Source: Amoebophrya sp. A120 (taxonomy: Eukaryota > Protista > Dinoflagellata). Taken from it: 64,000 nt of DNA. Each line of letters begins with the position of its first letter. The stretch's first letter is position 1. Below, piece by piece: positions 1 to 64,000 of this stretch. The translations under genes and the position numbers were made by a program. The notes beneath the pieces were generated by a model. That model saw only the letters and a list, made by a program, of their open reading frames with translations. It had not been told where the DNA came from and made no database searches. The stretch lies in the NCBI GenBank assembly GCA_905178155.1, contig CAJINV010000003.1, positions 4,499,863 through 4,563,862 of the forward strand, given 5' to 3'.

Positions 1-329
1 CCTTCTGGGTCCGACCAGTTGTCCTCTACGATGCCTGCAAGTGCGTTTTGGTGTAAAGTGATCCAAAACTACTACCGGAATCAGCGGGCGAGAGCTTGTG
101 CTACCAGGTTTCTCCTTAAAGGATGCACTATTGAACAAGACAGCAGGCACAGGGATTTTATAAACATCATCTTCGGCAAGCACGGAATAATGTGGTAGAG
201 GTCGTGTGGGATCAACATATAACAAGTCTTCATTATAGCAGGGGAGCTGGCATCGTCGAGGACATCATCTTCGGAAAGATGCAGAGTCGCTTTTATAATA
301 GTCGCCAAAGTTGTAGTCGAAGCAGTCCC

Positions 330-3300
330 CTAGCAATTAGCAGCAGTAGGATTATTGGAACCTTCCGGGTGCAGGGAATCCGCAACGGAATCGGGGCCTA
401 CCACAAACTGCTTCGGCATGATCTTCGAGATCGCTTTTTGCAGTTTCTTTCGTCGATTATCCGCTGCTACCCACGTGCTGAAGTAGTGGACCTCCTCGGA
501 CTTTCGCGGTGCAGGCGGGCTCGTCCGACTGCTTCGCGGTTGCGTACCCTTTCTTGAAGGGGACGAGGAGGAGGTTGCTCCCTCGCTGGTTGATTCGCGA
601 CCGCGGGAGGATCCGACCCCGGCTGAAGAAGGCGGCGAAAATTCTTCGCTGTCCGGCCCGTCCGATTCTTCTTGCCCGTCCGCCGTGCTGACGTTGCTGC
701 TGCTCACTTCTCGCTTTGGTCCACCTAGGTGGCCAGACTCGCCCTCTTTCCTCTTTTGCTTGCGTTTTCGCGCTTGTCGCTGCGGCGAGGTCTTCGCACC
801 CAACGACCCGCTCCCCTCTGCACTGTCCTCTGCTAGCAACATCGCTCCGTCCTTAGTGTTAACGTCCGAACCAGCTTGCTTCGCGCATTTTTTCTCTGCC
901 GAAGACGCCGCATCTTTATTTCCCGAAGATGATGCCAGTACAGCGTTTTCCGCTCCTGCGGCGAAGTTGTTTTTCTTGTTGCCGTCACATGATGAGTCCT
1001 TCTGGTCCGCCAGCTGCTCGAGCTCGCTACCAGTCTCCTTCGAATCCGTTCTCGGCGAGGCCGCGCATGCGTCCTGCTTGCCCTTTCCTTCGCGCCGCTG
1101 CTTGTACAGCTCGTCCCGGTACAGCCGTTCGTGGGTGACGTAGTCTTCTTGCGCCGCCTCCGAAATCGGCATGTCGAGATGCAGGGCCATCTTCTTCCGC
1201 ACGTTCTCCGCGTACAATTCTGGATCCTCCTTCTCCTGCTCACTCGGGTGGTACACCTTGAGCACCTTGATCTGCATCCGGTTTGCGAACTGGCAGCAGG
1301 TGCGGAAAAACAGCATGTCCATGTTGTTGCCCCCGCAGGCCGCTCCCGTCCAGCACGGGTTGTAGTGGTAATACGGGAACCGGATATCAAATGCAAAAAT
1401 GTCTGGGTCTGGAAAAACTCAACTTGTGATGCTGCATTTGGATGTCTAAAAAATTTGTGTTGCATGAGCAGCAAAAGGAGTGTAATTTTTGCTACGCGGA
1501 GAGGGCATTTGTCATGCGGAATAGGCATCAAGAGTCTCAGTCTCTTATAGAAAATTGTGATGCTAGGGCATGCATCATAGACATCATGGCTCATGCAAAC
1601 CGTGCGTGACAAGTCTCGGAATCTTCCAGACCCAGACATTTTTACAGTTGATACCGGAAGCACACGGGCTGCACGGGCGCGCCGGGCGTGAAGGCGCCCT
1701 TCTTGAACTTCAGCATGGCGATGTTGTTGCCCGTGGTGCCCTCGGGGAAAATCATCAGCTGGCTCGCGTTATCAAATGTAAAAATGTCTGGGTCTGGAAG
1801 CGTTGGAACTTGTGATGCAAACTCTGGAACACACAAAAATTTGTGTTGCATGGGCGCCAAAAGCTGTCCATTTCTTGGCACGCAAGTAGGCAGTTTCTCA
1901 TGCGTGACAGGCATCATGTGGCGTGCTCAAAACCTGTGATGCTTTTGCCTGCATCAGACGCCATTAGCGTGATCCGAAATATGCATGACAAATCTCGCAA
2001 TCTTCCAGACCCAGACATTTTTACATTTGATACGCGTTCGGGTCGTTGGTGCGACGCTTGATCTCGAGCAGCGTGTTCTTCTTCGCCTCGGGGTCCCCGC
2101 TATGCATTGCAAATATGTCTGGGTCTGGAAACTTGTCATGCAAGGAAGGGAAGAGTGAGCACTCTGTAATGCGCTGCACAGCATGGCAAGTTTTTCCGTG
2201 GTTCTGAGTTTCGTACTCCGCATGAAAAACTGCATTTTTGCACGACAGGCGAGAGGAGCTCTTCGCGGCCACGCAATACAGATTTCAGAGTCATACCGGA
2301 CCAGCATGGCAAATATCGCAATTTCCCAAACTCAGACATATTTACATTTGATACTTGCTGACAATCACCGCCCGTGCGGCGTTGACCACCTGCGGAAACC
2401 CCGGGAACGCCAGGTTGTTATCCTGAGTAAAAACGTACCCACACCAGAGTTGTAGTGCAGATTTGCGAGGACAGACGGACTTGTAATGCGCATCCCCATG
2501 AGAGCCATTTCCAGTCGTGTTTTGGAATTTGTGATGCTAAAACAACCGCACCGACATTGCCATTGTCCATTATCGCTGGGGAGGCAAGCCTCCGCAGGCG
2601 CTGGAGCGGCATAGGGTCAGAACCGCGAAAACATCGCGAGTATTTGGAATTTGTGATGCTGTGAACAGGGTGAGCAGATGAATCTGTGATGCGGCTGCAC
2701 TTGCTAACCTGCACTACACTGCATAGTGCAACTTGTCATGCGTGACTCACAAAACTCCTAGGTTTGTGTTGCAAAATCCTCATCCTGACTCTGGTGTGGG
2801 TACGTTTTTACTCAGGATAGTTGTTCACCGAACTCACGAAACTGCAGCCGCCGGACTTGAAGAACAGCATCACCACCTCCCAAATGCAGGGGTGGTTGGA
2901 CACCAAAATCTTGGCCGACTTGTCAAACCGCCCGTCCTGGTCGATCCGGAAATAGCACATCCAAAACATCATCGAACGCGCGCAAAGCGTGCCCAGCTGA
3001 AACCAAATTCGAAACCTGGGTTGATTGAAGTACTTGTAAAATAGACGAGAAGTAGTACTCACTCGGTAATTCTTGACGTCATGATTTCAGTCCAGATTCA
3101 AAAGAAGCAGGCGGCTACAGTAGAATTCCTAATGGATTTGCTCGTCCTTGAAAAAGAAAAAGAGAAACTGCTAAAGCCAACGCAGGCCGACAAAAAATAT
3201 CCAACCAATCTTATAGATACCAGAGGGTCTCATGTGGTTGCCAGACGGCCACGCAAAGGCAGAAGATGCCAAGGAAGCAACTGATTATGGTAAACAGGAA

Positions 3301-3979
3301 TCGCACCACTGCAATCCCGGACAGGCCGAAGAAAACCATCTTCGCGATTTCGTAGGACGTCAGCGGTGTGTCGTAGTAAAAAGCCATGTCTTTCCCAACC
3401 CTCTTCAATTTGGTTTGGTCTTCCCCGAGTTCCTCATCGGCATTGGTCCGGATACTGGAGACAAACCGCAAGCCCATCAATGCCCGCCAGTGCTCGAGAA
3501 AATAGAGAAAGAACTGGAAGAGTACTACCAGGATCAAATACCGCCAAAGAAAGGTCCCGACGAATCCTGCCTCGGGCTTTACTGGCGGAAACAGGCTCTG
3601 CATCAGATCCGCGGCACGTGCCTGTGGATGTCATAAAGAAAGTAGTTGAGTACTTTGTTAATTACGTCCAAACAGATTGCTTTAATGGACGCGATTGTAG
3701 ATCTAGATTTCTCTATTGGATACAAAATGAAAACCACGTTCCCAGAACTTCTGCCAATGAAACCAACAAAACAAAAATTGGTACCTCCATGCCTTCCAGG
3801 ACGAGGCGGCGAAAGGCTTCGGCACTAGAAACTGGCATATGGACAAACTCTGCCTGCGAAATGACTCCGTTACCATCGGTGTCGATCTCTTGGAACAAGG
3901 TCAACAGCACTTCTTCCATACGAGACTCCACGAAACTTGCGGCATCCGCCGCTGCATTGTGAATCCAATCTGTCGCCAT
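330..3979 (-). CDS. Lysophospholipid acyltransferase (LPCAT/LPEAT-like, PlsC family) with N-terminal EF-hand; 7 exons, ~691 aa
   Basis: Exons 3979-3785, 3621-3221, 3015-2820, 2413-2354, 2095-2033, 1764-1654, 1379-330 join in frame (2076 nt). Motifs: EF-hand [37 protein letters not shown]. Two GT-AG introns and four TIR-element introns. Confidence 0.85.
1385..1653. mobile_element. Introner-like TIR element, family A (269 bp), 5-bp TSD CCGGA
   Basis: TATCAAATGCAAAAATGTCTGGGTCTGGAA ... TTCCAGACCCAGACATTTTTACAGTTGATA; CCGGA at 1380-1384 and 1654-1658; removal gives [15 protein letters not shown]. Confidence 0.95.
1770..2032. mobile_element. Introner-like TIR element, family A (263 bp), 5-bp TSD CGCGT
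   Basis: Perfect ~31-bp TIR TATCAAATGTAAAAATGTCTGGGTCTGGAAG; CGCGT at 1765-1769 and 2033-2037; removal gives [15 protein letters not shown]. Confidence 0.95.
2101..2353. mobile_element. Introner-like TIR element, diverged family A (253 bp)
   Basis: TATGCATTGCAAATATGTCTGGGTCTGGAA ... TTCCCAAACTCAGACATATTTACATTTGATA; flanks CCCGC/CTTGC (decayed TSD); frame restored on removal. Confidence 0.85.
2419..2819. mobile_element. Introner-like TIR element, family B (401 bp), 5-bp TSD GTTGT
   Basis: Perfect TIR TATCCTGAGTAAAAACGTACCCACACCAGAGT; GTTGT at 2414-2418 and 2820-2824; removal gives [15 protein letters not shown]. Confidence 0.95.
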
Positions 3980-4865
3980 GGTGATGAAGCGCCTTGGTCG
4001 TCACGTGAAGGGTGTTTACATGATTTGGGATCGAAATAAAACTGTCAGGTGAATGTACCGTCTCCACAATTTGTTTTTGTTTTCCCCGGTCTTCATAACA
4101 ATCTAGGGCTGGAGTTCCGGCGGCTCTCGTTTTTCTTTTTAAGGCGAGCCATGAACTTTATTACCCTAGTCAAAGGGAGACTACTCGTGCTAGGCTCCGG
4201 CTCCGAGTGAAGTTTCTAGCCTTGAATTCTTAGCTTCTTTTTCTTTTTTTGATGGAGCAGGTGAAAAAGTAGCTCTTTTCTCAAACAAAAAAAAGCACCT
4301 CCTTAAAAAAAGCCGACCTGGTGAGGAATGATAGCGATAAATCACAGTTTACCACGTGGACCGACAATGGATGCATCTGATGCTGACACGAGATCCAATG
4401 ATCGCTGAGATCTCTTCAATTTTCTTGCGGATCCTTTGACAGCAATCTTTCTATCATAGTGCTGTTTTTAAAAATTTTTCAATGCGAACATTTGATTTTC
4501 TGAAAAATCACAGATTAATGGTGACAATTTGCTCATGTAGCATCTCAGAGCGAAATGGAATACGAATTCGAATACCAAAAGTGAAAAATACACATGAATG
4601 TCTGTCAGCTGTACGCCAGAGGTACAGGGATACACAAAGTGCGTGTCAGAATCCAACTTGATATACATTTTCCTCAACGGTCGCGCAAAATTACAACAAA
4701 GCCACGACTGGCAATGATAAGCTCTCAAAAACACTACTCAACACAACAACTGTACTAGCGATGACTATGTATTAACTTTGGAATAAACTGTGAAAACTCA
4801 AAACCGAAAAGCAAAAGATACTTTCAACATGGGACGAAATAAACTATTTTACAACTCAAATACTT

Positions 4866-7800
4866 TTATGTGAGTGTCTGATCAGCAGTGGTGTTCCGCG
4901 CCCCTGAGAGGACACCGGCCATACTGGAGATTGTACGCGGTTGCTCTGTGACCGTGCGAATGACGTGGCTTTTCACCTTCGTGAGCCGGCGATTCGTCGC
5001 GAACTTCTTGTCCCCGGGCTCGGAGCGTTCCTTAACCTTCCCCACGCACGTTCCGTCGATCACCACTGCACCGCTCCCACGCTGATTGGCCGCGGTCGGC
5101 TCGGCGTCCGGTTGGAATTTCGTCGACCGGAACTGCGCTGCTGATTCCGTCGTGTACATCCCCTCGATCGCATGATCCTGCATGCCCCGCGCGGGCGCCT
5201 CCTCGAACAATTTCCTCGTGAGAGACACGCTCCCGTTCGCCAGGGTCCGCGTCCCGCGGCGCGTGTTGGTCTTTCCCGTCGCTGCGATCAAGCGCTCCTC
5301 CTCCCCCGTCAGCCCGGTCGGGGAGGACCGGTTGAGTTTTGATGTAATTCTCCCGTCGTGCTCAGTAGATCTAGAAATAGCTTGCTGCACTTGCGCGAAG
5401 TTGTGGCCCGCGGACTGCGTTCGTCTCAAGTTCAGCCGTTCCATGTCGTAGTTCTGCTGTTTGTCGTACACCGACCGGTATAATCTTTTCGTTTCTGCGC
5501 TGGTGGGCGACCGGCCGAGCACGTCGTGGGAATCCCGTTCGCCGCAGACGATCCCGCCGAAAAGACGGACTTCGTACGGGTCCCAAGGCAGGTGGTACAT
5601 CGGGGACTTGGGTAACCGCACCCGGCGCTCCTCCATTTCGCGGCTCGTCATGAACCGCCGGCTCTTCACGTCGTCGCCGGGCGCGTTTTTGAGGTGCGGC
5701 TTCCGGTGCGGGGGAATCGTGGTGAAGTACTTGTCGTCCACGAAGTTCTCCTCCGTCTTGTCGTAGAAGGGCGCGTACTTTCCGTCATACAGGCCGGCGT
5801 AGGCTCGCGGTTCGGTCCAGACCTCGCCCTGAGTCGTCTCCTCGCCCAGTCGAGAGACGAAATAGGGATACTTGTCCCGGTCCGTGGTCTTCTCGCTACT
5901 TTCGCCGACGACCTTGTCGTCGTACTTCCAGCGCTGCCGCATGTTTGCGTCGCGCGTGCCGGGCTGCGATCGGGTGCGCAGCTGCTTCGCTTCCTGGGTA
6001 GTCATCACCTGCGCCCGCGCCTGGTAGGGTTTCAAATTCAGCGAGCTACCCCAGGGGCGCTCCCAGGCGACAAGTCGTGTCGAAGGAGGCTGCAAGACGT
6101 TCTTCATTTTCTTGTCGTGCTGTTGATGACCCTGTTGTTCTAATTCATCTACTTCCGCAACACTTGTCCGCGAACGGTTCGCCCGCTGTTGTCTGCGCAG
6201 CTCTTCATCTTCTTGCGCGTTTATTTGTTTATCTGCCTCCCTGGTCTCCTGCTGGTCGCGGTGAATAGGCGTAGAGACGCCGGCCGTAGGACTGGGAGGG
6301 TGCTGCTCAGCCCGGAGCGTTGCGGCGTTTTGCGAGTTGTAGAACCGATTTCGGGGTTTCTCGGATTTCACAAACGTCGTCGAAATCTTGTCCATGCCGT
6401 TCGACAAGTCTTTTTCAAGCGCGTGGCGCAGACGCTCTCGCTTCGGCTGATGAGACAGGGGTAGCGGGGCTGATTCATTAGTAGTGGTATTTCGTTGCAG
6501 CTCGTCGCTCGTGTCCAGGGCAGAGCAAGAGGCGCTGCTTGGCAGCTGCTGGCGCTCCGGCTTCATGAACAAGCTGGAGTATGCCGCTCCCTGAGCCTTC
6601 AAGAATTCCTCGTCTCCCGGGCGAAGCATATTCGGATCTACCCCCCGCCGACCAGAGGGCGCAACGTCCGTGATTTTTTTCGTCAGGTGCTGCGTATCGT
6701 GCTCGTACGTGGAGAGAGACGCGTGCTGTTCCTCTTCCGCGCCACCGTGGTCTTGTTCCAGTTCCGAAGGATCGGTTTTTCGTCCCGGAGAACTTGTAGC
6801 ACTAGCGCCTCGGCTAGACATCTTTCTGCTCTTCTTGTGCTTTTCTTGCTTCTCGGCATGAAGATTCTTGTTGTGCTCGGCCGCTTCCGTGTTTACAATC
6901 GTACGCTCGGGACTCACCTGGTTCCGTCGCATCGCGTGCGTGGAGTGGAAGCTTCGTTTGTTGTTCGCTCGACGGGCGGGGTCGTGGCCCCAGATCAAGT
7001 CTTCGTCGGTTGCGACGCGTGGGCGGTGCGCGGTTTGACTTTCTACTTGAGATGTTATTGGGAACTGTGCCTGCTCCTCAGCATCTTGCTTAGCGTCCAA
7101 CGCAAAAGCTATCTGTCTCTTCTGGCCCCCTTGGCCGCGCGCATGAATATCGTCAACCCCGGACGACGAGTCCGACCCGCGTGCACTCATCTCCGCGTGA
7201 CGATCAGAGTGCGCCAGATGAACAACGGGCTGCTGACGCCCGCCCCGCAGCCGAGGTTCGTTCCGGCCGCGTGCTCCTGCATCTGCCTCTACTTCCTCCT
7301 GGCCACCTTCTCCGAAATTTTCCCGCCGAAAATCCTCCTGATCGGCGTCCAGGGGCGTCACCTCTTCCCAACCATCGGAGAGGGCCTCCTCGGCGCCAAT
7401 GCACTGCACCCGCTCCCGCACGCCCTTGTTTTTTATCTTCTGCAGCTTGCGCGTCAACTGGTCCTTCTCCTTGGCGGGCGCGACGTTTTTGGACTTCTCG
7501 TCCACCGTGTAGCCAGCCCGGAGCTTCTCGTGGTGCTCGCTGTTCTCTTGGAGCAGAATCAGATTGCCCTCCTCGTTCAGCGTGACATCCACGGTGCTTT
7601 CCAGCAGGTTGTTTGGGGGCTTCCACATGTACACTTTGTCGCCCTCCTCGGCGTCGTCGTTCCACGCCCCAAAAGAGCACCGCTTCAGGGCGTCCTCTCG
7701 TTCGTCAATGTCCTGCTGCACGAGCGTACTCCGCAATCGTGCGATTTTCGCACTGGACAAAGTCCGCGCAGGCTGTTTCTGCGTGCTCGAAGTTGTCGTA

Positions 7801-10800
7801 TAATCGGCAGGGAGAGAAGTTGTAGAAGAAGATGGCGCCAGGCCCAAAGCCTTCTCGTCTGCTGCCGCGCCCGCGAAAATCCTCTCCATTTCCGGCGCGA
7901 GGGAGCCGGCCACGGAGTCAGAGGATTTTGAAATCAACCCTCGGCGCCGCGCATACTCCTTGTCTTCCAGCTGCTGCTGATCCGTGCGCCTGGTCGCGGC
8001 ACCCAGCGACGCGAGGTAAGGCTTCTTGACATTGCTTTCCTCCGGATGGAGACAGACCCACTCGGTCAACGTCGCCCCCGGGCTCGCCCGGTGGTTCACG
8101 CGATTCTTGGCATGGTCCTGCTGCGGATTCAGCATCGACTGCTCCAAGGAATACATCGGGTCCACCAAGCGCGCGTAGGCCTCGGGGTCCCGGGCGACCA
8201 TGGCCTTCAGGCGCGACATGTTCTCCAGGTCCTTGTACTCCTTCACGGACGCCGGAAGCTCCGTCACGTGCCGTGCGGTCTTCTCGCGGAAGGACAGCTT
8301 GCGCTGCCGCTTCTCGCGAATCTTCTGCCGCAGCTGCTCCGGCTGCATGTCTTGTGGGATCACGGTCAATCCAAGTTGTGCGCCCATCCGACACAGATTC
8401 GGCGGCCTTTCGCGCGTCAGTTCGTCGCCGAGCACCTCCTGGGCACCGTACTGCTCCAACGGCCCCCCGGGGCCGTAAAGTTCCTTCGCCTTTTCTGCGT
8501 TCATGGGCCGACGGTCGAAGATTTCGGGCACGGCCTTTTCGTACAAATTTCCGTTCGCATCCACACGCACGAGCTCGTTCTTGCTGCTCGTTAGCAACTT
8601 GGTGCGCGTGTGCAGCGGCAAACGCACGGCATGCCCAAACTCGGAGGCCCGGAATTCAAACATGTGCTCTCGCAGGCGTTGAAACTTTTTCCGCTGCCAC
8701 AAGTGCAGCAGCTCGTCCGAGATGTCATCCGGGTAATCGTGGGGAACCAAGAGCGGCCGCTGCTGCAGGCGTTTAGCTTTCGCCAAGCCCTTTTCCAATG
8801 CGCGCTCGCGCCGTTGGCGGGCGCACGTCTCCACTACCTCGGCGTCCGCTTGCTGCCTCTTGTCGAAGAGAGCTTGGTCGATGACCACGTGCCCGGGTTT
8901 CAGAGTGGTCTGTTCGCGCGTCAAAGTGGCAAACTCGTCCCGCTTTCGCTTGGTCAGTTCCGCGTCCGAAGTGATGTAGTTCGCGAGCGCGGTGGCGGAC
9001 CGGGACCGCCGCACTGCGGGGTGCCAGCCGTACGCATCGTCGTAGCTCGTCCGAGGAACCACGTGGGTGGCGCAGATGAATCCCGGGTCCTCGTCGTGCA
9101 CCGAATCGGACTGCTGCAGCTCCCGCAGGGATTGGTGGATGCGCGGCGGAGCAGTGTTCTCAACGGACTCCCACTCTTCGGGCACTTCCTCCAAAGGCGG
9201 CAGGTCTTCGCCCGGGCCGATTCCCGTAGCGACCGAGGTAGAGGTGCGTGCGTGCGCGGAGCGGAGCCCGCTGCGAGGTCTCCCGGCCACGCGCTCGAGC
9301 GGGTACTCGGGTTTGTGGTCATCATCAGCCGCATGACCCGCAGCCCCTGTAGATTCTGTGCTAGATGGCGCAAAAGCCCTCTCTTCTACTGGCTTGGTTT
9401 CTTTCTCCCGCGTTTTCGTATTTGCACCACCACGCAACCGACCGGTTGTTCGCTTGGAAGTTCTTTGGGAATCTGTCTCGTGCAGAATTCCCTGTAGGAA
9501 AGTTGACCTGGCAGAAGTGCCAGCAGTTGCCGAAGATTGCTTGCTGGTCGTGCCAGAAACTACAACTCCGCTTTTGTGGCTCAAGCGCGCTTCCAGCGGT
9601 GTGATGTTCGATTCGTTACTGCGCAACGAGGCCACGGACTCGACATCGTGCTGATGTTCGCCCTTCTTGTTCTTGTTGCCCGCCGCGGCCCTGCGTCCTC
9701 CTCGCAGCTTCGGTTGGAATTCCAACTTTCTATTGCTCTGCTTCGAAGTTACCAACCTTGCGCTTTTCGTCGTCTTGCCCACATACGAGCGGATCTGCAT
9801 TTCTGCATCACCCCGGCGGAGACGGTTCTTCAAATCCGCCTGAACTTCGTTTACACTCGTTCCCTCCGGGACCGTAATGCCCGCGTTTGCCTCATCGGCC
9901 AGAAACCGGGCATCCGACAATGCACCCTGTTCTTGTAGTTCCGCTTCCTGATCATTGCGCCGGAGTAGCTCCCTGCGCAATTCCTGTTCTTTCCGAAGCT
10001 GGTTGCACACGTGCACGCGACGCCGCTGCTCGCCGGGCTTGCCACGGGGACCCTGTTGCGGAAATTTGCGATCAGGCACTCGGGTATTGCGGAGTTCCAG
10101 CGATTCGCGCTCGTGCAGTTCCAAGCGACTCGGAACGTCAGCGTTATCACGATACGTGGTTTTTCGACTACAGGGCGCATCCGGGACGGTTGTAAGTCGG
10201 TTGACAACGCCCTCGGCACCGAACAACAGACCGTGCTGATCCACAGCGGAGGCCTGATTTCGCTCCCCCGCGTGGGAAGCGTCGGCCTCCGCATTTTCGC
10301 GATGCATGGTCTCCGCAGCCTCCTCGATACGACCCATGGCCCTTGAGTGAAAGCGCACTCGCGCCGACGAAATCGGCGATGCCGGCATGCTCTGTGCGCG
10401 GCCGGAAGTCTTGTAGCTCTCGCCGTACGTTGTCACAAAGCGACCCGCATCTGCCAAGGGGTCCGCAGTCCCGATCGCTGCGCCAGCCTTCTTCACATCC
10501 GGAAAGGCGGCTTGGATGGTGCGCTTTACCGTATCCATTCGGTGTGGGTAAAACAGCACGTGCGTCTTTGGGCGGTTTTGCGCCGCCTGGCGGTTCTCGT
10601 GCATGAACGTGAGAAATGCCTCCTTCGCTTTCGCGGTCGCCTCCGCGTCCTTCGTTTCACCCGCGTACCCACCGCCCACCACGTTCGGATGCTGGCGATG
10701 AGGCGCCACGGGGGTCGCCTTTTCGAAACGCCGCCCAAAGCCTGACCGAGTCTTCAACCTGCGCGCTTGTACACCATCGTCCCGCTTTCGACCCTGCGAC

Positions 10801-13482
10801 CCCGGGTCCAGCGGACAGTCGAGGTAGAGTTCGTCTATTGGCGTATTGGCGGACCCCGCGGCTGCGTGGAACCGATTCGTACCGTCCACCGTGTGACCAA
10901 AGGTGCGCAGCTTGCGCATCGCGTCGCAACTGTAAGCGGCGCGCTGCTTCTCGTTCGCCTTAAACCTTTTCCCGAGGTCCAAGTCCAGCCATGCGAGCGA
11001 GGACTCGTTATCTGCCGGGGTATGCTCCTCCGGGTAAAAGAATGCGGTCGTGTCGTGCTCGCGGTCCTTCTTCTGGTTCTTCAGAAACGCGTGCTTGTCT
11101 TCGTACAACTGAGGCATGTTCGCAATGTGCTGCATTTCGTTTCGGGGCATGTCCCAGCGCGCACTCGGATTGCCGCTTCCCCCCATCTCCGGCCCGATCT
11201 TCGATAGAATCTGCTTCTGGCCCTCCTTGTAGGTGGCCTGCACATCGGCGTGATCCGTTTTGTAGTCCTCCCCCGCCTGAATGTCGGTGAAGGCCGTGGA
11301 CGCTGTTGTGTGTCCGGAGTGTCCGCGCCGCATCCCGTCCCGTCGCGCGCGCTGTTGCAGCACGTGCCGCCGCACGTGAAACTCCTCGGACCGAGGCCGA
11401 GCCTCGCTCTTGGTCAGCGGCTGCTGGGCGATGCTGGTGGCGTCGAAAGCGAGCTCGGGGAAAATCAAATGCCCCTTCAGGTTCCCGTCGTTCCGGCGCG
11501 TGCGCTTGGCTTGTTCGCGCGTCCCACGCAGCGCGGCGTGGTCCTGTTCGCCCTGTCGCGCGGTGAGGTGGTTCACCTTCACGTACGACAACCCGGGATA
11601 CTTTACGTCCACCCCGGTGTGCTTCATCGCGTCCTTCGTTTCGGGCGCGAGGTACCCAGTTTCCTTGGCATGAATGTGGTCCAGCACACGGCGGTAAAAC
11701 TGCAACGACAGGGCACCCTCGTTCTTGTAGCGCGTTGCCAGGCGTGCGGCCCGAGGATCCACCTCGGTATCCGACACGGTCTGCAGCTCGTCGGCCGTCT
11801 TGTCCTTTCGCACAAATTTTACTTGTCGCTTCTTCTCCTTGCCCTGCGCCTCGCGTTCGCGGACCCCCGGGGCCCCGAGCACGCGCATTCGCCGGCGTGC
11901 ACGCGCTGCGGCGTCCGCCTTCTCAACCTCGTCCTTAGTCACGCCCTGCGCCTCCCAAAGTCCGGGCGTGGTGAGCTGCGCGTCTCTTATATCGATCTCG
12001 TGGTTCCAAATATACCTGCGTAGTTGATATCAGTATTTAGTGAACTTTCATTTCCTGTTTTTTCGGGCATACAAGAGAAGTCGGCAGAACGAAGCCACGA
12101 GATGAAAACACACTTAAATCTTCTAACCCCCTGCAAACATCGTGAAAGTTCAAAGTAAGTAAGTACCCCTTGCCCAGATGTGGCCACTTCCAGGGTGGTG
12201 GTACGTCATTATCACCCCGTCGAACCATCTCCGGAAGTCCTCGTTCGTGGATGCGCTGCCGCAAGTTTTTCATCATGCCCTCCTTGGGGAAAGAGAACAT
12301 TTCGTGTAAGGGCGTGGTGCGGACGTCTCTCACTTTGCCCGCGGCCCGCATGTCATGGGCCTCCTGCAAGTCCTGCGCGCTGCTGGTCCGGCCTCGATCG
12401 GTGACTTTCTCGGCGACCGCAAATTTTTTCCGCTCTACGTCCTCGATCACCTTCTGCCTCGCGGTGGCGTCCTCGGGCCTAGAATCCAGCTGCTGCTCCA
12501 GAGCGCCGTCTCGTCCTGCGGACGACTCAGTCGCGGCAGGCTGCTCTACTTCCCGTGCCGGCCCTCCCAGGGGGCCGCTGCCTGGCGCTGCGGCATGCGG
12601 GAGCGGTGGTGGGGGAACAAAGTGCACGCGGCTCTCCGCCCCCTCGTTCACTTTGTCGTCCAAAATGTGCGGGTAGCCGCGGAAGTACTCAAAGTCGAAA
12701 TCCTCCGTGAAGTCGTAGAAACGGCGGTTTTTCTCCTCCTCCTGCAGCCTCCTGTGATCGATGCTGAGCCCCGTGCGGACGGGATAGGAGCTTCCTCGCT
12801 GATGCCGGTTGTTGCGCGTGATGGTCTTCGAGCGACGCACTGCCCCCGGTGGGACGGTCGTTAGATTGTTGCGGCGGGGGGACGTGTGCCGCACCGCCAC
12901 CAGGTCGTCCGGCGTGTACTCTTGTCCGTTCCGCAAAAAGAGCTCTGTGACGTCGTTCGGGCTCTGGTCTCGCAGCTGCAGGGCCGACGGCGAGCCCGCT
13001 GCGGGACCCGGCGGGCCGCGCGGGGACGCGGGCTTTCTCGTGTCGTGGGCTGTTCCCGATGCAGTTCTTTCCTGCTCCGGATCATACACGCATTCGCCTT
13101 TCAGGGCCTGCAACTCCCGGTCCACGCGCCCCTCTTCCCACTCGGAGAAGTCCCGCCGAACGGCCTGCGACCGCGCGTGGTGCTGAAACGGGGGATCGTT
13201 AACAAGGGATTTGCTTACCGCGGCACCAGCATCTACATCGTCGCTGACCTCCCGGCCCCAGGAGTCCACCTGCTGTCGCGTCTCCTTTATTTTGGACTCT
13301 CCGAACCCAACCTCCCGCCCGCCCGCCATGCGCCAGCTGGCCAGTGGTCGCAGATCCCAGTGCGTGTTCTGCGCGGCCGCCGTGGTTTTTGCAACAGCAA
13401 CCGCGTCCCGCGGCGGAGCCCGCTTGACCGGGTTCCCGAAAATGTCCTCATAGCGTTGCTGCCTCTCTCTTCGACCCGACAT
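4866..13482 (-). CDS. Very large hydrophilic hypothetical protein (~2821 aa, 2 exons)
   Basis: ORFs 12037..13482 and 4866..11942 are joined in frame by GT-AG intron 12166-12016 (…HLGKG-YIWNHE…); no recognisable domain. Confidence 0.8.
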
Positions 13483-14049
13483 CTCGATTCAGCGCAACGC
13501 GCCCGCCGGCGCACCTTCTGCGCAAACAAAAAATGAAAGTGAAACTAGTGATGAAAAGAAAAGGAAAACAACAATGCTGCTGACATTATTTGTACATTAT
13601 GGTATGTTCTTGAAGGTTATAATGTTGAAAGCGGATACAGTATTTCATAAGTTTTTTGCTTGCTTCAGACGAATTCCTAACGTAGCCTGCGCTTTAAAAC
13701 GGAACAAAGTTTCATAGCTTTCTTTTCATGATCTGCACAATAATGCGCAGCAGACCACTACTTCTACTTGTCGTGTGCAACATGCGCTTTGTACGACGGA
13801 AGTACGCCAACCACGACAGGAACGATGCAATTGACGGTGTACGACATCAGACACACGACTGTTTGGAACGATTGCAAGTTCTTCATTAAGATTTACCTTT
13901 GCGTTTGAACGACGGAAAAATAATTCTTTCACGAGTACTACCTTTTCAGGTTCAACAAGAACGGTGCCGCTTCTGAACAGTATGATATACACCCAGAGTA
14001 ATTTTACTGGCCTTGGACGACAAGAGCGTTTCCGGAAGTTGAGTAGATC

Positions 14050-14610
14050 AAAAAGAAGAAAACAAAAAAAAAAAAAAAAAAAAAACTAAAAAAAAAAAAA
14101 AAAACAAAATAAAAAAAAAAAAAAAAAAACAAGATAAAAAAAAAACATATAAAAAAAAAAAATAAATAAAAAAAAAAAAAAGAAAAAAATAAAAATAAAA
14201 AAGAGAAAAAAACTAATGCACAAAAGAAAAAATAAAACTAAAAAAAAAAAAAAAAAACAAAGAAAAACAAAAAAAACAACACAAAAAAAAAAAAACAAAA
14301 AAAAAAAAAATAAAAAAATAACAAAAAAAAAAAAAATAGAAATAAAAACAACAAAAAAAAAGAAAAAAATAGAAAAAAAAAAAACAAAAAAAACAAAAAA
14401 AACAAAAAAGAAGTAAAAAAAAAAAAAAAAAAAAAAATAATAAAAAAAAAAATAATAAAAAAAAAAAAAAAAAAATAAAAAAAAAAAAGAAAATAAAAAA
14501 AAGCAAAAAATAATAAAAAATACAAAAAATAAAAAAAAAAGAAAAAAATAAATAACAAAAAAAGAAAACAAAAAAAAAAAAAGAAAAGAAATAAAACAAA
14601 CAAAAAAGAA

Positions 14611-14650
<40 letters not shown>

Positions 14651-14777
14651 AAACAAGAAAAAAAGGAAAAAAAAAAACCAACAAAAAAAAAACACAATAA
14701 AAAAAAAAAAAACAAAAATGAAAAAAAAAGAAACAAAAAACAAGAAGAAAAAATAAAAAAAAAAAAAAACAGAAAAA
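14050..14777. other. ~730-bp almost pure-A low-complexity tract, probable sequencing/assembly artefact
   Basis: Irregular A runs with scattered other bases and no periodicity; it abruptly replaces the exon and TSD expected next to the element at 14778. Confidence 0.7.
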
Positions 14778-15029
14778 TATGACTTGCTCAAACGTTACAA
14801 TCTCAAACGTTACAATAGAGTCTGGAATTTGTGTTGCATGATGGGCATGACAGACTCGCACAGCGTTCCACCTTTTGCAATACAAATTTTCCCAGATTGT
14901 AGTGGGGTTTGGAGCTCCGGAACTTCTCATGCGCAACCCCATGAGAGTTGGCTAGATCATGCTCATCATGCAAGACAAATCTCAGATTCCATTGTAACGT
15001 TTGAGATTGTAACACCTGAGCAGGTTATA
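14778..15029. mobile_element. Introner-like TIR element, family C (252 bp, ~70-bp imperfect TIRs)
   Basis: Left TATGACTTGCTCAAACGTTACAATCTCAAACGTTACAATAGAGTCTGGAATTTGTGTTGCATGATGGGCATGA matches the reverse complement of the right end (…ATTGTAACGTTTGAGATTGTAACACCTGAGCAGGTTATA). TSD not checkable because the left flank is the poly-A tract. Confidence 0.85.
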
Positions 15030-15749
15030 TCGTCCCAGGCTGCAGCGTCGCCGGCTTCCTGCGGAGAGATGATATGATACTCCTCGTCGTCGACCTCTGC
15101 CACGAGGTCGAACTTCTGCTTGTAGTACGACTGCACCTGCGCAGCGTCCGGCAGGTTCGTCGGGGTCCGCTTCGCAGGTTGAAACGAGGATGCTGGCGAA
15201 GATGAGAGCAGGTCGTTGGCGTTTGCTGTGATCGCAGGGGATCCGCCTTGTTTCACGGATGAGGAAAAGGTGCTTGGAACTACGTCGACCTCCTTGACGT
15301 AGTTGCGCGGTCCACCACGCGAAGAGGAAGGCGAGTGCTGCGACGACACCGGGGGGTCGCAAATCACGCCCGTAATTTTCTGAATCCGACCCTGGCCACC
15401 CCATTCGCGAATCTGACTGCGTTTCTCTTCGACAGTGAGTGGCTGTTTCTTGTTGACCGGGGCGGCTGCAGCCGCTAAAATCTTCGGGACCTGTAGTTGC
15501 ATTTCGGCACAGATGATTAGACTAAGTGTAAGTACCAAAATCCACATCTGAACAAATATTTGCTGGTGCATCGCATCCTCTATCGAGCGCACAAGACAAA
15601 AGAAAAGAAAACAGCAAAAACCATATTCATCGCTATACATCTACCGCTTTCCCGGGGTTTGTCACGTTCACTGGGTTTTTGGGCATCGTAAATATCCCCA
15701 CGAGTCCCAGGTGGGGCACCGTCATCGGTCGCACGCAAGACAATGCCAT
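15030..15749 (-). CDS. Hypothetical protein, 5' part (3' part lost in the poly-A tract)
   Basis: ATG 15749 (MALSCVRPM…GKAVD), GT-AG intron 15638-15491, exon VPKILAAA…AAAWDD running into the TIR element. Confidence 0.55.
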
Positions 15750-16378
15750 GTTTCTTTCTTCTAGTATTGGGCTATAGAAAAGTGGATTTCGCAAAGGCAA
15801 ACAAGGCGTGTGCGTGAATATATGTTTTAAAGGTAGGAAAAGAATCAAAATGCAATCGAAGGGGAAGCGAAAGAATAGTAGATGGACCTGAAGACGTAGA
15901 AGTAGAAGTAGAACTAGAAGACGACAATGGAAAAATAAGGAAAATAAGTCTTTGTCTCAACCGCTTGCCCAACCACCGCTAGGCTGACATTGCGGAAAAT
16001 CGAGGACCGAATGGAATCATACCAAAAATACCGAAAAGAAATCATGAACAGCTCTGCGTGTACTTATAGATTCATCTGCGAGAAAAAAACCGACAATTCT
16101 CCAAACGCGCAATACCACCGAGAAAAGACACCGATTCGTTGCATGCTTCCTGTCAACATGTACTACCGTCATTGTCATACTTCCGGTTCTGGATGAACAA
16201 AAGTCTCGGTGTGCAAAATGACTGTCACGCGAGTACTAGAAAACCGCTGGCTGCTTCAGAGCGCGTTCTTGTTGTTTCGATACTTTTACTGTGTTCGCTG
16301 TTTCACTAGATAATTGATGTCCCCGCTCGACATACGTAGCTTCGTACCGTTCTAGTCGTGGCCATAGTTGTACATTCG

Positions 16379-17868
16379 CTATTTCTGGTAGGGAAAGAAC
16401 TTCGGATACAGGTCATCCAGCACCAGGTACATGTCGTCAGTGGTCTTGGCCCCGGTAATCACGATTTTCCCCGAGACAAACACCAATATGGACATCTTCG
16501 GTTCGTCGTGATTCCACACCAGTCCAGAGAACATCTCTGGCTCGTAGGACGAGTACTCGCGAAAATCGTAAGCGATACCTGATAGATGAATTTATTCGAT
16601 TCATTTTCTGACTCTCTTTGCTGCATGGTGGTAGCGGTACTTCTAGGAGCACCCCCATGCATCTACTTCGCAACAACCGATACAGGCATGCAAGGTTCAC
16701 TGTTAGACTTGGGGTGATCACTTACACTTTCTGTATTCTCTTGTTCCGACAAGATGACAACGACTTCATAGAACAAAAAGTAAGGCTTTATCATACCTTC
16801 CAAGCGCAGCGGAAACCCGAGGTCCGCAATCGCAATTAGGTTTTCGAGCTGGTAGTTCGTGAACTTCGCATTTGGGTAGCCGATTTTTTGAAACATCTTG
16901 GCCACCTTCTTTCCGGCGAGTTTGGCTTCGTCCGGGGAGCGCGCCCCGGTGATCATGACTCGGCCGGTTTCGTACACCAAGGCGGTGGCTCGCGGGTCGC
17001 GGTGGCGCACGATCAGCGATGGGGCCTTCTTCGGGTTGTACTCGATGTTCCGCGCCCGGCAGACCGTGTCCTGCAGATCCACTTCCACCTGCAGCTGAAA
17101 GGACGCGACGCAGTTGTGGACGACCGGGACCACGTTGTCGGGCCTGGCATTGTTGGCCGTGTGCATCATCGCGCTGACCGACTCCAGGTGTGCCGAGGAA
17201 AATTTCGGCAAAACCGACAGTAACGTGTTCTCCGCGTCCACTTGACCCTGCTCGATCTTCTTCTCGCGCACCGTGGGCTTTTTCAACCCCAGGGCCTCGT
17301 TCCTCTGTCGCACCTTGGTGGCCGCGCTAGGCTGCGGGCCGAACCCGGAAAACGTCTTGTCGTCGCCGTCGGAGTCAATGTCAGTTTTCCTTTTTTTACT
17401 CAGGTCATTGTTCTGCTGTCCGGATGCAGAGGCTGTCGGCTGTTTCTTCGCCTGCTTTTCTGCTTCCTCCTCTTCTTCCAGTGTGGGCAACAAAGTTTCC
17501 ACGTTCGGTCGTTTCTTGGTGCTGGAAGCAGCTGCCGATTTATTCTGCAAAGGCGGTGCCCCGGCTGCACTCGCGGCCCCGGTACGACCAGAAGGCGCGC
17601 TGCTGCTACTGCTGCTGCTGCTTTTGAGCGTTGTGCCGGTGATTGGCTGTTTGGAGGCGGAATTAGTTGCTGCCGTGCTATCCGGCACCACTTTCAACTT
17701 GTCATGCTCCTTGGAAATGCGGTCGGCCATGTCTTCCAGGGCGTCGCCGTCGAAGTCCTCGGCTGCAGCGAGCAGGTCATTCGGGTTAACCGCCTTGTCA
17801 TCTTCCTCAAATCCCGTCCCGAAAAAGTCATCCCAGGTGTCGTACTCCTCCTCAGCGTCGTCTGCCAT
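16379..17868 (-). CDS. TBP: TATA-binding protein-like factor (TBP/TLF), 2 exons
   Basis: Repeat 1 VHNCVAS…NIEYNPKKAPSLIVRHRDPRATALVYETGRVMITGARS; GT-AG intron 16796-16579; repeat 2 ENLIAIADLGFPLRLEG-IAYDFREYSSYEPEMFSGLVWNHDEPKMSILVFVSGKIVITGAK; TAG at 16381-16379. Confidence 0.92.
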
Positions 17869-18347
17869 GGCTTGATGTTTTCAATCCTTCTTGTTCCAGC
17901 TGCTACACAAGAATGGGAAAGTCTTTTCCCTTTTGAAGTAGCGTGAAATCAGTTGAAAACGAAAGTACTAGAAAATCCTTCGCTTATAGTACTAGTTTTA
18001 AAATCTCATTGTTACGTTTTCAGAAACCGATTCGTCCTGTTGTTCCATTGGTTGGATCTGAAATGATCCGCATGAAAACGATTCTCAATCACATGAAAAA
18101 GCGGCATTCAGAACCGGATCGCATTTGCAATTTCGTGCGATAAGCCAGAAAAACAATCGGTTCAGGGCACCGAAGATCGCAACGCCACGGCGACAATGAA
18201 CTAGGATCCATTTTCATTCGGATACGAGGATCATTTTTCTTTTTGCGTATATAAAAGCTTGATCGAAGCGCTGGCTTTTGCCTGGCGCAGTGGATACGAA
18301 CCGTCAATTATAACACACCTTGTTTCCGATCATCCGACGTCGACATA

Positions 18348-18387
18348 ATTCTACATCACAGTATTTGATTCTACATCACAGTATTTG
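18348..18387. repeat. Perfect 20-bp tandem duplication ATTCTACATCACAGTATTTG x2
   Basis: Directly visible at 18348-18367 and 18368-18387. Confidence 0.9.
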
Positions 18388-18619
18388 CCTTTCTTTCGCG
18401 GAAGATCAGCAACTTTTTATTGTACAGAGACGGCGCCATTCCGTGGTTTTTCTGCTGACCTAAGATCTCCTGTAAAGCAGCAAAAGTACAAAATTCAGAG
18501 GCGTGAAAAGTAGTTTGAGGAATGCAAAATCAAAACATTTGAAAAGACGAACTACGTGGTTTGTTCAAAATGTTCCTAATATCATACAGAAATAATATTA
18601 GACGCTAAAAAATGACCCT

Positions 18620-19880
18620 CCCAACCTCCACCGTCGGACAGCCACCTCCTCCACCCCTTCCCTCATCCTCCGACCGACCGGCCTCCTCCTCCGGTCCAGA
18701 CCTCCTCCCCGGCTCGCACCTCCTCCTCCGGCCCGGACCTCCTCCTCCGGTCCGGCCCTCCTCCTCCGGTCCGGCCTTCCTCCTCCGGTCCGGACCTCCT
18801 CCTCCGGCCCGGACCTCCTCCGCCGTTCCGGACCTCCTCCTCCGGCCCGGACCTCCTCCGCCGTTCCGGACCTCCTCCTCCGGCCCGGACCTCCTCCTCC
18901 GGTCCGGACCTCTTCCTCCGGCCCGGACCTCCTCCTCCGGTCCGGACCTCCTCCTCCGGCTCGCGCCTCCTCCTCCGGCCCGGACCTCCTCCTCCGGCCC
19001 GGACCTCCTCCGCCGGCGCGGACCTCATCCTCCGGCCCGGACCTCCTCCGCCGGCCCGAGCCTCCTCCTCCGGCGGGGACCTCCTCCTCCGGAGGCCGGA
19101 CGTCCTCCTCCGGCCCGGACCTCCTCCTCCGGCCCGGACCTTCTCTTCCGGCTCGCGCATCCCTCCTCCGGCCCGGACCTCCTCCTCCGGCTCGGACCTC
19201 CTCTTCCGGGCCGGACCTCCTCCTCCGGGGGCCGGGCCTTCTCCTCCGAACGCTGGAAGGACCTCCTCCTCGGGAGACCGGACCTCTTCGTCCGGTGCCC
19301 CGACCTCTTCCTCCGTGGCCCCGACGTCCTCCTCCGGGCGCCCGACCTCCTCCTCTGGAGGCCGGAGGGACCACCTCCTCCTGGCGCTGGACCTCCTCCT
19401 CCGGAGGCCGGACCTCCTCCTCTGGAGGCCGGACCTCCTCCTCCGGGCGCCGGACCTCCTCCTCCGGAGACCGGCCCTTCTCCTCTGGAGGCCGCACCCC
19501 CTCCGCCGCAGGCCGGACCTTCTCCTCCGGGCGCCGGACCTCCTCCTCCGGAGGGCGGGCCTCTTCCTCCGGTCGTGCCTGCCTCGACCTCCTCCTCCGG
19601 GCGCCGGACCTCCTTTGCCGGCCGACCGACCTACACGCCCGGCCCGCGGACCTCCGCCGCCGGCCCAAGGTAGGTCCTTTCTCGCTCCGCCGGCCCCAAC
19701 TTCCGGCCTGCTGCACCCGGCCTCGGCGCCCAGAAATTCTTCTCCGGCCTGGAGAACTCTTCTTTCGGGCCCCCGGAATCCACCTTGAGCCAGCGGGCCT
19801 TCGCACCCGGCCCCTGACCTCCTTCTCTGGCCAGCGGCCGGACCACCTCCTCCGGTCCGCGGACATCCTCCGGTCCTCCT
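18620..19880. repeat. GC-rich minisatellite, 19-bp unit CCGGACCTCCTCCTCCGGY grading into a 21-bp unit CCGGACCTCCTCCTCCGGAGG
   Basis: Dozens of units; translation cycles through frames (19-bp part) or repeats PPEEEVR (21-bp part, ~19380-19560). Confidence 0.9.
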
Positions 19881-20295
19881 ACTCCATCGGGCTCGCGGAT
19901 CTTCAAGGCGGTGTACGCGCCCGTACGCAGAGCCACAGACCTTCGCTCTACTTCGCGCGTGTGCTTGCAACTGTTTGCACCCACGCAAAACAGAAAACCA
20001 TTGGAGCGCGCCAAGGCCCAGGCGCACACAATAGAGCCGGCCAGGCAGGAGGCTGGCGGGTTTTATTTATGTTTTGTCTAAGAAGCTTGCACTACATTGT
20101 TTTTCTTTCTCTTCTTGAGGTGGTTGTCCTAGTGGGGGGGATTTGTGATCGGTCGCTCTTTGCTAGTATAGTACACAAGCAAAAATTGATCTTGAAGCTC
20201 CAAACAATGGAATTTTGAGTTGCACAAACAATCAATCGTAAGTGGTTTCAGTCCCTGTCCAACATTGGTCGTCGTACTTCAACAATAAAACCGCT

Positions 20296-21348
20296 TTACA
20301 ACCGGCGGCCTGCGATTTGGCGCCCAGTGAACCCGTCCCTCGCCTGCTGCTCGCGAAGCAGCCTGGCCTGCTCTTCGGGTGTCATCATCTTCGTGACGGG
20401 TGCGGCGGCGGGAGCTGCTGCTTGCTTCGTGGTGACCGGAGCCTCGTCACTCATAGCGCCGGTGTTCGCGTTGGCGTTGAAGTTGACGCCGCGCTTGACC
20501 AACGGACCGATCATGGCACCGTAGGACGCGTTGACGAAGATGTTCATGGCGCAGGCGAACAAAACCACAAAGGGCAGCATGACCCCCTCCGAGGTCTCCC
20601 CGACCAGGTCGTAGTCCCGCATGATCTTCAGCACCGTGGAAAGCTGGAACAAAAACAGAATTCCGTTCATCGGCTGGCCCGCAAACTGCACCAAGGTGGT
20701 CGCCCGCCCGTAAAACGCGAACAGCACCGGGTAGGCCGCGCGCAGAAGCACGTACCTGTTTAATATCATGTATGTGTCCATCAAAACGTAATGAGATCAC
20801 CAAATCTATTTTTTTTTCCTATTCAAGTCCGGCGCCACGCAAAGAGGGCTGGGAAACTAACTCGAATGGAAAGACTATTCTGCAAAATACGTAAACCGAA
20901 ACCAAAGTAGAAAACTTCCAATCGCTTACAGCACGCCCAGCTCCACGCCGACGGCTCGGTTGACGAACAGGGTGTAGCACAGGAAGGAGATCACGAAGGG
21001 TAGGCCCTGTTCCATGTGGTTTCCGGACATTTTCTCGGCCAGGGTGTACTCCCCGAGGCTGAAGTTCCCGAAGTCCAGGTTGATCATGTTACGGACGAAC
21101 TGCTCCAGGTTGCAGATCAGCTGCTGCAGGAACGCGTGCGCCACCAGCACCAGCACGGCGGTCCCGTAGTTTTCCAGGTTCGAGTAGCCCGCCAGGGCCG
21201 GCTTGCCGGCCCCCGCGCCCGAAGAGTACAGCCAGAAGGTCACCAGCGCGACCGACCAACCGAACACCACGGGAAGCATCTTCACGTCGTGCGGGTCCGT
21301 GCCCCAGAAGTAGGGCCGGCCCGCAACCGAGGCGCGTTTCGGGTCCAT
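20296..21348 (-). CDS. MAPEG-like multi-pass membrane protein, 2 exons (~292 aa)
   Basis: GT-AG intron 20929-20756 joins NHMEQGLPF…GVELGVL to YVLLRAAYP; N..EQ..PF and Y...R..Y pattern typical of MAPEG; hydrophobic helices. Confidence 0.7.
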
Positions 21349-22349
21349 GGTATTTTGTTGACTCGGATGGGAGCGAGTTGCAATCAAGGAGAGAGGGAAA
21401 GTAATGTTTTACAACGGATAGAAAGCGATGGATGATGACGCAGAAGCAAGAAATGTGCTCTTAAATGGGGATGCTTCAAATGGGAAATCTGTTTCAGTCG
21501 AAGTCGATGTTTCGGTAACATAAAACTGCAGCACGCTTTCACATTCAAGAATAGGCATGCAGCAAAGGAAGCACAACTTACTTTGTAAGGATGAACAAAG
21601 TTTTTAGGTTGCAATGGTACGAACGATGAATCGTAAAAGTGTGTGCACGATAAGACCGATTCTATCTGTTGTAACCACATGAACGTGAGACTAGCGCGTG
21701 CCAAACCGATTCTTCTTGGTGAGAAATGATAGTAGCCTGGAAGTTGTCATGCTCTCCACCATTATCCGATTGCAGGACGACCGACATTTAGTTTACGTTT
21801 GTCTGCCGTGGCATTTTGGAACCGAAATTTCAACAGTGAGCGAGCTTCACCGACCATCATGAACAGCTGTGCGGGATGACCTGAGCCTTCATAAGATAGG
21901 CTTACCTGTAGCTCTTTTACTTGTACACGCGAGGACAGAGTGATTATAGGCATCTCACTTGTGGAGACCAAATTACATTTATCTGTGTATCGGCGGGTGA
22001 TCGATTCGATTATATATCAGATAGATTAAAACTCGATCAAAGATAAAGGTTGTTCAGAATATGTGGTTGATACTTTCACGATCAGTTTCAAACAGGGAAA
22101 GGGACCTGACTGCTTCTACTTGTCTGTATCATCGCTAGAATGCCGCGGAAGGATCTTGGTGGAAAGGTGGTCGATTTTCTGCGCAGGGGCCGGGTCGTCG
22201 CATGCTGGACGCGGGGCAGCAATTTCCTGCGGGCTGCGGCATCGAAAAAGGTCCGCTGTACTTGACAAAACGGGGCACCGCGACGCCACAAAGATCGAAC
22301 ACCGCAGAAGGCAGAAGCAGACAAGGCACCGGAATCGTCAGTGGGTCGC

Positions 22350-25300
22350 TCAGCTCTCGCCGTTCTCCGCCCGCTGCGCGGCCTCCAGGGAAACGACCGG
22401 CGGCGGGTTCGCGCGCCGCTCTTTCAGCAGCTTGTAGAGCTCGGGGCTCGTCACGGGCTTACTGAAGTAAACCACGCACACCCGATGCCCCTTGGCCCAC
22501 GGTTCGGTCGCGTGCGCGCGTTTCCCCGAGAAGCGGACCCAGGTCAGGTAGGTTTCCAGAAACTTCCCGCGAATCCCCTCGCCCTGCTGCCAGTCGCGCC
22601 CGTCGTATCTGCTGAGCGGGATCGTGATCGGATACCAAAACGGGTCGCCGCCCTCTTCCCCCGAATCATGCACGAAGAGCCTCCCGCACGGGTACCTGTT
22701 TGGTGATTAGAGTCTATCTGGCGCGCTCTAGTGAAAAACAAGCCGCCGCAGGCTTGCCCGGGCGACGAATGGCACCGGCCTGCCGCTGGTGGAGGCCGGC
22801 AAAATTGCAAAGCAAAAACAAAAAGAAAAACAGAGAATCTGCACCCCTCGGCCCCGTTGCTGTAGGTCCCGCCGGAGAACGTGGCCGAAGGCGCGCTGTT
22901 CTTGCCGTCAATGTGCACGGGCGTCTGCACATCGAGCCCGATGCCGATACCTGCGGATTGATGATTTTTTCAATTTAGAAAGACTAGCGCACCAGCTACC
23001 GCGCGCGCACGCTGCTAAGAAGATAGTCGCCAAGCTTGGAGAAACAAAGCGAGCCCATACCTGTCCAGAAGAACCCGCCGACACCCTTCGCCGCGCGGTC
23101 TTTGGCCACTGCCTCGGCGACGTCAGCACAGGCATCCCACACCTTCTTCTTCCATTTATCGTCGAACTTGGCCGCAATCGTATCCGGCTTCTGCCGGAAA
23201 TCGGTCAAGCCCATGCCGAGGAAGTTCACTTTTCCGGTGGCGTAGATGTTGCTCCTTTCTGCGGTCGGAAATCCGCTCTCGACGCGCGTCATGCAAAGGT
23301 CGACGACTTTCTGCATCTTCGTCTTGATATGTTCCGGCTCCTGCGCTGCCTGTTTGAAGAAACCCTTCGGGAGAGCGTCCTTTCTAGAAGTTTGCCGCAA
23401 AGCCTTTGCCATCAGTTCCGCCTGCTCCGCGCTCCTCTGCTCCCCCTTCACTCGCTTTGCAGTTTTTGATGCCGGGTTGAACACGAACTCGGGCTCATCA
23501 CCTTTGTCCCCTCGCAATTCCTCTCCGGCGAAAAATTTCGGCAGCTGGGATGCTCTGCTCTTGGACGTCTTCCGCGTCGCTGCTTCGTAGACCTTTCTCA
23601 TCGCAAAGACGCAGCGCTTAGTCCTGAGGTTCTGCTCCACACTGGCTGGCAACTGGGACGGGAGAAATTTCGACAACGGCTGCAGTGCTAGTAGCGGAAT
23701 AATCACCTGGTTAAGTTTTTTTTTCCTCTGAAGAAGAAAACGCGACATGATGCGCATACTGGACTCACATCTGCTGCACTAGAAGAAGCAGGAAGTGTAG
23801 AATCTGGCCAGCAAGAACAGCCTGCCGAGCAAGTCCAGCTGTACCTTTTGCCGTCTGCATTCCGCCTCGAAGCGGTGCGTCTTGTTTGTGGCGCTGTCTA
23901 CGACTCCGCGCCCCTCCGTTCCGGTTCTCCTGTGCTCGACGGCCCCCACAAGCTGCACCAAGCAGTCTCCCCCAATTGTTCGCTTGAGGTTCTCCCCGGC
24001 CTGGGTGGCGTTAATCAACTAAAGTATCCTCAAAAAAAAATCCATCTACCCAGCAGTCGAAGCTGCAGGCGTGACACCATGCAAAAGTAGCAAAATAGGC
24101 AAACGGCTGCCGCTACGTCTCCAGGCGCACACTGATACAACAGCCTGCAGCTTTGTATGTCGGGACAGATGGATCTTTCACTTGCTACGCAGACCGCCCT
24201 CTGGCTGCAAAGTCTCTGTGAGACAGCACTGCAGCCGTCTTTTGATTTCCCGAGTATTTTCTTCCTTTTCTTCCTTCGTATCCGGAACAGCAGCGCGCGG
24301 CTGGTTCTTCTGCCTGGCCTCATTCGCGCTCTGCTCCTCCGTGGTGAAGAAGGCGCCGTGCCAGTTGCGCTGTGCCTGCAGAACTCGTCGTCTCGTTGCC
24401 GCTGCTCCTGCGCCCGAATAATATTTCCTCCAAACACCGTGATACAGCCTGTTCTGCCTGGAGTCCAGGACCAACTTCTTCTGCTTCTCCGCGAGATCGC
24501 TCCCGAGCTTCAGGATCTTCTTGCAGCTTTCCTCGTCCCCCTCCAACAGCGTCCGGACCTGCTCCTGCACCTGCGGCTTCTTGATTTCCGGCAGCGAGAT
24601 GGGCCACGAAGTTCTGACGCAGTACTCCTCCCCCTCGAACCATTCGCCGACGTCGCGCCCCGCGTAATCATATGCATTGCAAACTTGTCCGGTTCTTTAT
24701 GAATGTTCAGGGCTGATGTGCGAGAGCGCACACATACTTGGATGCCCCTTGATATTTCAGCGGCTCAGTCACCAGAAAGATGCAGTGAGAAGCAGATAGG
24801 GTCTCTGCCATGCCTCCTGCGTGGCGCCTTTTCCGCGTTAGCAAGTTTGGCGCTGAGCTTTAAATTGGTCCGACATATAGCAGCCCGGACAAGTTTGCAC
24901 AAGATAAAGACCCGCCGGGATCCGCCGCGTTTGACTTGGCATCGTCTAGATTCCAAACATGCGGATAGTGGCGTCTTATCAAAGACACCGAGGCGACTTC
25001 CGCATCGCGCGAACCGTCGTCGCTGATCGCAGCCCACAGTCGCCGAAACCCGTTCATACAGGTCTCCTTCCTCGCATTGTGTTGCTTCCGCCAGGCGGCC
25101 ATTGCTTTTTCCGCATCGGTAGGTCCAGCTGGTCGCTTACTCTCCGTAGTTGCGGCGATCTTGCTAGAAGTGGAAGCGTTCACCGCAGAGCTCGTTGCAG
25201 GGGCGGGAGCGGTCAGGGACTTCGGCGGCTGCTCGTGAGCGATTTTCAAAAAATCTTCGTACTTGGCCTGCAGCTTCTCCAGTTTTTTCCCCCAGCTTAA

Positions 25301-25866
25301 TTTGCGCAAGTCCGACAGTGAGTCCCCCTTGTGGACCATTTCGTACTTTTCCAAGTCACTTCCTATGTTCCACCGTTGATTTTTCACCTTCTTCGAACCT
25401 GATCAGCAGTTAAGTTCCACTGCGTTGTTGTACACTTTTTACTTGCTAGAAAAGCGGAAGCCTTGTGAGGCCTAGGTGTGATGCATTGACATACCAGTAG
25501 AGACATGAGCTGTAGACGAAAGTGCCCAAGTTTAGTACTCAAGTCAACGATCGAAAAAATCAAATCGCGATCACGCCAAGAGCTAGTTGAGTAGGACATA
25601 CCAAACTCCTTGTCAACGCCGTCGTCGTCCTCGTCCGACTCCGCCCCTTTTCGGAGCGAGCGTCTTCCTTTATCGGGAATCGCTACTTTTTTCGTCAGCA
25701 GCTTGCTACTGTTCTGCTTCTTTGCATCCGCCTTGCCAGCATGCTGAAGTTTCCCTCCCGACGTGTTCTTCTTTCCATTTTTCGCTGATGCCCCGCCAAC
25801 GGATCCGCCGGCCTTCGAAGGATTGTTCGCTTTTGACGAACTTGACCCACCGTATGTCGTCGGCAT
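22350..25866 (-). CDS. Multi-exon protein with C-terminal 2OG-Fe(II) dioxygenase domain (TET/JBP/AlkB-like fold)
   Basis: Exons ~25866-25602, 25398-24907, 24665-~24181, ~24021-23845, 23706-23061, 22950-22845, 22695-22350. Spliced C-terminus FFWTGIGIGLDVQTPVHIDGKNSAPS…GRLFVHD…WVRFSGKRAHATEPWAKGHRVCVVYF = HxD…H…R. The last three exons join by GT-AG introns in frame; upstream joins are less certain. Confidence 0.75.
24671..24906. mobile_element. Introner-like TIR element, diverged (236 bp)
   Basis: TATGCATTGCAAACTTGTCCGG ... CCGGACAAGTTTGCACAAGATA; flanks AATCA/AAGAC (decayed); removing element plus 5 nt joins ADPGGS to YAGRDVGEWF in frame. Confidence 0.75.
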
Positions 25867-26776
25867 GTCGCTGGCTCCAGAGGTTCAGGTTGTGGAACGG
25901 TAAAAATGAATGAAAAAACAAGTAGAAGCAGAACAGTGGTAGCGACCCAATACGTACACGTAGTAGAGAAAAAGACTTGAGCAATAATTCAGTTGTAACT
26001 TTGACAACTTATTGGTATATGCGTTTAAAAACAAGTAAAAGTAGATCGATGTCGCAATAAACGACTTCGCTGGAGAAGTATGGTCGCTTGAAAAAAATCA
26101 AATTAGCTTGAACGCAAACTCAGTACAGAACAGCAATCAAATAATGTATCACAATCGTAAGAAAGTCTGCTGGTGATAACGCAACAAAAACAACGGACGG
26201 TCTACTGGAACTCGCGCCAGAATCGTAAAAGTTACTGTAGTTTTTCTATTTCTCAATCACATCCTATCAGTCTTTTTTTTTTTGAAATTTCATTGAATTC
26301 ACGAGTACGAAAAAACTCAAATTCGAAACAAGGAAAGTCGAAAGGGAAAAACAGAAGACGCAAGCGCGGAAAAACTGCCACGCCTTGATGAAGTAATCCT
26401 GCTATGGATTGGAGCTCGTTGTCTCTCCAAAAGTGTCAGCGGTGCTCTCACGTGAATAAACTTTTCACATAACTTCCAATATGAGCACGCTTGGCGAATC
26501 TTCCAATAAATTGCTACACGAACACTTGGCTGCAGGGTACTGTGGCTAAAAGTTAAACGGTACTCGGCTGAGGGACATAGACTGAGAATCCTCTTGCTCG
26601 TGCAATTTTTTGCGATTTTGTACCGGCGGTACGTATTACATTCAATCCGTCAATACTCTGAAGACAGCAGACCCACTCTACACCACGGGAGCTCGCAAAC
26701 AGGTCCAAGGCGCAAATCATTACAGCATGATGGCAACAGCCGTGCATTGGCGCAAAAAAAGTATCCTTCGTGCTTC

Positions 26777-29384
26777 TCACTGCTTCGCGTCGTCGTGATC
26801 AACCCACTGCAGGCACCTCTCGTACGCAATCTGCATCGCAAGCAGCAGAACCGCCTGCAGAAGACAGTACTTCTGCATGCCATTAGCGCCCGCCACTGTT
26901 TTCCGCGCGACGGGCGGCCCGCAAAAGCCACCCGATAGCTGGCACACCGAGAGCGCAAGCGCGACCCAGTTTGCGTCGCTTGTTTTCATCCGCTGAAAGA
27001 GGATCCCAAGCGTTTCTCGCTCCGCACCAAAAACGGAGAGGTAGAGCAGCGTGTTGCCGCACAGGAGAAGGATGACCCAGCCTCCACTGGAGGTTTGTGT
27101 GACTGTGCCTCCGTTCGGACCGTCTTCGATGGACCCGAGGAACCGACTACACCATGTCCCTACGCCGAGTAGAACGAGTATTCCGAGCAGGCCCACCGAC
27201 AGAAAAGCGCGGATCACAGGCGTGCGCCGTCCCGCCGGCCCAAACACTCCGCTCTGCTTCAAGTAGGGCGTCAGAAGAAACGCACTGACCCCGCCGCCAA
27301 TCGGGATGAAGCTGACGAACCCGATGTGGTCGTTTGGCCAGCCGAATCGCGTTTGCAGTGTCAGTGCCAGCGAGTCCTCCACTCCCGTCAACATCAACGT
27401 GCGCAGGAAGGCAATGCTGAGGGCACCGGCAAAGATGTTGAACCGCCTGCTTTTGCCGTCAACATCCTCCGTCACTTCTTCCGCTTTCCGAGACGAGGCT
27501 GCTTTTTTCTGCTCCAGCAGCGGTTTTTCGAGTGCCGGCTGTGCTTTTACAGCTCCTGGCCCAGGGTCATTGTCGAAAGTAGCCGCTACTTGGTTTATTT
27601 TCCCGGCCGTGCTGGAGGTACGATGTACAACAGACGCTGCAACAGCTCTGGTTGTAGATTTTTCCTCCTCTGTTACCCGTCCGGCCTGGAGGATTTCCGC
27701 CAGCGACTGGCGTGTCATATAACGAAGGTACAGCAGCGCCAGACCACTCCACGCAACAACGCCCATGATTCCCGTGCCCTCGTGTGCAAATGCGTCTACT
27801 TCCGTGGAGGAGCCGGCTCCGCGATCTTCTTCCCGTGTGCCCTGATCAAAATCGAAGTTGAAGTGCACGAGCGCCATTTCTGAGGCGGAGAAAACGGCGG
27901 CGCTCATGGAGCCGATGATAGCGAGGAGACCGAGCAGGGGTCCAAAATATGCCACGTGTTCGCCCGGGACGACGTATTTGACAAGCGGGGCAAGATATTC
28001 AGTCCAACCATGAAAAGCATCCCCGCCTCCACAGGATACAAACACGACTGACCGTCTCCTGATGCACCTCCAATGGGGTTTCGGCCTTTCGTTGCTTGGT
28101 GTTTATTCTCACAGCAGGCTTTGTTTCCGAAAACATTCTTTTTGTGCAAAAATCGCACACAAGTTATTCGAGTATGACTCAAATCAGAGGTAGAGGCGCT
28201 TTTCATGATGGTAAAGAGATCTGTGTGTTGATGCCGCGCGACCACCCGCCGACAAATCTTGCAAGGAGCAACACAGATAGTATCCCGCCGGAGTTGAGCC
28301 TTCTATAACTCTTCATGCAATGAATGTTGCTAAGTGATAGTGCTGTCGAACGCAGACTGACTGATGTGCTGCTCATGATGTTGGGTTTGAATATGCGCTT
28401 CCACCTTTTGGCTTGGTATAGCAAGACAAGACTCTGACTTGATTTCCAATTCTCGGCGGATACAAGATGTTTCAAAACCCGCGCCTTCCATTCTATCGGG
28501 TCCAGTTTCCGTCGTCGTTGCTCCCGGTATAATTCTAGCCGGTATCCTCGACAGACCGATACTGAGCAGCACCCAGGAAAAGATTCGGATTCCCGTTGAG
28601 TAAACGAAAATGGTCCGGATCGAAACCGTCTGTGCTCTTTCGGAGCGAAGAAACAGGTACGTGCAGAAAATTCCCGGGATGGCACCGAGGTTCTCCGCAC
28701 TGACCAAAAAGCCACTGATATCCTGAGTAAAAACGTCCCCACACCATAGTTGAGATGGGAAGTCTGCAACACAAAATCCCAAGTTTTGGGAGTTCTGCAT
28801 GACAAATTTCCATCTGCAGTGTAGGGCTGGCTAGCAAGTAAAGCCGCATGAGAAAGCCATTTCCTCATCCTGTTTACAGCATTACAGATACCAAAACACG
28901 ACTGGAAATGCCTCTCATGGAGTTGCGCATTACAAATGTTCCTGTCATTGCGCATTTGCATCACAACTATGGGGTGGGGACGTTTTTACACAGGATAACT
29001 GAAAGCAGCGCCTCGTTGCAACCCGAGCGCCACGTTGTAGGCATCCAGGATGACCACGGAGGTTGACCAGGCACCAAAAAAACCGGTTAAGGATATCAGC
29101 CCGTAGAGAATCTTCCACTCGTTACTATTTTTGTCCCCGGTTGTACTGCTGATGCTTCTACCCGAAGATGTCGCCAGTTTGGTTACACAGCTTTCTTGTG
29201 CGCCACACTTCCTGACGCGGCGAGCGAACAGCACGTATCCGATCAAAAAAGCTGCTGTAAAGGTCAGCGAAAAGAGCAGAGATATCGCGTCACTCCGAAG
29301 TTGCTCGCGGAGGCCTGCGGGGGCCAGATTCTCTTCAAGCGCCTCGCCAGGGCGGTCGTCGAGAGGTCGAACTTCTGCTCGCAT
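26777..29384 (-). CDS. Major facilitator superfamily-like transporter, multi-exon (middle junctions unresolved)
   Basis: Many TM segments; SVVILDAYNVALGL..GAAFS-GFLVS, LLLARFVGG, FGPLLG, GGFCGPPVAR. Junctions in ~28050-28480 could not be fixed. Confidence 0.65.
28719..28997. mobile_element. Introner-like TIR element, family B (279 bp), 5-bp TSD ACTGA
   Basis: TATCCTGAGTAAAAACGTCCCCACACCATAGTTG ... CAACTATGGGGTGGGGACGTTTTTACACAGGATA; ACTGA at 28714-28718 and 28998-29002; removal gives GAAFS-GFLVSAENLG. Confidence 0.95.
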
Positions 29385-30167
29385 CGTTTATTCGTGAGGT
29401 ACCTGCAGTGTTAATTACAAGTCAGCCAGCACGCCTGATCGAACGAAGTTTTGTGACAAGGATCTGTAGCGTCGACATTACGAGAACTTTGATCTGTGTT
29501 GCAATTGTGATCATTTTCCCGACCATAGAAGGAGCAGCGATTTCGATCATCACACCTATTGGACAACACAAGTTTAGAAAATTTCCGCAATCGCCCGGTC
29601 TGCAATTGCTGGTATTGGTTCTTATTTTCTTGGCTTCAGTCTCGTAGCCCGCTAGTTCGAAACAAAATCACGAAGCCAGAGAATTTGAATGTGCCCGACC
29701 TTGGACGGTGTGCTCTTCGGCTATGAGTCTCAGTGTGACAGCGCTACGTAATCAGCACTATGCATTTGCTGGACGCACTTCGAAGATTATTGTGCGTAAA
29801 CGAGACGACAAAATACCGTCGTCTTGGTGAGCTTGTTTTATTACGAAAAGAGAAGATTTTGGTCACAAACAAAAATGTATGAGTATGTAAAACACCGATA
29901 CTAATGTTATTGTTGCTCAGGTAATAAATCTAGGGAAGGAAAACTATGTGCAGCACTACTGCTGCGGAAAATTCAACAGTGCTAAATCACAAGGTGCTTG
30001 GGGAAATTATCGGCCCTGCTGCAGGGAAGAAGCAGTTGACATCAAAAGTCGTATGACATTTGTACCATATTCTTCACACACAAACTGAAACTTAAAAAAA
30101 ATTGCAGTCAAATTTGCAAATCCAGTTCACATAAGACCACAGTAATCAGATTTTCCCGATAAGAAAC

Positions 30168-31585
30168 TCAAGTAGCCCGCCCGGTTCGGTCCGCCTTTTC
30201 AAAGAGAATTCGGCCCGCCGCAGAGAGCAATTTGTCTCCAAGTTGGTTGTCCAGCGGCTCTACTGGGTAGGAAACGTCGCTCCGATCGATTGTACTGTCG
30301 CTCGCCATGCTGCTGGCGCTCCGCTGCGGAAAGATCTGATTGTCCGATACAGAAGCTTTCACAAAACCGTTGGTAATGGCCTCCGCCTCCGTGACCAAGT
30401 CCGGGAGCTCTGCGCAGCAAGAGAGTGCTTGTGTGAAGTCTTGGCCCACTGCCCACTCCGACGGCAGTGCCAGCGTCGGAATACCCGCAGCCAGCGGGCT
30501 CTGCATCGAAATCCAAGTGTCTTCCAGGGCCAGCAGACTCTTCGTCTTGATAACTTCCTCGAGCGCAGCCGGGTTCTCTGGTGGGGTGGGTGTCTGTTCG
30601 GGCAGGCCCGATCCGTCGTGCTGCTGCCCGGTGGAGCTGTCCTCTACTGCAGGCGACGCGAACTGCTTATGGAATGAAAATATGGGTTCCTTGTTGTGAC
30701 TGTTTCGAGACAGTTTGCAAGAAAACCAGAATGCAGCACAGAAACTACGCGTTTGCGTAGGTGCCTCTTGGGCAGGGACGCGGAAAAATGTGCCGTGCAA
30801 GTAACTTCGCACTCTGCAAAAACATGCACCAGGTGCGATTCATTCTATCGAGATATCATGATCCGTGCTTGATCTACTTCTCACTAAACAAAGCCACAGC
30901 GTTGCACCCCTTTTTTTCTTTGTTGATACAGCTGTCCCACAACGTATTGGTAGCAGTCCGGCTCGGGCTTCCCCTTGTCCGGGTACCGGACGCCTCGGTC
31001 GTCGGCAGTAATGTAGACGTCAAACAGGTCCCGCAGATTGAGCACGTCGAGAAATGCGTCGATCACAACCCGTTCCGTCGGGGCGCAGAAGCCAACCTTC
31101 ACGTTGTTGCGCCGCGCGGCGCGGAGAAAGGCTAAAACCCCGGGGCGCAGAGAAAATTGCACTTCCGGCGCAGTCGTCGCCCCATTCAGTTTTATTTGAT
31201 AAATTCTTTCCGCGAAAATCTCGGACTTGCGGTGGTGGATGCGGGCGCAGAGTTCGTCGCTCAAGTTGGTTTCGTCCTCTACCGCGTAGTTGTTGGAGAA
31301 AAATTCTCGCAGCCGCTTTGCGCCGCCCGTGGACGTCAGGGACGCAATGTACTGCTCGCGCGGCCACAGGATTTCCTCCTCCTCGAGACTGCCGTGGTCT
31401 TCCGGGGCGGCATCCAGTTTCGCCGGAATAATCAACTCGCCGCTGTCGCGGAACTCGCACAGCGCCTGGTTAAAACACCGCCACTGAAGACGGCTGCAGT
31501 GCGCAACTACACCGATCGACCCCACGATGACCGCGTCCAGGCCGCGGGGAGTATCCTCCGCGTGTTGCGGCGGTGCGCTATCCAT
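30168..31585 (-). CDS. HAD-superfamily (CbbY-like) hydrolase homologue, 2 exons (~383 aa)
   Basis: VIVGSIGVV…LQWRCFNQAL, STGGAKRL, LRPGV, KGKPEPDCY, ALEDT..SMQSPLAAGI; exons 31585-30929 and 30662-30168. Confidence 0.75.
30668..30928. mobile_element. Degenerate introner-like element (261 bp), near-TSD CTGCT/CAGCT
   Basis: TATGGAATGAAAATATGGGTTC ... GCACCCCTTTTTTTCTTTGTTGATA (weak TIR); 4/5 flank match; size like family A; element plus 5 nt removal gives VGQL-FASPAV in frame. Confidence 0.6.
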
Positions 31586-32241
31586 CGACTGAAGTTGGTG
31601 CACAAGAAGTTCGAAACTCAAAGTGTAATCTTTTTTCAATCGTATCGGCCCGGCAGCGCCAAGTGAGAAGCTCGAGGGTAAAAAGCTGATAGACCAGATG
31701 GAGTGCCTATTTGACTAGAGAAAAAAACTTCTAGTCAACTACAAACATAAACGCATATTTGAAAAGTTGTTGTTGGCAAGCTTTACGCTTGCTCTCTGAA
31801 AATGAGGTGGGGAAAGAGTTGTCCGAGGACCACGACCCGATGCAGAAGAGTAAGTGGATACAGATATACTCCAAAAAGGGGTTCAGGGTCCTGATCAAGT
31901 AGTGACGAAAAGTCATGGTCTTACCGAACATCGCAACTCAAACAAAAGTGGGCAAGCGTGGGGAATTTCATTCATTCACTCACGCAAGCTATTATCCTTC
32001 TTCAAGAGTTCTTTCTTCGGTTTCCCATCATGTGCTTACAAGTGTATCGCTTTGCTAAGAATCTTTGCACGTGGGGAAGATAATATGCAGTCACCGAAAT
32101 AAGCTCACACCGGCGGAGGCCACAGCACAGAGAATGTTCAACCGACTATTAGCTGCCACTTTATACGTCAGTTTACTTTGCGACACACCGACCAAATGAA
32201 CATAGAAATGCAAACGCGGACACGCGCCAAGGACTGTTCCA

Positions 32242-32474
32242 TTTGCATGCCGCTCTCTTTCAAATACGTAGTGCATTGAGTAAAGTAGACAAAACATTCA
32301 AGCTGGAGATAATTCGGTCTTCTTGATCGGCTAAGAACCGATCCGATATCATGCATGAAATGAGAATCAAGGTTTCTGGTATTGTATGTCTGTCTGGATG
32401 CGACGACCTCTTTTCTAGATGCTTATTTTCCACCGTAAAGACCACGATCTTACTGAGATCGTAGAATTTTTTCA
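32242..32474. repeat. Dispersed diverged direct repeat, copy 1 (~235 bp)
   Basis: Colinear blocks shared with 37274-37530, incl. identical GTCTTCTTGATCGGCTAAGAA (32317-32337), CGATATCATGCATGAA, GAATCAAGGTT, TACTGAGATCGTAG. Confidence 0.85.
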
Positions 32475-32682
32475 AAAAATATTCTCAACAACAAATTACT
32501 TGTCCACGTAGTGCGTGAGGAACAATCAAACATTGTAAAAACCTCTATAAGGAATCGAAATTCACATGTCAAAAAACATCATATACGGGTACAAAAATTG
32601 AACGTGTAAATACACCATAGCTTCTGTTTCATCATATTTGCATGTGTGAGGACAGCCGCTGCGGTCGCTAGCCTTATGGCGC

Positions 32683-35600
32683 TCAGGAAAGGCCGCCCTT
32701 CCTTCGCTCATTCCCAGGTTTGCCGCGCCCCTTCCGGGACATGCCCTTGGCCGCATTACTGAAATGGTACTCCAAACGCTCGCTCCGTTCCGCAGCCTTC
32801 TTGTAGAACCGGTCCAGGAGCTTCGTCGCGTGCGAGAAATTGTTGTCACCTGCAGCTGTAGTTCTCACACCCGCTTCCGCGACGAACTCGATTCCGATGC
32901 GCTGAAAAAACGTTTCCCAACTACTCACGGCCGTGTTCGACGTGAGTTCCTTCACTTGCTGCCGCAACTCCGCTACTAACGAGGGTGCAGGCACGCCCTT
33001 GGTCCGCTCGTAGGCGTGCAGGGCACAGGAGGCTGCTGTGCACACTGTCTTTATTTTATTTGTCGCAGCTTCACCTCCGTTGGACGAAACTTCTTCGTGT
33101 ACGTGCGGCTTCCGGGCCACCTTGGTCAAGAACCAGTAATGAAACATGAGCAGCCTGCGTCCGACCACGGTGTGCTGGAAAAGGTGCTTCAACCGGGTGT
33201 CCAAGTCGTAGCTCTGCTCCCAGCGGCGCAGGGTCCACTGCTTGTGCTCGTCGAATACCCACTTGATCGCCCGGGCCGCGGATTCCTCGAAAAGCGGCAA
33301 CACCACGTCGTGCCAGTCAAAACTGTTCGACACGGAAAGCAGGCAGAGAAACTCGCCCAGGTCCGGCACGTTTGCTTTGCTCCGAAAGTCTTCGTGCTGG
33401 ATGAAGTTTTTCAGAATCACGTCAATCTGCCGCCGTAGCATGGGCTTCTCCTCGCAGAGCAGAAGAAACGAGTGGTGAAAACCCAGGTACCCGGCGAGCG
33501 CTTTTTCCGAAGCAAAAACGTCCCCCTTCATCAGATGGACCAGTTGGCCGTTCATGAGCTTCAAATAAGTGTACAGCACAGACTTGACGAAGCACTGCTC
33601 CACTTGCTTGGTCAGTTTCACGCCATGGCAGAGCTGTTCCTGCGCTTTGCTGTCATAGTGCAGTTGCTCAAAACGGGGGCTTTTGGCTTTCCTCGAGGAC
33701 GATTGTTGCTTGACTATCAACTTCTCCGACACGGAAGAGATGGCGAGGAACCGCGGCTGCTTCGTTGCGGAGCCGTTGTGCCGAACTTCCACCCAATTGG
33801 TTCCGAGATCGTTGGCATCGTCCTCACCCTCAGCTCCGGACCCTGCGGAATCTGCGAAATCGTGGCTCCGGATTTCGTCCGCGTCGCTGTGATCCTCTGT
33901 TCCCGAAAAGAACTTCTCTGCCATTTCACAATCACCCTGAAGATTTGACTCCGAGTCTGAGGTCGACGTGTCTAGCAACAGATGAAAACGATTGCTGCTT
34001 GGGCTCTTGTCTTTTTCTGCCTCGTCGGAGGGGGCGAGCGCGGACCGCAATCTTGTTCCCCCGCCCGTTGCTTCAGGTTCAGCTAGGTCACGGCCATAAC
34101 TTTTGGCCCCTAGAATTCCCGCCGCACCGAACCGGCTGCTTGTGGTCGTTGTTCGCTTACGCAGTTGATACAATTCCAGCAAGCACCCCTCCAAGAAGCC
34201 CATTGCGCTGTCAAAATGCCTCCGGTCTAGCGCAACAGGGAGCCAAAAATCGATCGCCTCGCCCAACGGCGCCTTTCTCACACGCAGATCGTGGAACGCT
34301 TTGTGTGAAAGCAAGTCGTAGATACAGCAAAACTGCTGCGTGTCGCCGTGCCCGGTCGCGTTCAGCTGCAAGCCGACGCCAAGGAGGTCTTCCAGCGGTA
34401 CGGGAGAAGGGCGCGGACTAGTACGAGAGAAAAGCGCATGATCTGGTGCCAAACCAGAAACTGGCACTCTGGTTGCGTGTCCTCGTCGCGCATCTTCTTC
34501 ATACATTTTTTTGGTGTAGAAGCATTTCAAAAACTGCGGCCGCTCGAAAAACAACGTCAAGCGCTCGTCGGATAACTTGCGCCAGTCTTGCGACACATCC
34601 AGCAGCACGTGCAGATCAGTGTGTGTGAAGAACGGCAGTAAAACTTCCGCGACGATTTCAGGAAAAAGTTCCAGGAACTCGGCGACGTCGCCGGCATCCG
34701 GATCCGCTTTTCGTGTTCGCAGAGTCGCTTTGGGTTCGCTCGAAACCGTTTCGAGATATCGAACATTCTCGGATATCGCACGGTTGGGGCGAAAGAGCTC
34801 CTGGGCGTCAAGCTGAGCTGGTCCAGCATTGCGCAGATTTTTTTCGTCACGGGGGAGAATCACCTTCGTGTTGACGCTTTTAGAGATTGGGTTTCCGGTA
34901 ATGCCCGCCCTGCTGCCCAGATCTGCGCCATTGTCGTACCCAACCGCAGAGATTAGCTGGCGACTCTTGCATCTTTCTTCGAACCGGAGCTCAAGTTTCT
35001 TGTTCCGCTCGGCTTCCCATTCCTCCACGAACAGTGCCTCCCTCTCGCGCCGGAGCAGCGACGACTCCTCATACGAAAGATTCGGCTTTTCCGGGAGAGC
35101 GCGCTCCCAGGGCGGTTCGCTGTAAATGCGATCGTGACTATCATGGTTCAATGCGCGAGAAGTGGAAAGAGCGTACTCATTCGAACAACGCAATTCCCGC
35201 ATCGGAAAGCTGCTCAGTTGCCGCTGATAGGCCTGCCGTCCCAGTGGTTGAAATGCTAGAGGCTCCAGCGCGCAGATGAGTTTCATATCCGCGTCCGCAG
35301 GCACCGGGGTGACAGTGGCAGCTTTCGCATGCGGCAAGAGCGTAAGGCTGTCGACAGCTTCTGCACCAATCTCGTTTCCGGCCGCCTGCAGGACTGGGAA
35401 AGAAAAAGATGCTGCAGCAGGCCGAAACACCACATCAAATTTGCAAGTCGACCACAGGGGCAGACTCAGTCGCAGCATCACTTCCTTTTCGAGGAAAAAC
35501 GCGTGACGCGTTCTGTGCATCGCCGGATGAGCAGCTCTTCCCGGTGCGATTGTAGTCGCATTGGTCACCGTGCCGTCAGCAAAGCGATGCCGCGCCACTA

Positions 35601-36741
35601 TTTGCTGGATGACACGCCGAGCTGCAGTTTCAATCTGCCGCCGCAATGCGGAAACGTTTAGTGGTCCTGTATCTTCTCCCGCTGCACGCTGAGCACCTGG
35701 CAGTTTGTCCGAAAATCGGGTATGTCGCAGCGCCTCTCTCATTTCCCCCACTGCAGCTTGAGCAATCACATGCGAGGCATTGCATGGACGGAGAGACGTA
35801 AGAAACTTATTGTAGTTAGCTTTGTTCTCTTCTTCGATCTCGAAAAAACTGCACTCGACCAAAAAACGCGCGGCTTCCGAAGGCTTTTTCTTCGAAAGCA
35901 CCGCGACGAAAGCGACGATGTCGCCCGGCAAACCCACGCCCGGAATGCGAGACGTCGCTAGGTCCTCTACCAATGAATTGGCGCAAGCTGGCGCCGCGTC
36001 GACGAGTTCCTGTAGTGAAGAGGTCGATGCGGAAAACGCGCTTCCGCCGAGGAGACCTGGACTATCTCCCGTGCCTTCCAGTGCTACTGGCGCTGGGGTA
36101 CGATCGTGCACTAGCGAGCACTTGGTACACTGAAACCCAGCCACGTTCTTCTGCGTCTCGTGCAGCTTTTTGCAAACTTCCGACTTCGGTCGTCGGCCGC
36201 CCCCCTCCTCGCACACGCGGTCCCAGAGCGTGTGTTTAAAGCGGTCGTCGTAGTTCAAAACCCACTCGTCGAAGAGGAAGGCCTGGATTTGCACCAGCAG
36301 CGCCTGCATACTGTAGGCCGGCGACCAGCCCATGGAGGAAGCAGAAGTTTTGCCGACGCCGCGGGTAGTAGCTCGCTTGTCCATGGTGCCTTGTCCCATG
36401 AACCAGTCGAAGTTTTTCAATAAATCGGTGCAGAGGAAGTTCCGCGCATTGCCGTGGTGAGGTACGATGTTGGAGTGCGGGATGTAGGAAGAAAGGTTCA
36501 CCGTCGGAGGTTCTTCCGGGTAGCGCTCCGAGAAGGTGAGCACCAAGTGCAGGTTTTTCAGCCCGTAATAATTCCCTGAGGTCGGTGAAAGTGTCACGTG
36601 CCACTCGAAAGGACTATGCTCATCGTCAATGACTTCCACGCGGATCCCGGTTTCTTTTTGAAAATCTCTGTCAATGGCTCGGAATTCCCGCCAAATCCGG
36701 GCGATCGCGGCCAAACGGCGGGTGCTGGTGCTAGTGGACAT
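32683..36741 (-). CDS. Large protein with N-terminal ubiquitin-conjugating (E2/UBC) domain, internal F-box-like motif and uncharacterised C-terminal domain
   Basis: Intronless ORF; FEWHVTL..YYGL..HLVLTFSERYPEEPPTV..IPHSNI…FLCTDLL…WSPAYSMQALLVQIQAFL; LELFPEIVAEVLLPFFTHTDLHVLLDVSQDWRKL. Confidence 0.85.
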   Translation of the reverse strand: MSTSTSTRRLAAIARIWREFRAIDRDFQKETGIRVEVIDDEHSPFEWHVTLSPTSGNYYGLKNLHLVLTFSERYPEEPPTVNLSSYIPHSNIVPHHGNARNFLCTDLLKNFDWFMGQGTMDKRATTRGVGKTSASSMGWSPAYSMQALLVQIQAFLFDEWVLNYDDRFKHTLWDRVCEEGGGRRPKSEVCKKLHETQKNVAGFQCTKCSLVHDRTPAPVALEGTGDSPGLLGGSAFSASTSSLQELVDAAPACANSLVEDLATSRIPGVGLPGDIVAFVAVLSKKKPSEAARFLVECSFFEIEEENKANYNKFLTSLRPCNASHVIAQAAVGEMREALRHTRFSDKLPGAQRAAGEDTGPLNVSALRRQIETAARRVIQQIVARHRFADGTVTNATTIAPGRAAHPAMHRTRHAFFLEKEVMLRLSLPLWSTCKFDVVFRPAAASFSFPVLQAAGNEIGAEAVDSLTLLPHAKAATVTPVPADADMKLICALEPLAFQPLGRQAYQRQLSSFPMRELRCSNEYALSTSRALNHDSHDRIYSEPPWERALPEKPNLSYEESSLLRREREALFVEEWEAERNKKLELRFEERCKSRQLISAVGYDNGADLGSRAGITGNPISKSVNTKVILPRDEKNLRNAGPAQLDAQELFRPNRAISENVRYLETVSSEPKATLRTRKADPDAGDVAEFLELFPEIVAEVLLPFFTHTDLHVLLDVSQDWRKLSDERLTLFFERPQFLKCFYTKKMYEEDARRGHATRVPVSGLAPDHALFSRTSPRPSPVPLEDLLGVGLQLNATGHGDTQQFCCIYDLLSHKAFHDLRVRKAPLGEAIDFWLPVALDRRHFDSAMGFLEGCLLELYQLRKRTTTTSSRFGAAGILGAKSYGRDLAEPEATGGGTRLRSALAPSDEAEKDKSPSSNRFHLLLDTSTSDSESNLQGDCEMAEKFFSGTEDHSDADEIRSHDFADSAGSGAEGEDDANDLGTNWVEVRHNGSATKQPRFLAISSVSEKLIVKQQSSSRKAKSPRFEQLHYDSKAQEQLCHGVKLTKQVEQCFVKSVLYTYLKLMNGQLVHLMKGDVFASEKALAGYLGFHHSFLLLCEEKPMLRRQIDVILKNFIQHEDFRSKANVPDLGEFLCLLSVSNSFDWHDVVLPLFEESAARAIKWVFDEHKQWTLRRWEQSYDLDTRLKHLFQHTVVGRRLLMFHYWFLTKVARKPHVHEEVSSNGGEAATNKIKTVCTAASCALHAYERTKGVPAPSLVAELRQQVKELTSNTAVSSWETFFQRIGIEFVAEAGVRTTAAGDNNFSHATKLLDRFYKKAAERSERLEYHFSNAAKGMSRKGRGKPGNERRKGGLS

Positions 36742-37273
36742 GGTGCGGGATTTCTGAAAAGAACAAAGCAACGCGATATTTCAGTTTGTGGATTTGGGCT
36801 ACGAAAAGATAAAGAAGCGTTATAAATCTTTCTATTACAAGGAAGCCCTCGTCACTTTCTGCGCGATAATAAGCGAATTCTAGCCGAGACTTTTACCATC
36901 GGACTTTAATTTGACCTGATCCTTGTTTACTGGAAGAGTATAGATTCAAAGCGGTCTTCAGAAACCGAAATGTGAAGAAGGTCGTTAGTTCCACACTTCT
37001 TTTCTTGCCTGATCGCTATCGGTCTGAATGCTACAAAACACTACAGCAACGACATTTTTCCATACATAAATGGCCAACATTCGGATCGCTTCCATCCAAT
37101 GGGGTGTCTGATCTTTCAGCGATGTTCGGATCATGTTCGATCTCAAACTGCGTGTGGCGAGTAGCGCCAAACTTCACATTTGTCCTACCTTGTGCGAAGC
37201 CTCGGCGCCGCTTGCACCAAGCCGACGCTCCTCGCGTGACGTTCATGGAAGCATGCACCCGCAAGGAGGACCG

Positions 37274-37530
37274 TTTGCATGCGGCTTTCTTTCGAACACG
37301 AACTCCAGGGAATAAAGTAAACAAAAAATTTAAGCTAGGGAATTAGTTCCTCCGTCTTCTTGATCGGCTAAGAAGTGCAACCGACACGATATCATGCATG
37401 AAGTGCTTCTGGCACGGGAATCAAGGTTCGTAATTCTGTATGCCTGAGTGCGACAGCCTCTTTTATGGATATTGACTCTTCACCACCGCGAAGACCACAA
37501 TCATACTGAGATCGTAGGATTTCTTCGAAA
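37274..37530. repeat. Dispersed diverged direct repeat, copy 2
   Basis: Identical 21-mer at 37354-37374 and further colinear blocks with 32242-32474. Confidence 0.85.
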
Positions 37531-38429
37531 CGCACGCGCAGGTGTGATCCCAGGCGAGCAGCCGCGCGAAAGGCTCCGGCGCGACGCACCATGATCTCGG
37601 GTGACTTGGAGAAGATATCCCAACAAGCGGGGCGGTTATGAAACAGAACGGCTCCCGAAGCGGAAAGAGCAGGCACCGCACTGCTCCGCAACGGAATCGC
37701 GATGCACGGTCCGCGCTGTTCCTTGTGCCTAGCGTCGGCAGAACGATTCGGCGTGGCTTAATAGATGCGATCTCCAAACTACAAGGCATGGGGATAACTT
37801 GCTCACCCCGTCGGCAATTTCTTGGCAACCCGCGCGCCCCGAAGGCGTTTCCTTGGCCACATGCTCCTCGCTGCGATGTTTAACCAGTCCCGCGCCCCGA
37901 TTGCGATTCTTTCCTAATCACGGGCCGGCGGGGGCGCTACTACAAAGGCCCATAGGCCCGGACATGGCCTTCCGCACGCCAGGGTAGCTTTTTTCGGTCG
38001 TCAGCGCGCCAAAACGGTGGGGATATGGACGCCCGCGCGTCCAGACGATGACGGTACGACCGCACGCGCCTCCCGATGGCAACTACAGGGCTGTATGTGC
38101 ACATTGAGCACATCTGTAGGGATCTGTGTCTCTCCCGTCCAGCATTACAGGGCCATCTGCGCGCAGGACGGACATTCTAGACCCCCGCACTTGCAAGAAA
38201 GGTGATTTAAGCAGTTTTGCAGCCTTCTTGGGATCCCACTCCAAGATGCTCATCTACATGAGACCTCTTTTGACACTGAGCCATACAAATCGACACACCT
38301 GGCTTGTGTTCAAAGGTCAGAAAGAATATCTTACAAAGAAACGCGGGCGAATACACAGTAAAATCAGAATCATACCACAGCTCCTACGGCAAATCTCCAG
38401 TAAAATTGTCACGCACTAGCCATTTTTTT

Positions 38430-39905
38430 TTTGATTTTTGCCCCAGTTGGCCACTAACGTGCAACATTTTCTCCGACTTGGCCAGTACTTTGCGAGATTT
38501 TACCACAGCTGGCGACTAACTTGTAAGATTTTGCCCGGGCTGGGAAGTAACTAGTAGAATTCTCCCTCGATTAGCTGCTAACTTGGAAAATTTTGATGAT
38601 GTTGGCCGCTAAGGTGCGAGATTTTACCCCAGTCGGCCGCTAACTTCGAAGATTTTGCCTCAAGTGGCCCTTAATTTGCAAAATTGCATGTGGATTGGCC
38701 GGCAACTGAGAAGATTTTGTCATAGGTGGTCGGTAAGTGCGGCAATTTTGCCTAAATGGGCTGCCCACTTTTAATATTTTGACGTGGTAGGTAGCCAATT
38801 TGTAAGATTTTACCAAGATAGCAGGCGAGGAGCGAGATCGTGGATTTATTCCACTTTGAACGTGCGTAAGAGTGGAAGACACATGCTGCACGCGTGCGCG
38901 TGCCTGTATGTGTATGCATTGGGTAGCAGGACCTAGATCGGATCACGACCACGGTGTCACGATTCGTATTTGTTTTTACCAATCAGCAAAGCCAGAAAGA
39001 GAGTGAGAACAGATACCACATACAAAAGGAGAATAAATTGGGTGGCTAACTTACAAGACTTGCACAATTTTGCCCCATTTAGATGCTAATTTGCACAATT
39101 TTCCCGAAATGGGCTGCCAACTTGCAAGATTTTATCCAAATGGGCTCCAAACTTGGAAAATTTTCTCCAAATGCGCTACGAACTTGCAACATTTTATCCC
39201 AGTGGGCTAGTATTTTGTGCAGATGCGTGAGCCTACCGAATGCGGCCGGTTTTACTACCCTTCAGGGCGCAGGAAGCGGGAGCGATGTCGCACCTTGCAG
39301 CGCACGCCGTGCACGCTTTTGAAATAGGCGGGTGCCCACGAGGCAACCCCCGGTTGCTATTGCTAGCGACCAGGGCCGCAGGGAGCTTCACTGCACTTTT
39401 TTGGTGCGGTGGCTTTTCGTGGAGCTTATCGTCCACGCCCACTGCAGATACACAGATCGCGGCTGCACTGCGGCAGCCGTGTATCGATCCCTGTGAGGAG
39501 GATCGACCTAGATCTGTGGTCCGGCGCTCAGTCTGCGTTCCTGAGCCCCGGCGCGACCTTGTGGTGCCACTGCGGGCACAGGTCGCCCTGCTAGGCCGCT
39601 GCGAGGCCTCGTTCTTGTCCCCGTGCGGGGGGAGTGGCGCTCGTGTGCCACTCTGTGGGGGTCCTCTACGCCCTGTGCGAGGCGTGACCCCCGGCGCGTT
39701 GCTCGCGGAGGACCTGCGGATCCTGTTGGCGTCTCGGCGCAGCTTTCGAGGCAGGTCGGTCGCGTTCGAGGCAGGTTGGCAGCTTTCGAGGCAGGAAACT
39801 TGCAAAATTTTCTCCAAATGGACTACCAACTTGCAACATTTTATCCCAATGGGCTACTATTTTGCAAGATTTTCCGCAAATGGGCTGCCAACTTGTCAGA
39901 TTTTT
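38430..39905. repeat. Degenerate 31-bp satellite in three blocks (~38430-38820, ~39040-39215, ~39775-39905)
   Basis: Consensus about AACTTGCAAGATTTTNCCCAAATGGGCTNCY; AACT anchors at 38518, 38549, 38580, 38642 give period 31. Confidence 0.85.
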
Positions 39906-39920
39906 TGGCATCTGCTGCCC

Positions 39921-40056
39921 ACGCCCGGCCTCCGCTGCCCGGGCCCGGCCTCCGCTGCCCGCGCCCGGCCTCCGCTGCCCGCGCCCGGCCTCCGCTGCCC
40001 GAGCCCGGCCTCCGCTGCCCGCTCCCGGCCTCCGCTACCCGCGCCCGGCCTCCGCT
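39921..40056. repeat. 20-bp tandem repeat GCGCCCGGCCTCCGCTGCCC x~7
   Basis: Near-perfect units directly visible. Confidence 0.95.
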
Positions 40057-40057
40057 A

Positions 40058-40190
40058 AGTGCCAAGTATATTGCGCAGCGCATTGCGGGCGGGCTACAAC
40101 GACTGGACTCGCAGAGTGCTCAGTATATTGCGCAGTGCATTGCGGGCGGGCTGCAACGACTGGGCTCGCAGAGTGTTCAGTATACTGCGC
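40058..40190. repeat. 57-bp tandem repeat x~2.3
   Basis: AGTGCYMAGTATATTGCGCAGYGCATTGCGGGCGGGCTRCAACGACTGGRCTCGCAG repeated. Confidence 0.9.
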
Positions 40191-40447
40191 CATACATCGG
40201 GGGAGGGAAGGGAGGGAAGGAAAAACAGAAAGACACAGAGGGTGACTGAGAACGCCCGGGGGAAAGAAGAGTGCGGCCAATAGTGGTAGCCGTCGTGGTT
40301 TCGCCATCGCTCTTCGGACCGCAACTTCCCCGGCCAGATTGCCCAGAAATCGCCACCACCCGCCTCTAGTAGTAGTCGTTTCCGAAATCTGATCATCAAA
40401 GCATTCGTCGCGTTCCTACTGACTTTTGCGTACTTGATCAAAGTGCT

Positions 40448-40600
40448 CGCGCTTTTTGCGTTTTTCGTGCCTGCGTTCTCGTCGATGCTTTCTCATTAAT
40501 GCGTTTTCGTGCGTCCGTTTTTGTCGATGCGTCCGTTTTTGTCGATGCGTCCTCGTCAATGCGTTTTCGTGCATGCGTTTTCGTACAAATCGTAGTCGTG
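40448..40600. repeat. Short degenerate repeats (GCGTTTTCGT / GCGTCCGTTTTTGTCGAT)
   Basis: Repeated motifs, including an 18-bp unit in tandem at ~40511-40552. Confidence 0.75.
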
Positions 40601-40966
40601 CGCGTCTCATGGAACAGAAGCTCGCGGTTTGCAACAGCGTTGCTTCGTCGAAAGGCCTTTCAGAACATTCCACCAGCGTCATACGACATTAATGTTATCG
40701 CCCCCCGCCCGGAAAATCCACAAGCACCAGTCCCTGAGTAGCACGACCCCTTCCCTGCAGGGAGTGCGCGACGCATTTTCTAGTCGAGAATAGTGGCTCT
40801 CCATTTCTACTACTTTATTTCTTTATTTCTGTGCAACCAATGCGTAGGCTGATTCGCAAGAAATGTCGTGCGTGGGTGTCCGCTTAAGGCACCGGGGAAG
40901 TAACCGTCTTTAGGCAGGTACTCTCAAGTCAGTTTCTTCGCGGCTCTACGGCACCGTGGTCTCAGA

Positions 40967-41698
40967 ATGTCCGAAACGTCGACACCAGCGCCAGCAACCG
41001 CACCTCCGGCCCCGGGCCCCGAATCTACTACCCCGGCTCCGAGTCCGGGAGCGAATTCTCCGGTACCGGGGCCGAGCCCTCCGGTTCCGGCACCCGGACC
41101 AGTCGCCACCCCCGTCCCTGCCGTGCCGGAGGAAGCATGCGACACAAGCGTTCTGCTCGCCGCGATATTGATTCCCGCCCTGCTGATAGGCGCGTTGTTT
41201 TGTTATTTCTTCTACAAACACTACGCGATGAAGCAGAAAGCACGTCGTGATGAAGAGAATTGGGAGGAGGACTATTGGGAGGAGGACGTGCCCGCGGTGC
41301 CGCCAGACAAGTGGGAACTGCACGGCCTGAACAAGGATCCCACGGGCTACTACCAGAAGACCGGCGACGAAGTGCTGGACTCCATCGGCGCGAAGCACGC
41401 CCGCCACGGCCGCCCGGTGCGGCCGGTGGTGCAGTCGTACTATCGCGACGACGTGCCTTACCACACCACCCAGCCTCTCCGTCCAAGCGCCGCCGGGGCA
41501 GACTATTACGATTGGGAGATGCAGCAGAATCAGAAGGACAAGCATTCCGGAAAGGGCGGTGGCAAGGGCAAGGACAACGCAAAGAAAGGCGGCGCACCCG
41601 AATCCGATGACGAAGCAGAAGAGGCACCGCAACAGACTTGGTGGCAGTGGCTTATAGGGGAAAAGACCGAAGAGCAGGCTTTTATGGATACCTTGTAG
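40967..41698 (+). CDS. Single-pass membrane protein with Pro-rich N-terminus (243 aa)
   Basis: ATG-initiated ORF, GC3-rich codons, TM VLLAAILIPALLIGALFCYFFY followed by a basic then acidic tail. Confidence 0.75.
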   Translation: MSETSTPAPATAPPAPGPESTTPAPSPGANSPVPGPSPPVPAPGPVATPVPAVPEEACDTSVLLAAILIPALLIGALFCYFFYKHYAMKQKARRDEENWEEDYWEEDVPAVPPDKWELHGLNKDPTGYYQKTGDEVLDSIGAKHARHGRPVRPVVQSYYRDDVPYHTTQPLRPSAAGADYYDWEMQQNQKDKHSGKGGGKGKDNAKKGGAPESDDEAEEAPQQTWWQWLIGEKTEEQAFMDTL

Positions 41699-42213
41699 TG
41701 TCAAAGGAAACGTGCGCGGAACTTCGGAAGAAAAAAGACGCGGTCCCGGCGCATATGCACAAAAGAGCACACGTCAGCACAATTTTTTTACAGTAAATAT
41801 GTTCGCTTGGACAAAAATATAATTGCGGCAACCGGATTTGGAATAGGTGCGGGGATTGTGCGTGAGCTACTTCGTCATCGTGTGTTCCAAGGCTTTCTGA
41901 TGAATCTGGATGATGAAAACCTCATACGAGAGCAGCGGCGAACGCAAAGAACTTAAGTAATGAAATATACCGCTCTTCGCCTTGAGTGCAAAGCGTGCCA
42001 CTGATGCATACAGTATTGCTGCAGGGATCTGCGAGAACGCATCTCATTTATATACGCACGTGCTTTTCAATGTTACTACTTTTCTTCGTCTTTTCTTCAG
42101 TCTGATAGGTCAACACTGCTAGCTAGCTCGGTATAACTTCCTGTTTCCTCTGTGATGAGCAGTCGCCGGTGCGTTTAGTTCTTCAACACCCCAAACCCTT
42201 TTTTACTGGGTAA

Positions 42214-42240
42214 CATCATCATCATCATCATCATCATCAT
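42214..42240. repeat. (CAT)9 microsatellite
   Basis: Directly visible. Confidence 0.95.
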
Positions 42241-42561
42241 GCTTTCGTGCGTCCTCCAATGTCTGTGCCGGTTCCTCTGCGCTTCTGGTACACAGCACAC
42301 TTCCGAGTAATCATACCCTTGCTGTCACTTGTAAAAAAATAGCCGAATAGAAATTTGTAAACCGGGTCCATGATCCAGCAACCTTGTTTCTGGCAGAATG
42401 TATTAGGGTATGTCCTCACTTGGAAGGTGATCGCGACAAGAGAACATTCCCCAGAACATCACGCTTTTTCGGTTTCGAGGTAGACTTGGAGCTTCCCCGT
42501 TCTGCTTACTATTTTTCGTTGCAAGAATAAACTGTTTAATATCAGCTAGTGCAAATACACA

Positions 42562-45111
42562 ATGTGGACTGGATGTGGAAACACGTCGGATTCGGCGTGT
42601 CGCAGCCGGCGCCAGTTGGTTGCCGTCCTGCTGGCCGTCGGAATATCGTGCAGCTCCGCGTTTACGGCAGTTCCCGTCGCATCCTCCTCGTCCGTCGACC
42701 AGAAGAGGTTTCTGCAGTCTGCGGACGAAACCACAACCAACAGCACAATCACGAACAGCGTTGCACAATCCCCCGTCGTGGGCAGCAGCCGCGTGTCCGT
42801 GTTTGACGCGAAACAGCTCCCGCAGTACGCCTGCTACAAGGTGCCGTACCTGTTCCACACCCGGAGCGGGCACCTGCTCGCCTTCGCGGAAGCACGCGGC
42901 CCGGTGGGGAACCCGCGGTCGCTCGGCAACTGCATGGACTGGGACGTGACGGACGTGGTGATGCGGCGCTCGACCGACCAGGGCGAAACCTGGGGCCCGC
43001 TGGTCACGCTGCTCGAAGGACTCCGCGACTGGCACCAGGTGGTGGGCAATCTCGCGCCGGTGCAAGACCTGCGCACGGGCCAGCTGCTGCTGCCGTTCTG
43101 CCGGGGGAATGTGGAAATGTGGATCACGCGGTCGTACGACGAGGGGCTCAGTTGGACCGAGCCGACGCGCCTGGAGCCGCTGGTCGCGCGGGATCACGCC
43201 GCGCCGAACTTCTTTTGGTGGACCTGGGTGGGTTTCGGGCCGCCGAGCGGGCTTCAGCTGCAGCACAATTCGAAGTTCGCGCACCGCATTTTGCTGCCGG
43301 GGTATTTTAGCGACAGTCCGATTTTCGACCTGACCGGCGTGCACTTCAGTCGTGCGTTCGTGCTGTACTCCGACGACAACGGAGCCTCCTTCCAGCTGTC
43401 TGTCGTGCCAAATGGCGTTTTCGGTCTGCTGCTGGGCAAAGCGGGCAACGAGTGCGAAGCGACCGAGCTGGCGGACGGTCGGGTGCTGCTTTCGGTGCGC
43501 ACGGTCTTTGCCCACCGCGCCCACGCCTACAGCTCCGACGGCGGCGCGACGTGGTCACCGCTCGAGTGGGTCCCGGCCCTGCCCAGTCCGCTGCACGGCT
43601 GCCAGGGCAGCGTGGTGTTGAACCAACCACCCGAAGCGCTGATGAACGACCAGGACCGGACCTCGCACGCGCCCGCGGAAGTTTACTACTCGGGCATCGC
43701 GAGCCGGTTGGGTCGGCACGACCTCACACTGTGGCGGAGCGCGGATGGAGGACAGGGAAAATTGTGGATCAGTAGCGCCTTACCAAAGAGCCTGAACAAG
43801 GGCCCATCGGGCTACTCGTCCCTCGTGCGCACGTTTAGTGGGGACATCGGGGTTTTGTACGAGGCCGCGGATGTTGAAAATTCGGGAACTGTTTTTGTGC
43901 CGGACCACTGCTGGTTTCAGTTGCTGTACTTACCGGACGTGCTGCCGACCAATGTCACGCGCCTGCAACAAGCGTACGGCTATCAAGTTGGAGCGGGGAC
44001 GAGCAACAGCAGCGGTAACGATTATCCGTTGCCCTCTGCACTACACTCCTCGACGCACCTGTTCCACGGCAGCGATGATCCGGCGCGACGGGCCTTGCCA
44101 GCTGCATCGTCCGCCCCATTTCTGTTCTCGGGACTATGGTGGCTGATTCTCCTCGTCGACTACGTCGTGTTGGTGTTGGGAGCCTTTGCCGTCACGCGCA
44201 CGCCCGAAAGCTGTTGCTGCTGCCTCCCGTGCTGCACCTGTGTGAGTTTATCCTGCGCACGATCGTCGAAGACGAAGCCGGACCTTGTACAGCCCGGCAT
44301 AATTGTTGCGACAGGATACGCGACCTCGAAGGAGGACACCGCGGCATGCGGCGGTGACAAAACCATGTCTGGTCCCCCGCCGCCAACTGCTGCATTCCAA
44401 ACACAAGAGCCAGAGCAGCAGCTGGATTCCAGCAGTACAAGGACTTCGTCGTCCAACGCAATCAGCTCCCCTGCCGGCGGGGCGAAAGGAGACGAGGACG
44501 AGAATCGCACCAATCGAAGACATCAGCTGCTACAAAACCATTCAAATTCTTGGTACCAATTTGGGTGCACGGTTTTGTGGAGCGTGGGTTTTACCTCTTT
44601 CTTCTCCTTCTGGTACACCGGCGTGCTGTTGAGCGTGCTCTTTTTTCACGATGACCCCGGCCGGTGGATTCAGCAAAGCGTCGGAAGCCAACTTGGGGTC
44701 TTGCTTGCGATCGTCTCATGTGTGCTTGACTTCTGTGGCTACTACAGTCTTTTCGCAGTTTGGACGGCGGAAAAACTGAAGCTCTTCACATCTACGGAAG
44801 AATCGCGTGCTGCGGAGAATAAACCAGCGCAGGCGGAAACCGTAAGTTGGCGCGAGTTTTTTCCCTTTCTTCACCACGAAATAAATACCGACACGACCAC
44901 AGCAGGCGTTGGTCAATCGAGCCGACTGCAGCAGCGGATGATCGTCATTGCCGAAATCACGGCCCTTGCGGTGCTCTGCGTTGTCTTCGCGGAGTACATG
45001 GCGGCCTTGCTGCCCTTGTACGTACTGTGCATCCTCATCCCGACCGCTTTCCACTTCTACCCTGCACGTAGCAAAACTTTTCTAGAAAAAATGCGCTCGT
45101 GCTTGAAGTGA
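42562..45111 (+). CDS. Sialidase/neuraminidase (GH33, BNR Asp-box propeller) with signal peptide and C-terminal multi-TM region
   Basis: YKVP (RIP-equivalent), AFAEAR, Asp boxes STDQGETW, SYDEGLSW, SDDNGASF, SSDGGATW; NECEATEL..GRVLLSVR; SGYSSL; ~5 hydrophobic segments downstream. Confidence 0.88.
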   Translation: MWTGCGNTSDSACRSRRQLVAVLLAVGISCSSAFTAVPVASSSSVDQKRFLQSADETTTNSTITNSVAQSPVVGSSRVSVFDAKQLPQYACYKVPYLFHTRSGHLLAFAEARGPVGNPRSLGNCMDWDVTDVVMRRSTDQGETWGPLVTLLEGLRDWHQVVGNLAPVQDLRTGQLLLPFCRGNVEMWITRSYDEGLSWTEPTRLEPLVARDHAAPNFFWWTWVGFGPPSGLQLQHNSKFAHRILLPGYFSDSPIFDLTGVHFSRAFVLYSDDNGASFQLSVVPNGVFGLLLGKAGNECEATELADGRVLLSVRTVFAHRAHAYSSDGGATWSPLEWVPALPSPLHGCQGSVVLNQPPEALMNDQDRTSHAPAEVYYSGIASRLGRHDLTLWRSADGGQGKLWISSALPKSLNKGPSGYSSLVRTFSGDIGVLYEAADVENSGTVFVPDHCWFQLLYLPDVLPTNVTRLQQAYGYQVGAGTSNSSGNDYPLPSALHSSTHLFHGSDDPARRALPAASSAPFLFSGLWWLILLVDYVVLVLGAFAVTRTPESCCCCLPCCTCVSLSCARSSKTKPDLVQPGIIVATGYATSKEDTAACGGDKTMSGPPPPTAAFQTQEPEQQLDSSSTRTSSSNAISSPAGGAKGDEDENRTNRRHQLLQNHSNSWYQFGCTVLWSVGFTSFFSFWYTGVLLSVLFFHDDPGRWIQQSVGSQLGVLLAIVSCVLDFCGYYSLFAVWTAEKLKLFTSTEESRAAENKPAQAETVSWREFFPFLHHEINTDTTTAGVGQSSRLQQRMIVIAEITALAVLCVVFAEYMAALLPLYVLCILIPTAFHFYPARSKTFLEKMRSCLK

Positions 45112-45641
45112 AAGTGGGTTTCGAACAACCATCTCATTTTTGTATGATGCTTCTTTATTCTTGTTTCACGTTAGGATCCTGTTTCTCATTGTACTTACTT
45201 TCACTAGCAACCACTCATCTTCCTAAAACTTCGTAATCCAGGAGAAGTGTATTCTCGGACAATCACAGTAACAAAAGTCAAAATCGCAATCGTCATCAGG
45301 AGGCGGTGATGGTCAACGCTAGCAAATACAGTTGTTCTCCCTCTGGGGAGAACGGAATTGCAACTTCCCACGAAAGATGTCGCGAGCAAACTTTGCACAC
45401 TTGCTGTCGCGCAGAATTTTGGCTTTCTTGTTCCGCTCAACTACAACTGTTTCCGTTTTCTGCTTTCCAAGGTTTTGCTGCTTTTCTTTGTTCTCTACGA
45501 GACGTCGCCTGCACTTGAACGGAAACATTCTCGAACAAGGGCTTGAAGTCACCGCTCGGAAGATCTGCATCGGTATAATCTTTTGCGCGATTGTCAAGAA
45601 TAAGTCGGTTGGAGAAGTAAATATTGTTGAAAATAAATCTC

Positions 45642-47890
45642 ATGATGGCGTCCCTTTCGACCAAATGGCTCACCACCGCGCTACTGGCTGCCAAGTTTGC
45701 GGCCGGCGAGGTACCAAGCACGTCTTTCGAGACACTCGCCGACAGGCACCCGGATTTTTTGGATATTATCAACGGGGAAGACGGGGGCTACGAAACCGTG
45801 CTCACACTGGAGTTGCCGTATGCGGATATCAGTATCCCGATGAAGTTTGTGGTGGATTGCGCCCAGCAGCGGGAGCAGATCGACTATTATCAGGGCCTCG
45901 AGACAGATTACTTCGATAAGTCGGGAAAATACAAGTATGTTTTCAAGAACAATGAGCGCGCGTGTCTGCACAACGAGCCGCCGCATCAGGGGCCAGCGCA
46001 ACTCGTTCATCCCTTTCCGCTGGACCTGAAAACCTACAAGCACGAGGGCTCGGTCATTTTTCATGGTACAACGAGCTGGTTCATCTTCTCGGATGCTGCC
46101 ATTCGCGCCCTCTGGATTCTAGTATTTTTGCCCACGAAGATTGAATGTTAATGTTATACTTGGAAATATAAAATTCCTCTTCCTGCATCAGAAGTGTTTC
46201 GATATTTTTGGCTCGCAGGTATCAAGGTGGAGAAGTACAGCACGATGGCTCCGCATGGCACGACGCACACAATGGATGACCAGTTGGTCTTCTACTACGA
46301 CAACCTGCTGCACCGACCGGTCGGGTGGCACATGCATTCGCGGAACAAAATTTTCGATTCACACACGGACGAGTACGTTGTTCGGTACATGTCATTCACC
46401 AAACTCAGTTCTCCCCACGTTGGTGCGCTCCCGGATGCGTGCACCAAAGCCGCAACCGCAGAGAGGAATAAACCTGCGCAGGTCTGGAGTTTCCCCCTGC
46501 AGTGGATCTTTTCCTCGCGCACCGCGGGGGCACCGGCGGTCTTGGCTGATACAGCGAACAGCGGTACTAGACTTGGCGTTTCTTGTCATGGTGTTTATGA
46601 GAGAAGTTGAAGTTTTCTTGCTTCTCTTCTGGGACTGTTGCGGCGCACTTAGTGTTTCATTTTCACTTGCAAAACCGCTCTGGCTCTGTTCCAACTCAGG
46701 CCGCGGCATCAGTGCCGAATTTTCTGCGTTCGCCATGAAGCACGGGCTTTCCTACGAGTCGGAGCAGGAGTGGAGCCGCCGTGACGCAATCTTCCGGGCA
46801 AACGTTGCACAAGTCAACCGTTTGAATGCGGACCACGAGGGGCAAGCGAAGTTCAAGCTGAACAAGTTCGCGGCGATGACTGTTGAGGAAGTGATGTCTT
46901 TTCGCGGGGGGCACCGCAAAGGGGAGCAGGAAACGCTCAAGGCCACAACTTTGGCTACGAAGGAGGAACTGTACGATGCTGATGCATGAATAATCCGTTA
47001 TAAGTTTCGCACAGGATGACAATTCGTTTATAGTCTTAGACCAAATCTTCATCGCATGAAGGCCGGAGGATGACATCAAGTTTGTAGCGTCGACGTTTCA
47101 GGAACAATACAAAAACAGTGCTGCCCTGCCCGCGGCGCCGGAGAAGGACGAGAACTTTGACTGGCGCATCCACCTGCCCGGTTCCCTCTCCCCAGTGAAG
47201 GACCAGGGGATCTGCGGGTCGTGCTGGGCGTTCTCTCTAATTTCCGCGGTGGAGAGCGCCAACTTTCTGAAGACCAAGCAGCTGGTCTCCCTCCCGGAGC
47301 AGTTTGTCATCGACTGCACCTGGACGCCGGAACTGGCGGCGTGCGACGGCGGGGAGAGCAACCTGGGCGCACTAGAGATCATCAAACGGTTCGGCGGGGA
47401 AGTTCCGTCTACGGACAGCTACGGCCAGTATCTCACGGTCGACGGCTACTGCCACAAGGAAAACTTGAAGACCGGCGCGCTGCTGTCCAGCTGGGTCTCC
47501 CTGCCGGCCCGGGACGACGAGGCGGTCATGCGGGCCTTGCTGCAGCAGCCGCTATCCGTCGCCTTTAACGTGGGCGCGGCCACGTTGTACTACGACGCGG
47601 GGATTCTGAACGTGGCGGAGTGCGAGAAGAACACGTCGGACGACCTGAACCACGCCATCAACCTGGTCGGGTTTGGCACCTGCAAGAAGACCGGGCTGAA
47701 GTACTGGACGCTGCGCAACTCCTGGTCCACCTACTGGGGCGAGAAGGGGTACTTCCGCGTGGTGCGCGGGAAGCGCGACTGCGGAGTGACCACCGACGCG
47801 GGCTATCCGGTCGTGCAGGGCGTCCACCTGCAACCGGCGCCGGAGCACCGGGGGGAAAATGCGGTGTTGACCAAGGAAATCTACGTGTAG
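45642..47890 (+). CDS. Papain-family (C1A) cysteine protease with N-terminal extension and I29 propeptide, 4 exons
   Basis: Introns 46066-46218, 46564-46699 (GT-AG) and ~46966-47101 (non-canonical); FKLNKFAAMT, FDWR, KDQGICGSCWAF, LNHAI, YWTLRNSW..YWGEKGYF. Confidence 0.93.
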
Positions 47891-48768
47891 TGCGAGGGAA
47901 TTTATTTTTCGGCCTCAAGGTCGACAAGATGCTGGCTGCTCCCCGTGTAGTATAAAAACGAAGCAACCTGCCCACGGGCTCTGTAAACAAAAGTCATTGG
48001 AGGTCACGGCATTAATTTGGTCTGTACCACTTAATTTTGCATAGAGACGGCGCGTCTGATGTATCAAGGTTCTTCCTCTATTTTTTGCCGATCGGAAAAA
48101 CTGAAAGACGCAGTAATGTATCTATCACTCTCTTTTCTTGCAGACTGCATAATCAAAACACGCTTTGATAGCCGCGAATTAGCCGGTGTACGCACTATTT
48201 TGCTTTTCTTTGTGGTTGAACTTGAAGACTTGCGCCACGAACATACACATGAATGGCTCTCGTAGAGAAATGGACTAATTCTTGGCAAATAAATGAAGTT
48301 TCTTTACAATAATACGGTAGACTGAGTCTGAGTTTGTTCGCCCATTGGTATGACAAACAGCCTTGTCGGTTTGCAGAGGAGCAGCACAACTGTCGCACCC
48401 TAATAGTGTTTCTCGGTAACCCCGCTGCAATCGGTTCCACGAAAGTCGGTCGCGACTATTACGGATCCGGATCACCTCTGTGCCTGTCTTCTACCTTTTC
48501 GCTGTGCAACTTGTATCTGTTATGCCGCAAGCATTCACGATTTACAGTTGATGCCATCCCTTTGTGATCACTCGATAATATTGGCCTCCAATTTGACCCC
48601 ACTGTTGGGTACATGATTTCGATCCAGGACTACACTGGCGCCTCATCGTACTACAGTAATCCTAAAATTTTCACTTTTTTATTTTCTACCTGATTGCAAT
48701 CCGCTTGCGCTCCTCATTCTCTGCCTACTGCAATCTAAAAGTGAAAATAGACCTCCATAAATCCAGAA

Positions 48769-49502
48769 ATGCTGCGCGTTGCGGGGGTTGCGCTAGGTAT
48801 GACTGCCGCCAAGTATGCGGCAAAGAAGGCGGCGGAACAGAAGAAGAAGGAGGGCCGGCTGAAAGAAATGCTGGAGCAGCAGGGGGGAAGTGCCATGGTG
48901 TACTTGGTCATTGGAATCGCGGACCCCGATTTCGTAGACTGGCTCGCGGGGGAGAAAACCGGCGCCTCCCAGCTTGTGGCCGCGTTCTTTACGGAAAGCG
49001 AAGCCAAGGCCTTTTTGATTCGGCAGCAGGAGCGCATGGCGCTCGGGCTGGTAGACCAGGGTGACGGACTGAGGCTGGAGATCGACAAGGTCACGATGCG
49101 GTTGGTCCCGCTTTCCAAGGCGGATGCGGCGAACAAAAAGACCTTCTACGGCCTGCGCGGAACGCAGTACCAGCTGCAGGAGCTGACCGGAAAGTATTCC
49201 CCGGCGCTGGTCGTGGAGCATCTCCGCCGTCTGGACCCCCTTGGCGTCGCGGTGCCGCCCTTCGAACGCCCGGCGACGTCTATGAACTGCAAAAGCATCG
49301 TACTCGTGTAAATGCATTACAAATTTCCTCAGCATGAGAAATAAAATTTGTAGTGCGGATCTACCTTAGGAAAAAAATGCATGACTGCGATACGAGTACG
49401 ATACTTTTGCACAGGATAACGTCGTACAACGAGCAGGCTGCTCGCGCTTCACGCCAGGAATTCAAACGTTGGCTGGCGACACAAATGGCTGCGCCAAAAT
49501 GA
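48769..49502 (+). CDS. Hypothetical protein, 2 exons (~196 aa)
   Basis: ORF 48769.. continues after removal of the TIR element plus TSD: ERPATS-YNEQAARASRQEFKRWLATQMAAPK*. Confidence 0.7.
49281..49418. mobile_element. Introner-like TIR element, family D (138 bp), 5-bp TSD ACGTC
   Basis: TATGAACTGCAAAAGCATCGTACTCGT ... ACGAGTACGATACTTTTGCACAGGATA; ACGTC at 49276-49280 and 49419-49423. Confidence 0.9.
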
Positions 49503-50301
49503 CGAACCGCGGGGAAGCGCAGAAGCGTGAGGAAGCAGCGTGGAAGAAGTTCCATGGAAGAGGTGCATTTTCTTTTTTATGGACGAAGCTACAGGCTCAG
49601 CGTCAGTTTAAGAATCCTGAAGATTATAATCTTGAGTAATTTTTGTATGATGATTATTTGCGAGTAGATGTCGTTACGAGTTTGTCTTCTGGGCGCGACG
49701 TCGGGAGAAGTACTCCGATGCCGTACGCCGCAGAAGTTGTAATGCACTCCGGTGATGAAGATGATGAAAAATAAGTACAGTGTAATCTTTGTGAGTTTCA
49801 CTGACCTCGAATTGGAAATGGCATGCAGGCTGGTACTGTATTCCATCTGGTAAACCATGAACTTCTCGGTAGACACTGAATGATATTGACTGGGAACGAC
49901 CATGCGAGCTTCACGCCTTGACAAACACAATCTAACTTAAAGTGTCTCCCACAATCGCAAAATCGCGTTCTGCGTCGAACGTCTTTGCTTCAATTCAATT
50001 TGATTTGTCGGTCTCGTTCCAACCTGCAAAACACAAGGAAGCAGCGTTTTTCGTCCAATACAGTTTGTCTACGGTTTGCCGGTTTCTGAGAGACCCATCG
50101 TTCGCTTTTCTCAACCTCGTTCGGTGCAACTGAATTCCCTTGTCCTCCCTTGAAGTGAAATTCGTTCTGGTCAGCAGTAGCGGGTCGTTCTCGTGATTCG
50201 TTCGTCATCGTTTGGTAACATTTTCGCTTCGTCGCGCCTCGTTGAAAAAATTCGCAACCTGAAACTTCACAGGAATGTTTTGTATCTATTCCTTGACATC
50301 C

Positions 50302-50314
50302 CCATTTTGGCTCA
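50302..50314 (+). other. Possible dinoflagellate spliced-leader relic CCATTTTGGCTCA
   Basis: 13 contiguous nt of DinoSL (DCCGTAGCCATTTTGGCTCAAG), sense strand, ~210 bp upstream of the ATG at 50524. Confidence 0.45.
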
Positions 50315-50523
50315 CTGACTGCTCCCGTGGTAGTCTCACCTCCTGCGTTATTTCTTTTTTACCCCACACATGTACTTGATCAAATTTGCACGACCCCAAA
50401 TAAATTGTTCTTTCTGTACGCATTTAAGTAATATTAGACAACTCTCAGTCTCACCAGATTAGCTTTTTTTCCTTCTCTTCTTCCAAACCGACTACAGCCT
50501 ACTTACAACGCGAAAAAATAAAA

Positions 50524-52289
50524 ATGCCAACCGCGAACTATCACTCCCCGCCAATGGGAGGTAATTCTAATTATGCGAACATAGAGGAGCAACCGTCGGC
50601 GACCGAGCGCGCCCGACTGCTGGAGTTTGCGGAGCAGGCAAAGGAGGGCAAGGCGAACGCGGAGGACAAGAAGTCCTCGGCCCCCGACGTGGACAACGAG
50701 TCCTGGCTTGCGGAACAGGTGCAGAGGCGCCCGGTGTTGATGACGATCTTTTGGATAGGCCTGATGCTCTGCTGCAGTGCCGGCTTAATTTCGTACAACA
50801 AGTACCTGATTCACGGCCCTTTTCCGTTTGCCATCGCGCTGACCTGCTGGCACATGGTCTGCTGCACGCTGTTCGCCTGGGCACTGTACGCAGTGAAGCC
50901 ATCCTACTTCCCCACAGCGCAGGTGATCCGCGCCGGCACCGCCCAACAGGCGCGGGAATATTTGTACTTCATGATCCCGCTCGCTATATGCTTCAGCTGC
51001 GGCGTGGTGTTGTCCAACGTCGCCTACAAGTACGCGACCATCCCCTTCCTGCAAATGATGAAGGAGCTCAACGTGGTCATCGTCTACTGCATGTCGCTCT
51101 GCGTCGGCATGGAAATGTATTTTTTTTTCGAGATGAAGCCCATTTTGATTTTGTCTCATTTCTGTTGTACCTGTGGGACAATGTAAATACATAAGTGTTT
51201 GTGCTTGCAGTTGCCGGAGCGTCGGTCGTACTTTCAAAATGTGCAAAAGCAACATATTGAAATACGTATCATGTGTATCACCACAAGCCGGTGCGATGAA
51301 AATAAAGATGACACCCGATCATATATAATCGAAAACTCAATAAAACAGATTCCAATGTCGATTGGTGTCGGTGTTGGCGGTCATTGTGCTGGGGAGCTAC
51401 TTTTCCATCACCGGAGAGGCGAAATTCGTTTTCCTGGGATTCCTCGTGCAGGGTGGGTCCCAGTTTTTCGAGTGCACTCGGCTCGTTACCGTCAGCAAAG
51501 TGCTCTCCAACAACTCTTGGGGCATCAAGCGCGTGGACCCGCTGTCGTTTCTTCTGCTGGTGTCTCCGGTGTCCTTCCTGCTCCTCTCCTTCGTCCTGGT
51601 TTTCACCTGGGAGACCGCGATCGCCACTTCGTTTGTCGAGAACTGGCAGGCCCTGGTCGGCAACGGGCTCACAGCCTTGTTGCTCAACATCGTCACCACG
51701 ATGATGATGAGTGCGTTTTCCGCCTTGACCTTCGTCGTCGCGGGCGTCATGAAGGACTGCTGCATCGTGGCCTGCGGAATGCTCTTCTTTGGCGAATCCA
51801 TCACCGCCATGCAAGCCGGCGGGTTTGCTGTGCAGGTAGAACTATGTTTTTATATGCACTTTTTTTGTTGTTGACTAGGATCAGGATGACTTCTTGTCAG
51901 GGTCGCGAGAGCGTGAGATGAAACAACTTCTTGATCTCTATTCCATGCTCTTCATCCATTACGTGCAGGTCACTGGGTGCGGACTGTATTCCTACTTGAA
52001 AGCCAGCACTTCCCTGGCTGCAATCGAGGACGCCAAAAAGAAAGAGGAGCTCGACCGCGATTTTAACAGTTCCGAGGAAACTACACTTAGCAAAGGCGCA
52101 CAGGATTCCACTCTGACCGTGTCTACCGATGACGACGCAGCGCGGCCCAGTTCGAAGCGCGCAGTCTCGTCTGCGTCAAGTTCAGCGTCCGAGCGCGGGG
52201 TAGTACGCTACAACCATGAAGCGTTTCAGCGCGACGCAGACAATTACGGATCGACACCGTTGAGCCGGCGTGTCGTCACGGAGGTGTGA
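50524..52289 (+). CDS. Triose-phosphate/nucleotide-sugar transporter family (SLC35/TPT), 3 exons (~466 aa)
   Basis: GT-AG introns 51117-51348 and 51836-51968; LISYNKYL..GPFPFAIALT.WHM, LSNVAY..TIPFLQMMKE, SALTFVVAGVMKD. Confidence 0.9.
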
Positions 52290-53606
52290 ATCTTCCTGTG
52301 CTGAAGCTTTGCCGCCGACACTCCGCAGAATATTCCTGTTCAACGATATCCGACCTTCGAGCAACAGGCTAATTGCGATTTCGAGAGCTGCAAGCAATGT
52401 TTGTACGAAACTAGTACCCGCTCGTCCTTTTTCTGTACGCCCAGCTTGTCGACGTTCCGAAATCGCAGCTACTCTGTTACTGCCCGATAGAGTCAATTGA
52501 CAGTAGTAAGGTCCCCAAGCAAGAATACAAACGATTCTGTAGACGTCCAAATAGAAGAGAAAGAAAATAATGCAATTTGTGAGAGTATGTACTTTGTACG
52601 TCACTCGTTGTACAGCCGCAGCCCAGCAGGATCCCTTCCGCTTTGATTTGTTTCGTTATTGTAAATCCACATCATTTGTACATCTAAGCTGCATTTAGCT
52701 GCCTAGCAGTACTACACGTTTCATCTTTATTGTACATCATTTTCCCCTTGATTAGAATTAGACTTTACATTGCCAACGAGTATGTGCACGAACGCATGCT
52801 GCTGGTGTTTAATGCATGAGGACGATATCTCGTCTGTCTCTGCGTCTGACTCTGATCTTCAATCACAGTCGTTCAGATTGTGATTTGCGCTTGCAGATAA
52901 GTGAAATCGCCACACAACGCATGCCGTAGAACATGTTTCACTATATTCTAACGCTAACCCCGAAACGGGGACAGAGAAAGAAAGTAAAAAGGAAAGCACA
53001 GTTGGTACTCCACCTGTCATTGCCACGTGAAAGCGCCGCCGCAGTGTTCCTTCCGGCATTTCTATTTTCCACGAGTGTCTGGGTCTGCGAGAAGCTTTGT
53101 CAAGAGGGACTAAGTTTTGTGGTTCTAGTGCTTCGGAGCCAAGGAATTAAACTGCTTAGCTACAGCTGGGGGGGGGGCGACGGAGGGAACGGCCTGGTAT
53201 TCGTATTTGATGTGAAGACAAGATCGAGTGGAGTGAAGCCTTACTTCGGAAGAGGACTACGACATGTCATAGAGTGCCCTACTGTATTCGATCAGCTTGA
53301 GTAGGAGACGGTCTTCTGTGTTTTATGAAAGCGTGGCAAATGATCGAACAGAAGATCCAGATGCTCGGAACCATCTTGGGTGGCCCGGTGGTATTCCGTA
53401 AACAGGTATGCGTCAACCACCGGACGTAGGCAGAGATTGCCGGGCTGTAAAATAGAAATAATGTTGACTCCAATCGCAAGAGGGCGGAAAAACTAGGAAG
53501 CGCATTTTTGTTCTTTTTGAACAACCAGCGGCGTTCGGAGGCAAGTGCGGGCGTCGCAACGCGAGGTGGTTCCGCGCGAGCAAGTAAAATCCCAACTACC
53601 GCAGAG

Positions 53607-54956
53607 ATGGCGACGTTAGCTTCCTATGCGCCGCTTTTGACGGCGAGCGGATTCTACGTGGGCTCGAGCATTGGCCTCATTTCCTTCAATAAGTACCTAG
53701 TGAACGAGTCGCGGTTCCCGTTCGCCGTTGCCTTGGTGTTGCTGCACATGAGCGTCAGTTTCCTGTGCGCGCTGCTTTTCTACTTCATCCGGCCAGATCT
53801 GTACCCAAATGCGGAGTACCTTCGGAAGGAATACCTCTTCCCGGCCTCGTATGCCAAAACCGGAAAAGTTTCCGCAGCCGCGCAAGCATACGTGCAGCGC
53901 ATTTTGTGGACGATGCTGCCGATTTCCCTCTTTTTTGCTGGGACGCTGGTGCTCTCCAATATGGCGTATCTCTACTGCAGCATGGCGTTTCTCCAGATGA
54001 TGAAGGAAGGCAACCTTGCGCTGGTCTACATCGGAAGCTTGTTGCTGGGCTTGGAAAAATGTATTTTCAGTATCTGCTGCGATCATTATTATATACTTTC
54101 ATCGCGCAGGTGTACGTGTTGTTTTCATTTCCTTTGTCTTCACCGTGCTACGTGTTTTAGTGCCTTTTCGCCAGCTTGTCGTTAGTGTTCGCCACCGACA
54201 GTCGATTTTATATGACTCACAGCTATTGAGACACGAATCTTGGGAATTTTGTGTTTCATCATTGGCGCCACGAGCATGACAATCTACGGCGAGATGCACT
54301 TCGTCCTCGTGGGCTTTCTGATTCAGCTCGGCTCCCAGGCCTGCGAGGTAAGTAAGATTCTCCTGCAGAACAAGTGCTTGTCGCAAGCGGCGCAGCAAGA
54401 AGACCAAGAAAACGAGGGAGAGATACAACTGGACGATGAGGAAAAAGGCCTAGCCGGCACGGCCGCAAGCTCAGAGGAAGACAGAGGCGTAGTAAAAGCA
54501 GGGACATCTTCAAAAGCAGGTGCCAACAGCCCTCCCCCCAAGCTGGACCCGCTGTCGTTTGTGTTGTTTTGTTCGCCCTGTTGCGTGCCCATCCTGCTCG
54601 TGAAGCTGTACGTCCTCGAGTACGACGCGAGGATCTTGACGCAGGGAGCCATCTACGCACTACCGCTCTTGGCGAACGCGGTCCTGGCATTCGGGTTGAA
54701 CGTGTCGATTGCCTGCTTCATGCAGCACGCGTCGGCCGTGAGCTTTCTCGTGTGCGGGGTCGCCAAGGACGTGCTCATCGTTTTTCTGGGCATGCTCCTG
54801 TTCCAGGAACCGGTCACCCCCCTGCAGCTCACCTTCTTTGGCCTGCAGATCTACGGAATCACATTGTACTCCTGTGTCCGGGGCTTTCCGACCCAGTTTC
54901 GCGACGACGAGTGGGCGGCATGGACACTGACGAAAAAGTTGCTGTGCATAGTATAA
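53607..54956 (+). CDS. Second SLC35/TPT-family transporter (tandem paralogue), 2 exons (~395 aa)
   Basis: GT-AG intron 54061-54222; LISFNKYL..RFPFAVAL..LHM, LSNMAYLYCSMAFLQMMKE, LDPLSFV, GVAKD. Confidence 0.9.
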
Positions 54957-56087
54957 TCTTCGCCGTGATATTCAAGCTTTCTTCACTCTATACTCTTGTA
55001 GGCGTTCTGCTTGCCAATCCAGTTCCATCATGCCGAGAACTGGCACAAGAAATGAACGCGTGTCTCTGACACGGTGTACTACCTCTGTGATAAGTACTTA
55101 ACTCAAAATCAACACAACAGGAACCCTGGGACACGGATGCGGAAACGTTGAAACGAGTGGAGACCCAGCCCCTGACTGAAAGCACTGCCGCCACTTCATC
55201 TAGTAGTTCTTACACGACGGACCAGGAGGATCCTAGGCAGTTGTCTCCGCGAAGCAACGGCGACTCGATAGGACACGTCAAATAGTTTTTTCCCGTTTAA
55301 TGTTTTGGTATGCCAAAGCATAGTACGCTTATTTTTTTTACGAGGGGTATGAGTAAGTTGTATAGTCCGTTTTGTTTTGACTCGGTCCCGGTGCTGTTTC
55401 TGATCAGGGCGTGATTGCAGTCCGCGGAACCGTCTCGAGAGAAAATCTTTCAAGAAGGCTGCAGAGATGTAGTTGACGTTACTATGCGTCCACTCATCTC
55501 CGCGAAACAGTCACATGACTGCATTACCGGGGAACCGAGTGTCAGTCAGAGTCATTGGCGCTTCAATTTTTGAAAGTCGTCCCTTATCTGGTACAAGAAC
55601 GCGGGCAATAAAGCGACCTCGCTGAGGTTTTTCTTTATATCGTTGCCAGTGTTCTTTCGTCTTTCGTTTCACAAATAGTGAGCAACGGGCGGGATCGTGC
55701 AGAATTCGTACAGGAAATGCACACTGAGATTTTTTCGAGGATTCATCTAGCACCAAGAAAAACAAAGATAATTCGTGAGTGCCAGTTTTTCTGAGTACAT
55801 CAAACTAGTAGCGCCTCGTCCAACTTCGTCGTGCCGCATAAAAAGGCAACAGCTTTTTTTTCGCTGCATCGTCAGTGACGAAAGTTATTACCAATGTGCT
55901 CAGTGGGTCGTGCGTGTACGTCTTAAGCACTTGGATTCGAAGAAACCGAACGCACAGGTTGCACGATATTCGTGTCCCCCCGATATAACCTCCAACGAAA
56001 TTCATTCGACTCCAAGCATCAGGTAGCGAGAAGTTTTGTTTACTTAAGTATCCGTAAGCAGAAGCACACAGGAGTAGTAGAGAAAAC

Positions 56088-56933
56088 ATGCCACCAAAAG
56101 TGCCGACGAAGGATCCGCGAGGAGGCATCACGACAACGGTCGAGGTGGAATGCTGGAAGCAGCGCCTGAAATCCGAAAATTCCATCACCGCGGGCTCGTT
56201 GGCGCGCGACATGGAGCGGGCAGGAGATTTGAACAGGAAAAATGTATGGATTGTAAAAATGTCTGGGTCTGGAAGATTTCTAGATTTGTCATGCATATTT
56301 TCCATGACCCATGATGTCTCTGTCTGTCATGCATGCCTTAGCATCACAGATTTTTAGAGCGCTTTGTGATGCCTCTACAGCATGAGAAATGACCTCTCCG
56401 CGCCGCACAAACTGGAGTCCTCTTGCTGGTCATGCAATACAAATGTTTTCAGTATCCAGAGACAGCATCACAAGTTTAGAATGTTCCAGACCCAGACACT
56501 TTTACATTTGATAAAATGATCTCTTGTACTACTACCGAGCAAAGGACGAGCCGGATCGTCCCTTTGTGCAGTTCAGCTTGGACAAGGTACAGATAGTACA
56601 TCTACATTGCTTATTTGTTGATGTACATAAGATGAACTGCAGGTCGTGACAGAATCAAAAATCTCGTAGCCTTTATTAATTTCAACGCCTTTTGATTTTT
56701 TTTATTTTTTTTCAACATGATTGATTCAGCTTCGATCGGACGCGGGGTTTGACGTGAAGGCGAAGACGGACACCTTGTACCCGGAATACACAAGACACAA
56801 GGAGGGCTTCAAATCGAACCGCCCGGTGCGGACGTCGCAAGCATACGGCTACTACGCCCCGCTGGATCAGCCGAAGTACGGGTTTAACCGTACCAACGGC
56901 CTGGATTCCTTCATGGACAACTCGCACTTGTAA
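56088..56933 (+). CDS. Small hypothetical protein, possibly a ciliary microtubule-inner protein (~142 aa, 3 exons)
   Basis: Exons 56088-56244, 56519-56586, 56730-56933 in frame; the P.RTSQAYGY motif resembles FAM183-like proteins (tentative). Confidence 0.65.
56245..56513. mobile_element. Introner-like TIR element, family A (269 bp), 5-bp TSD AAATG
   Basis: TATGGATTGTAAAAATGTCTGGGTCTGGAA ... TTCCAGACCCAGACACTTTTACATTTGATA; AAATG at 56240-56244 and 56514-56518; removal gives LNRKN-DLLYYYRAK. Confidence 0.95.
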
Positions 56934-57919
56934 TTTGCACCTGTGAGCAGCGAGAGGAACAGAAATTCGTAAACGGTAGCTTCTGGAGATAAATACTAGG
57001 ATCATGTGCACAAACAGCCGGCGAGTTGTGTAGAAGTACAGCACAACTTTACATTGCTGCACAAGGCACGAAGTTCCTCCTCACTCATGATGGAGGTGCT
57101 AGTACTTTGCGATTTTCAGAACTTTTGCTCGTTCGTTTTGTTTTCCTCTCCGACTGAATTACAACGCGACTGTAAGAAGAATTTTTTTTTACACTACAAA
57201 CAAACTCAAACACAAACTTGCAATAATCCGCTGTGTCCCCCGGCGGACATTAAGGCGCCACTTGCTAATATACTACACTTTCAGCTGGACTTTTGTTTTA
57301 TCGACTACTAACACACTATCTTCTCTGAACTTTGCGCAAATCAAGTACCCGCTATCGTGACAACAGCGGTGGTCCTGGATTTTCTTACACTCAAGACAAA
57401 TGCTTTCGTTAATCAATGCTTAAATGGCCGGACTGCTGTTACGCCTTGCTGGCGCAGACTCTTCTGTACAGCTGTAGCCTGCTGCGATCGGGTCGTTGCG
57501 GAGTGTGTTTTGGTGGGATTGTGATCGTGCGAAACTAGCCCATCACCATTTTCGCGTTACGTGCAGATATGTCGTTGCTTTATTCGCAGGGGAAGTTTTC
57601 AGTTTCGATTCTGTCGCCAATATCTCCCTCGAGTACCAGTCGGATTGATTTCGTTGATGTTCTATCGTGAGCCAAAAGAAACATCGACTTCGATCGTTTG
57701 GGCCATTCGCGAAGCTACGCGCTACATTTAGGGGGCGATGAAGCTAAGATCGGCATGGATGCAGAAAAAAAGATTGAAAGGGTATGTTAGTCATCCTTCT
57801 TTCTTCGTTTGAATTGCAGAAAGGGTTTCGACGTTTTCTTTTTTTCTGTAGGGATTTGTGAAAAAGTGAAATTGGCCTTGTACAACCAAGGGTAAAATAC
57901 ATTTGGTTTTTCTTCAAAG

Positions 57920-58419
57920 ATGGCCTGTCCCGAGGATTACATTCGCAGAGACTACCGCGAGGCGCCAAAGGAGAAATATCCCAGGAGGTTCTACCTTTTT
58001 TTTGGTTGAGTAATCGCATGGATTTTTTAATTTGGAGATGTAGGGTTTACTAGAGATTAAAAGCACCTGCACCCTGACCCTTTGTTTGCGCATGAAGATG
58101 ATATCAATAAATTGATCTTGTAAAAATCAGGCACGCCTTCTTTTCGCATATCACGAAGGAAACGTACCAAAGCACCTACCGGCAGGACATCGGGGGCTTT
58201 TTCGACTTGGAGGCAAGTTTTGCAAAGACGCGCAAGCTGATGGAGAAGCGGGCCGCCAAGTGGACGAACCAGGTGCAGCATCTGAGCCAAAACGAGCTGG
58301 ACAAGTTTGCGGTAAAGTACACGGGTCCCGACAAGAAGCTCAAGCAGACGCGCAGCGAGCCTCGGCTGAACTCGGAGTACCGGGACAAGATGCGCGGCCG
58401 CCAGGCGGGGTTCCGCTAA
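57920..58419 (+). CDS. Small hypothetical protein (~118 aa, 2 exons)
   Basis: MACPEDYIRRDYREAPKEKYPRR, GT-AG intron 57988-58130, HAFFSHITKETYQSTYRQDIGG…; total 357 nt. Confidence 0.65.
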
Positions 58420-59075
58420 GTGAGATCAGTCGTGGAGGCTCTCCCTGTAAATTTAGTTTTGTACAACTAGAACTCACAACTTCTGGTCGTGCCCTGTATG
58501 TTCCAGGGTGCTCCTCAGTGTGTTGCTTTGTTTGATGAGAAGAGCTGCGCTCTCTGGTGTGACAAAAATGAACTAGAACTACAGAGCAGTACTCTTTGCT
58601 CTGGCACGACTTTGGCAAATTTTGAGATTAAGTGATCAAAGAATTGTATAGCAGCACGGAGCTGCTTGGGTGATCTGTATCTCCTTTCCTGCACGCGGCC
58701 CTGTGTTACTGATCGTCCTCCACAGCGATTTTCAGGAGCTTGGTAGTAACGCGCAATGGATAGCCTCTTTGATCAGGTTCAGGCTTATACAGAAGATCAA
58801 AGAAAGAAAATAGGGATCGGACGTGATCTTCACTGCAGCGATCCACTGTATAATTATCGAACGATCTAGTCACCAATTAAAATTAATTTTGCATTTGCTC
58901 AGATCTAGTGCTTCGTAAGTTCTTGCCAGCAAAAATAGATCGAAAACTCACGAGCAGCGCACCAAATTTCAGGCAAAGTAGAGTGTGAAGACGCAGAGGT
59001 ACAGTAAGACATTCATGCTACTCACAAGTGGAAACGACAGCAAATAGACTCTACGCAGGCGACAACTGAGAAAAA

Positions 59076-60578
59076 ATGACGGACGAAAAGATGGTTGGCA
59101 AAGCAGCCAAGAAACCGAAGAAACTGAAGGGCGACAAGACTCCTGTCGCACCGGGGGAGAAAAAGAAGAAGATCAAGAAGGTGAAAAAAGCTTCCAAGGT
59201 CGCGAGCGAGCCTCCCGTAAAGGACAAGGCCGCAGTGCCGCATCTTCAATCGCAACCAAACAAAACTACCAGTAAGATTAACAAAAGCGACGGCAAGCCT
59301 TCAGAGACGCCAAAACAAACGAGTAGCAGCAGTGCACCACCACCGCCCGCAGACGGAGCGCCCAAGAAACAGATTCTCTTCGCGGGGAACCTGGGTTACG
59401 ACTGCACGGCTGCGGATCTTCGGAAGCTTCTCCAGGGGTGCAACGTGAAGGACATTCGGTTACTGACCGATCCGAAAACGAAGGATCCACGGGGTTGCGG
59501 CTTCGTGGAGTTCGCAACGGGCGGGGATCTGCAGAAGGGTCTAAAATATCACCACCGCACGCTCGGCGGACGCAAAATTCGCCTGGAGCTTCCGGGATCA
59601 GGGTCCAGCAAGGAGAAGCGGGACCAGACGGTGCAGCAGCGACGACAGGAGCTGGGGAAGAAGCGCAAATCGGACTTCGACAAGCGGCAAATGTCTAATC
59701 AGGACGGCGACGAGACAACCCCGGCGACCAAGCCTTCCAGCAAGGCGAAGAATAAGCCAAATGTAAATGCCAACAAAAAGAGGAAAAGGAATGCGGACCA
59801 CACGACCGGGGAACAAACGCGACCAGAGATCGTGTACTACGACCATCCGACAGGGGAGCTGGAGCGGTTGCGCACCAAATTCCGACTCAACGACGACGGG
59901 GTGAACTACTTGAAACGAAACGAGGCGTGGCTGCTCGAAAGCATTGACCAGTTTTGTCGCATTCCGGACAAGAGCATCAAGGACCCCACGGGGTGGATGA
60001 TCAAGTTCGGCAACCAGCTGCGCAAAGAGCGGGCCACCGGCGTGACGCCCCGGTTGCACCCGGTGTTTGAGGTACCGGAGGAGGACAGGGATGCTGCTGG
60101 GAAAGTGGATTTCAACCCTGCGGAAGTGAAGTTCGGGGACGAGATCGACCTTCCCGGCCCCAACGCATCGGTCTCGGATGAGGAAGCGGGGGTACTACCC
60201 GATGACATTCTTTCCGATGTGGAGGAGCCGATGCAGTCACCGGCAGGAGGAGCTTCGGCCAGACCAATATTAAGGGGCGACGTCGCGACTGCGACAACAT
60301 CAACAATCCCGAGCAGTTCTGGCCAGAAGCAAAGCACCGCGGAACAAGCACCAGCAGCGGCAGTGCCACTCGGCTTTGTGGAAGCGGGCACCATCGTCGA
60401 GCCAAGAACGGAAAATAAATCGAAGGCGAAGAAGGGTTTCCTCTCAGTGCTGGATCGGATTGAGCGAACGAACAAGAAGCAACAACAGGAGGGAAAGGTA
60501 AATAAAACCGCTGGCAAAAAGAAAATGAAAAAAAAGGCAAGCAAGAACACAACTTCTCTGGAAGGGCAGAAAAGCTAA
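59076..60578 (+). CDS. Lys-rich RRM-domain nucleolar-type RNA-binding protein (Nop6/RBM34-like)
   Basis: RNP2 LFAGNL, RNP1 RGCGFVEF, HHRTLGGRKIRLEL. Confidence 0.82.
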   Translation: MTDEKMVGKAAKKPKKLKGDKTPVAPGEKKKKIKKVKKASKVASEPPVKDKAAVPHLQSQPNKTTSKINKSDGKPSETPKQTSSSSAPPPPADGAPKKQILFAGNLGYDCTAADLRKLLQGCNVKDIRLLTDPKTKDPRGCGFVEFATGGDLQKGLKYHHRTLGGRKIRLELPGSGSSKEKRDQTVQQRRQELGKKRKSDFDKRQMSNQDGDETTPATKPSSKAKNKPNVNANKKRKRNADHTTGEQTRPEIVYYDHPTGELERLRTKFRLNDDGVNYLKRNEAWLLESIDQFCRIPDKSIKDPTGWMIKFGNQLRKERATGVTPRLHPVFEVPEEDRDAAGKVDFNPAEVKFGDEIDLPGPNASVSDEEAGVLPDDILSDVEEPMQSPAGGASARPILRGDVATATTSTIPSSSGQKQSTAEQAPAAAVPLGFVEAGTIVEPRTENKSKAKKGFLSVLDRIERTNKKQQQEGKVNKTAGKKKMKKKASKNTTSLEGQKS

Positions 60579-60994
60579 AGTGCATTGAAATTGTCTAAAC
60601 GAAAATGGAAACGCTGCGCTGTCCACTTCTTCTCGATATCGTGCAAAAGCGTAAACATACTACTTGTACAACATGCTTGATATTCACAACTACTCTGGGG
60701 AGAGCGCGTTTCCTGCGAAAGTGTTCCACGCTCAACAATTCGTCAAAAACAATCCAGCATATTGTTGTCGTCTTCACTCACACGTCCAGAGACCATTTTA
60801 CAACTGTGGCGTGATTTCTTCTACTTCAGCGTGCCCTCTTTTCTCTTCAATTCGTTCATCCATAACCGATCCTTTGCTAGAAGTTGCGATGTTGACACGA
60901 CACAGCAGATGACATAGGGACACACGAAACTTCTAAGGGCAGCATTTGTACTAGCTCTACCACAATCAAGTCGCTTACTTCCTCTTAACCCAAA

Positions 60995-63900
60995 ATGCGG
61001 ACGACGTCCTTTCGTCGGCCCGGGAGTGCCACCGCGTCCGGCAAGAACAGTTATCCGTCACAGAGCACGCGGCGCAAGCATACGGAGGCGGGCTTGAAAA
61101 AGGTGATTGCGGGGGTCAGCGAATCCGTAGGCAGGGTATGGCCGGACGAAAACGACGCGGGTATAATTTCTACGTCGGAGCAGCATGCACAGCAGCTGCA
61201 AGCTGCAGTCCTTGCAGCGGCGGCAGGGACGAACAAATCTAGCACAGGAGAGCAGGAGCTGGTGCACAGCGGCGACCATTCATCACACACGCGTGACCTG
61301 GAAGCGTCACAAAGTAAATGTAGCAGCAATCACAGTACACACACCAACGCCTCTTCGCGTCGGGGAAGCAATGCGGCCGAGCTGCGGCTTGAGGAGCTGC
61401 TTGTGCAGAATGCAGAGTTGAAGCGCAATCTGCAGGTGTTGCAGGCCGGCGTGGTGGAGTCTATGAGGGGACACAAGGCCAGGTTTGATGTCGTAAAAAA
61501 GCCCTGATTCTTCATCTGTAATTGTTTTGATTGGAACCGACCGTGGCCTGCCTACAAGACGACGTTTTTGCACACCGTGGCAAAAATAGTTGTGAAATAA
61601 GAGTTACTCGTTGCTTGCGCCTCCGCAAGATTGGCATTCATTGTAGGCGTCTTACTTTTTCATCATGATGCTTTACTAGGTTTATGGGAGGCGCTGCGGG
61701 TGGCGGCGGCGTGAAGATTCCCGCAAATAAGGAGGCCACCGTTGCGAGCACTGTAAAGCTACCCAACCTGCACGATTTGGACGAATTGAAGGGTATTTTG
61801 GCCCGGAAGAATCAGCAAATCGCAGAGCTGGAGCAGCGGCTGCGCGACGCGGAAATTCGGGCGCAGAAGGGGGACCTCGACCGGGAGGAACTTTTGGAGC
61901 GGCACGGGCGAGAACTTACTTTGTGGGAGGAACGCTGGCATCCCAAGTGCGCGGAGGTGTACGCGTTGCAGCTGCGGATTGCCGAGCTGGAGCGCAGCTT
62001 GATCCAGCAGAAGGGTGAATGGGAAGAGGCGGTGAAGCGTGAGAGAGCAGCTGCAGAAGCTCAAGCGCGAGACCTGCGGCAAGAGCATGAGCAGTATTAT
62101 AATAGCGAGAGTGCGTTGTCCTCGTCCTGTGTGGTCAAGAATGAGGGCCGCAAGCCATGAGAATAATTGTTCCACTGGAATTTTTTATCTGCAATCCGAT
62201 TCCAAATCGAAATCAGACACGTGGCGACGCTGCAGGCCCAGATAGAGAAGTTGAAGGCGGAGGAGGAGCGGCGTAGTGCCGAATTCGCCACGACAAGTGC
62301 GGAGTTCGCCGCTACCCGCGAGAGCCTGCAGACAGCCCGAAATTCCGCGGTTGCCGCATCCCAGAGAAAAAGTGCCCAGATGTACTCAATTACTGGTTGC
62401 TTTTCAAATTCCTGTGGAGGTCTAGTTCTCCACAATTCAGAATCAATTTGTCGCAGGAGTACAACGATGTTGTGCGAGGAGTTTTCCCTGTTTTGAAAAA
62501 TTTGCAGGTTCTCTCTGTCCGTGCGAGCCTTTGCGCAAAGCGACGATCTGATTCTTCGCAGTGTGGTGGATTGCTGGAAGCAGTTTCGACTGGAGGGAAG
62601 GCTTTCGTGGGAGCAGAAACAGCGCCGCGCATTGGAGGAAAGTTCCGCGAAAAGAGCAGAGGCCTTGGAGGGAGCTCTGGTAAGATTTTTTTAATTTTTA
62701 CCGAGATGTTTGTACCGTGTTGTGTAGTACTTCTGCTGTTGCCACGCCCACGCACCTTCGTTGTGCAGTGTGGACATTGCGGGGAATAATAGAAAAAACA
62801 CATTTGTAGACCTCTGCGCGTGGCGAGTACGACACGTGGAAAGCAGAACTCGTCCGAACAAAGGATAAGGAGAGTGCCGCGCTTGTGGCAGAAAAGGAAA
62901 AGGAGGCACAGCGATTGCGCGACGAGCTGGAGAAAGTAAGAAAATCGCACGACGACGAGTTTCAACGCGAACGGGAAACGGGAAAAAAAACCGTTGAACG
63001 ACTAGAATCGCAACTGCAAAACCTGCGAGCAGAGCTAGCGGCAGCTCGCGCGAAAGAAAAGGACCTGCAAAAGCGGGTTGTTGACCTGCAAGCGGCAAGT
63101 GCGAGCGCTAAAAAAGCTGACTCCTCTCCGGGAAAGAAGCCAGCGGTTGCACCGTCCCCGGAAAAGAAACCGACCCAGCCCGCTGGTAACAAAGTAGAAA
63201 AAGAGTCGGCCGACGTGAAACAGGCGTTAGAAAAAGAACTGAAAGAGGCACAGGAAACGTGGGCGGCGGAGCACAAAAAGCGGGAAGATTTTTTTCGAAG
63301 ACGCGAAGATACTCTGGTCAAAGAAAACCAAGCCCTGCAAGATAAGGTCAAGGAGCTCTCCGCTGCATCCGGTACGGAAGCGTTTTTCGTTGTGACCACC
63401 TTCTACATTAGATATTACGATTTTTCGGATCTACTTGAATGAGACAAGATATCTAAGCACACATTTTGCAATTCTATTCCACCCTAACAGGCGGTTTTGG
63501 AGCCAGCGGAACACGGATGGTCCCCGGCCACGACCCGGAACGAAAGTGGAAGCAGAAAATCAAGCAGCTGGAAGACAACGAGAAAAAGGCATTATCAGCC
63601 TTGCGGGCCGAATACGAGAAGAAGCTGCAGGAACTGGAAGCCCGGTTGCAGCAGGCGCAAGCCGAGGCGGGGGAGCTTTCTGCCGCGAAGGCGCACGCCG
63701 AACGCGAGCGAGACAGCACTAGCGTATCCCCAACTAAGCAGCGAAAGAGTAGTGTCGGCGGCGGTAGTGGTGCTCCTGCTGCTGGTGCTGCTGCTGCTTC
63801 CTCCACCTCCTCCGCCGCCGGCCCGGCGCGCGAGCAGCAACTAGAGCGCGAGGTCGCGGAGCTGGAAGCCGACCGCAACGAACTGCTGCAGCGCGTGGAG

Positions 63901-64000
63901 AGGCTGGAGGGCAGTGCGGCCCGAGACGAATTGCTGCGCCTGGCCGAGGAAAGGGTAGCAAAGTGGAAGAGAGCCGTCGAGGAGAACCTGGTCGAGGTGC
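60995..64000 (+). CDS. Long coiled-coil protein, multi-exon, runs off the window end
   Basis: E/Q/K/R-rich heptad exons joined in frame by GT-AG introns near 61483-61679, 62094-62216, 62382-62507, 62680-62809, 63372-63490. Confidence 0.75.

What the first reader, a model, noticed from the sequence alone, without database searches (positions are those of the whole stretch)
1380..56518. Intron-generating DNA transposon system: ten TAT...ATA elements with 5-bp TSDs that must be spliced out
Seen: elements at 1385, 1770, 2101, 2419, 14778, 24671, 28719, 30668, 49281 and 56245 all begin TAT and end ATA, and all sit in coding sequence. Six have perfect 5-bp TSDs (CCGGA, CGCGT, GTTGT, ACTGA, ACGTC, AAATG). 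In all 9 checkable cases, deleting the element plus one 5-bp copy restores the frame, e.g. around conserved acyltransferase motifs. For most perfect-TSD copies no sliding of the junction within the TSD gives GT-AG. Established: IR/DR-bounded non-canonical introner introns are reported in Amoebophrya. Inference: these are MITE-like copies of a 5-bp-TSD transposon (hAT5-like or unclassified; no transposase in this window), and the TIR stem may itself define the splice sites.
Basis: partly seen in the sequence, partly recalled or inferred. Interest (0 to 1): 0.9.

Follow-up and report, generated by a model that had tools for sequence, protein, structure and literature searches.

The report
Known Amoebophrya transposon-derived introns
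These are copies of the already described mobile introns of the marine parasite Amoebophrya A120: short inserts that duplicate five bases where they land and are cut out of the gene's product without the usual GT-AG signals, likely at a fixed position set by the element's own ends.

Summary
The window is Amoebophrya sp. A120 (first gene 100% identical to CAD7940460.1). The elements match the A120 introner elements of Farhat et al. 2021 (TAT + 7 nt + AAA inverted repeats, 5-bp direct repeats). Gozashti et al. 2025 list one A120 family with '5-bp TSD, TA/TA termini'.

Added here: a probable-RNA contig and the annotated protein lack E1-E4 plus 5 nt each. In a close relative's contigs, 216 of 285 paired elements have an exact 5-bp duplication with no target preference. 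Two tandem paralogs give 8 filled/empty sites with a single target copy. Both orientations occur. GT-AG is possible in 3 of 62 copies, and in-frame GT-AG options at E3 and E4 are not used.

Four imperfect duplications point to one cut register: the intron starts 1 nt before TAT and ends 4 nt after ATA. One site argues against this. No transposase was found. E5-E10 have no RNA evidence here. Verdict: already known; the cut register is a modest, testable addition.

The parts
1385..1653 (-). E1, 269-bp TAT...ATA element, TSD CCGGA x2, in acyltransferase gene
   Evidence: (contig skips 1379-1652 = 274 nt)
1770..2032 (-). E2, 263 bp, perfect TIR, TSD CGCGT x2
2101..2353 (-). E3, 253 bp, imperfect TSD (3/5); protein keeps the upstream copy; in-frame GT..AG option unused
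2419..2819 (-). E4, 401 bp, second TIR family, TSD GTTGT x2; same-length GT..AG option unused
14778..15029 (-). E5, 252 bp, near the 3' part of a TBP-domain gene; one flank is an A-rich stretch, TSD not assessable
24671..24906 (-). E6, 236 bp, degenerate TSD (2/5); +5 removal restores frame; no RNA evidence
28719..28997 (-). E7, 279 bp, E4 family in opposite orientation, TSD ACTGA x2; no RNA evidence
30668..30928 (-). E8, 261 bp, decayed TIR (9/26), TSD 4/5; end inferred; no RNA evidence
49281..49418 (+). E9, 138 bp, TSD ACGTC x2; no RNA evidence
56245..56513 (+). E10, 269 bp, E1/E2 family, TSD AAATG x2; no RNA evidence
361..4250 (-). Host gene of E1-E4 (part of CAD7940460.1: EF-hand, acyltransferase, CDP-alcohol phosphatidyltransferase); also two ordinary GT-AG introns near 3014-3218 and 3621-3783

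Best explanation
The ten inserts are Amoebophrya A120 introner elements: short elements with terminal inverted repeats that duplicate five target bases on insertion and are removed from the transcript together with five bases, likely by a spliceosome that reads the element's ends instead of GT-AG. Shown: TIRs, a fixed 5-bp duplication, empty sites with one target copy, insertion in both orientations, removal of element + 5 nt at E1-E4. Inferred: they are non-autonomous DNA transposons (MITE-like) moved in trans by an unidentified DDE or integrase-like enzyme making a 5-nt staggered cut. Because one duplication's worth of bases leaves with the intron, the mRNA is restored exactly and insertions into coding sequence are tolerated. 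Inferred with moderate support (about 0.55): the cut is fixed at 1 nt before TAT and 4 nt after ATA, so the donor reads N-U-A-U-(C/G), like GUAUG with the first base free, and the acceptor dinucleotide is unconstrained.
For: Identity with A120 protein and match to the published motif (Fig. S19 legend). Contig 9 of run X3 (RNA by the tool's guess), 0 mismatches, skips 274 nt at E1 and 932 nt = 263+253+401+15 over E2-E4, and also skips two GT-AG introns that DNA contigs of X1 cover. P0001 matches +5 at 4 of 4 junctions, P0002 at 10 of 13. Relative's contigs: exact 5-bp duplication 216 of 285, 4-bp 1, 6-bp 0; +5 frame in 77 of 87 confidently coding sites (p 1e-26); 8 polymorphic paralog sites with a single target copy; four elements inside an RNA polymerase Rpb1 gene. 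Register: E3 and L009:6841-7119 need at least 4 upstream bases kept; L065:5463-5671 and 6193-6465 need at most 4. Under that register 5' dinucleotides are AT 28, GT 20, CT 16, TT 13 of 77 and 3' ones span 15 types.
Against: No transposase in 22 window ORFs or 150 of 166 long ORFs of the loci; Farhat et al. found none in A120 and argued against general transposase-mediated mobilisation. One site (L009:3625-3948) has the downstream copy equal to the paralog's empty site and the upstream copy changed at 3 of 5 positions, which the fixed register does not predict. Two advance predictions (L012, L025) could not be tested. The register rests on gene-model proteins and conservation, not on raw reads. 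E2, E3 and E4 were seen in RNA only as a sum. The raw-read RNA run X13 had no exon coverage. No lariat data, so spliceosomal removal is not shown.
Confidence: 0.85

Rival explanations
1. The hairpin itself is excised by a non-spliceosomal, structure-guided pathway, as suggested for euglenid nonconventional introns; end sequence matters only through pairing.
For: Strong terminal stems in 8 of 10 window elements; U1 snRNA not found in A120; no dinucleotide preference; euglenid precedent.
Against: E6 and E8 have unpaired outer ends yet keep the +5 frame (frame only, no RNA); 33 of 77 elements pair TATC with TATG ends; U2, U4, U5, U6 and most spliceosomal proteins are reported present; the Euglena signature is absent.
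Confidence: 0.25
2. The cut position slides within the 5-bp repeat from copy to copy or transcript to transcript; there is no fixed register.
For: Farhat Fig. 3 legend calls splice sites variable relative to the hairpin. One contrary paralog site. TSD mismatches are rarer at positions 3-4 (5 of 29, p 0.013) and 13 of 22 are synonymous, as if both copies were partly constrained.
Against: Four of five informative sites fit one register; apparent variability is expected from ambiguous placement in perfect repeats.
Confidence: 0.3
3. The elements spread by an RNA route (reverse splicing or retrotransposition) rather than by a DNA transposase.
For: No transposase found here or by Farhat et al.; A120 has autonomous LTR and non-LTR retroelements; a 5-bp duplication is also typical of LTR integrases (recalled).
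Against: Reverse splicing gives no target duplication and only sense orientation; here the duplication is fixed at 5 bp and both orientations occur, 17 vs 16. TIRs of about 30 bp plus repeated internal motifs (25 of 34 window hits lie inside the elements) are DNA-transposon anatomy.
Confidence: 0.1
4. The elements are unspliced insertions in dead genes, or use ordinary GT-AG sites.
For: X3 is RNA only by the tool's guess; X13 raw RNA reads hit only TIR ends.
Against: Spliced contig with intact frame; annotated protein; elements inside Rpb1; GT-AG possible in 3 of 62 and 0 of 6; available GT-AG options at E3 and E4 unused.
Confidence: 0.02

Closest known systems
Amoebophrya A120 introner elements (Farhat et al. 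2021, PMC7789003)
   Same: Same organism; IR starts TAT + 7 nt + AAA; direct repeats of 3-5 nt, 5 bp in Fig. S19; about 240 nt; non-canonical ends; 29,850 copies reported. These are members.
   Different: The paper leaves the intron border unresolved and doubts transposase-mediated spread. Here the duplication is a strict 5 bp with empty sites, and a fixed cut register is proposed.
A120 introner families of Gozashti et al. 2025 (PMC12130899), incl. family 38
   Same: Classed as TIR DNA elements; family 38 annotated 'Ginger; 5-bp TSD, TA/TA Termini' in supplementary file 8.
   Different: Most families listed in the three parts I read are 'Unknown' superfamily with automated TSD calls of 2-6; I could not assign the window's elements to family numbers.
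Polarella glacialis class 12 introner-like elements (bioRxiv 2020.10.14.339549)
   Same: 5-nt TSD; one described geometry takes the donor's first base from the last TSD base and the acceptor from NNAG, the register inferred here.
   Different: There the target must be NAGGH or NNAGG and orientation is single; here the target is free and both orientations occur.
Euglenid nonconventional introns (PMC12501133, PMC11282704)
   Same: TIR-bounded, TSD-like repeats, no GT-AG, splice sites at set spacing from a paired motif.
   Different: Different signature (N3CDG...CH'GN5-6|R), not present here; reported circular excision products; unrelated lineage.
Fritillaria borealis MITE-derived introns (as reviewed in PMC11282704)
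   Same: Transposon-derived non-canonical introns with TIR and TSD, removed by an altered spliceosome.
   Different: Preferred AG-AC/AG-AT ends; no such preference here.

Membership tests
Amoebophrya A120 introner elements | Occurs in the A120 genome | tested here: met
   P0001 = CAD7940460.1, 100% over 105 aa; maps across 360-3979
Amoebophrya A120 introner elements | IR motif TAT + 7 nt + at least 3 A at the ends | tested here: met
   Both ends in 8 of 10, one end in E8, neither in E5 (definition)
Amoebophrya A120 introner elements | 3-5 nt direct repeat at the exon/intron boundary | tested here: met
   6 of 10 perfect 5 bp; 3 imperfect; 1 not assessable
Amoebophrya A120 introner elements | Spliced out, with non-GT-AG ends | tested here: met
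   E1-E4 only; E5-E10 not tested with RNA
Amoebophrya A120 introner elements | Repeated through the genome | tested here: met
   X1 summed depth 1.7e4-5.6e5 over elements vs about 45-57 over exons (not a copy number); 145 loci in a relative's contigs
MITE / non-autonomous TIR DNA transposon | Fixed-length TSD and empty sites with one target copy | tested here: met
   216 of 285 exact 5 bp; 8 paralog sites, in the relative, not at the window's own sites
MITE / non-autonomous TIR DNA transposon | Autonomous partner with the same TIRs and a transposase | tested here: inconclusive
   None in 22 window ORFs or 150 locus ORFs; whole genome not available
hAT5 | hAT transposase with dimerisation domain; hAT-type termini | not testable with these tools
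   No transposase to classify; only the 5-bp TSD (recalled for hAT5) agrees; literature search gave 0 papers
Ginger | TG...CA termini (recalled) and integrase-like transposase | tested here: not met
   Termini are TAT...ATA; Gozashti text says family 38 lacks Ginger termini and TSDs
Transib | CAC...GTG termini with 5-bp TSD (recalled) | tested here: not met
   Termini TAT...ATA
Euglena nonconventional introns | 5'-N3CDG ... CH'GN5-6|R signature | tested here: not met
   Signature from abstract; element ends read N-TAT(C/G) and (G/C)ATA-N4 (judged by eye)
Spliceosomal (U2-type) intron | Lariat formation and snRNP dependence | not testable with these tools
   No lariat or raw-read junction data obtained

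The most novel reading that the evidence does not exclude
A120 splices tens of thousands of transposon introns by a ruler rule: the donor is any base followed by the element's UAU(C/G), the acceptor lies exactly four bases past the terminal AUA whatever those bases are, and nearby in-frame GT-AG sites are passed over. The transposon end motif has then become the splice code, works in both orientations, and lets an unclassified 5-bp-TSD transposon insert anywhere in coding DNA without scar.
Probability: 0.5. Interest if true: 0.72.

Novelty: already known. Interest (0 to 1): 0.4.

Why it matters
The system is one of the most extreme known cases of intron gain by transposons, but it has been in print since 2021. 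What remains open in the papers I read is where the cut falls and what mobilises the elements. Imperfect duplications give a direct way to read the cut position from existing RNA data. Empty sites and a strict 5-bp duplication argue for a DNA cut-and-paste enzyme that the original paper did not find. If the fixed register holds, it names a concrete substrate for studying splicing without U1 and without a fixed G at +1 or AG at the 3' end.

Tried and rejected
No whole genome was held, so no copy count or parent search in A120. No RNA holder was listed on record. X13 raw RNA reads covered only TIR ends (102 laid, no exon depth) and X9 only element pieces: no evidence either way. TIR scans: 0 in viral contigs, 0 in prokaryote genomes. 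No locus overlapped window genes outside the elements, so no empty site for E1-E10 themselves. E6 and E8 had no blastn match in the loci at 1e-10. Parent search: ten motif pairs over 450 bp with perfect 5-bp repeats, none with a transposase; the 2459-bp L078 element's ORF had no Pfam or Atlas hit. Register tests without an answer: L012 (no hit); L025 (top hit is the contig's own gene call, A25 relative too diverged); L049:5517 (lies in an ordinary intron); L064, L009:5566 and L009:7204 (unconserved or synonymous). Table S4's NT-AN classes were rejected as support: random placement within perfect repeats gives the same pattern. A codon model mis-called strand or frame for E4, E5, E7 and E9 on 57-nt flanks, so it was used only with thresholds. 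G at +1 in 5 of 10 window elements vs 20 of 77 is not significant (p 0.14). A TTGAT branch point 7 nt from the 3' cut fits only some families (by eye). Earlier findings of this scan: none.
Full report
Observation. All ten elements are present. A scan for TAT...ATA pairs gave ends for nine, with 18-26 of 26 terminal bases complementary; E8 at 30668 pairs at 9 of 26 with a best end at 30928. Six have perfect 5-bp flanking repeats; 200 shuffles gave a mean of 0.01 such pairs. Removal of element + 5 nt gives an open frame at the nine checkable sites. No equivalent slide yields GT-AG at any of the six perfect copies. There are several TIR families: E1, E2, E3, E10 share one, E4 and E7 another. A short internal motif set occurs 25 times in 2.6 kb of elements and 34 times in the whole window.

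Organism and prior description. The last exon of the first gene is 100% identical over 105 aa to a protein labelled Amoebophrya sp. A120 (CAD7940460.1). Farhat et al. 2021 (PMC7789003; I read the abstract, passages, sections 10, 11, 16, 25, and supplement legends and Table S4 rows; figures not seen) describe A120 introner elements whose IR motifs start with TAT, seven looser bases and at least three As, with 3-5 nt direct repeats (5 bp in the Fig. S19 legend), 29,850 copies, no U1 snRNA found, no transposase found in A120, and an intron border that 'remains unknown'. Gozashti et al. 2025 (PMC12130899; passages, and parts 15-17 of 33 of supplementary file 8) class most A120 families in those parts as TIR DNA of unknown superfamily and annotate family 38 as '5-bp TSD, TA/TA Termini'. 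The finding is therefore a published system.

Splicing. Run X1 behaves as DNA of this strain: contigs of 17.7 and 11.7 kb with 0 mismatches cover the ordinary introns, and summed depth over the elements is about 300 to 10,000 times that over exons. Run X3 (RNA by the tool's guess) has a 4006-nt contig with 0 mismatches. It joins 1378 to 1653 (274 nt skipped = 269 + 5), holds 123 nt between 1764 and 2820 (932 removed = 263+253+401+15), and skips two GT-AG introns. E2-E4 were seen only as that sum. The annotated protein, from a transcript-based pipeline, matches +5 at 4 of 4 junctions. At E3 an in-frame GT..AG intron of 255 nt is available and is excluded by both the contig length and the protein. 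At E4 a same-length GT..AG option would put Asp where the protein has Val and the contig keeps those bases. The raw-read run X13 gave only TIR-end reads. E5-E10 have no RNA evidence in this work.

Transposition. A TIR scan of metagenome contigs returned 145 matches stored as 143 loci, all from one assembly prefix. One gene there is 98% identical to an A120 protein, so this is a close relative. Among 285 de-duplicated nearest TIR pairs, 216 have an exact 5-bp flanking duplication (4 bp: 1; 6 bp: 0), 37 match 4 of 5, 6 match 3 of 5 and 26 match 2 or fewer, many of the latter long mis-pairings. Target bases are near background. Of 217 elements with at least 3 of 5 matches and usable flanks, 87 had confident frames on both sides and 77 of these need +5 modulo 3; this cannot separate +5 from +2 or +8, but P0002 matches exact +5 at 10 of 13 junctions. 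By eye, the three misses are one nearby substitution and two elements only 7 nt apart. Orientation relative to transcription is balanced, 17 vs 16 among TATG/TATC-asymmetric copies, and GT-AG is possible in 3 of 62 perfect copies. Two tandem paralogs on one contig carry eight elements in the aligned stretch, none at a shared site; each partner site has one target copy, matching a flanking copy at 5 of 5 bases in five cases and 4 of 5 in three. Four elements, one of 972 bp, sit in an Rpb1 gene (Pfam; joins; that +5 gives the usual Rpb1 motifs is recalled). This is the anatomy of non-autonomous cut-and-paste elements. No transposase appeared in 22 window ORFs (ORFs around E6-E8 were not scanned) or in 150 of 166 locus ORFs of 200 aa or more.

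Cut register. Perfect repeats hide the junction; imperfect ones show it. With k the number of upstream-copy bases kept: E3 needs k of 4 or 5 (Lys in P0001); L065:5463-5671 and L065:6193-6465 need k at most 4 (Ser and Arg in P0002); L009:6841-7119 keeps the paralog's Gly only at k of 4 or 5. Together k = 4: the intron is the last base of the first copy, the element, and four bases of the second copy. Under it the 5' ends of 77 copies are AT 28, GT 20, CT 16, TT 13, the 3' ends span 15 dinucleotides, and 44 of 77 are phase 0 (p 4e-5 against even). The same geometry is described for Polarella class 12 elements, there with a constrained NNAGG target (bioRxiv 2020.10.14.339549, passages). Against: at L009:3625-3948, a family lacking the AAA motif, the downstream copy equals the paralog and the upstream copy differs at three positions; the region is diverged and the changes create AAG|GT, but it does not fit. 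Mismatches are also scarce at positions 3-4 (5 of 29) and 13 of 22 are synonymous, which could mean a sliding cut. Two advance predictions could not be tested. I found no paper fixing the register, but the library is incomplete and Farhat's Figs 3 and S19-S25, which I could not see, may already show it.

Mechanism, most likely. A trans-acting DDE or integrase-like enzyme inserts the element with a 5-nt staggered cut (inferred). The symmetric ends give a donor-like N-UAU(C/G) in either orientation, and a tolerant spliceosome cuts at fixed distances from the ends (inferred; lariats not shown). The hairpin may help bring the ends together: terminal stems are predicted in eight elements, while the outer ends are unpaired in E6 and E8. 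A structure-only route like the one discussed for euglenid introns (PMC11282704, passages; PMC12501133, abstract) remains a real rival. Another Amoebophrya strain has GT-AG introns and U1 (PMC12005148, passages), and a 2024 review repeats Farhat's account (PMC11453091, passages).

Verdict. Observation confirmed, interpretation supported, system already known. Interest 0.4: empty sites, the strict 5-bp duplication and a testable cut register add to an open question, but the phenomenon is not new.

Noticed in passing
window 1-4250 (P0001): The host gene is annotated as one protein with an EF-hand, an acyltransferase and a CDP-alcohol phosphatidyltransferase domain; the 4006-nt contig is long enough to hold both enzymes.
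   Followed up: partly
window 14040-14777: 737-nt stretch, 85% A, abutting E5 and removing its target copy; looks like an assembly or consensus error.
   Followed up: no
L065:7120-7618: Two elements 7 nt apart with overlapping target copies; by my reading a 2-nt exon must be kept between them to give the A120 protein, which implies sequential removal.
   Followed up: partly
L078:476-2934: 2459-bp element with perfect 5-bp duplication carrying a 415-codon ORF with no Pfam or Atlas hit; probably cargo or a nested insertion.
   Followed up: partly
L049:4001-4972: 972-bp element in Rpb1 with an inner insert ending in an A-rich tail and flanked by a repeat of about 16 bp, like a non-LTR retro-insertion (by eye).
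   Followed up: no
L049:5517-5756: An element nested inside an ordinary GT-AG intron.
   Followed up: no
loci L001-L143: Further TAT...ATA families without the AAA motif also have 5-bp duplications, so the shared constant is TAT...ATA.
   Followed up: partly
window 18600-19900, 38400-40100: Tandem repeats with 19/21-nt and 31/20-nt units.
   Followed up: no
window 16666-60575: Other genes by Pfam: TBP, a ubiquitin-conjugating domain, a BNR-repeat protein, a papain-family protease with I29 propeptide, a TPT transporter, an RRM protein.
   Followed up: no
run X13 on window 1620-1659: About 70 RNA reads carry one TIR end joined to unrelated flanks: an element end retained in some transcript of that sample.
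   Followed up: no
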